This document shows, one piece after another, positions 1-64,000 of a DNA stretch of 64,000 nucleotides. This DNA is from a virus. Position numbers and translations under genes: made by a program. A model generated the notes under the pieces. That model saw nothing but the letters and a program-made list of their open reading frames with translations. It did not search any database and was not told the DNA's origin. The stretch lies in IMG/VR virus record IMGVR_UViG_3300025917_000002, positions 1 to 64,000 of that record. One strand, given 5' to 3'. Every line of letters begins with the position of its first letter. Position 1 is the first letter of the stretch.

Positions 1-564
1 AAAGGGGCGGAGCGAGTCGGCACGATAGCCGGGCAGATCGTATCAAGCAGGACCATACCTGGGTTTGTTCGAGACGTTGCTCGGCTCGCGGACGCAGGGA
101 AGGATCGCGAGCAAAAGGGCTTCATGGGGCCGATCAAGGGCAGTATACCGGGTCTGCGGCAAACGTTGCCGGAGCGGCGGGTTGGCACGGGGGACTTGCG
201 CCGGAAGGCTATTGATGCGCTCCGTAAGGACCCCAAGGATACGAAGATACTGGACGATGCGATCACGGCGGGTAAGCTCCGGTCCCAGGACCGGGCGGAG
301 ATTATCGCTGAGTCGAAGCTCAAGCCCTTGCAAGTGGAGTTCAAGCACAAGCCGCTGGAGGAAAAGCTGAAGGCTTACCGGGGCTACGATCAAGCTCAGC
401 AGGACGAAACGAGGCAACTGCTGGTAGACTCGTGGGCGGAGGCGACCGGGGCAGCAAGACGGAGCCCCAAGACCGGGAAGATGGGGGAGCGGCGGACGCC
501 GAGCGCACCAGCGGCGCTGCTTGAGAGGCTTCGCCGGGAGTACGCAGCAGAGCTACCCCAATGA
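1..564 (+). CDS. C-terminal part of a large protein, probably internal virion/ejection protein (5' truncated by window)
   Basis: Frame of ORF 124..564 is open back to base 1 (KGAERVGTIAGQIVSSRTIPGFVRDVARLAD...IPGLRQTLPER); lies just before the lysis genes. Confidence 0.55.
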   Translation, partial: KGAERVGTIAGQIVSSRTIPGFVRDVARLADAGKDREQKGFMGPIKGSIPGLRQTLPERRVGTGDLRRKAIDALRKDPKDTKILDDAITAGKLRSQDRAEIIAESKLKPLQVEFKHKPLEEKLKAYRGYDQAQQDETRQLLVDSWAEATGAARRSPKTGKMGERRTPSAPAALLERLRREYAAELPQ

Positions 565-1049
565 GCGACACGACCTTTCAAGTGATAATAGCAGTAATAG
601 GCATCGCTACTACGCTAGTACTGGTCAAGCTCGGCCTATGGATGTTTAGGGCAGCAGTCCGCGAGGCGATCGCTCCGACCCACGCGCGGGTCGTCATACT
701 GGAAAAGCACGAGCGGTTGATCTGGAACGTAGCGATGCAGCGAGCCTTCGAGAAGCTGCACCACGCGGACCAGCCGGTCTTTGACACACTGCTGGAAGCG
801 TTCCGATCACACGAGATGACTGAGCAGCAACTCGTCCAGTTTATCGAGCGGTTGAGCATACTAGTCAAAGATACGTCGCAGAAAGAGCGGATACCTTCCG
901 CGAATCTGCTGCTAGAAGCGGCACTATCAGAATACGAAGCCCGGCTCGGCTTCGGCGGCGAAGTGCTACGCAGCGCCAAGACCGACAAAGAGAACGTGGC
1001 GGCTGGGCAGTCAATGGCCCAAGAGGCCGGTGATAAAACGGAAAGCTGA
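561..1049 (+). CDS. Membrane-anchored hypothetical protein
   Basis: ATGA overlap with upstream gene; N-terminal hydrophobic helix. Confidence 0.6.
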   Translation: MSDTTFQVIIAVIGIATTLVLVKLGLWMFRAAVREAIAPTHARVVILEKHERLIWNVAMQRAFEKLHHADQPVFDTLLEAFRSHEMTEQQLVQFIERLSILVKDTSQKERIPSANLLLEAALSEYEARLGFGGEVLRSAKTDKENVAAGQSMAQEAGDKTES

Positions 1050-1058
1050 GAACGATGG

Positions 1059-1241
1059 ATGCAATTAGAGATTCAGGTCATCATCTCTTTCCTAAGCGGT
1101 TTGGGGGCCGGTATCATCGGCTCATACATAGGCGTGAAAGTAGCACTGGCTGAGATGAGGTCTATTCAAACGGCGCAAGGTAAAACCATAGATGACCACG
1201 GTGAGAGGCTCAAATATGTGGAACGGAGGTCCCACACATGA
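1059..1241 (+). CDS. Small membrane protein, holin/antiholin-like
   Basis: One Gly-rich TM helix plus short coiled coil ending HGERLKYVE; lysis context. Confidence 0.5.
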   Translation: MQLEIQVIISFLSGLGAGIIGSYIGVKVALAEMRSIQTAQGKTIDDHGERLKYVERRSHT

Positions 1242-1699
1242 GACACCAATTGTGGGCCTTACCACGAGCGGATAAGTTACTGTTGGTTGCTGTGGCGATA
1301 ATCTTTGCGGGGATAGTTCTGAGCATTATGTACGGGCTAAGGCAAACAGAACTGGCGACGTTGCGGGAAGCGGCCCAAAAGCAAAGGATGCAGGAAGCCA
1401 CGGAGCGGAACCAGTTGGAGATCGGGAAGAACAAATTGGAGGCTGAGCTTGAGATAACCCGGCTGAAGAATAAGACCGCTGAGCTGTCCGCCAATCAGGC
1501 GCAGAACAATCTGAGAGATGTGAGGGCGGCATTATCGTTCGTGAATCAACAGCGGGTGAAGGACCAAAAGGAGCATGACAAGAAACTTCAAGGGCTTATT
1601 ACGACCAACCTTGATGCGTGTAAGCGTTGGCTTGCTGAGTGTGCTCGCGCTAAGCAGCTTCACCTTCGCGCAGCAGACGCCCCGTGCGAATGCCGATGA
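1238..1699 (+). CDS. i-spanin (Rz)-like protein, copy 1
   Basis: N-terminal TM, long coiled coil, Cys-rich C-terminus; overlaps next gene by 125 nt. Confidence 0.55.
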   Translation: MRHQLWALPRADKLLLVAVAIIFAGIVLSIMYGLRQTELATLREAAQKQRMQEATERNQLEIGKNKLEAELEITRLKNKTAELSANQAQNNLRDVRAALSFVNQQRVKDQKEHDKKLQGLITTNLDACKRWLAECARAKQLHLRAADAPCECR

Positions 1700-2060
1700 C
1701 GTAGGGCGGACGCTTTCGCGGTGCCTGAATGAGGTTGAGCGGCTGCGCGCTGATTGCCGGTCAGGTGAGGAAGTACGAACGCTGGAGGCTAAGCTGAAGG
1801 CAGCGGATGATATGCTCACGGTCTATAAAGAAATGGTCGCACGCGAGCAAGCGGAGACACGGGCCGAGGCTAATAGAGGAGCAGGGCGATACCTGGAGCA
1901 GCAGCAACAGATCAAGGGCTATGAGGCCCAACTGACGGCTACACGGGAGACGATCAATAAGGTATCGCGCTCCGAGCGCGCCTTGCGGCGATCCCGTAAT
2001 CTGTTTGTGGGGATTGTGATTGGGTTGAGCGTAGGGCTGGTTGGGGCGTTGAGTAAATGA
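1575..2060 (+). CDS. Spanin-partner-like secreted coiled-coil protein with C-terminal hydrophobic helix, copy 1
   Basis: Signal peptide ending FTFA/QQ in +1 overlap, coiled coil, C-terminal FVGIVIGLSVGLVGAL. Confidence 0.5.
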   Translation: MTRNFKGLLRPTLMRVSVGLLSVLALSSFTFAQQTPRANADDVGRTLSRCLNEVERLRADCRSGEEVRTLEAKLKAADDMLTVYKEMVAREQAETRAEANRGAGRYLEQQQQIKGYEAQLTATRETINKVSRSERALRRSRNLFVGIVIGLSVGLVGALSK

Positions 2061-2221
2061 GCGGTATTAAACGATTTGAGCGGAAGCGACCCGTAACTCT
2101 GTTAAGATGGTGGTGGGCCGGGATGACTTACGGGTGGAAGCGCCGACCATAGAAGCGGCGCAGTCGTTAAAAGCTAAAGGAATGGCCGTGGGCATCAGGT
2201 TGGGAAAGTGAAGAAGATCAA

Positions 2222-2803
2222 ATGCAAGGCGCAGGAACGATAGGGCGGATAAGGGCAAGAACTCGGGATGACAATACAAATATACTGACGCCAGTTGAGC
2301 AATATAATGAAGGTCACAAAGGGTGGCTAGTGGCAAGAGAATATCACTGGATTAAGGAGAGGTTAGGGCTGCGGACGGTCTTTATGTTCATCACCGCCGT
2401 TGCTGGAACCACGCTTGTCATAGTCCAGCTTGCAGCTCCCGCCGTTAAGCAAGGGGAGATCAACGGGGCTACGACCAGAGCTATAGACAATCTCAGCGTT
2501 CTTCAAGCGCAGGCGAAAGAGGAACAGGCAAAGGCGCTGGCAACTGCCACCGACCAGCAGGCTAAAGCGTTAGCCGATGCTCTCGCGCTGGTTCAAGCCT
2601 CCCAAGCCCGCATCGAAGCCGGGGTCAACCGGGCCATCGGGATCGCCGAGGAGAATCGCTCTGAAATCAGCCGTCAAAGCGAGCGTTCTGAGCGCCGTAT
2701 GGACAAGATCAGCGACAAGGCCGACGCCGCGTGGAACTGGATGTTGGAGCTAAAGGGGCGGGTTCAACAGGTCGAGGCGAAGCAACAAAAGGAGAACAAA
2801 TAA
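2222..2803 (+). CDS. Membrane-anchored coiled-coil protein
   Basis: Internal TM segment (VFMFITAVAGTTLVIV) followed by Ala/Gln-rich coiled coil. Confidence 0.55.
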   Translation: MQGAGTIGRIRARTRDDNTNILTPVEQYNEGHKGWLVAREYHWIKERLGLRTVFMFITAVAGTTLVIVQLAAPAVKQGEINGATTRAIDNLSVLQAQAKEEQAKALATATDQQAKALADALALVQASQARIEAGVNRAIGIAEENRSEISRQSERSERRMDKISDKADAAWNWMLELKGRVQQVEAKQQKENK

Positions 2804-3015
2804 TGCCGGGAATGCTGGATAGATCAACTCAGATAACCAACGAGTTACGTACTACACGGGCCTACGGGAGAGAGATTGAGGGAATGGACGCAAGCACGCG
2901 CAAAGCCGCCCTCACAGAGCTGCTCCCCGATCTGGAAAAAGCCGTCGATCTCGCCGCCCTCCAGCAGTTCAACGAGAAGGCGCGGCTGTGGATCGATAAG
3001 CACCCGAAACCCTAA
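2803..3015 (+). CDS. Hypothetical protein (70 aa)
   Basis: AAGGAG RBS and TAATG coupling at 2801-2805. Confidence 0.55.
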   Translation: MPGMLDRSTQITNELRTTRAYGREIEGMDASTRKAALTELLPDLEKAVDLAALQQFNEKARLWIDKHPKP

Positions 3016-3316
3016 TGTGCCGAAAAAGCCACGAGCTAACAAGGTATTGGATTGGGACAAGCGCATCCGCTTGCTTGAGCACCGGATTTCGCACGCAAAG
3101 CTGATGGGCGAGCACAAGCGCGTGATTGAACTGACGGCGCGGCTGGAACACGCACGGCGGAAGCGGGAGAAGGCATTGAGATTGCCGTAGCACCAATGGG
3201 TTTGTTGCGCGAGTGCATAAACCGGGGCATGCTCTGCTACGGCAATATTCCTTTAGTACCCGGCAACTTATGGTATACTGCACACTAATGCAGTTCGACA
3301 ACAACCGTGTGAGGCT

Positions 3317-3348
3317 GCGGGATGGCTGCCCAAGCTGTCCCGCTTTTT
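3317..3348 (+). terminator. Intrinsic terminator-like hairpin in leader of 3365 gene
   Basis: GCGGGATGGCT-loop-AGCTGTCCCGC followed by TTTTT; TGGTATACT extended -10 about 40 nt upstream. Confidence 0.6.
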
Positions 3349-3364
3349 CGTTTAAGGAGAGATC

Positions 3365-3859
3365 ATGGCAAAAGGTGAGTTTCTAGGACAAGGCGTTGTT
3401 ACGCTAGTCGGCACAGGGGAGTTTACGGGCAAGCAGCGCCAAGTTGCCCTGTTGACCGAAGACACGGGCGACGGTTCATACGTCGGTGTGGTGTTTCTGG
3501 AGTCGCATTTCTTCCAAGAGTATTTCAAGGGTGAGGGCAAGGGCCAGTTTTCGAGCCTCGGAAAGACTGCGACTGGCGCTGTCCCGGTGCGTGTTGCCGG
3601 GCTTCGTCGCTATCCCTATACGGAGCGACCGAACTACTGGCCGCAGTTCGTTCTTCCCGGCGAGGACACCGAGCCGCTAAGAGCGATTATGCAGGCGAGC
3701 GCGGATGCTTATCAGTCGGGCACGCCGATCGGTCAAGAGCCGGTGCATGAGGTTATCCAAGACCCCGAAACGGGCGAGCAGAGTTTCGACCCTGCTGACA
3801 CAAACAAAGACGGCATAGTAGACAAGGCTGAGCGCAAGGCTGCAAAGAAAAAGGAATGA
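3365..3859 (+). CDS. Hypothetical protein with C-terminal EF-hand-like loop
   Basis: TAAGGAGAG RBS; DTNKDGIVDKAE matches the 12-residue EF loop pattern. Confidence 0.65.
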   Translation: MAKGEFLGQGVVTLVGTGEFTGKQRQVALLTEDTGDGSYVGVVFLESHFFQEYFKGEGKGQFSSLGKTATGAVPVRVAGLRRYPYTERPNYWPQFVLPGEDTEPLRAIMQASADAYQSGTPIGQEPVHEVIQDPETGEQSFDPADTNKDGIVDKAERKAAKKKE

Positions 3860-4101
3860 AAGAGGAATGGAGCAAATGGGCGGCTGTACTTGTGCTGGCT
3901 CAGGTCGGTGGGCTACTCGCCTATGAGTTCTATGCTCTACGCACGTCAGGCGACTCGTGGCCTACTATAACCGCGATGAGCGTGGCGGTCATGAAGAAGT
4001 ATTGGTGGGCGCTGATCGCTATCCTGGGGACGATTATGTGGCTGTTCTTGCATCTGCTGGTTCGGGTGGTTAAGAAGCAGGAACCGAAACCGAAAGTATG
4101 A
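3856..4101 (+). CDS. Two-TM membrane protein, holin candidate
   Basis: Hydrophobic helices, basic C-tail, coupled to the endolysin gene. Confidence 0.55.
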   Translation: MKEEWSKWAAVLVLAQVGGLLAYEFYALRTSGDSWPTITAMSVAVMKKYWWALIAILGTIMWLFLHLLVRVVKKQEPKPKV

Positions 4102-4946
4102 GGAAAACCGACGCCGCAGGGATCAAGTTCATCAAGGACGCAGAGGGCGTCAAGCTCCGGGCGTATAAGGACAGCGGCGGCGTCTGGACAATCGGCGTCG
4201 GACACATCGCCGGGGTGAAGCGCGGCCAAGTCATCACGGATGAAGAAGCCGAGGAATTTCTGGCCGAGGACCTGGAGGACGCGGAAGCAGGCGTTGACGA
4301 TGCAGTAACGGTTGCGCTGAATCAGAACCAGTTCAACGCGCTGGTTTCGCTGGCGTTCAACATTGGGGTCAGCGCGTTCGCCCGATCAACGTTGGTCCGT
4401 AAGCTGAACTCAGGTGATTATCAGGGAGCTGCGGATCAGTTCTTGCGGTGGAACAAGGATAACGGGGCGACGGTGCCGGGGCTGACGAACAGGAGGAAGA
4501 AAGAGCGGGCGTTGTTTCTGAAGGCCGCGCCAGCCCTGAACGGGGAAGTCACGAAACCGGCTCCAGAAGCCGTTCCTGGGGAGATCACTACAGAGAAGAT
4601 TGTCACCACCACGGTCGATAAACCCGGCTCGACGGTGGTGGAGAAAATCTCAAGTTCGGTATCGACGCTTGCCGGAAACGAGCAGATCAAAACCATCGCT
4701 AGTGAGGGAGTGGGAAAGCTGGCAACCAAAGCAATCGGCACGCTCGCAACCGCTGGCACCGGAGCAACCGCTGGAGCGGCCACAGCAAGCAATCCGTGGC
4801 CGTGGATCATTCTTGCGATTGTATGCCTGCTGCTCGCGGCGGGCGTGGTGTTTCTCTGGATGAAACATAAGAGCAACAAGGAAACCAAGACGGCGGAGAT
4901 CAATTCAGACAAGGACCGGGCCGATATAAAGTTTGTGAAGTCATGA
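4098..4946 (+). CDS. Endolysin, GH24 phage lysozyme with C-terminal TM extension
   Basis: EGVKLRAYKDSGGVWTIGVGH (E-x8-D-x5-T), NQNQFNALVSLAFNIG, GLTNRRKKERALF; late hydrophobic helix. Confidence 0.95.
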   Translation: MRKTDAAGIKFIKDAEGVKLRAYKDSGGVWTIGVGHIAGVKRGQVITDEEAEEFLAEDLEDAEAGVDDAVTVALNQNQFNALVSLAFNIGVSAFARSTLVRKLNSGDYQGAADQFLRWNKDNGATVPGLTNRRKKERALFLKAAPALNGEVTKPAPEAVPGEITTEKIVTTTVDKPGSTVVEKISSSVSTLAGNEQIKTIASEGVGKLATKAIGTLATAGTGATAGAATASNPWPWIILAIVCLLLAAGVVFLWMKHKSNKETKTAEINSDKDRADIKFVKS

Positions 4947-5164
4947 CGCTCAAAGGCTATCGCAAGTTCTTATTCGCGCTCGTCGCGATGTTGCTGGCGT
5001 CGGGAATGTTGGCGTGGGGAAAGCTGGAATCAGGGAGCTACACAGCGATTATGATAGCGGCGATCAGTGGGTTTCTTGTAACTAACGCTGCGCAGGCGGT
5101 AGGGGTTAAGGTAGCAGAACGGCCAGCGGCGAAGCCAGCCATTGATGCGAGGTCACAAGGATGA
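4943..5164 (+). CDS. Holin-like two-TM protein
   Basis: RKFLFALVAMLLA... two TM helices directly after lysozyme. Confidence 0.65.
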   Translation: MTLKGYRKFLFALVAMLLASGMLAWGKLESGSYTAIMIAAISGFLVTNAAQAVGVKVAERPAAKPAIDARSQG

Positions 5165-5440
5165 GCCGACAAGAGCTTAAAGTACGGCTCACTATTCTCG
5201 AAGACTATCTTCTTGAATTTGGTCATTACTTAAATTATTCGGTGATGATTGCTTGGCAAGAATACGAACAAATCAAGAAGATGCTGGAAGGAACTAACAC
5301 AGGATTGCAAGGATGATCGCACGCATACTAACGCTGATCTGGCTTGCTCCCTTTATCATCCTTGGGCTGATTGGGGCTAGCTATGTTGCGTTCTTGGTGT
5401 TTGTCGTACCGTGGATGAGCGCGGTTGAGCTGCTGACACA

Positions 5441-5893
5441 ATGACCTACTCAGTAACCCAATTCTGGCAGTCCAGTAGCATCGGCTTAAAGCTCGCGCTA
5501 GGCATGGGCCTGCTGGTGGTTATCCTACTCACGTTCGGGACTACGAAATCATGTGTGAGTGCGTATAAGGACCGACAAGCGGATAAAGCAATCGCAGCGG
5601 CCCAAGCCGAAAGTACGGAGCACCGCAAACGGGCCGACGAAGCCGAGCTAAAAGCCCGACAGGATGAGGCGCGGCGAAAGGACAGTGATGCGAAGGCAGC
5701 ACTGGCGGAAGCAGCAGTAAACGCAGCTGGCGCTAAGGCCGAGGCAATAGCTGAAAAGGTGAAAGCCGAAGATGCGAAACTTACTGAAGAATTGCAGCGT
5801 GTTGGCGACGTTGTTGAGCCTTGCGAGCGGGTCCGCCGTGTTTGCGCAAGACTCAGGATCAAGGCCGAGGACTGTAGCTGCACAAGCAACTAG
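5441..5893 (+). CDS. i-spanin (Rz)-like protein, copy 2
   Basis: N-terminal TM, coiled coil, C-terminal CERVRRVCAR...CSC; overlaps next gene by 122 nt. Confidence 0.55.
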   Translation: MTYSVTQFWQSSSIGLKLALGMGLLVVILLTFGTTKSCVSAYKDRQADKAIAAAQAESTEHRKRADEAELKARQDEARRKDSDAKAALAEAAVNAAGAKAEAIAEKVKAEDAKLTEELQRVGDVVEPCERVRRVCARLRIKAEDCSCTSN

Positions 5894-6278
5894 ACAGCGC
5901 ACGGTGACGGTGCCGGAAGCCGTGTTTCTTGAGGGCGAGAAGGCAATCGTCGAGCGGGACCACCTGCGGACTACGGACAAGCTGAAGGATGAGCGGATCG
6001 CTGCGCAGCAGGAGCAACTGAAGGCAAAGGATGATTTGCTCAAGGTGAAGGATGAGCAACTGGCGCTTGAGCGGTCGCGGGGGGATAATTGGGCGAAGGC
6101 CGCGCTAGAACGGAAGGAAGCGATCGTGTTCGACGATAAAGCCTTTCAGATTCAGGGGGCGGACCTGTTGCGCGTGAGGGCTGAACGTGATTCCGCGCGG
6201 GCTGCTAACAAGTGGTGGGGTGTTGGGGGGCTTGTGATTGGGGCTGCGCTGGTATTTGCGCAGCAAAGGAGAAACTGA
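5772..6278 (+). CDS. Spanin-partner-like secreted coiled-coil protein, copy 2
   Basis: Signal peptide ending AVFA/QD in +1 overlap, coiled coil, C-terminal WWGVGGLVIGAALVFA. Confidence 0.5.
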   Translation: MRNLLKNCSVLATLLSLASGSAVFAQDSGSRPRTVAAQATRQRTVTVPEAVFLEGEKAIVERDHLRTTDKLKDERIAAQQEQLKAKDDLLKVKDEQLALERSRGDNWAKAALERKEAIVFDDKAFQIQGADLLRVRAERDSARAANKWWGVGGLVIGAALVFAQQRRN

Positions 6279-6279
6279 A

Positions 6280-6456
6280 ATGGAACTAAAAACAATCTTC
6301 TGGGTGCTGTGGCTGCTGTGGGCGATCTTCGGGGCGTACTCGGGTTGGGCAATGACCGGAGCCGACCGTGGCCGGTGGTATGGCAATAACCTGTTACTAC
6401 TGGTCCTGTTCTTTCTGATCGGCTGGAAGGTGTTCGGGTTCGTGGTGCAGGGCTGA
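6280..6456 (+). CDS. Small two-TM membrane protein
   Basis: MELKTIFWVLWLLWAIFG...LLLVLFFLIGWKVFG. Confidence 0.6.
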   Translation: MELKTIFWVLWLLWAIFGAYSGWAMTGADRGRWYGNNLLLLVLFFLIGWKVFGFVVQG

Positions 6457-6834
6457 GCCGATGACCAAGAAACAAGTACTCGAAGTAACCCGCCTGCGCT
6501 GTAGCTGGTGCAGAGACAAAGGCGCGCCGATTCACGGTAGCGGACGCGATCGCGCCGGGGGCTGGGCAGCGGGCTGGTTGCACAAGATCGGGCAGCGGTT
6601 TGCGCTCTGCCGTGAACAGCTTGGTTGGTACGAAGTAAAGTAGATGACCACCGAAGATAAAGAACTCACCGACTGGCGCAAAGCCGAACTGACCAAGTTG
6701 GCCGTCCAGCTCAAGATACTCAGGCGCAAGGCCGAGCAGGGCAAGGGCTGGCCGGGGATCAAGGATGAGATCGCGGAGAAAGAGGCCCAGTACAGGGCGC
6801 ATCTCGTGAGCCAGGATTTGGAGGAACACGGCGA

Positions 6835-7551
6835 ATGACTGTAACCATAATCATCCTAATCAGCGGCCTCGCCGCCATCGCGTACATTCTGTTGCGCAAA
6901 AGGAAAAAGCAAGCCAGCGCACCGCCTAAGCCCGTCGCTCCTGTTTCCCCAAACGACTGGAGGCCGATGCTTGGGGAAGCAGTGCCAGGGCCAATCAAAC
7001 GCACGCCGAAATACCGGATTCAGGTTCAAAGTAACGGGTTCGATGTGGTACGGCCCAAGCAGATCGACAAGACGGTTGAATGGCTGACGCAGCAAGGGGC
7101 AGCCCATCTGGTTGACCAGTTCATCGCTGCGGCTAACGAGGTGGAGAAGATACCGGAGTGGATAGACTCGGCTTACGATTTCAACCGGAACCAGTACCTC
7201 GCGTGTGGGGGCAAGTTCGCGTCGTTCATTTCCACGCATGATCCGAGCACTATCTTGGTCGAAATCGTAGCTACTCCGATGTGGGTTGAGTTCAACAAGC
7301 GGTGGGCTGGTGGGCTGGCGCTCTCCACCGACAAGCGGACAATCAGAATTGTTATCATGGCAGCAGGCGGGATGAAAGATGATCCGGCTACCATTACGAT
7401 CGAGGGGCCAGCTACGTCACATCTGGCACTGTTCAAGGGGTACATCCCGTGGGAGATAGGGAACATTCTGATGCTGCGGTACGGATACATGCCGAAGGTT
7501 ATTCCCGAACAGGAGTGGGGAGACAAGCCGCCTTGTTCTATGCCTCAATGA
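6835..7551 (+). CDS. Membrane-anchored hypothetical protein
   Basis: N-terminal TM, basic stop-transfer, Pro-rich linker; last gene of + block. Confidence 0.6.
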   Translation: MTVTIIILISGLAAIAYILLRKRKKQASAPPKPVAPVSPNDWRPMLGEAVPGPIKRTPKYRIQVQSNGFDVVRPKQIDKTVEWLTQQGAAHLVDQFIAAANEVEKIPEWIDSAYDFNRNQYLACGGKFASFISTHDPSTILVEIVATPMWVEFNKRWAGGLALSTDKRTIRIVIMAAGGMKDDPATITIEGPATSHLALFKGYIPWEIGNILMLRYGYMPKVIPEQEWGDKPPCSMPQ

Positions 7552-7561
7552 TTGAGGGGGC

Positions 7562-10500
7562 TCATAGCTTGATCTCCTCCATCGCCCCGAGCGATTTCCC
7601 CACCGACACTTCGACTTGGCACCACAAACCCTCGGGTGCAACCACCGGATCAACCAGCACCGGCGACGGCCTTTCCATCAACGGCTTGATGTTAGCTATG
7701 CACTCATCCACAAGGTTCGACGGGCAATCGAAGACCAACGAATCGTGAATCTGGTTGCTCAGCCCGTACCGCTCGTCCCAACCTTTCTCGTACATCTCCA
7801 ACATCACATCCCGCATCATCCCGAAGGCGTCGTTCTGGACGAAGTGGGAGATCGCTGCTTCCGCGTCCGTCCCGTACTTATACTGCTGCCTCATCGCATC
7901 CCAGACCATTACGTTCCAGAACCAACGAATGAAGCCGTAGCGGCTCTTGAGATAATGCTGACGGTGTGCAAGCTCTTTTACATCCCGTTGGAACTTTACT
8001 TCGAGGGGGAACAGTGCCCGCCAGAGGTCCACCAGCTTTTGGGCTTCAGCCTGCGAGCTAATAAAGTCTTCGTGCCCTTCCCATATTCCACGAGGGCCAC
8101 GACCGAGTCCCATACCTAAAATCACAGCCTTACTTTGCTCGTTTCGTACTTCCTTGAATGTGAGTAATCTACCCTTTGGCCCTGCGTACTTCTGCTCGGG
8201 TTTTGCCCTCCACCACACCAACCGCTCTATCATCTCGGCGTCATCCATAGCAAGGAGCTTATCGGCTTTTTCCAGCTTCAAAATCTGGGTCGTGAAGAAC
8301 GAGTGCATATCACCGCGAGCGAGTCTAACGTAAGTCTTGTCCTTGCTCTCGAAGCCAAGTGTCAAGATATGAAATGACTTCCAATCTGCCTCGATCAATA
8401 GATTACCGGGGGCTGCGGTAATACACTTCCGCAATGGTTTTGCAAGGACTCCATGCTTCGGAATTTGCTGGAGAGGCGCACCGTTCCTCGTGCTCAACTG
8501 CCCATTCGCTGGCCTCGTCGTGAAGTCCGCCCGGACCCGCCCGTCCGGCCCCGGCATGAAACCACCTGTCATCGTTTCGATGTCGCCTACGTAGGTTCCG
8601 AGCATCTTGGATGGCTCGCGGTAGTCCAAGATCAGCTTGTAGAAAGGGTCCTTCGTCCGTCGGGCAAGCTGGAGCAGCGCCTTCTCGTTCACCGACTCCT
8701 CTCGGACCTTGATGCCGTTCTTCTTCTTGCTAACCACCGGCACCTGATGCCGCTTGTGCTTCGCGTAGGCCATTACCTGTTGCCAGGAACCGGGGTTGAA
8801 GTCCAACGGTTTCGACCACACCGTCTGGACGGCTGGCTGCACGTCTTCAGTTGGGGCAAACAATCCCCCCTTTCCTACATCAACTCGTAGGTCCCGCTGG
8901 ACATAACCAAGCTCCCCGAACGCCTCTTGTTCGAGCCTCGCCTTGACCGGCGCGATCAGTTCCGCCAGCCGCTTCTTGGTGAGCTTCGGCAAGCTCGGGT
9001 CGGCAGCGAGCGCCGCCTGCTGGGCCGCCACGATGTTCGGCTCAAGCTTCGCGAGCCGCTGTTTCGCCAGCTCTCGAACGTCCTTGGGCAGCCCCTTATA
9101 GTCGTCGAACTGCTGCAACGCGGCAGGGACGAGCGGGGCAAGCTCAGCGCGTACTCGCGCTATGGTTTCCTTCAGCAAAATGCCGAACGCCACGAGCTGC
9201 TCGCGGTCAACGCCGACGCCGCGCTTGGTCATCGCGTCGAGGACCGGGCGCAAGCCTCGGACGTACTTGCAATAGGTGTCCCAGACGCCGACTTTCTTCA
9301 TTGCCGCTGGTAGCCCTTGGTGGATTCTCAGCGTGGCATCTGTATCTACACAGTTCTCAACTAACCCACCCATTGTGAAAAACCGATGGGTAGGATGGTC
9401 AACTGTTATATCGTAGCGAGCACTCGCCCGTTTCGTTCTCGGCGCTATGGATAAAACCACAGTCCATTGAGCTACGTGAGTAGCAAGCCAGCCATTGTAT
9501 TGACCCCTATACTGTGGTGGTAACTTGTACTCCATTGAGGGTGGGACGAACGGGGCCACTCGGCGGCAGAACTCATATCTAGCATCGCCACACAGAGCCA
9601 CACAACCACCCTGTTTAGATCGTGGGTCTTTATAGTAGCTGACGTGTGAATCCCCAAACTCGGATTTGAACCAAGGTACTATATCCGCTAGGTTGGCAAA
9701 TCCTTGAATCGTTATCCGGGGGTTTCCTATTTGGTTGGGCTTCTTACCACCAGCCCAGTTGCCATCATCACAATACCAAATGGCTAAGGCGGCGTCAGAC
9801 GGTGGTGGTATGAAAATCTTTTTACCATTGGGGTAGAAGCGCTTTCGCCATAACGTGGGACTTACCCAAACCTCGGTTGCAAAACCGCCCGTCGAGTTGA
9901 CGCGACTACCACGAATTGGTGGATTGCTGATTGGGGGCAATACATACTTAGGCCCGTTCAGATTCTCCCGCTTCGCATCAAAGTAGGCTTCTTGTTTGTT
10001 ACAGTGTGTAAACTTAAAACGCCCACGGCGATCAACACTAGCATCGCCTAAGAGAGTGCCATGTAGTAAATCGGCACTACCCGGATTGGCGGATACTACG
10101 CTATCCCCTATGCGTAACTGGTCTGCTCGCTGCCAACCATCATCGGTCCAAATTTTGTGATCCGCAGTACAATAGATGGGCTGATCGGTTGCCTCTGTTT
10201 TTATGGAGAGCCACGGTGTTCGGCCCGTCTTACCCGACCTAGAAATACGCCGCCATCCAACCACTCTTACTGGTATGATCTGCCCTTGCTCATCCATCCC
10301 CTTTAGTATTGGCGAGCTTTTCTGTAGAACCACATCACCTATTTGGGTATTCCCCCCATCCCATAACATCAGTCGTACATCACTTGCGAGGCACCCGTAG
10401 AACCGCAGGTTTGGCCCCGCGTAGTGCTTCCAAGGGAAGGGCTGGCCGAACCAGCTCGCGACGAACTGCAAGTCCGCTGGAAGATCGGGCTGGAGCGTTC

Positions 10501-11551
10501 GCCACATGAACAACGTATCATCAATCAATCCCGCAACAGGTAGGCCAGCACGCCCAAGAATAGGATTATCGAACAGCCAAACATTATGCCCGACCTTAGA
10601 GTTAGGGAGTGCAAGGGTACGTCGAGCGACTTCGTCAAAAGGAGATATGAAAGGCAGAGCAATACCACTGCCAACTCCTGTTGAGAATTGAATGAGCGTA
10701 ATCTTCTGCCCCAGTTCTTCATTGTCCCCCTCATCCTCGCTCTTACCGGCAGAGCGATCCGTTTCGATGTCGTAGCTGATCGTCAAGGCCGGGTCGGCCT
10801 TACAGCGCTCGTAGAACGCTTCCGCGTCAGCGGGGCTGGGGTCCGTCTGGTAGCTCAACCTCGGGTCATCCATCGGGTTCAGGATGAACGGAGCCTCGGT
10901 CAGCAGCGGCTTCTCTACCCTCTTGAGCTGCCCTTCTACCTGCTCCCAACTCGCCACCGTCCTGACCTGCGCAAGCAACTTCGCAATCTCCAACGCCCTC
11001 CGAATGTCCTCAACGAACACCCTAAACAAATGCCCTGCGCCTTGCTGAATGTAGCTGGGATGGTACGTGGGAACCACGACCAGCCCATCGTACTCGACCG
11101 CTTGCAGAACGTAACCCCTCATCTTTGTGCTGGACTGGTCGGTTCCGCTCAGCCCAGTCAGGGTCCGGTGCGGGATCATGCCCATCGCGAGGACCACTTT
11201 GATTTGGGGGTGCGCGGCGATTGCTTCGCGGAAGAAATGTTTACATTTTTCTATAGCCTCAAACTCGAATGGCATCCCAAGGAGTTGATTCGCTTGGTTA
11301 GGTCTGCAACGAATTGTGTTGGTGATGAGCAAGCTCTGGCGATCTACCCCGAGCAGCTTCAGGGCACGGGCAAAGACGGACCCGGCAGCGGCCCTTGGTC
11401 GAAGTGGGAGTGCATCGTTTTCTTCATGCTGGCCGAGCGATTCTGCCATAACGCATAAGCCGCTCGTGCCATTTCCCTCTAGGTGGCTGAAGCCACCAGA
11501 GCCCGCCAAGGGGCAACCGCTCTCGGCACAATAGCTAGGTTTAGGAATCAA
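7562..11551 (-). CDS. polA: Family A DNA polymerase with N-terminal family-4 uracil-DNA-glycosylase-like domain, 3'-5' exonuclease and intein
   Basis: UDG: C-x4-C, TNTIRCRP, PTYHPSY; Exo I SYDIET, Exo II GHNVWLFD; Pol motifs ADWKSFH, KAVILGMGLG, QIHDSLVFD. Confidence 0.92.
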   Translation of the reverse strand: MIPKPSYCAESGCPLAGSGGFSHLEGNGTSGLCVMAESLGQHEENDALPLRPRAAAGSVFARALKLLGVDRQSLLITNTIRCRPNQANQLLGMPFEFEAIEKCKHFFREAIAAHPQIKVVLAMGMIPHRTLTGLSGTDQSSTKMRGYVLQAVEYDGLVVVPTYHPSYIQQGAGHLFRVFVEDIRRALEIAKLLAQVRTVASWEQVEGQLKRVEKPLLTEAPFILNPMDDPRLSYQTDPSPADAEAFYERCKADPALTISYDIETDRSAGKSEDEGDNEELGQKITLIQFSTGVGSGIALPFISPFDEVARRTLALPNSKVGHNVWLFDNPILGRAGLPVAGLIDDTLFMWRTLQPDLPADLQFVASWFGQPFPWKHYAGPNLRFYGCLASDVRLMLWDGGNTQIGDVVLQKSSPILKGMDEQGQIIPVRVVGWRRISRSGKTGRTPWLSIKTEATDQPIYCTADHKIWTDDGWQRADQLRIGDSVVSANPGSADLLHGTLLGDASVDRRGRFKFTHCNKQEAYFDAKRENLNGPKYVLPPISNPPIRGSRVNSTGGFATEVWVSPTLWRKRFYPNGKKIFIPPPSDAALAIWYCDDGNWAGGKKPNQIGNPRITIQGFANLADIVPWFKSEFGDSHVSYYKDPRSKQGGCVALCGDARYEFCRRVAPFVPPSMEYKLPPQYRGQYNGWLATHVAQWTVVLSIAPRTKRASARYDITVDHPTHRFFTMGGLVENCVDTDATLRIHQGLPAAMKKVGVWDTYCKYVRGLRPVLDAMTKRGVGVDREQLVAFGILLKETIARVRAELAPLVPAALQQFDDYKGLPKDVRELAKQRLAKLEPNIVAAQQAALAADPSLPKLTKKRLAELIAPVKARLEQEAFGELGYVQRDLRVDVGKGGLFAPTEDVQPAVQTVWSKPLDFNPGSWQQVMAYAKHKRHQVPVVSKKKNGIKVREESVNEKALLQLARRTKDPFYKLILDYREPSKMLGTYVGDIETMTGGFMPGPDGRVRADFTTRPANGQLSTRNGAPLQQIPKHGVLAKPLRKCITAAPGNLLIEADWKSFHILTLGFESKDKTYVRLARGDMHSFFTTQILKLEKADKLLAMDDAEMIERLVWWRAKPEQKYAGPKGRLLTFKEVRNEQSKAVILGMGLGRGPRGIWEGHEDFISSQAEAQKLVDLWRALFPLEVKFQRDVKELAHRQHYLKSRYGFIRWFWNVMVWDAMRQQYKYGTDAEAAISHFVQNDAFGMMRDVMLEMYEKGWDERYGLSNQIHDSLVFDCPSNLVDECIANIKPLMERPSPVLVDPVVAPEGLWCQVEVSVGKSLGAMEEIKL
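9353..10393 (-). mobile_element. Intein (347 aa) with LAGLIDADG homing endonuclease in PolA exonuclease motif III
   Basis: FYG|CLASDVRL...CTADHKIWT...GTLLGDA...IWYCDDG...YDITVD...GGLVEN|CVDTDAT; lower GC than flanks. Confidence 0.9.
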
Positions 11552-11781
11552 AGGTGGATTCCCCCACGCTGTCTGATATAATCCCGTAGAGCTTCCAACC
11601 CCGCGATCAGCGGCTCGATCTGGTCAAGCTCCAATTCAATACTGACGCACCGCTCGCCTGATGCCAGCCACATCTTGCCCTCGTTCTCTTCAACCCACTC
11701 GTTTGCGATGATGGTAAAGGACTCGCGGCGAGCCTCCAAGCCCAAGCGTAAACTGTCGGGGGTGTCAATGATGTAGCCCAT
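11548..11781 (-). CDS. Hypothetical protein
   Basis: ORF coupled to polA start; GGAG RBS. Confidence 0.5.
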   Translation of the reverse strand: MGYIIDTPDSLRLGLEARRESFTIIANEWVEENEGKMWLASGERCVSIELELDQIEPLIAGLEALRDYIRQRGGIHL

Positions 11782-12883
11782 TTTGGTGCGCTCCCATCTG
11801 GCGTCGTTTCGCTAGCGGCTGTCGCCGCAAGCTCACTCCGTATATACGTCGATCAACCATCGCGTCCGCTACAAATCCGTCCGCAGCTTCAGCGGCATCC
11901 AACCGGGCTCGCCCTGGGGCTCGGCCCGCTCGCGCTCCGCGTCCAGCAAGCTCTGCTCGAAGCCGAGCGAGAGGCTGGTGGTGCCGTCGCCCCGCGTCGG
12001 CTCAGGCACAGCGCCCCAGTCCAACCTGCACTTAGGGCACCGGCTCTGGTGGCGCTCGGTAAGATAGTGCAAGAGGCATTGGTTGCAACGCCGCCACGTT
12101 CGGCCCACTTGGTCGATGAGTAAAGAGCTACGGTCCAGCGGTAGCTCAACCCCATCCTGTTCGTTTGCATAGGTTACACAGGTCATTTGGTTAGTCCTCC
12201 ACAATACGCTGACGCAACGCCCGCGCCCAATGCCGCGCCCATTCCGCGTGTAGGCGTCCGCTCATATCTCCGCCCATAGCTTCAACCGCTTTCTCGATTT
12301 CCTCTTTGCTTGGCGGGGCAAACATCGGAATGTCTGGCGGATACGGTTCCTCAAGGTCGTCTGCGGCTGCTAGATAGCCTTTCACGAACTCAGGATGCAG
12401 CCCTTCTGCGGGACGGGAGAGAGATTCCAGCGCATCGCAGAGGCGCGAAATGAATTGGGCGATATGCGCTAAGAACCCACCCATTGCCTTCTTCTCAAGC
12501 GTTTGCTGCCACTCCCGCCCTTCCGCTACCAGTCCTGCTATGTCTGTGGGGAGGGGGTCAGTCGTCCGCGCATCCCACCCCGAGTTGAAGTACATACGCG
12601 CCAGCGCCTTGAGGTTAACCCCGCTGATTGCCTGTTGGACTTCTGAAGGTTCCCAGGTTGCGTTAAACGCCTCGTCGCGGTTCTTATCGCTCATCCTTGC
12701 TCCTTGCCCTTTGGCTGCTCGGTGGGTGGCTCCATCCGGCCCAAAACAGCAACCGCGCTCCGTGCTACCGAAGGCCATCGGTGATTACAATGTGGGCAAT
12801 GAACGATGGCAGCGCGAGTCTTCCAAGCGCCTTGGATTGGACCCTCAACGCGGCAACCCCACTTCCCGCAACGAGGACAACTA

Positions 12884-13390
12884 TTATAGCCTTTTCGGGG
12901 CATCTCCATCCTCCTTCCCCTCTCCTGACAACTGTGGTTCGCTCAGCGCGGCAAGGGCGGCGCGTGCTTTCATAGCAGCGCAGCGATGCCCGTCTGTAAC
13001 CCCGATGCCATACTGACCGTTACCAGTTTCGGGATGGTAATAGCTAGTATGAGGGTCAGCGGCAATGGATTCCAGCCCCGCCCTCGCCTTTTCCAATGCG
13101 GCGGTGAGAGTAGCTATACGCTCCGCAGATAACGCCTCCCGCTTCGATGCTGCGCCTAAATCTTCTTGACGTAATCGTGTTTCGGCGGCGAGGGTGGCGA
13201 CTTGCTGCTCTAAATCGTGCTTTTCTACCTGTAACCGCGTAGGATATTCCGCTTGCTCTTTAAGCTGCGCATTCTCCCGCTCCAGCTCGGCAATGCGTTG
13301 TTCACACGCAACGGTATAGTCATGTAGCTCCTTGGCTGTCGGCCAAGTATGACAATCGCAGACGGCCTGTTCATTCTTTGCGCTCATCAT
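12884..13390 (-). CDS. Coiled-coil hypothetical protein
   Basis: Heptad-rich ORF in tightly packed leftward array. Confidence 0.5.
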   Translation of the reverse strand: MMSAKNEQAVCDCHTWPTAKELHDYTVACEQRIAELERENAQLKEQAEYPTRLQVEKHDLEQQVATLAAETRLRQEDLGAASKREALSAERIATLTAALEKARAGLESIAADPHTSYYHPETGNGQYGIGVTDGHRCAAMKARAALAALSEPQLSGEGKEDGDAPKRL

Positions 13391-14315
13391 CGCTTCCTCG
13401 CCTGTTGAGCTATCAGCGGCATTCCATCGTTAGGGCATAACGGGTATTCGTCCTTGCCTACTTCATTCGGGCCGATCTCTCGCTTGTATCCGCACGTTGG
13501 ACACTTGGCTATTACTACTACTTTTACACTTCGTTGCACCTTACTTGTCATTGCTTCGCTCCTCCCCGACCTCTCCAGTCAGGTATCTCATAGCTTTCGG
13601 TACGTCGTCAGCGTCGAGCGCGATGGTAGCTTGTTCCAGCAACGCCAGAGCTTCAAACAGGCTTCGTGACGCAGTTCCCGATTGGCGTTCACCACTCTGC
13701 GCGGCGTTAAGTTCCTCAAGGGCCGATAGTACGCTTTTCATCATTTCCCTCCCCGGCCTTCATCCCCACGGATAACCGCCAGAGCATCATCAATCGCTTG
13801 GTTATATCTACAGTCTTCACAATCGGGTAGGAGACGGCAGATGTGCGTTATTCGTTCTGCCTCAACCGCCGCCAAGCACCGCACCTGTTCAGCGGCACGA
13901 CCAGCGTCCCAAGCATCCGCGATGTCTGGCGGTTGCGCCTGCTTACTCAGCCATGCCCAATAATCAGTATCATCTACCTCTTTGCTCATTTGCTTAGCTC
14001 CGTTCTTTCTATCCACCGCTTCAGTGCTGAGCGGCTGATCCTGGCGGATAAGATCACCACATTACTTTGACGTATGTAAATATTTATGGCGTGCTCCTCC
14101 TCGTACCACCACGCCTCGGTGCTGCCGCTATGGGGCTTCGCCGGATGTGGCGCACGTCGCAGCTTGCTTTTAGCCATCGCTCGGCTCCCCGGCCTCGGTG
14201 ATGCGATGCACAGCAATAATGTGAACGAATACGGCATGTAAACTGCCGAATCTCCTGTTGCAGAAAGTGCATCGCCTGCAATCTCGGCTTTGCTTATAAG
14301 GCCAACGATTAAGGT

Positions 14316-14780
14316 TCATGTCGTGCTATCCCCCTCGGTGATGCGTTTGGCAATCTCGCAGCGCCAGAACGTGCCGAACACCATCTTGTTTCGATGCGAT
14401 TTTTCCCATTCGTCAATTAGCTTCAAGACGGCTGTAGTATCTATTCGTCGCTGCTCCTCCCGCCCCTCAGCGCGGCCCCGCTCGTAGCCTCGCCGTTCAG
14501 CCGCCGCCTCAGCGGTTCCCAAGTCTACTAATCCGTCAATTACGCCCTCAGCGCGGCCCTGTGCGCGACCGGCTGCGTAGGCAGAAGCGGCGATTACGTG
14601 CTTCGCTCTCCGATTCCAGTTAATAATTGTGGTCGCTTTCCGAAAGTGCCAGTTCTGGGTTGCTTGGCAAGAGCCACAAAACGCCCGCCACTTATTTGTT
14701 ACATCGGAGCGCATTAGCATCACCGATTCGTCTCCGCAGAACGGACACGGCAACAGCATCTTGTCGTCACTCTTGCTCAT
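14316..14780 (-). CDS. Lar-family restriction alleviation protein
   Basis: LLPCPFCG...AFCGSCQA...INWNRRA signature. Confidence 0.75.
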   Translation of the reverse strand: MSKSDDKMLLPCPFCGDESVMLMRSDVTNKWRAFCGSCQATQNWHFRKATTIINWNRRAKHVIAASAYAAGRAQGRAEGVIDGLVDLGTAEAAAERRGYERGRAEGREEQRRIDTTAVLKLIDEWEKSHRNKMVFGTFWRCEIAKRITEGDSTT

Positions 14781-15464
14781 GTGGCTCCTTTGCTGTGAGG
14801 GCGCGGATACCTCGCGTTGCGAAAACCGGATCGAACCCTTTAACCTCACGCCAATTGTCCGCTAGCCAATTCGCTGCATCCTCAATCCCCTGCTCCCATC
14901 CCCGCCGCTCTGCTTGCTCGCTGACTTCGCGTAGGGCCTTAGCTATGGTTTGCTGTTGTTGATGAATCACAAATCTATCCCCATGTGAGTTCACGGAATC
15001 AGGGGCGATGGCAACAACTCAGCCGCCCGTTTATCCGCCCAATCCGGCTCTGCCTTATCGGCTGCGGGGTCGGCCTGCTGGTTATCGGTTGGCTTGGTCA
15101 TCGCTCTATCGCCTTTCCACACGAGGGGCAGTACCGCGCATATCCGGTCAACAACTTAGTAGGGTCAACCCGTAGGATTAGGTAGATAACACACCCAACC
15201 CCGCAGTCCGCACATCTAGCGATAGCTTGAGGTGGGATCAGCACCTCGATAAACTTCTGTTCATTAGCGGCGGCTTGGGTAGCACGGTCGGTCATTGATA
15301 ATCTCCCCTGCGCCGCAGCTCAGCTACAAGTTCGTTCCATGCCTGCTTCTTGCGCTCTTGATCTTCCTCAGACTCGCCTTCGCGGTCGAAGATGCCAATG
15401 TCAGAATCAGCAGCTAAGGTTGCTGCCGCGAGTCCACACGCCCATCGTTTTGCTTCTCGTTTGG

Positions 15465-15756
15465 TCATTTGGTTTGCTCCGTGAGTTGGGCCAGTCTGCG
15501 CCAAGTCATCGGTACAAACACGCCAACCTTTCCATACTCCTTGTCATCTGCGGAATCATCCCACGAAGCTAGTTGAATTATCTCCGCAACGATTGGCTCT
15601 GCTGCTTCTCTCAGTTCGAGATAAGAAGCGATTGCGAGGGCCTCCTGACGCGCATACTGACGCCTCCCATGATTCCAAACAAGGTTGCGTTTGCCAGTCG
15701 CTCCAACCGAGCCACTGATGCTTATTCAGAATCTCTACCGCTTCGTTAATGTCCAT
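15465..15756 (-). pseudogene. Frameshifted small ORF
   Basis: MDINEAVEIL...RNRFL continues in another frame near 15620 as LELREAAEPIVAEII...TEQTK*, whose stop overlaps the next ATG. Confidence 0.45.
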
Positions 15757-16914
15757 CGCTATTCTCTCCTTGGCTCATTTCTTCTTGCTCCCCTACTTAG
15801 TTGGGGCCTCAATCAACAAGCTCATAGTCCCGTCCCTGGATTGCATAGCCCGCACTACGACGGCTGATTCGCCCACATTCCAAACAGTGTCGCCGTTGCT
15901 TTAACCAATAACCGAACGCTTCTGGTTCTTCCCAAATAGACCAGACGTGCCAAATGTTAAACCTACAGAGCAGCCGCATTTGTTTGTCGCTCATTTCTTC
16001 TTCCCCGCCCCGATGTTTTTATCCAACCGTTCTTTTAACCAGCTTGGTACTTCTCATATGGAGAGTCAGCGGTTGATCGGGTCGTTCAGGTATCTCCGTT
16101 GTTCCGCAGCGGTCCGTACAAAGTCTGACGAGAACTCCCACTCACCATCATCATCGCGACCCGCTTGCAGCTCCATGATATAAAGCTCCTCTTGGCAGTT
16201 GGAGCAGATACCGCTACTGGTACGCAAGCCGCAATCTGGACAAAAATTATTCCCGTTACCCATCGGCTTATGTCCTCCTTTAGTGCAGCCCATGTTCTAA
16301 TCCATTTGCCAATTCGTGAACGATTTGCCGTGCTTCATCCGTTGAGCATTTGCAGTTCTTGAGATGCGAGCCAATTCGATACCACTGCTCTCAGCTATAC
16401 CTCCCCATCCGGCAGCTCTTGCCTCAGCAGCTCGATCCGCTGGCGCACCAGCTCGGCCCGTTCTGTTTTCTTCTTGCCCAACTCCGTCGTCAAGCTCTCA
16501 ATGTGCTTGCGCTGGGCTTCGATCTTCCGATCAAGCCCCGCAATCTTGCTCCGAAGCTCCTGCTCTGCGTTCTTCGCTTTTGGTTCCGTTGTTGTAGCTG
16601 TTGCCGTCATTTCGTGTTCTCCTTTTGGGTTTCCAGTTGTTTGATACGATCCTTGAAATGATTGTATGAAATAGCCCCAAGGTAGCCCCTTATCCATAAG
16701 CTAAACCTTCCGAAAGAACTGCTCCAACTTCGCCACCCTCGGCCCATACCAGATCGGGGCCACCACCGGGCCGCGCGGCAGCGGCAAGTCCCCTACCAGC
16801 ACCGTCCTGTCCGGCTTGCAGTTGCAGCAGTTGTTGTCGCAAATCGAGCAGGTGTTGTCGTGGGCGATCACCAATAACGTCGGGAACTCGTATGAGCGCA
16901 TCGCGTGCCTCCGG

Positions 16915-17146
16915 TGGATAAGAGCCCGGTCCCCCCGGTCACAAACCAAACGAGCTACCAAGGGGACCGAGCCGCCGCGTGAACCGTTATCCCAGCCCCG
17001 GCTTGCGCCGAAGTGACCCAGCCAATAAGGGGGGTCCGCTCTGGGGTGTCGGGTCCACTCTCGTTGGCGGGTGGCGCTGGTAATTTTGCGTTTCGAGGCC
17101 CGGAGGAATCCAACCTCGGCCCCGCCAGTTCCACCACCCACCAAGA
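16915..17146 (-). ncRNA. Candidate structured RNA (three GC-rich stem domains)
   Basis: Minus-strand stems TTGGTGGGTGGTG/CGCCACCCGCCAA, GTGGACC/GGTTCAC with GGC-GCAA-GCC, GCTCGGTCCCCT/GGGGGACCGGGC. Confidence 0.5.
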
Positions 17147-17147
17147 C

Positions 17148-17759
17148 CTAGATCGCAACGAACTTCTTAATCCGCCCCTGCGCCGTCATTTCCTCACCGC
17201 CAATCGTAACCGTCGGCTCATAAGCGCCGCCCCCGTTCTGCTTGAAGTTCCGCATTCCGTGCTTGACCACCTTGTACTTCCCGTCATCCTGCTTCCTGGT
17301 GATCTCCCACTCCGTCTCGACTCCAAGCTCGCGGCCCTGCTCAACGGCACGCTCGAAAAGCTGTGCCAGCTCCGAGTGCTTCCGGCATTGCTTCACTTCG
17401 CCCCCGAGGCCCATCGCGTTCAGGATCGTAGGGATAACCGCACTCCCGTCGCGCCTGACCATCGTTGAAACAAAGATGTTGTTGTTGGGGTAAAGCTGCC
17501 GCCCCTCGAACTCACCGTCGGTCACAACGAACACGACTTGCGCCTTGGGCCAGAGGCCGGTTGGCTTGCCGCTGGCCGGGTCTACCTTCGCCTGCCAGTT
17601 AGGGGGAGCCCCGCCCTGAAAGGTGGGCTTGGCCCGGTAAATCCCGTCCGGTATCGGTGGCGGCAGCGCCGTCGCGTCCAGCTCGGGATCGAATTGAACC
17701 TCGTCTTCTTCGAGGTCCAGCGAATTTATATCTACTGCTCGAACCGAATCGTCTGCCAT
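17148..17759 (-). CDS. Probable single-stranded DNA-binding protein (DUF669-like)
   Basis: PIPDGIYRAK...VVTDGEFEGRQLY pattern; downstream of AAA_24 ATPase. Confidence 0.65.
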   Translation of the reverse strand: MADDSVRAVDINSLDLEEDEVQFDPELDATALPPPIPDGIYRAKPTFQGGAPPNWQAKVDPASGKPTGLWPKAQVVFVVTDGEFEGRQLYPNNNIFVSTMVRRDGSAVIPTILNAMGLGGEVKQCRKHSELAQLFERAVEQGRELGVETEWEITRKQDDGKYKVVKHGMRNFKQNGGGAYEPTVTIGGEEMTAQGRIKKFVAI

Positions 17760-17806
17760 TTCTAGTGCTCTCCTTTTGCAAAAGTTGATTGATAGATACT
17801 ATCGTT

Positions 17807-18034
17807 TCAAAACGGAAGGTCATCGTCTTTAACTACGTTCCCGATGACCTCGACCGGCTCCAATGGAACCGCGAACTCCGTTTGGTTGTAGTAGAACTCC
17901 TTAACCTCAGCAACCCGCTCTCTAAGGGTAACTATCCTACCCCACGGGATGGCGTTGGGGTCTGAGGTCAACACGCTATGTACTTCATACAACAAGGACC
18001 AAAGCTCAGTATCCGTAGGTCGTTCTGTAATCAT
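17807..18034 (-). CDS. Hypothetical protein ending DDDLPF
   Basis: SSB-like acidic tail on a separate small ORF. Confidence 0.5.
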   Translation of the reverse strand: MITERPTDTELWSLLYEVHSVLTSDPNAIPWGRIVTLRERVAEVKEFYYNQTEFAVPLEPVEVIGNVVKDDDLPF

Positions 18035-18969
18035 TTCCTCTGCTCCTTCGCCGCGCCCCTGCGCAGCTTCTCCTCAATCTCCAACAACCAGTCCAGCCCC
18101 CCGGTCAGGCTCGGCTCGTAGTACCCGTTCTTGAACTTCTCATCCTTGAGCAGCTCCGGCAGCTTCGCCGCAGGAACCCGCACCTTCGCCGGGTAAACGA
18201 TCCCCGTCTGGGGGTCCGGGTGGCGGGTGAAGTAGACGCGAATCTTATCCACCAGTATCTCCGCGTTCGTCTCAGGGTCCCGCACGGGCTTCTTGTCCGC
18301 CCCGAGCTTCTTGACCGTCACGCTATCATGGTGTAAGCAGTCCCCAAACCACGCGATGCACTTGCTGATTGCCTTCTTGCCCGCGATGCTCGGCCCATAG
18401 ATAGCCTGTCGCTGGTCGTCCTCGCCCTTGCTCTCCAAGGCCGTCCACATAACGTGCTGAACCGGGAGCTGCCCGAAGTTGTTCACGAACTCGTACATCA
18501 CGTCCTGGATGAAACCGTAGTAGCTCATGTTGGAGCCGTAGAACGTTTCGCTCCCTTCCACGAACGAGTAATTAGGGTTCTCGCCGATCTTCGCGCCACG
18601 CAGCCGCAAAGCTTTCATAACTGCATCACCGATGCTGGTCAGCCCTTCGATAGCGTAAGCGCCGATCTCTGCTTTGGCCCAGTCGGTGGGCTTCATCGCG
18701 GCGGTGTCACCAGTCGCAACGGGCCACTCGCCCCGCGAGAACTTCCGCATCGTCGCCACTGGCTCTTTCAGGCTGCCCACTTGGTAGGCTTCGATGATCC
18801 CCTCGTCGATCACGTCCTGAATCGGGTCCCAGCCGCCGCCGTCCGCGCTGATGAGCCGAGTCTTCCAGCCCCCGGTGACGCGGTGGATATACCGCGCAAG
18901 TCTGCCAATTTCAGTGGTCTTACCAGTTCCGCTCGACCCATACGAGATACTTGTGGATGCTCTACTCAT
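18031..18969 (-). CDS. AAA_24/Sak4-like P-loop ATPase (recombination)
   Basis: YGSSGTGKTT Walker A, AIEGLTS Walker B, HVMWTALE, YGPSIAGK. Confidence 0.85.
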   Translation of the reverse strand: MSRASTSISYGSSGTGKTTEIGRLARYIHRVTGGWKTRLISADGGGWDPIQDVIDEGIIEAYQVGSLKEPVATMRKFSRGEWPVATGDTAAMKPTDWAKAEIGAYAIEGLTSIGDAVMKALRLRGAKIGENPNYSFVEGSETFYGSNMSYYGFIQDVMYEFVNNFGQLPVQHVMWTALESKGEDDQRQAIYGPSIAGKKAISKCIAWFGDCLHHDSVTVKKLGADKKPVRDPETNAEILVDKIRVYFTRHPDPQTGIVYPAKVRVPAAKLPELLKDEKFKNGYYEPSLTGGLDWLLEIEEKLRRGAAKEQRK

Positions 18970-19244
18970 TTGCTCTCCATTTCAATCCGTATCAGGACTC
19001 GGTTGAACTCCCCTTCGGCTTCTGCCCACCGTGCCCTCGCTTCGTCTCTATACTCTGTAGGGGGCCGTAGTTTCCAGTTCACCGCGCCCCACCGAAAGCG
19101 CCCCTCGGCCTGTGCTGCGCGAAGCTCGCGGGGTGAGAACCAGAGCTGTTGATACGGGGAGAAGAACCACAGCCCTTCTCGCTCGGCTTTCTCGAATAGT
19201 GGTATTAGGGAGGCTACGGGTTCTCGGGTAGCATCAACCGTCAT
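18966..19244 (-). CDS. Hypothetical protein
   Basis: Coupled overlaps with both neighbours. Confidence 0.55.
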   Translation of the reverse strand: MTVDATREPVASLIPLFEKAEREGLWFFSPYQQLWFSPRELRAAQAEGRFRWGAVNWKLRPPTEYRDEARARWAEAEGEFNRVLIRIEMESK

Positions 19245-20773
19245 TCTGTAACCTCCATCTCAACCGGCGTTCTCAACCGATAAAGCCCTGACCCAACCGG
19301 ATCATCCGCAATCGCCCCCGGCCCAAAGCAGATGTCCACGAATACGCAGGAGCCGCCATAGTCGTGGTCACAGGCCCCGCGTGTCTGCCTGAACTTCCTG
19401 TTCAGCACCGACCGCCGCCCGTCCTCACTAGCTTGCCCAAGCAACGCCAGTCCCTCAACGACCTCTTGCTCCTGTGCCGTCACCTGCTCGATCCAGTCCT
19501 CAACCTCGGTCTGGTTCCTGAAGTAAGGCTCGGGGTTTATAAAGAACGTGGGCAACGGCATCGACGGCTGAACGTCCCCGCTGAGCAGCAGCGCGACCCA
19601 CTCTTTCATCGGCATGTGCTCCCAGACGTTGCACTGCGACCAGCTCGTCCCGATGTTGTGCCGCTTGCCCCCCTCGCAAAGCACAGCTTTGCCGCTCTTG
19701 AGCGTCCGGCCCGTCTCGTGCGGAAGCTCACAGTCATACCAGTAGGTATGGGCGTATTGCTTCTCGCCGAGTAAGCCCGCGTCGATGGACCAGGGGTGGA
19801 GCAGCGCGGATTTGATCCGGTAGACGTTGAGCTTTTCGTCGAGTTCCCGGCGACCTTTGAGGAGGTAGGTCATTTGGGTTCCGTCGATCCGTAGGGGCGT
19901 GGGCTCCACGTTCTCATCGTCGGTGCTGTTTAGCTCCCACTGCTGCCGCAACCGCTCCTCAATACAAACCATCTCACTGATCCCCTGAACATCATGCCGC
20001 CCGCTGTCATCCCGCCGCTTGTCCCAAGAGTTTGCGGTCTTGAGCGACCAGACGTACAAGCCGCCGTCGCTTCGCTTGCGGAGAAGGGCGTCTGCGCGGG
20101 AGCGGAGGGTGATGCCACCGATGAAGTCAGTACCATCACAAGCTCGGCAGAACTCCAACTCAGCTCCAGATGCCGCCCGTTGTTCTGCCGCAGCGTGGTA
20201 AGGGCACGGCTTGGCTGCAACCAGCTCCTTAAAATCCCACCGCTCAACCTCCAGCACTTCATACTCGCGCAGGAGCCAAGGGAGCCCGTCCGGGTGAGCC
20301 GCCCACAGCCGAAGCAGCCCCTCGATCAACGCGGCGTGCTCATCGTGTATGAACTGCATAGACTCGTTTACGGTCGCGTCTACTTCGTGGGTCTGGTAGG
20401 CTTGCTCGAACTCCGCGAGTGCGGCGGCTACGGCGATGTCGATTGGTTCCTTGTGGCTGATCCCACCAACATATATAGGAGGTAGGGCAGCGCCTTTACA
20501 CTTGGGGCAAGTACCACCACCCTGAGTTTCTGGAACAGGCTCACCTTGGCATAGATCACAGATCAACATAAGCTGTGGATCATCCAACGCAATCCCAAGC
20601 TGGTCAATCTTCAACAGAACCTCAACCCCCCAGTGGATCGCGCTCCCTACCACAAGGGGTAGTGAGAGGCGAGAACTCTCTAATCCTCTGCCCTCGTACT
20701 CAGACCCCAGAAACCGCTTTCGGGCGCACGTCTGAAATTGTTCCACGCGGCTCCGCGAAGTAAAGTAAGTCAT
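19241..20773 (-). CDS. PD-(D/E)XK (RecB/Cas4-like) exonuclease with Zn-finger insertions
   Basis: SRSRVEQFQTCARK, GSAIH, RADAL...SLKTA, C-terminal C-x6-C-x5-C. Confidence 0.8.
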   Translation of the reverse strand: MTYFTSRSRVEQFQTCARKRFLGSEYEGRGLESSRLSLPLVVGSAIHWGVEVLLKIDQLGIALDDPQLMLICDLCQGEPVPETQGGGTCPKCKGAALPPIYVGGISHKEPIDIAVAAALAEFEQAYQTHEVDATVNESMQFIHDEHAALIEGLLRLWAAHPDGLPWLLREYEVLEVERWDFKELVAAKPCPYHAAAEQRAASGAELEFCRACDGTDFIGGITLRSRADALLRKRSDGGLYVWSLKTANSWDKRRDDSGRHDVQGISEMVCIEERLRQQWELNSTDDENVEPTPLRIDGTQMTYLLKGRRELDEKLNVYRIKSALLHPWSIDAGLLGEKQYAHTYWYDCELPHETGRTLKSGKAVLCEGGKRHNIGTSWSQCNVWEHMPMKEWVALLLSGDVQPSMPLPTFFINPEPYFRNQTEVEDWIEQVTAQEQEVVEGLALLGQASEDGRRSVLNRKFRQTRGACDHDYGGSCVFVDICFGPGAIADDPVGSGLYRLRTPVEMEVTE

Positions 20774-20934
20774 CTTTTCACCTTCGGCTTCTCATCCCAC
20801 TTGTAGCTCTTGCACCTCGGGCAGACCCGTGGCCGCGCTAGCAAGCTGCGCCACTTGTGCCCACAGCCGGGGCGCTTGCAGGAATGGTTCCAGCCCATAA
20901 TATCCAGTAATGCGTTGCTTGCTGTTTTCCTCAT
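20770..20934 (-). CDS. Small Zn-ribbon protein
   Basis: CKRPGCGHKW...PRVCPRCKSYKWD; start just after promoter. Confidence 0.7.
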   Translation of the reverse strand: MRKTASNALLDIMGWNHSCKRPGCGHKWRSLLARPRVCPRCKSYKWDEKPKVKR

Positions 20935-20944
20935 TGCGGGGGTG

Positions 20945-20973
20945 ATACTACTACTACTACTACTACCTGTCAA
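20945..20973 (-). promoter_or_regulatory. Sigma70-like promoter with (GTA)7 repeat spacer
   Basis: TTGACA-17 nt-TAGTAT on minus strand. Confidence 0.7.
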
Positions 20974-21030
20974 GCGAAAAACACGAGCGAACGAAAATAG
21001 TTTGGAAATCGTTACGAAAGGTTCCGCCGG

Positions 21031-21453
21031 TCAACCAAGCACAATAACCTCTCCCGGTTTCCCAAGCCGCTTCGCCGTCTTAACCGTCCAGCATCCACCA
21101 CTCTTGACGTGGCTGTTGGTCCCACAGTGGTAGCAGAGATCGAACTTCATCCCCCGGTAGCTCGGGGGCAGTTCTCGCACGGTGATGCAAACCGTCTTAT
21201 CGCTGTTCCGCGCGATCAGAATGTTCCGCGCCTTATATCCTTCCCAGTTCCGCCGAGCTGGCGGATACTCCACGAACTCAAGCCCGAGCTTCTTGGCTTC
21301 CTCGGCTGCCCAGATGTCGATCCCTCCAAGGTGATAAGCGCCACTCACCACAACATCACCAGGACTGAGCAGCGAGCGGATTGCCACTCTCGCTAGCGCC
21401 TCGGTTTCAGCCGTGAACTTTGCAGCTTCCGATCCGACTATTCCGATCTTCAT
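21031..21453 (-). CDS. SLOG-superfamily (YspA/DprA-like) nucleotide-binding protein
   Basis: MKIGIVGS, VVSGA..GGIDIWA, YKARNILIA, SGGCWTVKTAKRLGK. Confidence 0.8.
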   Translation of the reverse strand: MKIGIVGSEAAKFTAETEALARVAIRSLLSPGDVVVSGAYHLGGIDIWAAEEAKKLGLEFVEYPPARRNWEGYKARNILIARNSDKTVCITVRELPPSYRGMKFDLCYHCGTNSHVKSGGCWTVKTAKRLGKPGEVIVLG

Positions 21454-21457
21454 ACAG

Positions 21458-21598
21458 TGTTACCTTTCTACACAATCGTTACCTTTCTACACGCTTCCGA
21501 CACTTGTGAAGTGTCGGGATGCATGATCTTGGCAACTGATTTTCCCATGAGGCTGATTACTAATTTACCTGCCCGGAAGTGTCGGAAGTGTCGGAAGA
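21458..21598. repeat. Direct and inverted repeats, candidate replication origin
   Basis: GTTACCTTTCTACAC x2; TCCGACACTT/AAGTGTCGG inverted pair; GGAAGTGTC tandem at end of helicase gene. Confidence 0.55.
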
Positions 21599-22933
21599 CT
21601 CATAAGAGAGTAACCGTAATCCTACCCAAAAACGCTCTTTGGCTTCCCCCCACGTGACTTGGTTAAACCCTTTATCCTTTAGCTTTTGAGAGAAGCTCTT
21701 ACGCCCCAAATGCCACTTGTCATCATTGATTTTGCACCACGCCAGATAGGCCAACCAAATGTCCGTGTTCCGACACTTCGCGTCCGTTTCCACGCTAACG
21801 CAATCCTCGAAAAATTCGGTCAACGCATCCTGCTCAAGTCTATATTTTGCAGTCTCTTCCACCACCATTTGAGGGGTCTGTAGACCATGCTCGTACCAAG
21901 CCCTTGCCCCCTGTACCACCCAAGCGAGCACAGCAGGTAATTCTTGCAACAACTTACACATCAATTTCTGATCTTGTTTCTCAGGTGGAATGGGTGGTCC
22001 GAGCGTTATCAGCCTGATCCTACGCCAGAATCCGTGCGTGTCGTCCGTTGACCGAGGCTTATGGTTGAAATTGAGCCAGAATTTCCCTTGGGGTTTGAAG
22101 CTGAAATACTCCTTGTTCAAGAACCGCGCCGTTACCTTATGATCCCCGGTCAAGCTCTTGATCCGGCCCTCATTGAGTCTCATATTTTCTTGAGTCTCAC
22201 TGGCTACAATGAACCGCCGCCCCGCAAGAGCCGCTACGTCATTCGAGATCGCGGATCGACTGGCATACTCGATGGTTGAAAAGGGCATCGTGTATGAGTA
22301 AGGCAACAACGCGGCTCCGATCGTATCCATCAACGTAGACTTCCCGTTGGCTCCATTTCCGAATAGCATGAACAAACATTGCTCACTCGTTTCTCCGGTG
22401 ATCGAGTAGCCAACCGCCGTCTGGAAGTAGTGGATCATGTCCATCGGCCCTAAGATGTCACTCACCACTTGAGCCCATAAGTCACTTCTCGCCTCCTGGT
22501 TATAATCAAGCTCAACGTGCATCGTGATTTTGTGCTCTTGCTTACCTTCTATCATCTTCCCGGTTCTCAGGTCCACAACCCCATTAGCAACCCCCAACAA
22601 ATGTGGGATCGAATCCCAGTTCTGGCCCTTGTCCGCCAGTTTCTTGTTGGAAGCGGCTAGATCAATCATCGCCTGGAGCTTGGTCTTGTGCTCACTAATC
22701 AACGTCCACTTGATCTCTTTAGATCGCGCATCCATCTCCATGCTTTCAGCCAGCAGCCGCCGTTGCTGAATCGCCTTTTGTGCAAGGCGCATAACTGCGC
22801 CATCAGAATCCGGTGCCCACCAATGCTTCTCCCATATGAGCCACCGCTTTTGCCCGTGATCGTATCGTAGTTTGTTTTTGTAAAAGTCTGCGAAGAATGA
22901 AGCGTTGCCAGCTTCGGTCTGATTGTATGCCAC
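21560..22933 (-). CDS. P4/D5-family SF3 helicase (D5_N + ATPase + winged helix), no N-terminal primase domain
   Basis: TEAGNA, ANGVVDLRTG, GNGANGKST, IKSLTGD..ARFL, GFWRRI. Confidence 0.9.
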   Translation of the reverse strand: MAYNQTEAGNASFFADFYKNKLRYDHGQKRWLIWEKHWWAPDSDGAVMRLAQKAIQQRRLLAESMEMDARSKEIKWTLISEHKTKLQAMIDLAASNKKLADKGQNWDSIPHLLGVANGVVDLRTGKMIEGKQEHKITMHVELDYNQEARSDLWAQVVSDILGPMDMIHYFQTAVGYSITGETSEQCLFMLFGNGANGKSTLMDTIGAALLPYSYTMPFSTIEYASRSAISNDVAALAGRRFIVASETQENMRLNEGRIKSLTGDHKVTARFLNKEYFSFKPQGKFWLNFNHKPRSTDDTHGFWRRIRLITLGPPIPPEKQDQKLMCKLLQELPAVLAWVVQGARAWYEHGLQTPQMVVEETAKYRLEQDALTEFFEDCVSVETDAKCRNTDIWLAYLAWCKINDDKWHLGRKSFSQKLKDKGFNQVTWGEAKERFWVGLRLLSYESSDTSDTSGQVN

Positions 22934-22939
22934 GTAGTA

Positions 22940-23136
22940 CCCCCACCAAGTGAAAACTCGACTTGCTCAGCCGTCACAACCCGATCCCGCAAGCTGTAAA
23001 AAATCCGCTGGTGAAGACCCGAGAGAAAAGGGAAAAGGCTAGGAAAGCAGCCCCGTCGAACAACTTCCTAGCCTCAGAGTTTTCACTGTGGGATGCTTTA
23101 CTTGGTGAGTATACTACCATCCCCAAAGTGGTTCAA
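22940..23136 (-). promoter_or_regulatory. Promoter and structured leader of helicase gene
   Basis: TTGAAC-17-TATACT; AGGCTAGGAAG/TTTCCTAGCCT hairpin plus T tract; long-range GTGAAAACTC/GAGTTTTCAC pairing. Confidence 0.55.
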
Positions 23137-23471
23137 CAAAAATAACCGTCACCAAAAGCTACGAACCACGGTGCGGTCGCACGTCTCGTAGGTGCAAAGG
23201 CGGCCCTAGCCGTTCCTGCCCAGCTAGAGCCGCCCGGCCCGCCAGCGGAGGGTTGAAGTACGCCAGCGGGTTTCTCGTTCGCGGCAGCTACTTGAGCCGC
23301 CGCTGAATCATCTCCGCGACTTCCCGCCAATCATCCCCTATGATGATCCCATCAAGCCGGAGTAACCGCTCGTTCTCGACCTCGCGCGCCGGTCCATCCC
23401 CGAGCTGCGCTCGCCAGTACGCCATCTGCCCGGTCAGCGCCAGCTCGTGCTCTGCGTCACTGTTGCAACAT

Positions 23472-23789
23472 TCACACATCTTGCTGGCCCTCCTCTACTT
23501 TGGCAATTACCGCCGTCATTATCGCAAACAGTCTGCCAACTTCTGGAAACCGCGGCCAGTCAGGCACATCTTGACGAAATGCCACACAGAAACCTATAGC
23601 GTCCTTACACGCCGCCAGTAACTCAGGAGCCGCAGCGTAAACTGGGAAGTCGTCTATGTGCGCTTCAAATGAATGCTGGTTGTCGCAGGCGAACCGAACG
23701 CCGTTGATTTCAAATTGGCTCGGACGCCCGACCTCTTGGCACATGTCACATTCACCCGGCGTATGCCCTGTTTTCTTCTCTGTCGTCAT
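23472..23789 (-). CDS. Phage hypothetical protein (HTPG...AAAPELL type)
   Basis: Shares GHTPG and AAAP(E/D)(L/M)LAA motifs with 25470..25841. Confidence 0.55.
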   Translation of the reverse strand: MTTEKKTGHTPGECDMCQEVGRPSQFEINGVRFACDNQHSFEAHIDDFPVYAAAPELLAACKDAIGFCVAFRQDVPDWPRFPEVGRLFAIMTAVIAKVEEGQQDV

Positions 23790-25469
23790 CGTTCAACCCC
23801 CTACCGGCTATGATCCGGCTCGTTGTCCAGCTCCTCTATCTCAATGGTGAACTTGTCCCATCCACCATAGAGCATCCCGGCAATATGCAAGAGCGAGTTG
23901 TTCATCTCCTGCACGTTTCGTGCAACCTCGTGTCTCTCAACTTTCCCGGTTGGGTTCACGCCCTTTATGCTTATCGCTTTCATCGTTCAACCCCCTCCAA
24001 CCGCCGCAACGGCGCAGCTGTCGATAGCCTCTTGCTGGTCCACCAGAACAGCACGAACCCGAACAGCTTTAGTTCGTGCCTCTCCCAGATCACGCCATCT
24101 TCAATCGGTCGTCGCCGCATGTGCCACCTCCATTTTGAGCCGCTCTACATAATCAAGCAGCAAATCAAACACAACCGGCTCAAAGGTAAATCTCGTCAGT
24201 CGCGCGCACGCCATTCTCAGCGGTTAGCACCACATTGAATCCGTCGTACCGCGCGTAAACGCCATCACCCAGGTAGACTTTCTCGTTGGTGTTCATCGTG
24301 TTAGTCCTCCCCAAAAATGCTATCCTGGCACTTCTGGCAAAGCCCCGAGATAGTATACTCACGCCGGGAAATCTCGTTCCGAAACTCCTCCGCGATCCCC
24401 TCACGCCCACAACCAATCGGCGGTGGTACACAACAATCATTCTGGATCAGCTCACGCCGGTCGTGTCCGAATATCTCTTTAATGGATTGCTCCATCGCTT
24501 CGCTTTTCTCACTTGGTTTCGCCATAGCTTCAACCCTCCAAAGTGGCTCCTGTAGCCGGTTGCGGGGCTTTCGCCCCTTCTGTTATCAGGTTCCCCAACC
24601 ATTCCACCACAGCAACAAAACCACGCCCCACAGTATCAACTGAATCAAGCAAACGGGAATGTAGAAGAACACCAACAGCCTATCTTCTATGCGTTGCCTG
24701 AATGCCGCACGCCTTTCGCGCTGCTTGCGAGCCTCATGGTTATGTTGTGCAATCCAATCTGGTGTGTATGTCATTGGTTGTTATCTCCCGTCACTGAATG
24801 GACAGCGGCACAATCGACCCATCCCACCTTACCCTCCGTGGCATACAACCATGCTCCTCAAGCTCCCGTTGCAGCTCCTCGAACGTTAGCCAGTCGGGGA
24901 AAACGAGATCAGCGTTACACGCGCAACAAGTCATTTCGATCATCATTCACTCCCATATTTCTCGTTAGCCAGATAGATCACGTCCTCAACCGTTGGCTCA
25001 ACAAGATGCTCTACAACCTCGTGATACCGCATAACATCCTCATGCCACTGTTCACCGTCGAACCACACGTAACCGCAAAAGTTATAGGCGGCGTGCTGGG
25101 CATATAGCGTTTGGTCTGCGCGTAGCTGCTCGACAACAGTTGCATCTAGCGCATGGTCGAAGTTACTGTAAACCGAGTCATCGGTTTCGTTTTGTGGCCG
25201 CTCTTGCGCTTTCATAAGAAAACCCCCTCCAACGTCAACACCGGGTTATTTCCGTTGTCCTCGTAGTCCATCGCCCGTACAACCCGGTCCTCGTTCTCAT
25301 CAAGCCACAGTGCGGCATCGCGTAAGCAGTCGGCGGCGTTGTACCTGATGAAGTGTTTGGACCATTCCCGCTCGTTCCCCGGTGTCTGATTCGTACTGAC
25401 ACCGGGAGGCATATTTTCCCGCTCGTTCCCCGGTGTTCCATTCACCTTTTGGTAGCCCGTTTCGCTCGC

Positions 25470-25841
25470 TCATCGTGTCACCTCCGCTTTCGCAATCGCA
25501 GCTTCGGCTTGCTGTATTACCGGCGCATACCCGGCCTCGTTGTTCTCTCGTTCTGCAACGTGATATAGCACATCGAGGCAAGACTTGAGCGCAGCCAGCA
25601 TATCAGGCGCAGCCGCTATGAGCTGGGCATTTGCATACTCCTCCGATTGCTCGTCGGCCACGTCTGGAATATCCGCCAAGCGAATCTTACAATCAAACTC
25701 TTTCGAGTAAGCTGATATAGATACCACCGGCTCAAACGTGTGACCACGTTCGGCATCCGGGAAGACTGCATCAACTGACCACGGCCCCGGCGTGTGCCCT
25801 TGCTCCCGCTCAACCTGACTCCCAACTTTATGCATACTCAT
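25470..25841 (-). CDS. Phage hypothetical protein (HTPGPW...NAQLIAAAP type)
   Basis: Motif recurrent in phage early regions. Confidence 0.6.
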   Translation of the reverse strand: MSMHKVGSQVEREQGHTPGPWSVDAVFPDAERGHTFEPVVSISAYSKEFDCKIRLADIPDVADEQSEEYANAQLIAAAPDMLAALKSCLDVLYHVAERENNEAGYAPVIQQAEAAIAKAEVTR

Positions 25842-26634
25842 CTTGCATCCTCCGCAATCCTGTCCTCCATTGAGCGAACCTCAATGCTGTCCGGGTCTAT
25901 TTTCTCAAGCTCTGCGTACTCCTCGGGGCTGCCAAACCTATTGCTATCGTCTCGACAATCCCCGTCGAAATCCCACGGATGATAGCAATCGCATATGCCA
26001 CATTCGTAGAGTATGGTCTTGCTGTCTATGGTCCTAGTGCCCATCGTTCAACCCTCCCCCGGCTCCCGCCGGTTCGCGCGGTCTTTCAGCGCCTCAGCTC
26101 AATTCACTACAGAAGGACTCAGTATCAATCGGAAACTCATCAACCGTGTCTAAGCCGTCAAGGTATAACTGGTCGTAGGCGTCCTGCTCATCCTCCGCCT
26201 CGACATGGTAAACCTTCACCTTGCGTTCAATTTCTCGTATCTCAAATATAGGCATCGCCTCAACCCTCCGCGCAGTCTTTCAGCGCATCCCCTCCGTTTG
26301 TGGTTCGTGGGCCACCGTGCGGCCAACCGTTCGATCTAGCAGCTACGCTTTGCCCCGTATCTCCGCACGTGGCTGCCGTTCCCACTTCAACCCAGCCCAC
26401 GGTATCAACCGGCCCGATAAAACGCTTTAAAACGGCGCGTAGCGCGTTTTCGGTTGGTTCAACCCCCTCAAACTTTGTAATCGTCTTGATAGCCTGTCAT
26501 CGTCCAACCCTCCATTTTCCAGCAGTCAAAAGCAAACAGAACGCACGCGAGCACAAGGCCCGCAAACGCGCAGCCGGCCTTCCAGACCAGCTCTGCAATG
26601 AATGGATCAACTTGAATCATTTCGTTCATATCCG

Positions 26635-27201
26635 CTACTCCCCAAAGTAGAAACACCTTGCATACGCCAACAGCGCCTCTTGAATCCCCGGCTCATAATA
26701 CTGTGTCCACGGAGTCCCCCAGTCTTGGTGCTCTAGCCAAGCTCTATGAGGCTCCAAGTGTTCGTCAAGCTCGCCCATGATCCTGCAAGCGGGACCGCCG
26801 GTGCATAGCAGAATGCAGAACTGAGCCGGTCTGGTATCAGCGTCGCTCGATCCTGGCGAGTACCAGTCAGAGCGGACCTCTACGCTTAGCGCGTCCTCCT
26901 CGATTGCTTGCCGCGCTTCATCCTCATCGAACGCGAAACCGTCCGGCTCGATCATTCCACGCTCGATTTGCTCCCCAACCATTTCTCGCAGGGTGTCTAT
27001 ATCGTCTTCGGTATAGTCCTCAACCACAGACTCAATCCCTGCGTCCTCTGTGAGTATTTCCACACATTGTATGTAGGTTAGCTCAGCCGTATAGACGCCA
27101 ATCGCCCCTTCTCGATCCAGCTTAGCTACCATCTCCCGAATAGACTCAAGCTGCGCCTTTGCTTGCTCCTCACTCCGTTCATCTTTCGTTTGTGCAGTCA
27201 T
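26635..27201 (-). CDS. Acidic phage early protein
   Basis: GGAGGGTTGA RBS; LLCTGGPACRI...QDWGTPW. Confidence 0.65.
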   Translation of the reverse strand: MTAQTKDERSEEQAKAQLESIREMVAKLDREGAIGVYTAELTYIQCVEILTEDAGIESVVEDYTEDDIDTLREMVGEQIERGMIEPDGFAFDEDEARQAIEEDALSVEVRSDWYSPGSSDADTRPAQFCILLCTGGPACRIMGELDEHLEPHRAWLEHQDWGTPWTQYYEPGIQEALLAYARCFYFGE

Positions 27202-27227
27202 CTTTCAACCCTCCAACCCTCAAATTT

Positions 27228-27327
27228 TGGATTGACGCCCGGCAGGATTTGAACCTACGAAGCCTAGCGACATAACACAGTTGTGCCCGTCTCGCGTAGG
27301 ACTTTGACCAATTTCACAGAGCGTCAA
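27228..27327 (-). ncRNA. tRNA-like RNA with extended anticodon arm and encoded CCA
   Basis: Acceptor TTGACGCTC/GGGCGTCAA-T-CCA, T arm GTAGG-TTCAAAT-CCTGC, D-loop-like AATTGGTCAAA; no canonical 7-nt anticodon loop. Confidence 0.65.
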
Positions 27328-27400
27328 GATGCCCGCGCTCATCTCGGGCAAAAAGCTGGAAGCGGGCTTTGTGGATCAACCCGCTAGAACCCTTTCTCAA

Positions 27401-28045
27401 CTACAGCGCCAAGCACTGATTCAACTTCTGCTGCTGTTCTACCTCATAGCTCAAGTGACTCTTGAGCGCGTCCTTTGCCTCTTGCTGCGCATATTCCCCG
27501 CCAATAAATCCCCAGCAAGAATCAACGTGGTTGCCGTCCTCATCCTCAATCACATACCCGTATACATCCCCCCTCAGATACCTGTCATACTCCTCAATCT
27601 CCTCTGTCGAAGTATGCTCTAGCCATTTCTCAGCCGTCCCTTTGAAGCTCTTCGGCTTATAGGGCCAGCTCCCGCACAACTCCTCAAACCGTTTCTTGGT
27701 CACATAGGCGAATCCAACCGTGCCACTATCCCAACCGGCTGCGTCTGACCAATGACTCCCCCCGCCAACCCAAATGGTAACGCCCGAATGATCCAGCATC
27801 CCTATCGGCTGAACCCATAGCACGTCCTCAAACCGTCTCAGATACCGGGCCAGCAGCTTGAATCCTCCACGCCGTAGCGCGTCAAGCTCAACATCGCTCG
27901 CTTTGCGGTCCCCCAGCTCATAACGTCGATGCCAGTCCACAATAACCGTGAGGTTATCATTCTCACGTGGGCTCATCGCGTCCTCATCTTGATACAACTT
28001 CACGGTGTATCCGTCTTGCTCAAACTCCTCAACTGGATTATCCAT
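27401..28045 (-). CDS. Phage early hypothetical protein
   Basis: SPRENDNL, DHSG, WDSGTVGF, YLRGDVYGY..DSCWGFIG. Confidence 0.7.
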   Translation of the reverse strand: MDNPVEEFEQDGYTVKLYQDEDAMSPRENDNLTVIVDWHRRYELGDRKASDVELDALRRGGFKLLARYLRRFEDVLWVQPIGMLDHSGVTIWVGGGSHWSDAAGWDSGTVGFAYVTKKRFEELCGSWPYKPKSFKGTAEKWLEHTSTEEIEEYDRYLRGDVYGYVIEDEDGNHVDSCWGFIGGEYAQQEAKDALKSHLSYEVEQQQKLNQCLAL

Positions 28046-28078
28046 TTTCTCAACCCTCCCCTTTCAAATTTCGGTCAA

Positions 28079-28492
28079 CTACTCAACAATGAACTTGCCC
28101 TTACCGCTCCCACCGTCCACAAGCTCATATTCCAACATCGCCAGCTCATCTGTGTGGTCAGCAGCCCAGCAAGTGACTGGTCCTGGGAATAGGTCCGAAT
28201 TCTCCCCTTGTGACCAATCGCCCGTTTTATGTAGCGCGTAGTTTGCAGACTCCCCAGCCGCGCTTAGAAAGCTCAAGAGGCTTTCTAGTCCTTCTTGTAA
28301 GCTCCCACCTTGGCAACCCGAGCACAGGTCATTCCCGCTAAACTCTTGACCGTCCGCAAGGTCCACATACCAGCGGTACTGCGTCCGCCCTTCACTAGTC
28401 CGCCCATCATACTCAATCGCCAAGGTTGCATCGCCAACCCGCACACCCGGCAGCAACCTGCTAGTTATCATCACTGGTGTTCTCAGTTGCAT
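28079..28492 (-). CDS. Phage early hypothetical protein
   Basis: GGAGGGTTGA RBS before MQLRTP. Confidence 0.6.
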   Translation of the reverse strand: MQLRTPVMITSRLLPGVRVGDATLAIEYDGRTSEGRTQYRWYVDLADGQEFSGNDLCSGCQGGSLQEGLESLLSFLSAAGESANYALHKTGDWSQGENSDLFPGPVTCWAADHTDELAMLEYELVDGGSGKGKFIVE

Positions 28493-28517
28493 TTTCTCAA
28501 CCCTCCAACCTAGAAAT

Positions 28518-28685
28518 TTAGTCTGCATCACCCCGCGTTTGCTCTGCCTTCAGGCTATCCCGTATCAGCCTTCTAATAGCCGCCGCATTCGAGCATCCCC
28601 ATTCCCTAGCTAGCTTTTCTATAGCTGCCCTTTCCGTCTTATCAAGCGGCACTGGCAACGGCTTACGTTGTGATACCTTTTTCAT
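28518..28685 (-). CDS. Ribbon-helix-helix (CopG-like) regulator, 55 aa, absent from ORF track
   Basis: MKKVSQRKPLPVPLDKTERAAIEKLAREWGCSNAAAIRRLIRDSL; first gene after leftward promoter. Confidence 0.7.
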   Translation of the reverse strand: MKKVSQRKPLPVPLDKTERAAIEKLAREWGCSNAAAIRRLIRDSLKAEQTRGDAD

Positions 28686-28835
28686 ATCGTGATGATATCA
28701 CACTGATATTACCTGTCAAATCCCAGCTAGCCGGTAAGTCGTTTAGCTACAACACCGCCAAACTATTTTCCCTTTGGTTCCAACAACTTAGTCACAACAC
28801 GTGATTTATTTTCAAGGTTGTGATATCGTCACGAT
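28686..28835. promoter_or_regulatory. Divergent promoter region with mirrored 17-bp element
   Basis: TGTGATATC(A/G)TCACGAT on both strands, each just before an ATG; TTGACA upstream of the leftward copy; AT-rich. Confidence 0.7.
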
Positions 28836-28837
28836 TT

Positions 28838-29347
28838 ATGAGTACTTCGGAGCTTGAGCTTGATAGCTCAATCGGTCAGAAGCACCGACACCCTAACTCA
28901 CTAGCCAACCTACGCCCAGCGTGGCAACCGGGCGAGTCGCCTAACCCTGGCGGCTATCCCAAAAACACCCCAAAAGTAAGCGTAGCTTACGCCAAGCTCC
29001 TCGCCCTCGATCCTGCTGCGCTTGAATCGTTTCAACCGTCGAACGTCGCGGAAATGATCGCGCTTGAGCGCATACGAGAAGCTGGGAAGCGTAAGGGCTT
29101 GCGTGCAACCGTGGAGATAACGGATAGAATCGAGGGCAAGGCTCCACAACGAATGGAGCTTAACTCCACTACTGTCAACATTAACGTGCAGGTCAACCTG
29201 TTCCTTGATGCCGCGCGTGACCTCGCGGATAAGCACGGCGTGCCGCTCGAACTCGCACAAGCCCGGATGCTCGCCCTCGCCGATCCCGCCCAGCGTGTCG
29301 CGCTCGAAGCTGCGCTCGCTGTAGCGCAGGCTACAGAAGAAGCGTGA
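28838..29347 (+). CDS. terS: Terminase small subunit (DUF5681-like N-terminus)
   Basis: HPNSLANLRPAWQPGESPNPGGYPK, ITDRIEGKAPQ, TVNINVQ. Confidence 0.75.
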   Translation: MSTSELELDSSIGQKHRHPNSLANLRPAWQPGESPNPGGYPKNTPKVSVAYAKLLALDPAALESFQPSNVAEMIALERIREAGKRKGLRATVEITDRIEGKAPQRMELNSTTVNINVQVNLFLDAARDLADKHGVPLELAQARMLALADPAQRVALEAALAVAQATEEA

Positions 29348-29770
29348 CCAATCTTACCAGTTTCTTCGGTGATCTACCTTACGCCCGCGAGTGTAGCGTA
29401 GGTTACACACACGCTTGCCCAGCTAACGCACGTCCACACGCGCACGCTTGCCCGCCTCGCGTCCCTGGCTCGCTAGCTCGCGCAGGTCGAGCGCCAGCCG
29501 GTTGCTGGGTACGCCCCGGCGAGGGGGGTGGGAGCGCACAGCGGCGAAGCCGGGTGAGCGGGAGTCCCGGGGCGAAATGAGGGCTCATGGAAAAATCATG
29601 GCCCGACCAACCGGGGCGTAACAAAAGGTTACGGTTGCTCCGGCGCCGCCACCGAAAGTAACAACTAGGTAGAAAGGTGACGGCCTACCGGGGGGGGGGG
29701 GCACGTTCGGCAGGAAATCTCCAAGTGGCCCGGAGTCCCCCTCGAACGCGCGGGGCTGGGAAGTAAGGGG

Positions 29771-29800
29771 TTGACAGGTGTAAGCGGACGGTGCTACAAT
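29771..29800 (+). promoter_or_regulatory. Sigma70-like promoter
   Basis: TTGACA-18-TACAAT with TG extension, 10 nt before ATG. Confidence 0.7.
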
Positions 29801-29810
29801 CGACGGCACT

Positions 29811-30176
29811 ATGAACCTTTCCTTATTCAGCAAGATCAACCTGAAGCGGTGCACCTCACCAGAAGGATTCAACCATTCGCTCGAAAGTTGGAGTGAGGCC
29901 GAGTGGACCAACGCGATTGCTGGCGAGCTGGGTGAGGCCGCTAATCTGACGAAGAAGTTGCTGCGCCATCGGGACCGCGTAGCGGGGAACTACAAGCCGG
30001 AAGATCAGGACGTTGATTACCTACGAAGGCAAGCGGCGCATGAGTTATGTGATGCGATCATCTACGCCGATCTGGCGATTCAGCGGCTCGGGTTTGATAC
30101 GAGCGAGTTATTGATCGGGGTGTTCAACCGGAAGTCTGAGCAGCTCGGGTGTTCTATTCGGTATGAAGAAGACTAA
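29811..30176 (+). CDS. MazG-like nucleotide pyrophosphohydrolase
   Basis: AGELGEAANLTKK...HELCDAIIY...FNRKSE. Confidence 0.85.
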   Translation: MNLSLFSKINLKRCTSPEGFNHSLESWSEAEWTNAIAGELGEAANLTKKLLRHRDRVAGNYKPEDQDVDYLRRQAAHELCDAIIYADLAIQRLGFDTSELLIGVFNRKSEQLGCSIRYEED

Positions 30177-30396
30177 GGCTTTTCTCAACTTCCAATGCAA
30201 CGCCTGCGACGGGCGCGGGCTGCTGTCGGCGGGCCTCGACTTCGACCCGAGAGCCGAGCGCGAGTCCGCTGGGAAGTCGCTCCGTGAGGTCGCGCGTTCG
30301 ATGAAGATCAGCGCGGGCTATTTGAGCGATCTGGAGCTGGGCCGGAGGGCTTGGAGCGAGGGGCTGCTGGATGATTTCAGGGAGGCGACCCGCTGA
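30163..30396 (+). CDS. XRE-family HTH protein
   Basis: SLREVARSMKISAGYLSDLELGRR. Confidence 0.8.
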   Translation: MKKTKAFLNFQCNACDGRGLLSAGLDFDPRAERESAGKSLREVARSMKISAGYLSDLELGRRAWSEGLLDDFREATR

Positions 30397-30772
30397 CGGG
30401 GGGGGGGCGGTTTTTCTGGCGGCGTTTGAAGTCGCTCGGAGTCCCACCAAAGATAGGGGGTATGAACAACATGATCTTGCTCAGCGGAGAATTGGTGGAG
30501 CGGCTGGCTCTGGAGCCGGTCGTCGGGGAGCGGTTGGACCTCTGGGGACGTTCGTTTGTTGTGGCAGCCCCATCGCTCAACTTTGATGCGTGGCGGCTGG
30601 CCGAATCGCCCCTTGAATACGCTTGGATGGAGGTAGTTCGGGTGTTCCGGTTGGGATATTACCGAGCGTTGTGGGCAATCCACGACGCCGGGTTTGGGTA
30701 CGTTGAGGAGGCGGCGACGATTCGCGTGCGGGACTTGTGGCGAAGGCAGCCAAGCCACGTGAGAAAACCACG

Positions 30773-31084
30773 ATGAAACTACACGAGTGGCAAGCACAGC
30801 AGCGGGCGGCGGTGGCTCCTGAGTTTGTGCCGGACGCGGAGCGCCAGTGCGCGGGGAAGGAACGGTACTTCTCGCGGGCAGATGCGCAGCAGGCCCTCGT
30901 AAAGATGCGAGCTTCGGGAAAGGCGAGTGGGCCGCTGAACACGTATCTGTGTTGCCTTTGCGGTGACTGGCACATGGGCCATCCGCCGAACGTGGGCATC
31001 CCACTTGTGGTTGCGTGGGTTTGGAAACCGTGGTGGGTGCGGCTGGCGGATTGGTGGTATGATCGGGCGCGAGAAAACCGTTGA
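30773..31084 (+). CDS. Zn-finger-like hypothetical protein
   Basis: CAGKERY...YLCCLCGDWHMGH. Confidence 0.6.
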   Translation: MKLHEWQAQQRAAVAPEFVPDAERQCAGKERYFSRADAQQALVKMRASGKASGPLNTYLCCLCGDWHMGHPPNVGIPLVVAWVWKPWWVRLADWWYDRARENR

Positions 31085-31145
31085 TCCCGCCCGCGACCTG
31101 TGGTACGATCGCGCCAACTCCTAGTGAGAATAGTGAAACAAGCGA

Positions 31146-31189
31146 GGGGCGGGGCCGTCGGCTTTTAGGGTCGGCGGCCTTGCTCTTTT
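31146..31189 (+). terminator. Intrinsic terminator candidate
   Basis: GGGGCGGGGCCGTCGGCTT/GGGTCGGCGGCCTTGCTCT followed by T run. Confidence 0.5.
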
Positions 31190-31721
31190 GGGGATGTGAT
31201 CGCAGCGAAAGTCTGTTATAAGAAGGAGCGGTGATGGCTTGCCAAAACAACCACTCCCAAGCGTATCAATGCCGCCGGTGCAAGCGGTATTATTGCCATG
31301 AGCACAAGTTGATCTATGACGATGAGTTCTGGTGGTGGAAGTGCAAGGGGCTGGGGCGGCTTCATCGCACGACTGCTGATGGGAGGATCATTTTAAGATG
31401 ATTATCAAGTGGCTCCTCTCCCCGACCAAGCTCCCCCCGTCGCCGCCCTGGTGGCTGGTCATCGTGGTCTGCGGGGGGATTGGCATTCTGAGGTGGTTGT
31501 TTGAGGGCTAAAAAGTACGTCCAGACGCGCGATGGTGATAAGATCGTGGTCGGCGAGGGCCGGTCCCGGTTGCACAAAATCGCTTGTTGCGACTGTGGCT
31601 TGGTTCACGTTCTCAAGTTTAAGCTGGAGGGCTCGGTTATTACGTTTAGGGCGTACCGGGACAATCGGGCGACCGGACAGCGGCGGCGGAGGGAGCACGA
31701 GTTTGTGCCGAGGAAGCGCCG

Positions 31722-34580
31722 ATGACAATAGATATGTCAGCCTACTCCCCCGAGCAGCTCGCGGCCCTCGATGCTGAGGCGGCGCTTGCGATGGGGGCGG
31801 TTGCGGCGATGACCAAGGTGGTCAGGCCGGAGCCGCAGTGGTGCCCTCACAAGCCGAGCGAGCGGCAGAAACTTTTCCTCGACCTTGATTGCTCGGAGGC
31901 ATTTTATGGTGGGGCGGCGGGCGGAGGCAAGCAGGTTCCGTTGTCCACTCCCATCCCAACACCCGATGGATTCACGCAGAATGGAGACTTGCGAGTTGGG
32001 GATCGTGTGTTTGATGAGAACGGGCAAATTTGCCGGGTTACGACTTTGTTTCCTACAGAACTTCCGCAGGTTGCGTATCGTCTCACCTTCGATGACGGCT
32101 CTCAAATAGATGCGTGCTCGGAACATCAGTGGCTCACATTTGATGCAAAGGAACTTGGGGCGCTTACTAGGCGTGATCCTGTATGGAGAGCCCGACGACG
32201 GGCTAGGCGAGAGTCTAGGGTACTAGGGACCAAATCCAAAAAGTTTACGGCCAGCCTTATTGCGCGAAACATGGCAAATCCCCCACCATCATTACCCCCA
32301 CCGACTGGATCAATCCGAACCACGGAAGAAATCTATCAGACCCTCTACACAAAAAAGGGTCGGGCCAACCATGCAATCCCAGTTGCGGGCGCGCTGAATT
32401 TACTTGATGCTGATTTGCCCATTGATCCGTACACACTTGGTCTATGGTTAGGGGATGGGATGTCGGCATCGGGTCGAATAGGGATGGCATTAGCTGACGC
32501 TGACGAGATTAAAGTACCCTATGTACGGGGGACGCGGAAGATTAGAGAACCCAATGGCGTCACCTCCTTTTCTGCCTTTGCTACGGACTACTATCCCGAT
32601 TTACATGTGAGGCTAAAGCAGGCAGGGCTCATAAATAATAAGCACGTTCCAACGGTTTATCTCCGAGGGTCCCGAAGCCAGCGATTGGCCTTACTCCAAG
32701 GTCTGATGGATACCGATGGAACCGTGTCTGATGGTGGCTCGGCTGAATTTGCAAACACAAACAAGCTCTTAATTGATGCTGCGCATGAACTGATCGTCAG
32801 CTTGGGATGGAAAGCCAGAATTATTGAGGGGCGAGCGAGGTGCAATGGTGAGGATCACGGACCAGTGTGGAATATAAAGTGGACGCCCTCGGACTACGTA
32901 TTTCGCCTGCCGCGCAAATGCCGAAAGCAGAAACTTGCTGTGCGCCGCACAACCCGATTTCGATACATTGTTGATTGCCGCCCGATAGAGCCTGAACCGA
33001 TGCGCTGTATTGCGGTCGATGCGCCTTCACACTTGTACCTCGTAGGCCGTTCGATGATTCCAACACACAACAGCGATGCGCTCTTGATGGCCGCTTTGCA
33101 ATACGTCCACGTCCCCGGCTACGCAGCAATCCTGTTCAGGCGCACGCTGACGGACCTCGCGCTCCCCGAGTCCCTAATTCCCCGGTCGTTCGAGTGGCTC
33201 AAAGGGCGGACCCCGGCGGTTTGGCATGAGAAGGAGTCGCTTGGGGTGCCGGGGCGGACGTGGGTTTTCCCGAGCGGCGCGACGCTCACGTTTGGTTATC
33301 TGGACACCGAAGTAGACAAGTACCGCTACCAATCCAGCGCCTACCAGTTCGTCGGCTTCGATGAGGTCACGCAATTTACCGAATCAATGTATCTTTATCT
33401 GTTCAGTCGGCTGCGCCGCCTGAAAGCGATGGACGTTCCGTTGCGGCTCCGGGCCGCAAGCAATCCTGGCGGAGAGGGCCACGAGTGGGCGAAGGCCCGA
33501 TTCATTCCCGAGGACTATACGAAGGACCAGGGGAAGGAACTGAAGGTCTGGACGAAGACGTTTGTTGATGACGAACAGAAGGAAATCACGACCCAATTCG
33601 TGCCGTCGCGGATCACGGATAACCCCGCGCTCGACCAAGCGACCTATATTGATGGCTTGGGGAAGCTCGACCGCGTTACACGCGAGCAATTGCTCTATGG
33701 AGACTGGGCGATCTCCCCGACCGGGCGAACCTACTTCAACCCTGACGCCCTCGCTCTGTTCAAGGCGATGCCCGCCGAGATCGGAGAGCTGGTTTTTACC
33801 GAGAACCGGCTCGGAGAGAAGCGGCTCATCTTCCAGCGGCGCGAGGACGGGATGCTCAGCGTGTGGCGAACGCCCGTCGCCGGTCGCCGCTACGTGATGG
33901 GCTGCGACGCCGCGCTTGGCAAGGACGCGAACAAGGGCGAAGGCAAGGTGGACCCGGACTGGTCGGTGGTGCAGGTCCGCGAGCAGGAAACCGGCGAACA
34001 GGTGGCGCGCTTTCGCGGTCGGATCAGCGAAGCGTTCTTCGGCGAATATTGGGTCCGGCTCCACCGCTGGTACAACAACGCTTTCGTCGTTCCCGCCGTT
34101 ACCGGTGGCTACGGGCGCGCGGCGCTCGTCAGCGCGATGGCGACGGGCTTAGAGGCGAAGTACGTCTACTGGCGCGAGGACGAAACAGGGATGCCCGGTC
34201 GTCGCCCTACGGGCGCTCCTGACCTCGGTTTCACCGAGTCGGTCGCAACGAGGCCGGTCCTCTACTCTCTGCTCGACACCGCAATCATCCAGCACGCGAT
34301 TGAGACTTATGATGCTGTGACGATCAACGAGTATTATGCGTTCGAGATTAACAAGGATGGGAAGCCCCAGGCGCGCGCGGGCACCAAGGATGACTGCGTG
34401 ACGGCGGACGCCCTCTGCGTCAAGGGGATGCAGGTCGCCCCCCGCGTCATCAAACCGGCGCTCGGCTCGTTCGTGCCCCGGCGTAAGTACGGAGGGCCGC
34501 AGGCGGCGAGGGACTGGGAGGAGGAGCGGTATTGGAGGGAGCAGATGAAGCCGACGGGGTCGAGGCTTGATCGGGGGTAG
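31722..34580 (+). CDS. terL: Terminase large subunit with intein
   Basis: YGGAAGGGK|S Walker A, GFDEVTQF Walker B, ASNPGGEGHEW, nuclease GCD...DWS...KDDCV. Confidence 0.95.
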   Translation: MTIDMSAYSPEQLAALDAEAALAMGAVAAMTKVVRPEPQWCPHKPSERQKLFLDLDCSEAFYGGAAGGGKQVPLSTPIPTPDGFTQNGDLRVGDRVFDENGQICRVTTLFPTELPQVAYRLTFDDGSQIDACSEHQWLTFDAKELGALTRRDPVWRARRRARRESRVLGTKSKKFTASLIARNMANPPPSLPPPTGSIRTTEEIYQTLYTKKGRANHAIPVAGALNLLDADLPIDPYTLGLWLGDGMSASGRIGMALADADEIKVPYVRGTRKIREPNGVTSFSAFATDYYPDLHVRLKQAGLINNKHVPTVYLRGSRSQRLALLQGLMDTDGTVSDGGSAEFANTNKLLIDAAHELIVSLGWKARIIEGRARCNGEDHGPVWNIKWTPSDYVFRLPRKCRKQKLAVRRTTRFRYIVDCRPIEPEPMRCIAVDAPSHLYLVGRSMIPTHNSDALLMAALQYVHVPGYAAILFRRTLTDLALPESLIPRSFEWLKGRTPAVWHEKESLGVPGRTWVFPSGATLTFGYLDTEVDKYRYQSSAYQFVGFDEVTQFTESMYLYLFSRLRRLKAMDVPLRLRAASNPGGEGHEWAKARFIPEDYTKDQGKELKVWTKTFVDDEQKEITTQFVPSRITDNPALDQATYIDGLGKLDRVTREQLLYGDWAISPTGRTYFNPDALALFKAMPAEIGELVFTENRLGEKRLIFQRREDGMLSVWRTPVAGRRYVMGCDAALGKDANKGEGKVDPDWSVVQVREQETGEQVARFRGRISEAFFGEYWVRLHRWYNNAFVVPAVTGGYGRAALVSAMATGLEAKYVYWREDETGMPGRRPTGAPDLGFTESVATRPVLYSLLDTAIIQHAIETYDAVTINEYYAFEINKDGKPQARAGTKDDCVTADALCVKGMQVAPRVIKPALGSFVPRRKYGGPQAARDWEEERYWREQMKPTGSRLDRG
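31932..33071 (+). mobile_element. Class 3 intein (380 aa, Gln1) with LAGLIDADG endonuclease in TerL P-loop
   Basis: K|QVPLSTPIPTPDG...EHQW...LGLWLGDG...LQGLMDTDG...MRCIAVD...IPTHN|S. Confidence 0.9.
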
Positions 34581-34649
34581 CCCGCGAGATTTGTGCTTGA
34601 CAGGCTATACCACCTATGGTAAAAATAGAGGCTGCCGAGGGTGGTACTT

Positions 34650-35288
34650 ATGAATATAGTCTACAAAGCTCTGGTCCGATGGCCGGGTGATCTAACCGAG
34701 TCTCGCCGACGCAGCCGATTTGGCGATGTGGCTTGGGGCAAAACCCTGAAGGTGTTGGACCGAGAACTGGCGCTGCTCGGGGCAAGCAACATCATATTCC
34801 AAGTTGCTGTTGAGGACCACGACATCAGGCTCGATGGCGGGTTGCGAGCGGGTTCTAAGAAGGAACATCCCGGCGTTATTATTACGTTCGATTCAATCCA
34901 CGGGCCATTGAGTTACTGGACGGATGAATACGATGAGTTTGCCGATAACGTGCGGGCGATCGCGCTTTCGCTGGAAGCCCTGCGGGCAGTGGACCGCCAC
35001 GGGGTTAATAAGAAAGGCTCGCAGTATGAGGGTTATAAGAGGTTGCCGGGAGTTGGGGAAACGGGGAACGGTCGGCCCCGGTTGGAGACACCGGAACAAG
35101 CTGCTAAGTTTGTGGCTAAGCACGTGGATGTACCGAAAGAACTGCTGATGAGCAATAAGTTTGTGTGGGAGGCTTCTTACAAAGAAGCTGCGAAGCGACT
35201 ACACCCAGATAATAAAGAGACTGGCGATGATGAGCTGTTCGTCGAGCTACAAGATGCGGCGGTTATACTGAAGGGGCATCATGGCTAA
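34650..35288 (+). CDS. Phage protein with C-terminal J-domain-like HPD motif
   Basis: YKEAAKRLHPD...LFVELQDA; own TTGACA promoter at 34597. Confidence 0.75.
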   Translation: MNIVYKALVRWPGDLTESRRRSRFGDVAWGKTLKVLDRELALLGASNIIFQVAVEDHDIRLDGGLRAGSKKEHPGVIITFDSIHGPLSYWTDEYDEFADNVRAIALSLEALRAVDRHGVNKKGSQYEGYKRLPGVGETGNGRPRLETPEQAAKFVAKHVDVPKELLMSNKFVWEASYKEAAKRLHPDNKETGDDELFVELQDAAVILKGHHG

Positions 35289-35424
35289 ATCGCCTATTGC
35301 CACCAAACAGAAGATCACAAGAATGGTTGAGCTGGTCTGCGGGCGATGTGGCTGGAAGTGGCAGCCCAAGGTAGAGCGGCCCAAGAAGTGTCCGGGGTGC
35401 AAGAATCCGTTGGTTTGGGGATAA
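35281..35424 (+). CDS. Small Zn-ribbon protein (similar to 20770 gene), absent from ORF track
   Basis: CGRCGWKWQPKVERPKKCPGCKNP. Confidence 0.65.
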   Translation: MAKSPIATKQKITRMVELVCGRCGWKWQPKVERPKKCPGCKNPLVWG

Positions 35425-35616
35425 GCACATGGCCCCAAATAAATCCAGTGAGCAAACCTACGTCGTCATCGGCACCATCACCAAGCGCGCCCGCTTCGCG
35501 GTTAGCGCAAACAGCCCCGAGGAAGCGATGGACAAGGTAAGGGGCGGCGAGTGGGATAGTGTGGAGCCGGGGAAGACGTTCGATTGGGAAGTGGAGCGGG
35601 CGGAGGAGAGCGTTTG

Positions 35617-36144
35617 ATGGCGCAATCACAACCAATGCAAATTCTGACCTCGCATCAGTCGCAGGACTGGTACACGCCGCCTTACATCATTGAGATGGTG
35701 CGAGAGGTTCTTGGGGTGATCGGACTTGACCCTGCAAGCGATCCGATACCGCAGCGATGGATTAAGGCCGACCGCTATCTTGATAATCCGTGGGGCCTGA
35801 ACTGTGCCTGGAAAGCGTCTACCGTGTTTTGCAATCCGCCTTACGGAAAACTTGCAGGGCAAAGTAATCAAGCCGTCTGGTCGCTTACTATGTCGGATCA
35901 GTACAGGGCGGGCGCTTTCAAAGAAGGTATCTTACTTATCAACTCCACGCACGGTTACAAATGGTACGAGGAACTTTGGACACGCTACACGGTCTGCCTT
36001 GCACGCGAGCGTATCAGGTTCGTCAAGCCTGACGGGACAATCGGCGGTCAGGCAAAACGCGGGCAGACCTTTGTTTACTTCGGAGTAGATGATCAGAAGT
36101 TTGCGCACGTGTTCGGCAAGCTCGGGAGGATTATCAGACCATGA
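35617..36144 (+). CDS. Phage DNA N6-adenine methyltransferase (Dam-like)
   Basis: DWYTP, LDPAS, FCNPPY, RIRF. Confidence 0.9.
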   Translation: MAQSQPMQILTSHQSQDWYTPPYIIEMVREVLGVIGLDPASDPIPQRWIKADRYLDNPWGLNCAWKASTVFCNPPYGKLAGQSNQAVWSLTMSDQYRAGAFKEGILLINSTHGYKWYEELWTRYTVCLARERIRFVKPDGTIGGQAKRGQTFVYFGVDDQKFAHVFGKLGRIIRP

Positions 36145-37070
36145 GAACCCCCGAAGCGATCAAAGCGAGCGCCAGTAGCTCCAAACCGGGTGAGCAGACC
36201 TCCGCCGCCCACCGCGAGCTGCTCATTATCGAGCTGCTCCTCGACATCAGAGGGTTGCTGGTGGAGCTTGTTGAGCGGGTGCCGGGGGATTAAAAGCCTG
36301 CCTAACGGCAGATCAACTCGTGGAGGACCAATGACCAAAAAGAAACCAAGGTACGGCAAGATAACGTGGCTTGGGAATACGCAAACCAAAGAGCTACACC
36401 GGCTTGTCGAAGGTGAGGCGCACGATCCCCGCTGCCAGCTCTACGAGATCGGCTCGAACCACCGGAAGGTCACGCGAACGGCGCGGGAGCTTCGGGAGCT
36501 TGATTATGACGCTTGCGCGTTTTGTACGCGGAAGTTTCGGAGCCGGGAGAACACCTAAAATGACACTACAAGAACTAGCGATTAGGGAACGCCAAGCGCA
36601 CAAAGATATGCGGGGCGAGCAGCTTCGGCTGGAGCGATTCGAGCAACTGCTCCTACGGCTCAACGAGTGGCGCGCGGACCCTTCGAGCGTCCGCTGGCAG
36701 CCCGTCCAGAAGCTCATTGATGAGTTGGAGCGCGAGCGATGACCATTCTCACCTGGATTCTAGCCGCCCTCGCGGCTCTGGTGCTACTCGTCATCATCGT
36801 AGCGGCTCTGGCCTTGTGGGCCGAGCGCGGAGACAAGTGGGATAATTTTTGGCGCTAGCTCCACCGCCCCCACCGCCGCTCCGCAATAACCATTGCCCCG
36901 CCCCGCGATTCGGCGTACACTCAAGCGCGAAGCAGAACGCCGCAGAGGAAGTCGAATAAGTAGCTTCATCATACTGCGTACAAGCAACGGCGTGATGACC
37001 AAGCGTATCTTGGCCGTGCGGCGTGGCAGCTCTGCGGCGGTCATGTAAGTACGTCAATGAGGAACGCCAA

Positions 37071-39482
37071 ATGAGCCTAGCAGAACGCTTCATCCCGTCC
37101 GCGATTCGCGGAATGTTCGGCGGAAACGGCGGCCAGCCGCCCGAAGAAATCGCCGAGCAGGAGCCACCGCCGATTTCCACCCAACTTTCGATCAACAAGG
37201 ACGAGCTGGAGCGCATCCGGCTCCAAATCCACTCAGACTACGACCTCGCGCTCGACGACCACAACATTCGGCTCCGCCGATGCGCCCGCCAAGAGGAACT
37301 TTGGCGCAAAAAGCCCGGAATGCCCGGCGGCGAAACCGGCGAATCGAACTTCCGCGTTCCCATCTGCACCGCCCTCATCTTCGCCAAGCACGCCCGCGAA
37401 ATCGACGCGATGTTCGGTCCAAAAGCGAGCGTTTCGGCCACCCCGCGCGGCCCTTCGGACACTAAAGCGGCGAAAAAGGTGTCGATCGCGATGTCCTGGC
37501 AGGTCTTGGACAACATGAAGTGCATAAAACCCGTTGCTCTTTGGGCGCTCCGCCGCCTCAAGCACGGGCGTTCCTTCGCTTTCGTCCCCTGGGAGTCGAA
37601 ATTCTACACCAAGTACGAAAATGGCGAGCGAAAACGGGTCAAATACCAATCATCTCCGATGATTTACCCCCTCGGAAACGACGAAATCATGCTCCCAGCC
37701 GACGTAGAAGGCTGTGACACCGTTCAGGACGCCCGTTGGGTGATGAGGCGCTACAAAACGACTCCTACGGAGATGCTCCAGCGCGAATCCGTGCCCGGAG
37801 AGCCCCAAAACGAGGAAGGCGACTGGTACCAAGGGATTTCCGAGAACTTCGAGAAGATCGTTCGGCTCGGTCGGGACGGCATCAACCGCTACCAGATGTC
37901 CAACGAAGATCAATCGAAGGTTGTCGCGGATCGCGATGAGGGCGTCATGCGTGATATGAGCAGCTCCGTCCGCGAGTACGTCATTGTGGAGGAGCATTAT
38001 ATAAGGTGGAGGATGGAAGTGGGCGCGCCACCCGAGGAGGAAACCGATGAAGATACCGAACTTGAAATTTCAGCCGACACTCCCGCCGATGCAGCGCAAC
38101 CCGCAGGTACTTTTAAGGATGAGCAAGGCGTCGTCAGAGAAATGCTCGAAACTGATCTTGTCGTTCGTTACGTCCGAGATTTGCACCTCATCGTCGGAAT
38201 CCAGCGGCTCGCCGAACTCTACCCGGATACGCCGAACAAGCGGCCCATCTTAGAGATGTCGCTGCTGAACGACGGACAATACTGGTGCCAAGGCTTGATC
38301 GAACTGACCGAGGAGATCGAGCAGGAAATGTCCATCCTCGCGAATAAGCTGATCGAAGCCGTCGGCATGTCCATTGCTCCGCCGATCTTCGTCGAACCTA
38401 CCGTCGGCGAGAACTTCATGAACCGGAAGTATGGCCCCTACGACCTCATCCCGACCGCCAACGCCGCCGGTGTCCAGCAGATGAAGATCACGCCGCAGAT
38501 TGAGTCCTTTGCGCAGCTCTGGCTCCTGTTCCAGCAAATCTACGAGCAAGTCACAGGCATCTCACAGGGGGTTTTTGGCCGGGCGATGGACCAGCCCAAC
38601 GCCCCCCGCACGCTCGGGGGCCAGCGGCTCGTAGCCGCCGCAGGGGACGTTCGGCTCGCGCTCGACATGCGAATGCTCGCCGAGGACCTCACGCGCGTCC
38701 TTGAGTGGATTTGGGACCTCTGGCGTATGATGGGCTCCGAGCAGGAGTTCTACCGCGTCGCGGAGGGCGATGCCCCGCGCGGCACCTTCAACACCGGCGA
38801 GGTCAACGAGGGCTTCGCTGCGCTCTCCGCCAAGGAGCGCGAAGCCAGCTACGACTTCTCCTTCCAGTTCGCAGATGACATGCAGCTCCGCGAAGGTAAG
38901 AAGCAGGAAATCCTGCTCGTGATGCAGGTCCTCTCGACCCTTCCGATCATCGCCACGAACCCCGCCGCTCAGTACCGCCTAGCTGTCGAGTTCTGCGAGG
39001 TCTTCAACATCGATTTCACGGAGATCATGGACGAGCCCCCACCGCTCTTTTCGCCGCGTCTGCCGTCGCTAGAGTGGACCCTTCTGCTCCAAGGTGAAGA
39101 CATCAACATCCACCCCGCCGACGACGACCAAACCCACATCGACGACCACGAGAACCGCGTCACAGCGATGTCGCTCGCTCCCGCCGAAGACCAGGACTGG
39201 GACGCGATCCTCGCGATGCGCGAACACGTCATCCAGCACCAACAGCAGATGCTTGCCAAACAGCAAGCACAGGAAGTTATGGCCGGGCTGCAAGCGATGC
39301 TCGGCGTAGCGCAGGGGGGCGTGCCCGGCCTTGGCGGAGGCGGTGGCCTGCCCCCCGGCAATCCCAACGCCCAAGGTATGCAAGGCGCGGGTCAGGCCGG
39401 ACTCGGCGCGCTCGGCGGCGGCCCCACCATCGGTGGCGGCATGGGCGGGGGGATGGAGGGGATGGGGCCGGTCGGCGGGTAG
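37071..39482 (+). CDS. Portal protein (podovirus/P22-like)
   Basis: ~800 aa after TerL; EQVTGIS...RTLGG, DDDQTHIDDH...HVIQH, Gly/Met-rich tail. Confidence 0.85.
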   Translation: MSLAERFIPSAIRGMFGGNGGQPPEEIAEQEPPPISTQLSINKDELERIRLQIHSDYDLALDDHNIRLRRCARQEELWRKKPGMPGGETGESNFRVPICTALIFAKHAREIDAMFGPKASVSATPRGPSDTKAAKKVSIAMSWQVLDNMKCIKPVALWALRRLKHGRSFAFVPWESKFYTKYENGERKRVKYQSSPMIYPLGNDEIMLPADVEGCDTVQDARWVMRRYKTTPTEMLQRESVPGEPQNEEGDWYQGISENFEKIVRLGRDGINRYQMSNEDQSKVVADRDEGVMRDMSSSVREYVIVEEHYIRWRMEVGAPPEEETDEDTELEISADTPADAAQPAGTFKDEQGVVREMLETDLVVRYVRDLHLIVGIQRLAELYPDTPNKRPILEMSLLNDGQYWCQGLIELTEEIEQEMSILANKLIEAVGMSIAPPIFVEPTVGENFMNRKYGPYDLIPTANAAGVQQMKITPQIESFAQLWLLFQQIYEQVTGISQGVFGRAMDQPNAPRTLGGQRLVAAAGDVRLALDMRMLAEDLTRVLEWIWDLWRMMGSEQEFYRVAEGDAPRGTFNTGEVNEGFAALSAKEREASYDFSFQFADDMQLREGKKQEILLVMQVLSTLPIIATNPAAQYRLAVEFCEVFNIDFTEIMDEPPPLFSPRLPSLEWTLLLQGEDINIHPADDDQTHIDDHENRVTAMSLAPAEDQDWDAILAMREHVIQHQQQMLAKQQAQEVMAGLQAMLGVAQGGVPGLGGGGGLPPGNPNAQGMQGAGQAGLGALGGGPTIGGGMGGGMEGMGPVGG

Positions 39483-39483
39483 C

Positions 39484-39512
39484 TTGACAGGTGTATGTAT
39501 GTATGTTATTCT
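39484..39512 (+). promoter_or_regulatory. Sigma70-like promoter with (GTAT)3 repeat spacer
   Basis: TTGACA-GGTGTATGTATGTATGT-TATTCT. Confidence 0.7.
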
Positions 39513-39518
39513 CGCCTC

Positions 39519-39698
39519 GTGTTGAAGGAACGATTAAACCTAAGCATAGGCGAAGAAGCGTCGCACGCCCTCTCCGACTTGTCCGAGCGCCTCAAGATGA
39601 GCAAGACCGCGATCATCGAGGCGGTGCTCATCGAGTGGGCGAAGCGGGAAAACCTAAAGAGCCTCAAGGCTCCCAAGAAAGGCGGTAGCAAGCGATGA
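39519..39698 (+). CDS. Ribbon-helix-helix regulator
   Basis: RLNLSIGEEASHALSDLSERLKMSKTAIIEAVL. Confidence 0.75.
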   Translation: MLKERLNLSIGEEASHALSDLSERLKMSKTAIIEAVLIEWAKRENLKSLKAPKKGGSKR

Positions 39699-40391
39699 AA
39701 GGCAGCGTCCCCTGTCCTCAATGCGGCAACCCAGAAACCGACTTGCTCAGCACGACCAACGACTACCGCAACTACTGCCCGGCTTGCGACGTGCGATTCA
39801 GCGATAAGGGGGAGTTTCCCCTAGAGAAAGTGGAGGCAACACCGATGAAAACCCTCGTCCTCAAAGTCGAACTTCGGGGTGAGAACATCAACGTCGATCT
39901 GGACAGCCCGATCATCGTGGGTGTCAAGGCGCTGTTGGAAGCAGCGATTCGTACAAAACGTACCGAGGAAACCTTGATTGATCTCGCACAGTGGAGTGAA
40001 TGGGCAACAGGCGTTACCGCCGTCGAAGTCCGCTTCCAGTTCAGTGAGGAGTCCATAGATTGATGAGCACCCCCGACGAACGCGGCGTCAACGAGGCCCT
40101 CAAGAGCTTCCAAAACTTTTGCCTCGACCAAATCGTCGCGGCTTGGTTCGCCGACGCGCCCGACCCCGCCGCCCTCACCGACGAAATGCTGGACAAGTGG
40201 GAGCGGATGATGCGTAGTCGCTACGGGCGGGCAGCACGGCAACAGTCAGAGGCAACTGGTATCATCACGACCGGCGGCACGTGGCTGGATGATGTACTTG
40301 AGGAGAGCAAGAAGCGGATCAGGGCGTCCTTGGGTAGGGCGATTAAGGATGCCACACTGACGGCGCAAGCGGAACGCGAGAAGGCTAATTG

Positions 40392-40643
40392 ATGACCATC
40401 GACGTAGTATCCCAATCCAAAGACTACCTCGAACTCTCCGACATCGAGTTCCACCCCCTCGTCCGCGCCAAGTTCCGCGAGGTCCTCGAAACGGAGGCTC
40501 GCAACCTCGAACAAGTTGCCCCTGACCGCCTGCTCAAGTTCCAGGGCCGCATCGAGATGCTGCGGTGGATTCTTGACGCGATGCTCCCGAAGATTTTGGC
40601 CGAACAGCGCGAACGGGCGAAGGCTGCGGAGGCGAGCGAGTGA
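40392..40643 (+). CDS. Small head-module protein
   Basis: LLKFQGRIEMLRWIL resembles small genes following podoviral portals. Confidence 0.5.
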   Translation: MTIDVVSQSKDYLELSDIEFHPLVRAKFREVLETEARNLEQVAPDRLLKFQGRIEMLRWILDAMLPKILAEQRERAKAAEASE

Positions 40644-41422
40644 GCACTGAATACTGTCCAGTAGGACGTATCGACTGGCAGGAACTTATGGAGATGGTGC
40701 CCCCACCACCTCTACGATGGGATAGCGAGCAAGCTGTTACTCGGCGGTTATACGATGCGGAAACTAACCGATATATTTGGGTCGCCGACACAAAACGGGG
40801 TGCGGTGTTTGAGTTATTCGGCTCGAACCAAGATGAGGACGGAGACGTTTCTATCAAGCGCATCAGCCAGTGGCTTGATACGGAGTTAGTAGAGCAATGA
40901 CCCCAACCATCATCGTCCCTTCTTTCACGTGTCGCCACTGCCGCCGCCCCATCTCTCCGGCTTTCATCGCGTCGCTCGTCGGCACGAACCCTGCGAACGG
41001 TTACTTATGTGAGACGTGTATTGTGCGGGAGCAGGAAAACATGCACCGCCTCCAAGCCTCGCTCAACGAAGTCACGCTCGACATCGACGGGGCCGCCCCG
41101 CCCTGCGCGATCTGCGACACGATCAAGGGAGACGAGCGGGTGCTTGAAGACTACGAAGGCGCGAAGGCGTTCATGTGCAAGCCGTGCGCGGATGCTTACT
41201 TGGTTAGTAATCGAGATAAGCTGAAGGGGACGAAGCTCGAATGGGACTTGAAGCTAAAGTAGAACCGACTGACCCTGATGTTTGCCCCAAGTGTCGAGGC
41301 GACTTGGGCTGGACCTTACGCGGCTCAATGGACGGCAACCCCTATCGCGGCAACGTCGCAACCTGCCGTGATTGTGATTACTTTTACGAGCCTAGTGAGG
41401 AGTGGCTGCGGATACATAAGCG

Positions 41423-43105
41423 ATGACCAACGGCCTCGTCAGCATCATAATCCCCTCCCGCAGCGAGCAATTCCTCGTCCCCACGGTCAACGATTTGTTC
41501 GCCAAAGCGGTTGGTCCCATCGAAGTAATAGTGTGCTTGGATGGTGGGTCATGGCCTGATCCACCCCTACCGTTCGACCGTGGAAGCCTCACTGTTATCC
41601 GCCATTCAGAGTCCCTCGGCACGCGCGCCGCGATCAACGCCTGCGTCGAAGCCGCCAGTGGCGAGTTCATCATGAAGTCCGACGCTCATTGCTTGTACGC
41701 GGAAGGGTTCGATGAGGCCCTCAAAGCCTCTTGCTTCTCCAACCACGTCGTCGTCCCCCGCCGCAAGCGCCTTGACGCGGAGAACTGGCGCGTCGAGGAA
41801 ACCAACCGGCCCGACTGCGACTACGAATACATCCAGTGGCACCCCACCGACTTCGGCGGTCGCGGCCACAACATCGCCCGTTGGGAGGAGCGCAACCGGG
41901 ATGAGTCGCTCAAGTCGATCCCGATCGACGACCTGATGGCCTTCCAGGCGAGCTGCTATTTCATGCGCCGAGACTACTGGAATTTCCTAGAACTGATGGA
42001 CGAGTCCGCCTACGGCAAAACCCAAAACGAAGGAGAGGAGATCGCGCTCAAATGTTGGCTCAGCGCCGGGCGGGTAGTTATCAACAAGCTCACGTGGTTT
42101 GCCCACTTGTGGAAGGGCTCCCGCTACCCCCGCGACTACAAGTTCGAGCCGTCCGACCTCGCCCAAGGCGCGAGCGGCGTTCAGCGGTGGCTCACCGACT
42201 CCGCGTGGCCCAAGCAAACGCTCCCGTTCTCGTGGCTGATCGACAAGTTTAACCCACCCGGTTGGCCCCCCGATTGGCGCGCGCAGGTAATCAATGACCA
42301 GTCTCGGCCAGTACCAATATCGCACGGAAGCCGGAGCCCTGATGCCCCCGGCTCTCCGCTACCACAACTGGATCAACCAAGCCCTGCACCGGGGCCACTG
42401 CCCGCTGAACGCGACGCTCCTAGTGCTGGGGTCGTTCTACCAAAGGATATACGGTCTATGAGCGATACGCTTGCCCGCATCCTCGGCAAGTTCAACCTTG
42501 ACCCGAGGGCTGATTACAGCAAGGTCACGATGCCCCTTACGTTGCGGATGAACCGCACGGAACTTGCCGCGTTGTTCGCCGAACTCGGTTTCACCGTGGG
42601 GGCGGAGATCGGCACGGCGGCGGGAGATTATGCAGAGACGCTCTGTAAAGCGAACCCCGATCTGCTGCTCCTACATTGTGTGGACAAGTGGCAACCTTAC
42701 CACGGCTACACCGACCACACCCATAAGACGACGTTGGACGGATTTTACAATGAGGCTAAAGCGCGGCTCGCACCTTATCCCGTGTTTATGCACCGTGAGT
42801 GGTCGTTGGATGCGGCGAAGGAATTTGAGGACGGTTCTCTTGACTTTGTCTACATCGACGCGAATCATAGGTACGAGTACGTCGTCGCCGACATCGCCGC
42901 GTGGCTCCCGAAGGTCCGCTCGGGTGGAGTCCTCGCGGGCCACGACTTCAACCAGTCCCGCCAGTCCCGCAAGAAGCTCTTTGGCGTCGTCGAGGCCGTC
43001 ACCGGCTGGTGCTCCGCCTACAACGTAGCCCCTTGGTTCGTCTGCAAGGGCGAATGGGTTTCGGTCGGAGATAAGACGCCGAGTTGGTTCTGGGTGAAGC
43101 CATGA
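41423..43105 (+). CDS. GT-A glycosyltransferase (ppGalNAc-T-like) fused to class I SAM methyltransferase
   Basis: SIIIPSR, KSDAHC, EEIALKCWLSAGRV...FAHLWK; Pro linker; AEIGTAAG, DFVYIDANH.Y..V..DI..W..KVRSGG..AGHD. Confidence 0.9.
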   Translation: MTNGLVSIIIPSRSEQFLVPTVNDLFAKAVGPIEVIVCLDGGSWPDPPLPFDRGSLTVIRHSESLGTRAAINACVEAASGEFIMKSDAHCLYAEGFDEALKASCFSNHVVVPRRKRLDAENWRVEETNRPDCDYEYIQWHPTDFGGRGHNIARWEERNRDESLKSIPIDDLMAFQASCYFMRRDYWNFLELMDESAYGKTQNEGEEIALKCWLSAGRVVINKLTWFAHLWKGSRYPRDYKFEPSDLAQGASGVQRWLTDSAWPKQTLPFSWLIDKFNPPGWPPDWRAQVINDQSRPVPISHGSRSPDAPGSPLPQLDQPSPAPGPLPAERDAPSAGVVLPKDIRSMSDTLARILGKFNLDPRADYSKVTMPLTLRMNRTELAALFAELGFTVGAEIGTAAGDYAETLCKANPDLLLLHCVDKWQPYHGYTDHTHKTTLDGFYNEAKARLAPYPVFMHREWSLDAAKEFEDGSLDFVYIDANHRYEYVVADIAAWLPKVRSGGVLAGHDFNQSRQSRKKLFGVVEAVTGWCSAYNVAPWFVCKGEWVSVGDKTPSWFWVKP

Positions 43106-43267
43106 AGTGGAAGGACGAGTCAAAGTTCTCGAAAAGCAAGCGTAAGTATTGGGTGAGAGCGCAAGGTGATATTGCTGAGAGGTGGAAAGGTAGTGGCCCC
43201 AAACCCGAAACGAGAAGCGAGAAACGGAGGGATCGGTTAGCTCGTGGTATATTAGGCATAAAGAAAA

Positions 43268-45136
43268 ATGCGTGACCTCTCCATCCTCATACCTTCCCGT
43301 CAGGAACCATTTTTGCGGCACACAATCGAGGACATCCTCGCCCGCATCGAAGCGGACACGGAGATCATCGCGGTCTGCGACGGGGCCTTGCCGGTAGAGC
43401 CGATAGATGACCATCCGCGTGTGAAGTTGGTGCTGCTCCCGAAGTCCATCGGTCAGCGTGCCGCCACGAACCTCGCGGCTCGAATGTCCAAGGCGAAGTT
43501 CATAATGAAGCTCGACGCGCACTGTGCGCTTGACCAAGGCTTCGACGTTAAGTTGATGGCAGATTGCGAATACGATTGGACGGTTGTGGGAAAAATGTAT
43601 AACCTCCACGTCTTTGATTGGGCCTGCAAGGTCTGCGGCCACCGCCGCTACATGGGTCCACTCCCGACCAAGTGCCTGAACGATGCTTGCCCCGGCACCG
43701 AGTTTGAGCAGATCATCGTTTGGAAGCCCCGGCTCCACCGCCTAACCAGCGCGTATCGGTTCGACGCTAACCTACATTTCCAATATTTTAGAGAGTACAC
43801 CAAACGGCTCTTTAACGCAGGCAACCACGGCCTGCTCACCGATACGATGTCTCTGCTCGGAGCCTGCTGGTTTCTCCATCGCGATCGCTATTGGGAACTC
43901 GGTGGCCTCGATGAGCGGCACACATCCTGGGGCCAGATGGGCACCGAGATCGCCTGTGCCACTTGGCTCACGGGCGGTCGCCTCGTCTGCAACCAGAAGA
44001 CGTGGTTTTCACACATGTTCAGGACGCAGTCGGGGTTTTCGTTCCCATACGAAATGGACGGCAAGGGTCAGGCTTACTCGCGGGTCCACTCGCGCTGGCT
44101 CTGGGTAGAGGGGAACTACCCGAAGATGCTTCGCCCGTTGTCGTCGCTTGTGGAGCAATTCGCCCCCGTCCCCGACTGGACAGATGAGGCGCTTGAGAAC
44201 CTGAAGAAGATCGAACGTAAGAAATGGGGAGGTCGAAATGGACCACTTGTACCATTTTCTGGCGACGCTATCACTAATGGTCAGCCTCGGAGCGTTCTTA
44301 GCTCTGACCGCGCAAATAGTAGTAGGGGTAATCAGGCTCATCAAACCGCTGCGATAATCTACTACACCGACTGCCTGCTCGCCGATCCCATCTACGAAGC
44401 CTGCCAGCGCCAGCTCGCCCGCGCCTGTGGCACGATCCCTATCACGAGCGTCTCCCTCGGTAAAGGCATAGACTTCGGCGAGAACATCATCATCCATCGG
44501 CAGCGGGGGGCGAAGACGCTCTTTCTCCAGCTTATCGCAGGGCTGGAGGCGAGCACCGCCGACTTTGTGTTCTTCTGTGAGCACGACGTGCTCTACGATA
44601 AGAGTTGCTTCGCATTTACACCACCGCGCGACGACGTTTTCTACTACAACGTCTCCCTCGTCCGCGTGAGCGCGGCTTCCGGTAAAGCCGTGGGCTATCA
44701 AGCGAAGCAGCTCTCGGGGCTGTGCGCGAACCGGCTGCTCCTGCTTGAGCACTACTACCGGCGTTTAGCGCGCATGGCCCTAACCTGTCGCCAAGTCGCG
44801 GGCGAAGGCCGCGAACTCCCCCCGAAGTGGCCCGACGGCCACTCCCGCTTCACTGGCTGGGAGCCCGGCGCAAACTCGCGCGCGGGGCACGAGGTTGATG
44901 GCTACAAGAGCGACGTTTGGCAATCAGCCGTACCCTACATCGACATTCGCGACCACGGCACGAACTTTAGTCGAACGCGCTGGAAGCGTTCCCTATTCTG
45001 GGACAAATCCACCTGTGAAGGCTGGCACGAGTTCGCCCCCGGCGAGCTAATTCCCGGCTGGCCGAGCGCCCCTGTTGGGTGCTTCAGCGAGTTCCTCGCC
45101 GACCTATCCAGCTATGTAGCTAACGAAAGTCCTTGA
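43268..45136 (+). CDS. Two-domain glycosyltransferase (ppGalNAc-T-like + second GT-A domain)
   Basis: SILIPSR, KLDAHC, GGLDE..SWGQMGTEI..WLTGG..SHMFR; second domain IIYYTD...FFCEHDVLY. Confidence 0.9.
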   Translation: MRDLSILIPSRQEPFLRHTIEDILARIEADTEIIAVCDGALPVEPIDDHPRVKLVLLPKSIGQRAATNLAARMSKAKFIMKLDAHCALDQGFDVKLMADCEYDWTVVGKMYNLHVFDWACKVCGHRRYMGPLPTKCLNDACPGTEFEQIIVWKPRLHRLTSAYRFDANLHFQYFREYTKRLFNAGNHGLLTDTMSLLGACWFLHRDRYWELGGLDERHTSWGQMGTEIACATWLTGGRLVCNQKTWFSHMFRTQSGFSFPYEMDGKGQAYSRVHSRWLWVEGNYPKMLRPLSSLVEQFAPVPDWTDEALENLKKIERKKWGGRNGPLVPFSGDAITNGQPRSVLSSDRANSSRGNQAHQTAAIIYYTDCLLADPIYEACQRQLARACGTIPITSVSLGKGIDFGENIIIHRQRGAKTLFLQLIAGLEASTADFVFFCEHDVLYDKSCFAFTPPRDDVFYYNVSLVRVSAASGKAVGYQAKQLSGLCANRLLLLEHYYRRLARMALTCRQVAGEGRELPPKWPDGHSRFTGWEPGANSRAGHEVDGYKSDVWQSAVPYIDIRDHGTNFSRTRWKRSLFWDKSTCEGWHEFAPGELIPGWPSAPVGCFSEFLADLSSYVANESP

Positions 45137-45208
45137 CACACCACCCCTAGTGGGCTATGCTCGCCAACCAGAGGGCCAACATGCTCTCGCGCTACGCCTA
45201 AAAACTTT

Positions 45209-46075
45209 ATGGCTAAAGAAACGGACGAAACCGAAGACACCACCGCAACCGAAGACCTCGACCAGCCCGACGAAGCAGCCGAGGATACCCAGCCACTTGA
45301 ACTGCCCGACGATCCCGAAGAACTCAAGAAGTTCGCCACAAGCGCGGCTTCCGAACGAGAGCAACTTCGGCGTGAACGTGCGCAGCTCCAAAGCGAACGA
45401 GACAGACTAAAGGAACTGGAGGAGGAGCAACGTACCAAGGCTACCTATTGGGCCACGGACGCCGAAGCGAAAGCTGCCGAGTTGCGACAACTGAGAGGTA
45501 AGGCTACGAAGCAGCCCAAGGCTGAGGCCGCCGAAGCCGCTGAGGATGACGAAGAACTCGCCGTCCTCGCCGCCAACGGTATGAAGCTCAGCGACCTCAA
45601 GCGCATGTGGCAGGCCGACGCGGACAAGGCCGCTAAGCGAGAACGGGTTGAGGCCACCAATCAAGGCGCTCACGCCCGGCAGATCGTCACTGATTACCCC
45701 GATCTGGCTAACGACAACTCGCCGCTCTCAAAGGCGACGATAGCAGAGATGGAGATCATCAGCCGTGACGACCCGACGCTTAGCGATCAGGCTACGTTCG
45801 AGCTGGCCACTCGCCGCTCTGCGGCGAGGTTGGGAATCGCACCGCGCAGCGTAGCGGCGGCCAACGGCAAGTCGCCCGAGGAAACCGAACGCGCGCGCAG
45901 GCGTGCGGCGCAGGGCGGCCCAACCGGCAAACCAGCAGCCTCGAAAGGCGCAGTCGTCGTCACCGACGCAGACCGAGCGATGGCCCGCAAGATGAACGGT
46001 GGTCAGGACGTGCCCGACAAGCTGTTGATCGAGGCAAAGAGGCGTCTAGCCGACGGCCAAGCGGCCCGTGCGTAG
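45209..46075 (+). CDS. Capsid scaffolding protein
   Basis: Acidic N-terminus, coiled coil, basic C-terminal helix; upstream of capsid; TTGACA promoter at 45133. Confidence 0.75.
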   Translation: MAKETDETEDTTATEDLDQPDEAAEDTQPLELPDDPEELKKFATSAASEREQLRRERAQLQSERDRLKELEEEQRTKATYWATDAEAKAAELRQLRGKATKQPKAEAAEAAEDDEELAVLAANGMKLSDLKRMWQADADKAAKRERVEATNQGAHARQIVTDYPDLANDNSPLSKATIAEMEIISRDDPTLSDQATFELATRRSAARLGIAPRSVAAANGKSPEETERARRRAAQGGPTGKPAASKGAVVVTDADRAMARKMNGGQDVPDKLLIEAKRRLADGQAARA

Positions 46076-46144
46076 CTCAAGTAGCAGTCGTTCTTCCAGA
46101 ACTCCTTCCAAACGTCTCGTCCGCATCACGCGGAGCGAGAATCC

Positions 46145-46942
46145 ATGTCAAGTCAGCCGACCGAAGCAGCCGATGCACGGACCATCGGCCAGTACAACAC
46201 CGATCCCCTAAACAAACAGCAACGTGGCCGTTTGCACTACCTCGGCTGGAAAAACGTAGACATCGCCGAGATGACCGTGGCCGGTGCGCTCGCCAATCTC
46301 AAGGCTGGTAGCGCGAAACCCGGCAGCAAAGCCTTTCTCAAGAACCAAGTTAATCCGTTGACTGGCACCAAGGATGTCAGCGAGCTTGTCGGCAAGTATT
46401 CCAACGAGGAGATCGAGAAGCGTGCTGGCAACGCTCCGCTCCCAAGTGGTGTGCAGGTAACAGTCGATGAGTTTACCCGTAAATGTCAGCAAGCGGCTAC
46501 CGAACCCTTCGTCATGGACGAGTACACGGGCCGCGTGACCAAGGGCGCGGACCCGATGAACGCAATGCTCCATGAGATGGAGGAGCGTTATTGCGTTTAT
46601 AAGGACGGGTTCGACAAGGAAGGTAAGCCCGTCAAGGTCCGAACCCCTACTCGACGCTTCCGCTTCACCCATCCAAGTGAGCCGCCAGTCCTCGGGCCAG
46701 CGTGGGACCCCGTTTACGATCAAGTCACTGGTAAGCGCGTCCAAGTTGGAGAACTGTTCATGGTCTGGATGCCGGTGGAAATCTACCAAGAGGGTCGCGA
46801 GAAGCCAAACCTTGAGCGTTCACGCCGAATGACCGGTGCGATCGAGAAGAACAAGTCCGACCAGATGAGCAGTGACGGCGAGAGCGCAAACGTCACCGAG
46901 GGCAAGTTTGAAATCGGTAAGTCAGAGGCGTATTACGCCTAG
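46145..46942 (+). CDS. Head-module hypothetical protein
   Basis: Long ORF between scaffold and capsid genes. Confidence 0.55.
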   Translation: MSSQPTEAADARTIGQYNTDPLNKQQRGRLHYLGWKNVDIAEMTVAGALANLKAGSAKPGSKAFLKNQVNPLTGTKDVSELVGKYSNEEIEKRAGNAPLPSGVQVTVDEFTRKCQQAATEPFVMDEYTGRVTKGADPMNAMLHEMEERYCVYKDGFDKEGKPVKVRTPTRRFRFTHPSEPPVLGPAWDPVYDQVTGKRVQVGELFMVWMPVEIYQEGREKPNLERSRRMTGAIEKNKSDQMSSDGESANVTEGKFEIGKSEAYYA

Positions 46943-47033
46943 CGGCGGCAAAGCCGCCGGTCGGGGTTCTCGCTGAGTCGAGAGTCCATTCGATGGCCTC
47001 CAAGAACACGAACAAAAAAGAGAGGAACTGAAA

Positions 47034-47585
47034 ATGGCTAACGTTGACAACCCAAATGGATTTGCTTTCACCAGCTTGAACAACCCGAACCCCCCGGACA
47101 CTAAGCAGTACGTCAAGCTCGTTGGCGTCGCGCAGGCATTCTTCCAACAGGAAGTTGCGTTCCAAGCCGCGTCGTCTACGCTCTCCGAGGGCAAGGGGGC
47201 GATTACGCCGCTTGGCACGCCTGGCACCACCGTCATCATGGGTGTCTGCCAGAACCGAGGTGCAGCTTCCCTCAAGACTCGCCACCACGTCATCGTTGAC
47301 CCCCGCGCCGAGTTCATCGCGCAAGACGACGGCGACACTAACGGCGTCGATGCCACCGAAGCAAACCAGAATGCCAACGTCTCGCTTGGCGCAGGCAGCG
47401 CCACAACCGGCTTCTCCGGCAACGAAATCGACGAAGCCTCCATCGCCGTCACCCTCGGTCTCGATCTCCAGCTGATCGGGCTCGCCCCCGACGTGAGTGC
47501 GGTCGGAAACGCCTTCGGCAGCAGCCACGTCCGAATGATTTGCCGGTTCCACGTGAACCGATTTGCTCGAAGCGCCGGGCTGTAA
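47034..47585 (+). CDS. Capsid decoration/cement protein
   Basis: MANVDNPNGF..., IVDPRAEFIAQ, directly before capsid gene. Confidence 0.7.
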   Translation: MANVDNPNGFAFTSLNNPNPPDTKQYVKLVGVAQAFFQQEVAFQAASSTLSEGKGAITPLGTPGTTVIMGVCQNRGAASLKTRHHVIVDPRAEFIAQDDGDTNGVDATEANQNANVSLGAGSATTGFSGNEIDEASIAVTLGLDLQLIGLAPDVSAVGNAFGSSHVRMICRFHVNRFARSAGL

Positions 47586-47620
47586 GCCTAGCGCCACTTT
47601 TATAAGTGAGGTAAACGAAA

Positions 47621-48589
47621 ATGCCGATGCTCAGGACCCAATACCCCGAGCTATTCCAGCTCGATACGGTCACGCAGACGCGGCTCTCATTGCTGGAGTC
47701 CCTGTCTGACATGGCCTTCGATATGTTCCCACCCGAGTTCAACAAGATCGTCCGTGAGTCCGACGGGGACGGCACGGGCGAAACCGATAAGGCGATGGGG
47801 GGCTTCGGGCTCCCGCAAGAGGTCGATGGTGAACTTGGCGGAGTCCACTACGATGTCCAGTCCCAATGGTTCCAACAGACATACATTTTTGGGCGATTCA
47901 CCCTTGGTTTCATCGTCTCGCTCGAAATGCAGGAAGACGACCAGTGGGGCTTGGCTGGCACCCGATCGAAGAAGTTTGGGCGCTCGTGGAAGCAGCTTCC
48001 CGAAGTCCTCGTCGCCCGCCTACTCAACGAGTCCTTCACCTCGACGACCCAAAGCGGGATCATGAACGCCGGTCGCAGGTCGCCGGATGGAGTTGCCCTG
48101 TTCTCCACTTCCCACCCCAATCCGGGGCCGGGTGGTGGCGTCCAGTCCAACACCAACGCCAGCGGCGGCGTTGCCCTCTCACACCAGGGGCTTGAAGCCA
48201 TGATGATCCGTATGGCCTCGCGCACGGATGACCGGGGGATTCCCGTCAACACGCCGATGAAGAAGCTGGTCGTGCCGAAGGAACTCTACCCACGGGCTCT
48301 CGAAGTCACGGGGTCGAGCTTCCGAACGGACACCCTGTTCCGCGTTGACAACGTGCTGAACAAGGTCTACCCGATCGAGGTCATCCAGAACCACAACCTC
48401 ACGAGTGCAACCGCCTACTTCGGCTTCAGCGATTCCGAGCAATGCGGACTCCGCTGGATTTGGCGTCGCCGCCCGACCCGCCGTATGTGGAAAGACCCGA
48501 ACACCGAAGCCATGCACGTCGCGGGGAGCGCGCGGTTCGATTTCGGTTATTCTCACAGTTTTGGAAGTGACGGCGACCCCGGGGCCTAA
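47621..48589 (+). CDS. Major capsid protein (HK97 fold, Mu gpT-like)
   Basis: MGGFGLPQEV, PDGVALFSTSHP, KKLVVPKEL, ARFDFGYS...GDPGA. Confidence 0.88.
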   Translation: MPMLRTQYPELFQLDTVTQTRLSLLESLSDMAFDMFPPEFNKIVRESDGDGTGETDKAMGGFGLPQEVDGELGGVHYDVQSQWFQQTYIFGRFTLGFIVSLEMQEDDQWGLAGTRSKKFGRSWKQLPEVLVARLLNESFTSTTQSGIMNAGRRSPDGVALFSTSHPNPGPGGGVQSNTNASGGVALSHQGLEAMMIRMASRTDDRGIPVNTPMKKLVVPKELYPRALEVTGSSFRTDTLFRVDNVLNKVYPIEVIQNHNLTSATAYFGFSDSEQCGLRWIWRRRPTRRMWKDPNTEAMHVAGSARFDFGYSHSFGSDGDPGA

Positions 48590-48598
48590 TGATTAGAT

Positions 48599-49216
48599 TC
48601 AAGGGGTTACGGCCTTCTTTGGACGGGGCGGACGTGGTTTAACGATGTCCGAGATTGTTGAGAAATGGAGGCCGAACTCGGCACCGAGGGCGGTTAGCTT
48701 TTCGCCTTGGGCGCGACGCTGGCGAATCTCTTCACGCTGAGCATCGGAAACTTTTGACGAGCCGTTCTTTTCGCCCCGGAGTGCCCGTTCTGGATTGCGA
48801 TGAAGATAATGAGTATCACCTTTAGGACATCGGCCAAGAGCCATTGCGTGATCGACGTTCTCGCGGTGCGTGATATATCGCAGGTTGGTTATGCGATTGT
48901 TCAATGGGTAGCCGTCTTGGTGATCCAACTCAAGGCCCTTCGGCTTTGGGCCGAGGAACGTAGCAGCAATCACGTTACCAACTTCAAGCCATCGCCCCTT
49001 GCCGTTCCCATCCCACAATTGAACCTTGTAGCGGCCTTTTTTAGTCAAGCCGTAGCGAAGATAACGAACATGTTCGCCCAACGGAGTCGAACTAAAGGCG
49101 ATGTCTCGGCGAATACGGCCAAGGGTAGATGCGGAGTAATGGATATAGAGGGGAATCGTTTTCCACTCTTCCAGTTGCAATTCAGCATCGGTAAAGGTAG
49201 GTTGCTCAACAGGCAT
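48599..49216 (-). mobile_element. Free-standing NUMOD4-HNH homing endonuclease, antisense to late genes
   Basis: EEWKTIP..YSASTLGRIR, FLGPKP..LDHQDG..NNRITNLRY..N; AGGAGG RBS before MPVEQ. Confidence 0.85.
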
Positions 49217-49315
49217 GGTCTGAAGCCTCCTTTCAGGCTGTGTCTTGAGCCCGCGATGTTCAACGCATCGACGGGCTCGCTTATTGTACCAGACCCAGTG
49301 TTCTAAAGGAACAAT

Positions 49316-49666
49316 GTCATGCCAATCGCAAACATAGATTTCGAGTTCTGGCACGCAGACGACTCCACCGGCTCGCACAGATCAAAGGTGCGAGTCGAGG
49401 TGATCGCAGGCGTTTGCCGCGTCTACGTCCAGAAGACTGAGGGGCGGGGGCCGTTTCCGGTGTTCCTTTACGGCACGTTAACGATGGCGGAATCACCGTC
49501 GGCGAGCGCATCAGTTTCGGCCAGCCCGAGCGTTAGCTCATCGGCGTCACCATCGGCTAGCCCAAGTGTGTCGGCATCGGCATCACCGTCAACCTCGGCT
49601 TCAGCTTCGCCGTCTACGTCAGCTTCGGCGTCATCGTCGGTATCGGCTTCAACCAGCCCAAGCTAG
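49316..49666 (+). CDS. Small virion-module protein with Ser/Pro/Ala-rich C-terminal tail
   Basis: ~58 aa globular part plus ~57 aa [13 protein letters not shown] tract. Confidence 0.7.
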   Translation, partial: VMPIANIDFEFWHADDSTGSHRSKVRVEVIAGVCRVYVQKTEGRGPFPVFLYGTLTMAESPSASASVSASPSVSSSASPSASPSVSASASPSTSASASPSTSASASSSVSASTSPS

Positions 49667-49975
49667 GAGGTCTGAACTATGGCAAAAACGAAAGCTCCAC
49701 CAAAAGAAACACCGCTCAAGACCTTCGAGCCAAGCCCAATTCCCGGCGACACGTTCCACGAGCGCGGCCCGGCGATCCGCGTTGGCAAGAAGGAAGGGCC
49801 GCTGCCGGGAAACTTCCCCGGCTACCACCAGCTCAAGGTAGCGGGATTCACGACCTACGGGTCGGCTCGCACCATCGTCGATCTCAAGTTGATCGCGAAT
49901 TTGGACGAGCCGACCCAAAAAGCAGTCGAGAAGGCCCTCGAAGAATAGCAGTTGGTTGTATCTAGTGCTTCTCTG

Positions 49976-50005
49976 AGGGCGGGCCACAAACGCCCGTCCT
50001 TTTTT
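49976..50005 (+). terminator. Intrinsic terminator
   Basis: AGGGCGGGC/GCCCGTCCT then T run. Confidence 0.7.
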
Positions 50006-50286
50006 GCAGCAGGAGGTGCAGTATGGCTAAGAAAGTGATCGTCAAGCAGAAGGCGAAGGTTAAGCCGGTAGTCAAGCGTAAACCACGCTACGACAGCGCG
50101 CAGGTTCACACCGCCCAAGCAATCGGGCGGCGACACGTTGAGCTCCGCAACGGCCCTGACGGCTACGAGATGGAGCTGATCGTCGGCACCGACAGCGGCG
50201 ACCGCCACTTGGCAACGCTGGTGTTCGAGCCCGCCGAAGCCAAGAAGCTGCGGGACGGGCTGGTTGCGCTTGTAAAGTAGGGAACG

Positions 50287-51207
50287 ATGGCAGAAACCCT
50301 TGGGGCGTTCAGACTGCGAGTATCGAAAACCCCGGTTGGCGCGTCGGTTGATCCCGACGTTCTCAACGGTGAGATAAATGATTGTGTGGAGAGAATCTGC
50401 CGTGCCTTCCCGTGGACCCGCCTCAAGCAGCAATCGGTCTTGCAGACCGTGGCGGAATACACCACGGGTACAGTTGACATTGCTCTCGGCGCGACCTCGG
50501 GCACGGGTACCGGAACCACGTTCACAACTGCAATGACCGGGCGTTTCATCCGCCTTAGCAATCTCCTCCCCCCTTACATCTTCACGTTCGTCTCTACCAC
50601 ATCGTTCACTATCGACCGTCCCTTCGAGGGGGCTACGCTGGACGACGCGGGATTCAAAATCTACCAGTCGATCTTCGAGCTACCGGCGACGCTGGAATCC
50701 ATCAGCAGCCTTCGCAACCTGACCTTCGGCTACGACCTGAACCCCGAAACCCGCGAGTGGCTCGACCGCAACGCAGCCGCGCGCTACGCCTACGGCCAAC
50801 CGGCGATGTACGTGCCAGCCGAGGACAGCGCAGCGGGGCTACAACAAATCGAACTCTACCCCGCGCCAATCGTCTCGCAGGGCCTTGGGATGGACTGGCG
50901 AACGCAACCGCCCCTGTTCGATCTTGAGAACCTCGACACGGACGACACCTTCCCCGACTGGTTCTCGATGCCAGCGGTGATGGCGGGGGTTCTGGCCTCG
51001 CTCTACCGGCTACAGGGTGAACAGGCCCTTGCGCAGATGGAAGAAGCTCGGTTCCTGATGCTCGTTCGCGAGATGCAAAGCGAAGACGCGCGGCGGATGC
51101 CGCCTCAAACGATGCGCCAAGCAGATCGCTACGTGATGCACCGGGTTCGGCGCGCGAACCACGGGGACGATTACGACATAACGAATTGGTCCGACGCAGG
51201 GAGCTAA
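50287..51207 (+). CDS. Head-tail adaptor/tail tubular A-like protein 1
   Basis: EINDCVERICRAFPWTRL, GQPAMY...IELYPAP; inserted YTTGTV..GTGTTFT beta domain. Confidence 0.7.
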   Translation: MAETLGAFRLRVSKTPVGASVDPDVLNGEINDCVERICRAFPWTRLKQQSVLQTVAEYTTGTVDIALGATSGTGTGTTFTTAMTGRFIRLSNLLPPYIFTFVSTTSFTIDRPFEGATLDDAGFKIYQSIFELPATLESISSLRNLTFGYDLNPETREWLDRNAAARYAYGQPAMYVPAEDSAAGLQQIELYPAPIVSQGLGMDWRTQPPLFDLENLDTDDTFPDWFSMPAVMAGVLASLYRLQGEQALAQMEEARFLMLVREMQSEDARRMPPQTMRQADRYVMHRVRRANHGDDYDITNWSDAGS

Positions 51208-51216
51208 GGAGGACTT

Positions 51217-51549
51217 ATGCCGGGCACCACACAGGCATTTCACGCACCAACAACAGCGACCATCGCCGCAGCCGGAACCAAGACCGGCTCGATCGGCTTC
51301 GGCTCGTTCACACGGGGCATCTTTATCCTGCCTGCCGGTTACGAGGGCACAGGCATAACTTTTGAGGTCAGCGTGGACAATGACACGTTCGTTCCGCTCA
51401 ACAACGATAGCGGTGCAGTCCCCTTGGTAGTTGCTGCGAGCAAGGGCTACGCGCTTCCAACGGGTCTTGCTGGGGCTCTCTACTTTAAGATCGTTGCGGG
51501 CACAACACAAGCTGCGGATCGTGTGATCCAGCTGAGCCTGAAATCTTAG
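51217..51549 (+). CDS. Small beta-rich virion protein
   Basis: TAAGGAGG RBS; ITFEVSVDNDTF. Confidence 0.6.
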   Translation: MPGTTQAFHAPTTATIAAAGTKTGSIGFGSFTRGIFILPAGYEGTGITFEVSVDNDTFVPLNNDSGAVPLVVAASKGYALPTGLAGALYFKIVAGTTQAADRVIQLSLKS

Positions 51550-51579
51550 GGCGGTTCAATGTACCGCGTTAGCAAACGG

Positions 51580-51608
51580 GGCTGAGGCAGCGGGCCTCGG
51601 CCCTTTTT
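51580..51608 (+). terminator. Intrinsic terminator
   Basis: GGGCTGAGGC/GCCTCGGCCC then TTTTT. Confidence 0.7.
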
Positions 51609-51626
51609 GGTTGAAGGAGAATTACG

Positions 51627-52139
51627 ATGGCAAGTGGCGATACCCTAGCGATCCTCTATCCCCAACACAACAACCCGCCCGCCGCCGCTTACGCGACTCG
51701 TGACACGCGCAACGGTCATCCGGTTCTGAACTTCGACGGCGCTACAGACGAGGAAGCGGTCTTCTCGTCCATCTTGCCCCGCCGCTACGCCGGGGGCGGC
51801 CTGACCGTCAACCTCTGGGTCGGATGCGCCTCGGCAACGACCGGCACAATGCGCTGGCAGGCAGACATCGAGCGGGCTGGCATCGCCGATGGCAGCGGCT
51901 TAGATATTGACAGCGACGGCTTCACCGGCACGTTCGAGTCCAACGGCGTGTCCGCCCCAGCCGCAACGGGCCAGTTCGCGGTCTGTGCCATTACCATCAC
52001 CAGCGGCGCGCAGATGGACTCGCTGGCGGTGGGCGAGCCTTTTCGACTGAAGATCAGGCGTGACGCGGATGGGACGAGTGGCACGGACAATATCACCACC
52101 GACTGCCAATTGTTGGCAATAGAAATTCAGGAGACATAA
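51627..52139 (+). CDS. Beta-sandwich virion appendage protein
   Basis: [13 protein letters not shown]...FRLKIRRDA...D; tail-module context. Confidence 0.6.
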
Positions 52140-52143
52140 TCGG

Positions 52144-54234
52144 GTGGCGCGTTTATTTGACGGCACCAATGACTCGCTTCAAGCCGCGTCTGTTGACCTC
52201 TCAGCGGTCGATAAGCTCACGCTGTCCCTATGGCTCTGGTGGGATGCCTTCGCCAACAACGATGACCTTGCCTTAGAGTTCACCGCCGATGCAGGCGGTA
52301 ACGTCGGTTCCTTTTATCTCGATCCGAACCACTCAACCAGCGGTGCTTTCCAAGTGCTCATCGGCCCAACCGGCTCCATAACTCAAGGAACCTTTACCCG
52401 TCCCAGCGCAGCAGCTTGGCATCACTACGTCATCCAGCTCGACAAGTCAACCAATCCTGATTCGATTGCAGTCTGGGTTGACGGCGTTTCTCAGACCTTT
52501 ACCTACGGTAGCCAAGTTGACCAAGGCAGCAACTTCGCCAATGCGACGCTCAACTTCATGAGCCGGAACAACGCTTCGCTGTTCGGCGCGGGGCGACAGG
52601 CTGAGGTGGCGATCTGGCCGGGGGTACTACTGGACCAAGCTGAGATCACCGCGCTCGCGCAGGGGTATACGCCGGACCAAATCCGCCCAACTGCCAAGCC
52701 TTACTATTGGCCGCTGCACGGGCGTAACTCGCCTGAGAACGAGTTGTTCTTCGGAGCTAGCGCAACGGTCAACGGCGCGACCCAGACCGACCATCCGCGC
52801 ATCATTGAGCCACGGGCATTGGAGTTCCAGACCGAGCCGATTGGTACGAGCCCGAGCCCATCGGTTAGCCCGAGCACGTCGCCGAGTGCGTCCCCTTCGG
52901 TGTCCGCCTCAGCATCACCGTCTGTCTCGCCCAGCACCTCTGAGAGCGTGTCACCGTCTACATCCGAATCAGGGAGCGCGTCGCCAAGCGTCAGTCCAAG
53001 CCCGTCTCCTTCTACCAGCCCATCGGCGTCGCCCTCTGCCAGCGCGTCCGCTTCGACGAGTACGTCCGAGTCTGCCTCACCTAGCGTTAGCCCAAGCGCA
53101 AGCGGAAGCGAGTCCCCGTCCACGAGCGCCAGCGCGACCGGCAGCGTCAGCCCGAGTACCTCGCCCTCGGCCTCGGCATCGGGTAGCACGTCGGCCAGTA
53201 CCTCAGCTAGCGCATCGTCCAGCACATCAAGCTCGCGCTCTGCCTCGGCATCGCCATCCCATTCGGTTAGCGCGAGCCCTTCGGCGTCGGTGAGCGAGAG
53301 CCCCTCAGTCTCAGCGTCGCGCTCCGCGTCGGCCTCGCCTTCCACATCCGTCAGTTCGTCGCCGTCTGCAAGCGCGAGCCTCAGCGGTTCGGCCTCCGCA
53401 AGCCCTTCGGCCTCAACATCCGTCTCGTCCTCAGCTTCGCGCTCACCATCGGTCAGCGAGTCCGGCAGTGCCAGCGCCTCAGTCAGCGCATCATCCGGCG
53501 AAGAAGAAGTCCCCTGTGACCTGACCCTCGCGAACCTACGCTTCCGCGTTCTTGACATGCTTGACGACGTGCCCGGTCGCTACTGGACCCCGGCTGAGAT
53601 CGACCACGCAATCAACGTTGCGCAGCGGCTCTGGTGCCTTTTGACCCTGTGCCTCGAAAAGACCGTAGTTTATACCCTCTCAACGGACGGTCGCGCCTTC
53701 TATCTTATCAGCGACCAGATAGACGACTTCATCGTGCCCCTCCGCGTGAGCCACACGGGCGGTGCTCGGCTCAAGTCGGACACCATCCATAACCTCGATC
53801 TCCGTAGCAGCACTTGGCGCGTCACGCCGGGTCCGCCCACGCGCTACGCGCAGTACGGCTTCGACCTTCTGGCTATCACGCCGCAACCCACGGTCGCTTC
53901 GACCTTGACTATTACCTATGCAGCGGAGCCGGTTGAACTCGTGGCGGACGCCGACGTACCGGACATCCAGCCGGAACAGCAGGTTCACCTTGAGCAGTTC
54001 GCGTTCTGGTTCGCGAGGTTGAAGGAGGGCGGAGCGGAACTACAGAATGCAGTGGCGAACCTCAATACGTTCCTCGATGCGGCGACCAAGTATGCGTCGT
54101 TCACGAGGGCACGGTCACGCGCTCAGCTCTATGACAACATCCCTTTCGACGTGGCATCATTCGATCGCGGTCGTTTCGAGATCAAACTGAAGAACCAGCC
54201 CCGAATGGAAGCGAGGAAAACCAGTGGTACTTAG
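52144..54234 (+). CDS. LamG/ConA-like domain + Ser/Pro-rich stalk + head-tail adaptor-like domain
   Basis: WHHYVI..VWVDG..AEVAIW..L..AEI; ~215 aa SP tract; [26 protein letters not shown]. Confidence 0.75.
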
Positions 54235-54853
54235 CGTCGCAACCCTCATCACTCAGCTCTACCCGCAGCTCCACGGCAGCAGTGAGGCGGACCTAGTTTT
54301 CACTGATGACGATGACATGGTTCGCCTGTTCTCGGACGCGATCAAGAACCTCGCTCAACGGTTCGGCGTGTTCGTCCTGCGCCACATCAACCGCTCGCTC
54401 GTCCAGGGGCAGCTTTACTATGACGCGCCCCCTCGCCACCTCTCCACGCTCCACGTCGCGATCCTCGAAACGGGTAAGCCGCTTGCTGCCAGTTCCACCA
54501 AGGAACAGGAGCTTCGCTCGACGGCGTATGAGACGACGCAAGCAACCGCCGCCAAGCCAATCCGCTGGTGGATCGAAGACAAGGCTGGCGTCAACCGGGT
54601 AGGGATCGTGCCCCTGCCGGGGGCGGATGACTCGGGGAACCATTGGGATATGGTTTATCATGCTTACTCTTGCAACGTACTAGAGGGGATCGAGACGAAC
54701 CACACTTGGGGTGATTATCTCTCGCACGTAGTTATGGCCGATCTGTGGACACCGGAGTCCGACTTCTCCATCCCCGAGAGCGCCAAAGGCTACCGAGCGT
54801 TAGCCAATCTGTACGAAGCGGTCGCTGAGAAGCTGTGGAACAAAGCTCAGTAG
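54224..54853 (+). CDS. Adaptor/ring-like protein 3
   Basis: [25 protein letters not shown] parallel the other two adaptors. Confidence 0.55.
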
Positions 54854-54865
54854 GAGAACCTGTAG

Positions 54866-57800
54866 ATGCCGTATCAGAAAAGCGTCCAACGAGTGCTCGC
54901 CGGTTCCACGAACCTCCGCGCCCGCGCCACGGAAATCCCCGGTGACGATAACCAGAAGTCCGTCAACATCGCCTTCGACCAAGCGGGCGGCCTCCGCTCG
55001 CGCAAGGGCCACGATCTCATCTGCACCGCCAGCGGTTCCGTCAGCCAGATGCTCCGCGCGATGGGTTCCCGCTGGCAGGCCACCAAGGAAGCCTATATCA
55101 CCGGCTTCAAGAAGTACGTCTGGAAGATGGGCGCGGGTGAGGTAGATAAGGCTTGTCAGACGATCATCAGCACAACGGGGCCGCGCAAGAGCGACGGGAC
55201 GAATGATTGGCGCTGGATTCCGGTTGCGCCCACCGACGCTCCCGTCATCGAAGCCGCCGAAGAAGTCCTCACGGTTGTCGATGAGTTCACGGGGGGCTGG
55301 TCCAAGGATACGGATATAACGGTTGATGAGGAGGGCAACCGGACTGATGACGACGGGAACCTGCTGAACGAGGACGGCAACCCGGTTGACGCGGACGGCA
55401 ACTTGCTCTCGGGCTTTGATGCCTTGGGATATGACTACGACTCGCATGGGCTGCGCGTAAAGGGCGGGACCAACAAGGTAGTTTCCTTCACCAAATCCGT
55501 TGAACTCGACCTGTCCGACGGGTTCGACCTGAACGACCTGTTCCGCGTGCGCCTGCGAGCCAAGAAGTGGTCAAGCATCGTCGGCGTCAGCTTCGACGTG
55601 GACGTAAACGATGGCTCTTTCCAGAAGGACTACTATAAGGTTCGGATGCCGCTCAAGGAGATTCTGACCGCCAAGAAAGAGACGGTCACGTTCTATATTC
55701 GCAAGCGGCTGCTGGAGGTTGGGGACGCAGCCAAGAACAAGAACCGCTACGGCTCGTTTGAGCGCATCGGCTCGACCACGGATAAGGACTGGAGATCGGT
55801 CGTAGCTCTCCGCGTGAAGGTGGAGTTCTCCATCCAGACCAAGTTCTGGTTTTCGAATTGGGTGATGATCGGCGACGCCGACAATACGCTCGAAGGTGAC
55901 GACTTCCAGGTCTGCTACACCTACGATACCGAAGACGGCCACGAGTCGAACCCCTCGCCTTGGAGCGACCCGATCGTTGTCAATCACGTTGCGATTAAGG
56001 TCACGGACATGGTGACGAGCGGTGACGAACAGGTCATCGGCCAGAACATCTACCTGCGTGGGGGCACCCTCGCGCTGCCCTACCGGGTCAACGGAGCCAA
56101 GCTCGGCGAGGACGGCCAACCCACGGAAACCGAGCCGATCACCGGGGCTGAATACACCATCACGGCCAACGCCAACGAGCTTTCCGATCTCGACATCGTT
56201 CTGGAAGACGACCATGATGACCCACCGGATGCGACGGGCCTTGCTGACGCTCCGTTTTACGGTCGCCTGCTCGCCTTTAAGGATGCCCGCTTCTACTGGT
56301 CGCACCAAAACAAGCCCTTCGCTTTCGCTAATCCCGATGGCCCCGACGGTGACTGGGACGAGATCGACGAGAACGCGGGAATCATCAAGCGGATGGTCGT
56401 GCGGTTCCAGCAGACCCGGCTCTACTGCGAGAACGCGATCCTGGTTCTCGAAGGCGACCCGGCGGACGCGCTGGCCGTCATCCATCCATCCGGCGTCGAG
56501 ATGGGCACGCCCTCGCGCTTCGGCGTCTGCAAGGCCGTCGGGGGCGTTGACGTGGCTTATCTCGGTGGCGGCATCTACCTCGTGGACGACAGCAGCGTCC
56601 AGAAGATTTCCGAAGGGGTCGAGCCAATCTTCCAAGGGCTCAGCACCAACCTGTGGGACGGCACGGTCGCCTCGCCAATCGGCGACCCGACCACCGTTGC
56701 TGTCGGTTACGAGGACGGTATTATCTACGTCAGCTATGACAACGGGATGCTGGCGATGGACTTGCTGCGCCGCCGCTGGTTCCAGGACTCGCGCCGGTTC
56801 ACCTGCTTCCAGGCTGAGGGCGAAGTTGGCCTACTCGGCGGCCAGTCTAGCGGTAAGGTTCTCCACCTGAACACCGGCAACACCGATGAGGGGGCCGCGT
56901 TCCCGATTGACTTTCTGAGCAAAGCCTACGACTGCGGTATCAGCGATAACGAGAAGCGGTGGGAGGACATCACCATCTTCCATGATACCGCCAACCAGGA
57001 CTTGACCGTCAGTATCTACCCGTTTGAAACCGCCGCCGTTCAGAGCGTGGTCATTAATAGCGGCTTGCGGACCCGCACGGTCATCCAACTCAACGATGGG
57101 AATGGTATCCGTTCGCGGAACCTCGCGGTTCGCATCACGGGCGACGTGACGAACCCAATCTTCATCGACGCGATTGACATCAACTATTACCCCGAAGCCC
57201 GCGAGGCGAAGTCCTATGACACAGCGGTCAGCGACGCCGGAACGCCGAAGGTTAAGCTGATCCGCGAGGTCCAATGTGACCTTGAGAATGATGGTCCCGT
57301 TACGGTCACGGTCGAAGGCGACGTGCCGGGTTTTGCTCTCGGCATCACCCGAGAGTCGCACACGCTCACGGCTAATCCGTTTCGGCACACCGAGCCCGTC
57401 GTGATGACCTCGCCGAGCCTCATCTACGGTCACGATTTCCGCGTGGTCGCAAGCGCCGACAGCGGGCACTTCCATATGTTCGGTGTGCGCGCGCTGGTCC
57501 AGTTCATCGGGACGTATCTGCACGGCACGAAGGGCGAGTACTACCTCAGCGACCCGATGGACTTTGGCTCCGAGCGGGTCAAGCTGGTTAAGGAGATTGA
57601 GATCATCTACGCTACGCTCGGGACGGTCGAGGTAACCATCTATACCGATCTGCCGGGAAACGCCGTCGTAGCGCGCGGTGTTACGTTCCTGCCCGCGACG
57701 CCTACCGCAGCGGTTGTCGGCGGTGAGCAGAGCATTAAGATTCCGCTTGTTGGAACGATCAAGGGGCGGTTGCTTCAGCTCAAGCTGGAGCCTTCGACGG

Positions 57801-57946
57801 ACTGCCGAGTCGAAGCAATCCGGTTCTGGATGAAGATGATTGGAGCCCCAAACGCGACGCCGTGGCAGTGGTTTGACTTGCCGCTTGACCGGACCCAAGA
57901 TGCGATCTGGGTGCCTCTAGCCTTTGGTGAAGATCAGGTAGCGTAG
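54866..57946 (+). CDS. Tail nozzle / tubular protein B (P22 gp10-like)
   Basis: NIAFDQAGGLRSRKG start, YGRLL..FYWSH..P propeller motifs, ISEGVEPIF, SKAYDCG. Confidence 0.75.
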   Translation: MPYQKSVQRVLAGSTNLRARATEIPGDDNQKSVNIAFDQAGGLRSRKGHDLICTASGSVSQMLRAMGSRWQATKEAYITGFKKYVWKMGAGEVDKACQTIISTTGPRKSDGTNDWRWIPVAPTDAPVIEAAEEVLTVVDEFTGGWSKDTDITVDEEGNRTDDDGNLLNEDGNPVDADGNLLSGFDALGYDYDSHGLRVKGGTNKVVSFTKSVELDLSDGFDLNDLFRVRLRAKKWSSIVGVSFDVDVNDGSFQKDYYKVRMPLKEILTAKKETVTFYIRKRLLEVGDAAKNKNRYGSFERIGSTTDKDWRSVVALRVKVEFSIQTKFWFSNWVMIGDADNTLEGDDFQVCYTYDTEDGHESNPSPWSDPIVVNHVAIKVTDMVTSGDEQVIGQNIYLRGGTLALPYRVNGAKLGEDGQPTETEPITGAEYTITANANELSDLDIVLEDDHDDPPDATGLADAPFYGRLLAFKDARFYWSHQNKPFAFANPDGPDGDWDEIDENAGIIKRMVVRFQQTRLYCENAILVLEGDPADALAVIHPSGVEMGTPSRFGVCKAVGGVDVAYLGGGIYLVDDSSVQKISEGVEPIFQGLSTNLWDGTVASPIGDPTTVAVGYEDGIIYVSYDNGMLAMDLLRRRWFQDSRRFTCFQAEGEVGLLGGQSSGKVLHLNTGNTDEGAAFPIDFLSKAYDCGISDNEKRWEDITIFHDTANQDLTVSIYPFETAAVQSVVINSGLRTRTVIQLNDGNGIRSRNLAVRITGDVTNPIFIDAIDINYYPEAREAKSYDTAVSDAGTPKVKLIREVQCDLENDGPVTVTVEGDVPGFALGITRESHTLTANPFRHTEPVVMTSPSLIYGHDFRVVASADSGHFHMFGVRALVQFIGTYLHGTKGEYYLSDPMDFGSERVKLVKEIEIIYATLGTVEVTIYTDLPGNAVVARGVTFLPATPTAAVVGGEQSIKIPLVGTIKGRLLQLKLEPSTDCRVEAIRFWMKMIGAPNATPWQWFDLPLDRTQDAIWVPLAFGEDQVA

Positions 57947-58063
57947 GTAGCATAACATGCCAAACGGGCTGCTCAGATCACACTTACGTAAATTAACCGT
58001 AACCACCTGATCTTCATGATAGGATAGATGTAGTTCAAAGTTCACAAGACGATAAGGAGCGTA

Positions 58064-58519
58064 ATGAAACAGTTAATGCTTGGATTCGTTCTTACGGGGC
58101 TTTTGATAAGTCTCGCCTCGGCTGCGCCGAGGATACCTAGTACAAAGGAGAGAGTAATGCCAACTGGAACCATAGCTGTCAATTCGTCAAGCCAATTAAC
58201 CCTTGGCGGTACGGTTGTGTTTGATGTGACTTTTGACCCGCCGAACCTAGACCAAAAAACAAAGCCATCCGGCGGGGTACGAATCATGTTGGAAGCCTCT
58301 GTCCCGGTAGGATCAGGCCCGCCCGGTGATGTTCTGTACCGTGATGAAAAACATTACGATCAGCCTTTTGTATTAGGCGAAGGCGGGACTTGGGAAGGTA
58401 CACAATGGAGTGACGTGGGAGGCCCGGCGCACATACGAGCCGATCTTTTCTACTGGGACTACAAAGACCCGCAGCAGCGCTTCAAGTGGCTGGCGACTGT
58501 CGAATTCGAGGCGAACTAG
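58064..58519 (+). CDS. Secreted protein with signal peptide (moron-like)
   Basis: MKQLMLGFVLTGLLISLASA; AT-rich intergenic flanks. Confidence 0.65.
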   Translation: MKQLMLGFVLTGLLISLASAAPRIPSTKERVMPTGTIAVNSSSQLTLGGTVVFDVTFDPPNLDQKTKPSGGVRIMLEASVPVGSGPPGDVLYRDEKHYDQPFVLGEGGTWEGTQWSDVGGPAHIRADLFYWDYKDPQQRFKWLATVEFEAN

Positions 58520-58649
58520 TCTAAATGGCTTGGGGGAGTATCTGAAAAAACCGCCAGCACTCTTATGGCGCTGACGGCTGCCGCGCCAACTAAATGAAAG
58601 GAAAACGTGGCAATACGGTCAGTATAGTCTTTATTTCTCGGATCACCTA

Positions 58650-60500
58650 ATGTCTTGGGGAGTACCAAAACTAGGGACGTTGGTTGAAGACCCTGTGAGC
58701 GGGGGCAACTTCACCCTAATTGAGCCCGCGGGCGTGGCACAGGGTGACCTGATGATTGCCTGTATTGCCTACCGTGGTAATGCGGCGATTACGGCTCCTG
58801 CTGGCTGGTCTACCGTAGCCACGGCGCAAAACACGGGCGACACCGACGCCACAAACGGCATCGCGAGTGGCGTGATGTTCTACATCACTCGTGGCGCGTC
58901 TGCCCCTGATCTAGTTTGCACGCGGACAGCCGGGGATGTGGTTCAGGCACGGGTTATTTCTTACTCAGGATATTCGGGTGTATACGATACTGGCACGTCT
59001 CGCACGCTCGCTGTTGCCTCGGCTACTGCTACGACGGCCTCGTTCGACACCGTTGTAGCGAACGAACTAATCGTTGCTATGGTGTCGGGCGGGGATAATT
59101 ACAGCGTTTCGACGGGCTTCGATGCGACTGATCCGGCTACCGCATCAGGTACAACCGCCGACACAACGACAGCTCCAACAGCAGGGACGTGGATACTCCG
59201 ACACCTATCGGGGACGGGGACAGGTGCCGACTCAACTTTGGTGATAGGCGATGCAATTCGAGCGACGGCGGGCGCGACCGGGCAGATATCTTGTGTGCTA
59301 TCAGGAATAGCCCAACAGGTGATGGTTGCGGGCGCGTTCAAGGTCAGGTATGCGACGGTTGTGTTGAATAGCCCTGCTGATGCGTCGTCGGATCCAGATA
59401 CAACGCCTACACTGGACTTTACCGGCACGGACCCAGATGGCGATTCGCTTGAGTACAACGTACGAATAAGTGGTGTAATTGATAAATATAGTGATGGCAA
59501 TATAAGTGGTTACTCGTCGTTTGGCGCGACCACTGGCGATCACGGTAACGGGCAATCATTTACTGGTACGGGTCAAACCCTACGCGCTGTCGAGTTTATG
59601 TTAGCAAACTTGTTAGGGTGTACCGGGAACGCAGTAGCAAAGATTTATGCGCATTCTGGTGCGTTTGGTACGTCATCTGTCCCCACCGGAGCAGCACTGG
59701 CTGTCTCTGATAATCTTGATGTGTCCACGCTGCCAACAGCACTAGATTATACATCTTCAACGGTTTTAACTTTTTCGGGTGCTAATCAAATTGTTTTAAC
59801 CAACGGTACGAAATATGTGGTTAGTTTGGAATATGAATCTGGCAGCACTCTTAGCATTCGATTGGGTATAGATACTACATCTCCTGGCCATGCTGGAAAT
59901 TGTATCATCAAGAATAGTTCTGATGTGTGGAACGCGCTGAACACCACCGACATCTGCTTTTCTGTGGATTTCTTTGTACTCAATAAGTTCTCTGCGTCAG
60001 ATGCGGGGTTCGTCAATCCGGATACAGGCGGAGATACCCACCCGTTTAATTCAGGCGAGAACATTCAATATACAGTTCAGGCAGGAGACGCCTTAGCCCC
60101 TGAGACTTATTCTTGGCGGGTCCGGGCTATTGATCCTGCTGGCAGTAACAGCTATGGAGAGTGGTCAGCAACACGGAGCTTTACCATTACGGTCGTAGGA
60201 AGCACCAGCGAATCGGCTAGCCCTTCCGTCTCATCTTCCGTCTCTCCTTCCACGTCCCAATCGGTCTCGTCGTCTACCTCTGTATCCACGTCAGAGTCCG
60301 TTTCGCCGTCTGTAAGTTCGTCCATTTCACCATCGGTCAGCGAGAGCGCAAGTTCGAGCGTCAGCCCAAGCGCAAGCCCTTCAGCATCCCCATCAACCTC
60401 ACCATCATCAAGCGTCAGTCCGTCGGCGGGTATACAGCCATTACCCTTAGTCTTTTCCCGACGTGGTATGATACTGACACACAGGAGATATATCCCATGA
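58650..60500 (+). CDS. Virion appendage/fibre-like protein with FN3/Ig-like domain and Ser/Pro-rich tail
   Basis: GDLMIACI..TAPAGW; TTPTLDFTGTDPDGD..YSWRVRAID..WSATRSF; SP tract at ~60200-60428. Confidence 0.7.
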   Translation: MSWGVPKLGTLVEDPVSGGNFTLIEPAGVAQGDLMIACIAYRGNAAITAPAGWSTVATAQNTGDTDATNGIASGVMFYITRGASAPDLVCTRTAGDVVQARVISYSGYSGVYDTGTSRTLAVASATATTASFDTVVANELIVAMVSGGDNYSVSTGFDATDPATASGTTADTTTAPTAGTWILRHLSGTGTGADSTLVIGDAIRATAGATGQISCVLSGIAQQVMVAGAFKVRYATVVLNSPADASSDPDTTPTLDFTGTDPDGDSLEYNVRISGVIDKYSDGNISGYSSFGATTGDHGNGQSFTGTGQTLRAVEFMLANLLGCTGNAVAKIYAHSGAFGTSSVPTGAALAVSDNLDVSTLPTALDYTSSTVLTFSGANQIVLTNGTKYVVSLEYESGSTLSIRLGIDTTSPGHAGNCIIKNSSDVWNALNTTDICFSVDFFVLNKFSASDAGFVNPDTGGDTHPFNSGENIQYTVQAGDALAPETYSWRVRAIDPAGSNSYGEWSATRSFTITVVGSTSESASPSVSSSVSPSTSQSVSSSTSVSTSESVSPSVSSSISPSVSESASSSVSPSASPSASPSTSPSSSVSPSAGIQPLPLVFSRRGMILTHRRYIP

Positions 60501-60985
60501 GCCGAATGTACCGAGTTCCGTTTACTGGCACCTTAACCAACGCAGGGGGCGACAGTGATTTGCTGAGCATCCAGCCCGCCGATGACAAGCCGTGTAAGAT
60601 CGCCGGGTGGTTTATTAGCCAAAGCTCGGAGATTGGTGATGTCCAAGAGGAGAATCTGCGCATTACTGTAAGGCACATGACCGCAACCGTTACTATTGGC
60701 AGTGGTGGGTCCGCAGTGACGCCTGTACCTCGGCGACCCGGTACTGACCTTGCTGCTGGATTCGTTGCGCGATGCAATGACACAACCGTTTCGACGACCA
60801 GTGGCACGAGCACAGTCTGTGAGGAGCTGGGATGGAACGAACGCAGCACTCCTTGGGAGCGGTTTATACCAGAAGAATTCCGGTTGCAGGCGGTGCAGGG
60901 TGAAGTGTTGATTGTCCGATGTGAATCAACTCCCGCTGACGACCTTACAATCGAAGTTACGTTCTTTGTCGAAGAAGAAGGCTAA
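60497..60985 (+). CDS. Small virion-module protein
   Basis: Overlaps previous gene stop; beta-rich. Confidence 0.6.
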   Translation: MSRMYRVPFTGTLTNAGGDSDLLSIQPADDKPCKIAGWFISQSSEIGDVQEENLRITVRHMTATVTIGSGGSAVTPVPRRPGTDLAAGFVARCNDTTVSTTSGTSTVCEELGWNERSTPWERFIPEEFRLQAVQGEVLIVRCESTPADDLTIEVTFFVEEEG

Positions 60986-60992
60986 AAGCTGA

Positions 60993-62852
60993 GTGGCAAC
61001 TTTCCACCGTTATAGGCTATTCAAGCTACCGCGTGCGCGGTGGATACCTAGTCGCACCCAAGTTAGCCCTTCCACGTCCGAAAGCGCCAGTCCAAGTCTT
61101 AGTGAGTCGGTATCACCTAGCGTATCGCCGTCTGTTAGTCCAAGTGTCAGCCCCAGTGTAAGCCCATCTGTTTCTGAATCACCGTCACCGTCAGTATCTC
61201 CCTCAGAGAGCGCATCGGCGAGTGAATCAACGTCACCGTCGATCTCTGAGTCCGTTTCGCCGTCCACGTCGGAATCGTCATCCATCTCGCCGTCAACGTC
61301 CGAGTCGGCTTCTCCGTCAGCGTCCCCATCTGTAAGCCCGAGCTTATCGGAAAGTGCATCACCATCGGTTAGTCCCTCTACATCTGAGTCGATCTCACCA
61401 TCAGAGTCCGAAAGCTCAAGCCCGTCTCCGAGCGAGGGTGTAGAATGCGACGAGCCAAGGACCCCAAATATCACACGAAACCACGATGTCGGACAGAATG
61501 CGTGGGCTAATACCGACAACGCCAAGGTCCCAGATTCCGCCTTCGCTACCGTTCTTTTCCCTGTTGACGGAGCCTCACTGAGCGACTATCTCTTGGTCAG
61601 AGACTTCGGGTTTACAATCGACTCATACACCATCATCGAAGGCATAACGGTCGAGGTTCTGCGCAAAGCAGATATGCTCGGGGTTAAGAGTGCCAACATC
61701 AATCTCGTTAAGGATGCGGACCAAGCTGTTCCTGTAGTATTTTCTGGCAACGATCCGGCAGTTGGCGACACCCTGCCTCTTATATCTAACTACAAAGCCT
61801 ACGGTGGCACCTACGAACTATGGGGAATGAGCTGGACAGCGGCGGAGATTAACTCGCCCGCGTTCGGGGTGTGGATACAGCTTAATGGTATAGATACACC
61901 AGGGGCAACGGCTTCTATAGACGCTGTTCAGGTAACGGTCTGTTATCTACAGACTGCATCTGTGTCGGAGAGCGCATCGCCATCTGTATCGCCTTCGACT
62001 TCGGCGTCAACATCCGAGAGCCCAAGCCCCAGCCTGAGTGAGAGCGCAAGCCCGAGTGTTAGCCCGAGCACGAGCCCATCGGTCAGTGAATCGGCCAGCT
62101 CCTCAGTATCCGAGTCGGTGTCGGCGTCCACATCCGAGTCCGCTTCACCTAGTGTTAGCTCGTCGACTTCTCCGTCTGTATCACCGTCGGTATCGGTATC
62201 TGTGTCGGAGTCTGCGTCGCCTAGCGTTAGCTCCTCGGTGTCGCCTTCGGTGTCGGCCTCGGCTTCTGAGTCATCGTCCGAATCATCATCAGTCAGCGGC
62301 TCCGTGTCCCCATCGGTGTCACCGTCTACTAGCGAGAGTGCCAGTGCCTCAGTAAGTCCGTCGTTGTCACCAAGCGTTTCACCATCAGCGTCCCCAAGCG
62401 TAAGTCCCAGTCCAAGTGAAAGCGCAAGTGCCAGCGTTAGCCCTAGCATCAGTCCGTCTACCAGCCCATCGGCCAGTTCGTCAGTATCATCGTCATTATC
62501 AGAGAGCCCGTCACCATCGGCTTCACCGAGCGTAAGTCCATCTGTATCACCGTCTGCATCACCGTCTATATCACCGTCAACATCCGAGTCCGCCTCGATC
62601 AGCGGCAGTATATCACCATCTACATCACCATCACTGTCCCCCTCACTTTCGCTTAGTGCCAGCCCATCTCCCAGCCCTAGCTTCTCCTTCGCGGTCTGCC
62701 CGGAGGTGGGGGAGGCCGTAGCTACGTTCACGGTGGTAGCATGGAGCGGCCAAACATCGGGAGCGGCCACAGCGGTTCCAGCAGATGTTGCTTGGAGTGG
62801 TATTATCTCAGGGCAGGCAACGGCGGCGTTCACCGAGGTCCCATGCGTTTAG
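60993..62852 (+). CDS. Mucin-like protein: two Ser/Pro-rich tracts flanking a beta-sandwich domain
   Basis: ~125 aa and ~245 aa SPSVSPS tracts; central [26 protein letters not shown]. Confidence 0.75.
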
Positions 62853-63023
62853 AGATGAGCATGAAACCAGAAACCTTGTTGAAGCTCGCCGCGTGGTTCG
62901 AGGCGAGGGCCAAACGAACGGAGTGTGGCGGTTGTAAGCGGCGGGCGCTCCGGTTGGCGCGGGTAGCTCGGCGGGCCGCACAGGCAAAAGTTGATGAAGC
63001 CCTAAACGTGGTAGAGGAGGCCA

Positions 63024-64000
63024 GTGGCAAAGAAAAGCAAGAACTTACGTAGCGGAATCCCGCTGCTCGGCGGATCGCTCATCGACGATCTGAACGCGAT
63101 GGGCGAAGCTGCGGGCAAGCCGGGTATGGGCACGAGGCTCGCTACTGAGCTGAACCGCCGCTTCATCACGATCAACACGAGACAGGACGCGCAGGCGGGG
63201 CTGCGGGGGTCAGTTGCGATTGCGCCCCAGAAACGGAGGGCGAGCAGGGGAGCCCCCGCGCCGGGGCTCTTGCTGCGCCAGAACCGAATCGGCGAAGTCG
63301 ATGACGCGATCAACGATGACGAGGTACCGAACTGGGGACAGGTCCGGGGGCTATTTACCTGCGAGCACTTCGGTGGGCACGTCAGCGGGTTTCCGGGGTG
63401 GGTTGAGGAGTGCGTTGAAGGAGAGAAGGCAGCAGCCGGTGAGGGCATTATGCCCTACTTCTTCGGCTGGACGGTCCACATTCCCCCCGAGGCAGATACG
63501 TTGGTTATCGACCCGTTTGCTGGCGAAACGGTTATACGCTTATGGTCATTCGTTCTACCGGAACCTGCCATAGTAGATCGTGTCAGCTACTATATGCAGA
63601 TATTTACTTTCACCTCTATACCTCCAACCATCAATATAGGTCTTTATGATGTCAATCTTAACCTGATTTTTGAGACTGGCGGGATAGATGTTAGTGACCC
63701 AGCAAATCCCGCAGTGGTAGAGGACGGAGCTTTCACCTTTGAGCTTGACCAATCTTACGATCTGGCGTCAGGTGAATACTTTCTTGCGTTTGCTAGCGGT
63801 GTCTGTATGCGAATGATCGGTATAGCTACCAGTCCGTTCTCACTGGCCTTGCTTAACCACGCCGAAGTGCAGGATGAAGGACTTACTACCCCCGGCCCCT
63901 ACGGTCTGCGATTTTTTGAGTTCGACGTTGGCACGTCTACCACAAAACCTTATGACGAATTGCCGTCTGTTATTGATGCAACCACTGGGACATTTGTAAA
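63024..64000 (+). CDS. Tail-module protein (3' truncated), absent from ORF track
   Basis: GAGGAGG RBS, GTG start, frame open to window end. Confidence 0.7.
   Translation, partial: MAKKSKNLRSGIPLLGGSLIDDLNAMGEAAGKPGMGTRLATELNRRFITINTRQDAQAGLRGSVAIAPQKRRASRGAPAPGLLLRQNRIGEVDDAINDDEVPNWGQVRGLFTCEHFGGHVSGFPGWVEECVEGEKAAAGEGIMPYFFGWTVHIPPEADTLVIDPFAGETVIRLWSFVLPEPAIVDRVSYYMQIFTFTSIPPTINIGLYDVNLNLIFETGGIDVSDPANPAVVEDGAFTFELDQSYDLASGEYFLAFASGVCMRMIGIATSPFSLALLNHAEVQDEGLTTPGPYGLRFFEFDVGTSTTKPYDELPSVIDATTGTFV

Follow-up and report, generated by a model that had tools for sequence, protein, structure and literature searches.

Why does a phage place two glycosyltransferase (GT) genes among the genes for its virion, and on what would the enzymes act? 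The phage in question is uncultivated, and its complete genome of 73,768 bp has terminal repeats; the window referred to below is the whole stretch of 64,000 nucleotides that was analysed. No tRNA genes were found in the phage genome. Neither the DNA running from the GT genes to the capsid gene nor the protein of the second GT gene (GT#2) had a match among the 50,697 deposited phage genomes of INPHARED, and the nearest matches in metagenome-assembled genomes (MAGs) are scattered over Anaerolineae, Planctomycetota, Patescibacteria and others. For the GT region one DNA dataset was listed, a rhizosphere metagenome (perhaps the source sample itself), and no RNA datasets. An earlier note on this DNA proposed that the enzymes resemble the ppGalNAc-transferases (GalNAc-Ts) and decorate Ser-rich proteins of the virion.

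Glycosyltransferase genes within the virion module

The virion module starts at the portal gene and includes the following genes.

37023..39482, + strand: SU10-type portal protein, start of the virion module (PF23899, E 6e-7; its 28.7 bits lie slightly below the Pfam cut-off of 30 bits)
41423..43105, + strand: GT#1, 560 aa (PF00535, PF13578)
43268..45136, + strand: GT#2, 622 aa (PF00535, PDB and fold matches)
45209..46075, + strand: candidate scaffold protein directly 3' of the GT pair, proposed from position and composition only
47621..48589, + strand: major capsid protein (MCP) of the Mu gpT / Phage_capsid_4 type (PF10124, E 2.8e-6; PF25209, E 4.6e-6; phrog_371)
49319..49666, + strand: 115-aa Ser-X protein, just 3' of the major capsid gene
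50287..51207, + strand: first SU10-adaptor-like protein, tract-free (PF24175, E 3.5e-6)
52144..54234, + strand: 696-aa Ser-X protein with an SU10-type adaptor domain (PF24175, E 6.9e-13; phrog_399)
58650..60500, + strand: 616-aa Ser-X tail-module protein, no family match
60993..62852, + strand: 619-aa Ser-X tail-module protein, no family match

The two genes that the earlier note had placed between portal and scaffold do lie there, and PF00535 is found in both (E 2.2e-9 for GT#1 and 6e-12 for GT#2). Five small ORFs separate the portal gene from GT#1, and the portals of syntenic relatives are 45-48% identical. The candidate scaffold protein is acidic, rich in Ala and Glu and without a family match; in GT-less relatives the scaffold homologues directly follow the portal-proximal small genes. 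Between them the two GT genes encode three GT-A-type domains and one methyltransferase domain, all inside the virion operon.

GT#2 consists of a GT27-like GT-A domain (residues 1-323), a disordered linker (324-356) and a second GT-A-fold domain (357-620). Its best matches by both sequence and fold are the GalNAc-Ts of CAZy family GT27. All PDB sequence matches with E <0.01 are GalNAc-transferases, the best being 1xhb (E 3.9e-6), and all Foldseek matches listed within the first 49 ranks are to GalNAc-T1, T2, T4, T7, T10 and T12, Drosophila PGANT9 and Toxoplasma GalNAc-T3 (TgGalNAc-T3), with E values from 1.7e-15 to 2.9e-12. The label ppGalNAc-T-like is thus upheld for GT#2, at a low identity to GT27 enzymes (16-20%). 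Like those enzymes, GT#2 combines a GT-A catalytic domain with a DxH metal motif and the WG..G.E and H.FR segments of the Gal/GalNAc-T motif, all three of which align with the corresponding segments of GalNAc-T1. The residues concerned (D83-A84-H85, W221-G222, G225, E227, H249, F251 and R252) are invariant in 102 homologues; judged by its DxH and C-terminal His motifs, this GT-A enzyme would depend on a metal. Unlike GT27 enzymes, GT#2 carries a Cys4 zinc-ribbon-like insertion in the catalytic domain (C120, C123, C136 and C141). NCBIfam gave only sub-threshold GT matches, to generic GT2. The AF2 model has a pLDDT of 90.8 for the whole protein and 94.7 for the C-terminal domain, in which E438-H439-D440 is invariant. 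This domain adopts an alpha/beta fold of the GT-A or nucleotide-diphospho-sugar transferase type (AF2 model; Foldseek and VIA-align); since the fold ties with nucleotidyltransferases (Z ~11.7), the domain may not be a GT.

In GT#1, a GT27-like GT-A domain (residues 5-282) is followed by a Pro-rich linker (~295-345) and a class I SAM methyltransferase domain of the Methyltransf_24 family (395-509; PF13578, E 8.2e-17). The DAH and FAH motifs are retained, the WGG-like segment has diverged and the zinc ribbon is absent. By its hhalign alignment with the GT#2 family (probability 100%, E 6.6e-40), GT#1 is a diverged paralogue of GT#2. It is through this paralogy that the ppGalNAc-T-like label extends to GT#1, whose own best match in the PDB sequence search, TgGalNAc-T3 (6s22), is non-significant (E 0.16). 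Neither enzyme has the ricin-type lectin domain of GT27 enzymes, which is replaced by the second GT-A-fold domain in GT#2 and by the methyltransferase in GT#1. Nor does either have a membrane segment (maximum 19-residue Kyte-Doolittle means of 1.48 for GT#2 and 1.33 for GT#1), so both would be expected to work in the cytoplasm, the compartment of virion protein synthesis; the type II membrane topology, signal anchor and Golgi setting of GT27 enzymes are lacking.

Ser-X tracts and the proteins that carry them

A six-frame scan of the whole genome for runs of at least 8 (S-X) repeats returned five tracts, all on the + strand.

49493-49663, + strand: Ser-X tract 1, 57 aa
52849-53496, + strand: Ser-X tract 2, 216 aa, with one register break
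60201-60428, + strand: Ser-X tract 3, 76 aa
61065-61436, + strand: Ser-X tract 4, 124 aa
61959-62690, + strand: Ser-X tract 5, 244 aa

Together they amount to 717 residues in four late proteins, in agreement with the roughly 700 residues in five tracts anticipated by the earlier note, although the first of its four ORFs, real and tract-bearing, starts at 49319 rather than 49316. The tracts had been described as mixtures of Ser, Pro, Thr, Ala and Val, and these residues are indeed present, but the pattern is more regular than that: Ser alternates strictly, occupying every second position (52-57% Ser), and the intervening residues are P (99), A (75), V (61), T (35), E (35), S (21) and others (32). 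A DNA pattern encoding SPS[AV]SPS[AV]SPS had 10 matches in the window and 0 in 100 shuffles. Relative to each tract Ser, Pro occurs at offsets -3, -1, +1 and +3 only, and in peptide-preference studies of GalNAc-Ts these are the positions at which Pro enhances activity. All six Ser codons are used across the tracts, no exact DNA word of more than 18 nt is common to them, and TRF detected only weak short arrays in them, from which it follows that the repeat is a feature maintained in the protein and did not arise by slippage. Codon scrambling of this kind implies selection on the peptide pattern as such.

The reading frame of the tracts continues into conserved domains on their flanks, for example in the 696-aa protein, where a ~225-aa N-terminal domain and the 216-aa tract precede a C-terminal SU10-type head-to-tail adaptor domain (residues 461-650) that scores 49.9 bits against PF24175, above the family's 27-bit cut-off. 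The N-terminal domain has only a weak match to a jelly-roll glucanase (3dgt, E 0.03), which weakly suggests that it may be ConA/LamG-like. In the 115-aa protein, the N-terminal 58 aa form a domain and the C-terminal 57 aa a Ser-X tail; a close relative (L164, MCP 90% identical) retains both, the tail again with 57 aa. By its gene position only, this protein is a candidate for head decoration or a head fibre. In the 616-aa protein, a globular region of ~517 aa is followed by the 76-aa tract and a short basic C-terminal peptide. The 619-aa protein has two tracts: a 24-aa basic N-terminal peptide leads into the first (124 aa), which is followed by a globular domain of ~170 aa, the second tract (244 aa) and a C-terminal end of ~55 aa. 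Apart from the adaptor domain, the globular parts of the acceptor proteins matched nothing significantly in Pfam, PHROGs, a PDB sequence search or the ESM Atlas; for the 616-aa protein all four were negative, and the 619-aa protein had no family match in Pfam or PHROG and no PDB match.

Distribution of the enzymes and the tracts

If the enzymes act on the tracts, the two might be expected to occur together, and the co-occurrence check proposed in the earlier note was positive in both directions. Starting from the enzymes, Ser-X tracts lie within 10 kb in 67 of 80 IMG/VR loci that have a GT#2 relative and in 47/80 MAG loci; the tracts are all on the GT strand, except for two short runs on the minus strand, in viral loci where plus-strand tracts are present as well. 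Starting from the tracts, the GT family is present in 21/32 viral records with long tracts versus 2/35 in which tracts are short or absent (odds ratio 31.5; p = 2.4e-7, which overstates the support because the loci are not phylogenetically independent and include several near-identical contigs). For records that are at least 90% complete, the corresponding counts are 11/14 and 1/5. Since the record scan used a DNA pattern with TCN Ser codons only, tracts are under-sampled in these figures. The pairing is absent from 13 of the 80 viral loci and from three of the 14 near-complete tract-bearing records; thus, the link between GT family and tracts is not obligatory, or other GTs substitute. Presence of PF00535 as such was rejected as evidence, as it does not separate tract-bearing from control records.

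A matched pair of relatives is also informative. The syntenic phage L169 has the same gene order, with an MCP 64% and a portal 48% identical to those described here, and lacks the GT genes: where the present phage has 3.9 kb with the GT pair, L169 has 1.3 kb. Over 21 kb L169 shows no tract, and its adaptor homologue is a plain protein of 253 aa, versus 696 aa, that aligns only to residues 457-691. This comparison suggests that the GT enzymes and the acceptor tracts were gained or lost together. A search for relatives with an alignment restricted to closer MCPs retrieved no more than 5 viral and 8 metagenome loci. The GT#2 family itself is widespread, with relatives encoded on 389 IMG/VR contigs, and MAG chromosomes of Patescibacteria have the same cassette upstream of giant Ser-X proteins.

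Proposed glycosylation of the virion and its counterparts

The GT27-like enzymes, the anatomy of the tracts, the two-way association and the GT-less matched relative make O-glycosylation of the Ser-X tracts the best reading of the locus, and we consider it probable, as far as sequence can indicate, that the phage encodes a cytoplasmic cassette whose substrates are its own virion proteins. During late infection, GT#2 would use its soluble GT27-like domain to place a first sugar, donated by a nucleotide sugar made by the host, on the Ser hydroxyls of the tracts. Glycan extension, or a second kind of initiation, may fall to the second GT-A domain of GT#2 and to the GT domain of GT#1, and the methyltransferase domain fused to GT#1 might add a methyl cap to a sugar. 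Tracts modified in this way could form extended, hydrated and protease-resistant stalks. At the neck, the stalk fused to the adaptor would hold a lectin-like head away; at the tail, the stalks of the 616- and 619-aa proteins would do the same for their globular domains; and those of the 115-aa protein would hang from the capsid surface.

An alternative, which we judge unlikely, is that the tracts are unmodified flexible or extended spacers, comparable to the PT or Ser-rich linkers of cellulases, and that the GTs are aimed at phage DNA, a lipid-linked glycan or the host envelope, in the last case for serotype conversion or superinfection exclusion. Phage GTs acting on DNA or O-antigen are indeed well known (PMC12619734), Pfam places both enzymes only in the generic Glycos_transf_2 family, and control phage records that lack long tracts contain generic GT2 genes as well. 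What spacers would leave unexplained is why long tracts go together with one specific GT family, whichever of the two is taken as the starting point, and why both are missing from the matched relative. The GT genes belong to the late virion operon rather than to an early or lysogeny module, the enzymes do not have the membrane segments expected of GtrB-type lipid-carrier GT2 enzymes, and their nearest solved relatives are enzymes that modify peptides.

It is also conceivable, though rather improbable, that the tracts are modified mainly by other chemistry or by enzymes of the host (phosphorylation, O-acetylation or host GTs), with the phage GTs as accessories. A GNAT acetyltransferase gene is found downstream in the same genome (L177:2296-2904), and the three near-complete tract-bearing records without the GT family are compatible with such an arrangement, as are the Patescibacteria chromosomes, since hosts encoding the same cassette could supply the enzymes. 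Against this stand the strong association of the tracts with one specific GT family and the position of the phage's own three GT domains, which adjoin the genes for the substrates. That the tracts are artefacts of a wrong frame, non-coding repeats or low-complexity assembly errors is highly implausible: minus-strand shadow ORFs do cross them, but the tracts share their frame with conserved domains on both the N- and the C-terminal side, use six Ser codons without long DNA repeats and recur in the same architecture in >100 independent assemblies, and the genome is complete with terminal repeats.

If the tracts are glycosylated, phages would possess a widespread route to glycoprotein stalks and coats, and virion glycosylation would no longer be confined to a few mycobacteriophages but take in hundreds of environmental lineages of phage; a literature search of limited coverage found no description of such a route, of GT27-like phage enzymes or of phage Ser-X acceptor tracts. 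Relatives of the enzymes that initiate animal mucins would then be paired with acceptors resembling bacterial serine-rich adhesins. Glyco-engineering in bacteria could benefit from a GT27-like enzyme that is soluble and cytoplasmic and takes a simple, repetitive acceptor, and a coat of this kind would prompt testable questions: does it stabilize the phage, help it adhere to matrices (soil or biofilm polymers, for instance) or let it escape defences at the host surface? A broader reading, on which we are evenly divided, is that phages and the ultra-small Patescibacteria share a prokaryotic counterpart of mucin-type O-glycosylation, in which soluble GT27-type enzymes decorate every second residue of dedicated Ser-X stalks to give bottle-brush fibres, on capsid, neck and tail. 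In that event no prokaryotic or viral family would be closer than that of GT#2 to the enzymes that initiate animal mucins, and the 389 contigs noted above would imply that sugar-coating of virions is common in environmental phages.

The term mucin-type, used in the earlier note, calls for qualification: the system has no ricin lectin, membrane anchor or Golgi, and its putative acceptors are nearer to the serine-rich-repeat (SRR) adhesins of bacteria. As in mucins, the putative phage acceptors are long, dense, Pro-containing tracts of hydroxy amino acids; unlike PTS mucin domains, they have strictly alternating Ser-X and little Thr. A viral parallel for the enzymes is A064R of chlorovirus PBCV-1, a multi-domain GT and methyltransferase that acts on the capsid glycan. 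A064R is encoded by a virus, is cytoplasmic and combines GT-A domains with a sugar methyltransferase to build the virion glycan, much as is proposed for the phage proteins; unlike them, it belongs to a eukaryotic virus and to N-linked glycans on the major capsid protein, with no Ser-X acceptor tracts.

The SRR glycoproteins (GspB, Fap1, SraP, PsrP and the SRRPs of L. reuteri) have alternating Ser motifs over hundreds of residues, e.g., SLSNSVSMSE, and, before they are exported, receive O-glycans inside the cell, first from a priming GT and then from variable extending GTs; the stalk presents a binding domain (PMC6973325). The phage tracts, with Ser at every second position over 57-244 residues, are of the same kind as these acceptors, although they differ in being rich in Pro. 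The enzymes also differ: priming in SRR systems is carried out by the GT-B (GT4) enzyme GtfA with the chaperone GtfB (DUF1975), whereas both phage GT genes are GT-A (PF00535), and SRR glycoproteins are exported by SecA2/SecY2, whereas the phage carriers are virion proteins. Among the phage ORFs searched, none matched DUF1975, GT4, GtfA/GtfB or SecA2/SecY2. Another parallel is offered by the mycobacteriophages Che8, Corndog and Myrna, whose GTs modify their own structural proteins (Freeman et al. 2023, Cell Host Microbe, as summarized in PMC12619734). According to that summary, the glycans are on the C-termini of capsid and tail-tube subunits and shield the particle (PMC12619734). Whereas the targets described there are C-termini of the major capsid and tail tube proteins, those predicted here from the genes are Ser-X stalks of 57-244 residues on adaptor, fibre and accessory proteins.

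Ser-X tracts and their association with a glycosyltransferase family

On the evidence of its genes, the phage probably O-glycosylates, in the cytoplasm, the Ser-X tracts of its own virion proteins. Two glycosyltransferases, GT#1 (41423-43105) and GT#2 (43268-45136), are encoded between the portal and candidate scaffold genes. The GT27-like domain of GT#2 would initiate glycosylation, the remaining GT domains would lengthen the glycan, a methyl cap may be added, and the product would be stiff, hydrated stalks. When the complete genome was scanned in six frames for (Ser-X) runs at least 8 repeats long, five sites appeared, all on the + strand:

49493-49663, + strand, Ser-X tract, 57 aa
52849-53496, + strand, Ser-X tract, 216 aa
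60201-60428, + strand, Ser-X tract, 76 aa
61065-61436, + strand, Ser-X tract, 124 aa
61959-62690, + strand, Ser-X tract, 244 aa

The four tract-bearing proteins noticed earlier from the sequence are thus borne out, with 717 residues of tract in four ORFs. The pattern is stricter than their description as S/P/T/A/V-rich: Ser occupies each second position, and X is mostly P, A, V, T or E. Since Ser alternates strictly, the distance from a Pro to any Ser is always an odd number of residues.

The earlier note proposed checking whether such enzymes and tracts co-occur, and they do. Ser-X tracts lie within 10 kb at 67 of the 80 best viral GT#2-family loci, nearly all on the GT strand, with an extra short opposite-strand run in two loci; among MAG loci the count is 47 of 80, many of the negatives being sequences that end just downstream of the GT. 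For the reverse comparison, IMG/VR was scanned with a DNA pattern for SPS[AV]SPS[AV]SP, which samples only TCN-codon-rich tracts, records were split by the amount of tract in the fetched piece, and whole records were then searched with the GT profile. Of the 32 records holding 100 or more tract residues, 21 had the family, as did 2 of 35 with short or no tracts, both of these positives carrying tracts of ~55-62 residues (odds ratio 31.5, Fisher p = 2.4e-7). Restricting the comparison to records of 90% completeness or more gave 11/14 vs 1/5. In these comparisons the loci are phylogenetically non-independent and include some near-duplicates, and flanks are limited.

Three near-complete tract-bearing records lack the GT#2 family, a caveat to the association; other GT2 genes are present in them, which we rejected as evidence because control records have generic GT2 genes too. 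A relative without the GT pair serves as a matched control. L169, a syntenic metagenome contig of 69 kb whose genes stand in the same order (identities of 48% for the portal, 64% for the capsid and 45% for the adaptor), has 1.3 kb from the last portal-proximal gene to the scaffold gene vs 3.9 kb with the GT pair in the phage, and no tract within 21 kb. The second adaptor of L169, a plain protein of 253 aa, aligned only to residues 457-691 of the phage's 696-aa counterpart. Four more GT-less relatives have no tract in their covered parts, and a 90%-identical relative retains the tailed 115-aa protein.

In many viral records (e.g., G023:C1:2592-4197, G005:C1:32023-33689 and G019:C1:9921-11587), two neighbouring genes encode the GT27-like domain and the C-domain of GT#2 separately, and therefore the fusion seen here is one of several arrangements; such genomes carry several paralogues, with 3-6 family matches each. 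A split version of the cassette occurs on the chromosomes of Patescibacteria MAGs (L141, L147, L156 and L118), with nucleotide-sugar genes in one. In each, several GT/MT-like genes immediately precede one giant Ser-X protein gene:

L141:11819-18937, giant Ser-X protein, 2,372 aa (the largest; tract residues, 2,012)
L147:13838-18478, giant Ser-X protein, 1,546 aa
L118:12346-15069, giant Ser-X protein, 907 aa
L156:12433-14121, giant Ser-X protein, 562 aa

The module is therefore common to phages and ultra-small bacteria. No phage genes were seen near these cassettes, and their context appears cellular rather than prophage, both judged from the first residues of ORFs alone.

The two enzymes and known systems

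The AlphaFold2 model of GT#2 (102 homologues, mean pLDDT 90.8) has two domains and a disordered linker (residues 324-356). PDB sequence matches to the N-domain below E 0.01 are polypeptide GalNAc-transferases only, in keeping with the label ppGalNAc-T-like given to it before any database search; GalNAc-T1 (E 3.9e-6) aligns the W221-R252 segment with its Gal/GalNAc-T motif, and the rows listed within the first 49 Foldseek ranks are all GalNAc-Ts (human, mouse, fly, Toxoplasma). The family is large, with >2,700 proteins (first search) and members on 389 IMG/VR contigs. Invariant across the 102 homologues are D83-A84-H85, W221-G222, G225, E227, H249, F251 and R252. A zinc-ribbon-like insertion contains C120 and C123, then C136 and C141, three of them invariant and C123 nearly so.

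Modelled alone (pLDDT 94.7), the C-domain adopts the fold of GT-A enzymes or nucleotide-diphospho-sugar transferases, its best Foldseek matches being heparosan synthase 2, alpha-1,3-galactosyltransferase and GlcAT-P (E ~1e-5). After a hydrophobic strand, at the position of a DxD motif, comes E438-H439-D440, which is invariant. VIA-align gave Z 11.5-11.9 against GT-A glycosyltransferases, in a tie with IspD-type nucleotidyltransferases; we read the domain as a second glycosyltransferase, with a nucleotidyltransferase as the alternative. The GT domain of GT#1 is paralogous to the GT27-like one of GT#2 (hhalign probability 100%, E 6.6e-40) and lacks the cysteine insertion; a Pro-rich linker joins it to a Methyltransf_24 domain. 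Neither enzyme has a membrane segment.

Cytoplasmic glycosylation by the phage's own enzymes is our preferred reading. One alternative, which we regard as unlikely, is that the tracts are unmodified linkers and that the target of the glycosyltransferases lies elsewhere; less likely again is that the tracts are mostly modified otherwise, or by host enzymes. GT#1 and GT#2 are distantly related to GT27 and presumably GT27-like in their working, but they are not filed as members because two defining features of GT27, its lectin domain and membrane topology, have no counterpart in them. The phage acceptors are similar to bacterial serine-rich-repeat adhesins (PMC6973325), but the two systems differ in priming enzyme class and in export route. 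Phage virion glycosylation is already known, in mycobacteriophages according to a summary in PMC12619734. In the limited literature collection searched, neither GT27-like enzymes of phages nor Ser-X stalks dedicated to accepting glycans are described.

Tract sequence and carrier proteins

The tracts are very improbable as an artefact, and they stand in frame with conserved flanking domains. All six Ser codons are in use, the longest shared exact DNA word is at most 18 nt, and tandem-repeat calls are weak and short only; with Ser codons scrambled and long DNA repeats absent, the periodicity is therefore kept at the peptide level. Long D/G/E/L-rich ORFs cross the tracts on the minus strand (52704-53558, 61010-61525 and 61943-62833). 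These are mirror-image by-products of the Ser-codon repeat and could mislead gene callers.

Gene order suggests virion locations for the four carriers. The 115-aa protein, half of it a Ser-X tail, is encoded after the capsid gene. Three consecutive genes are SU10-adaptor-like (50287-51207, 52144-54234 and 54224-54853, + strand; the third weakly, phrog_399, E 0.007), and only the middle one, encoding the 696-aa protein, has an N-terminal domain (weakly jelly-roll/ConA-like) and a 216-residue tract ahead of its adaptor domain. If this protein is in the neck, stalks would radiate from there. The 616-aa and 619-aa proteins of the tail module have no recognisable family. A short basic peptide with an H-R-R-Y-I-P-like motif ends the former (60429-60500) and a similar one starts the latter (60993-61064); the two peptides resemble each other only weakly and might serve for docking to the virion.

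The genome and its other genes

The genome is that of a tailed phage. The window covers the first 64 kb of the IMG/VR record (73,768 bp, direct terminal repeats, completeness rating 100%). The sole public holder found for this DNA is a rhizosphere metagenome, which may be its source. A D5-like primase-helicase is also encoded, and the large terminase and family A polymerase both have LAGLIDADG insertions:

7562-11551, - strand, family A DNA polymerase, 1,329 aa, N-terminal uracil-DNA-glycosylase-superfamily domain, LAGLIDADG_2 insertion at residues 496-603
31722-34580, + strand, large terminase, 952 aa, LAGLIDADG_3 insertion at residues 320-370
37023-39482, + strand, SU10-type portal, match slightly below the Pfam cut-off
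47621-48589, + strand, major capsid protein, Mu gpT/Phage_capsid_4

The polymerase insertion resembles an intein or a homing endonuclease, and that of the terminase is a second intein-like element. Neither the DNA of 41423-48589 nor the GT#2 protein has a match among 50,697 deposited phage genomes, and the capsid family has only ~27 close relatives among 5.8 billion proteins. The genome has 57% G+C and no tRNA genes, and MAG matches are spread across several phyla and single out no host.

Between the capsid gene and the 115-aa Ser-X-tailed gene, on the opposite strand and overlapping the start of the latter by 60 nt, is a 259-aa ORF (48599-49378, - strand) whose sequence, judged by eye rather than by a family match, resembles that of an HNH homing endonuclease. 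Midway through the tail module, 58064-58519 (+ strand) encodes a 151-aa protein whose N-terminus is signal-peptide-like (KD19 1.94) and which has no match in family searches. Just past the window, in the genome end fetched as L177, are a GNAT-type acetyltransferase (PF13302, E 9e-6; L177:2296-2904, genome 64295-64903), which might be relevant to how the glycans or tracts are modified, and an ORF of >1,970 aa (L177:5859-11768) that reaches the genome end.
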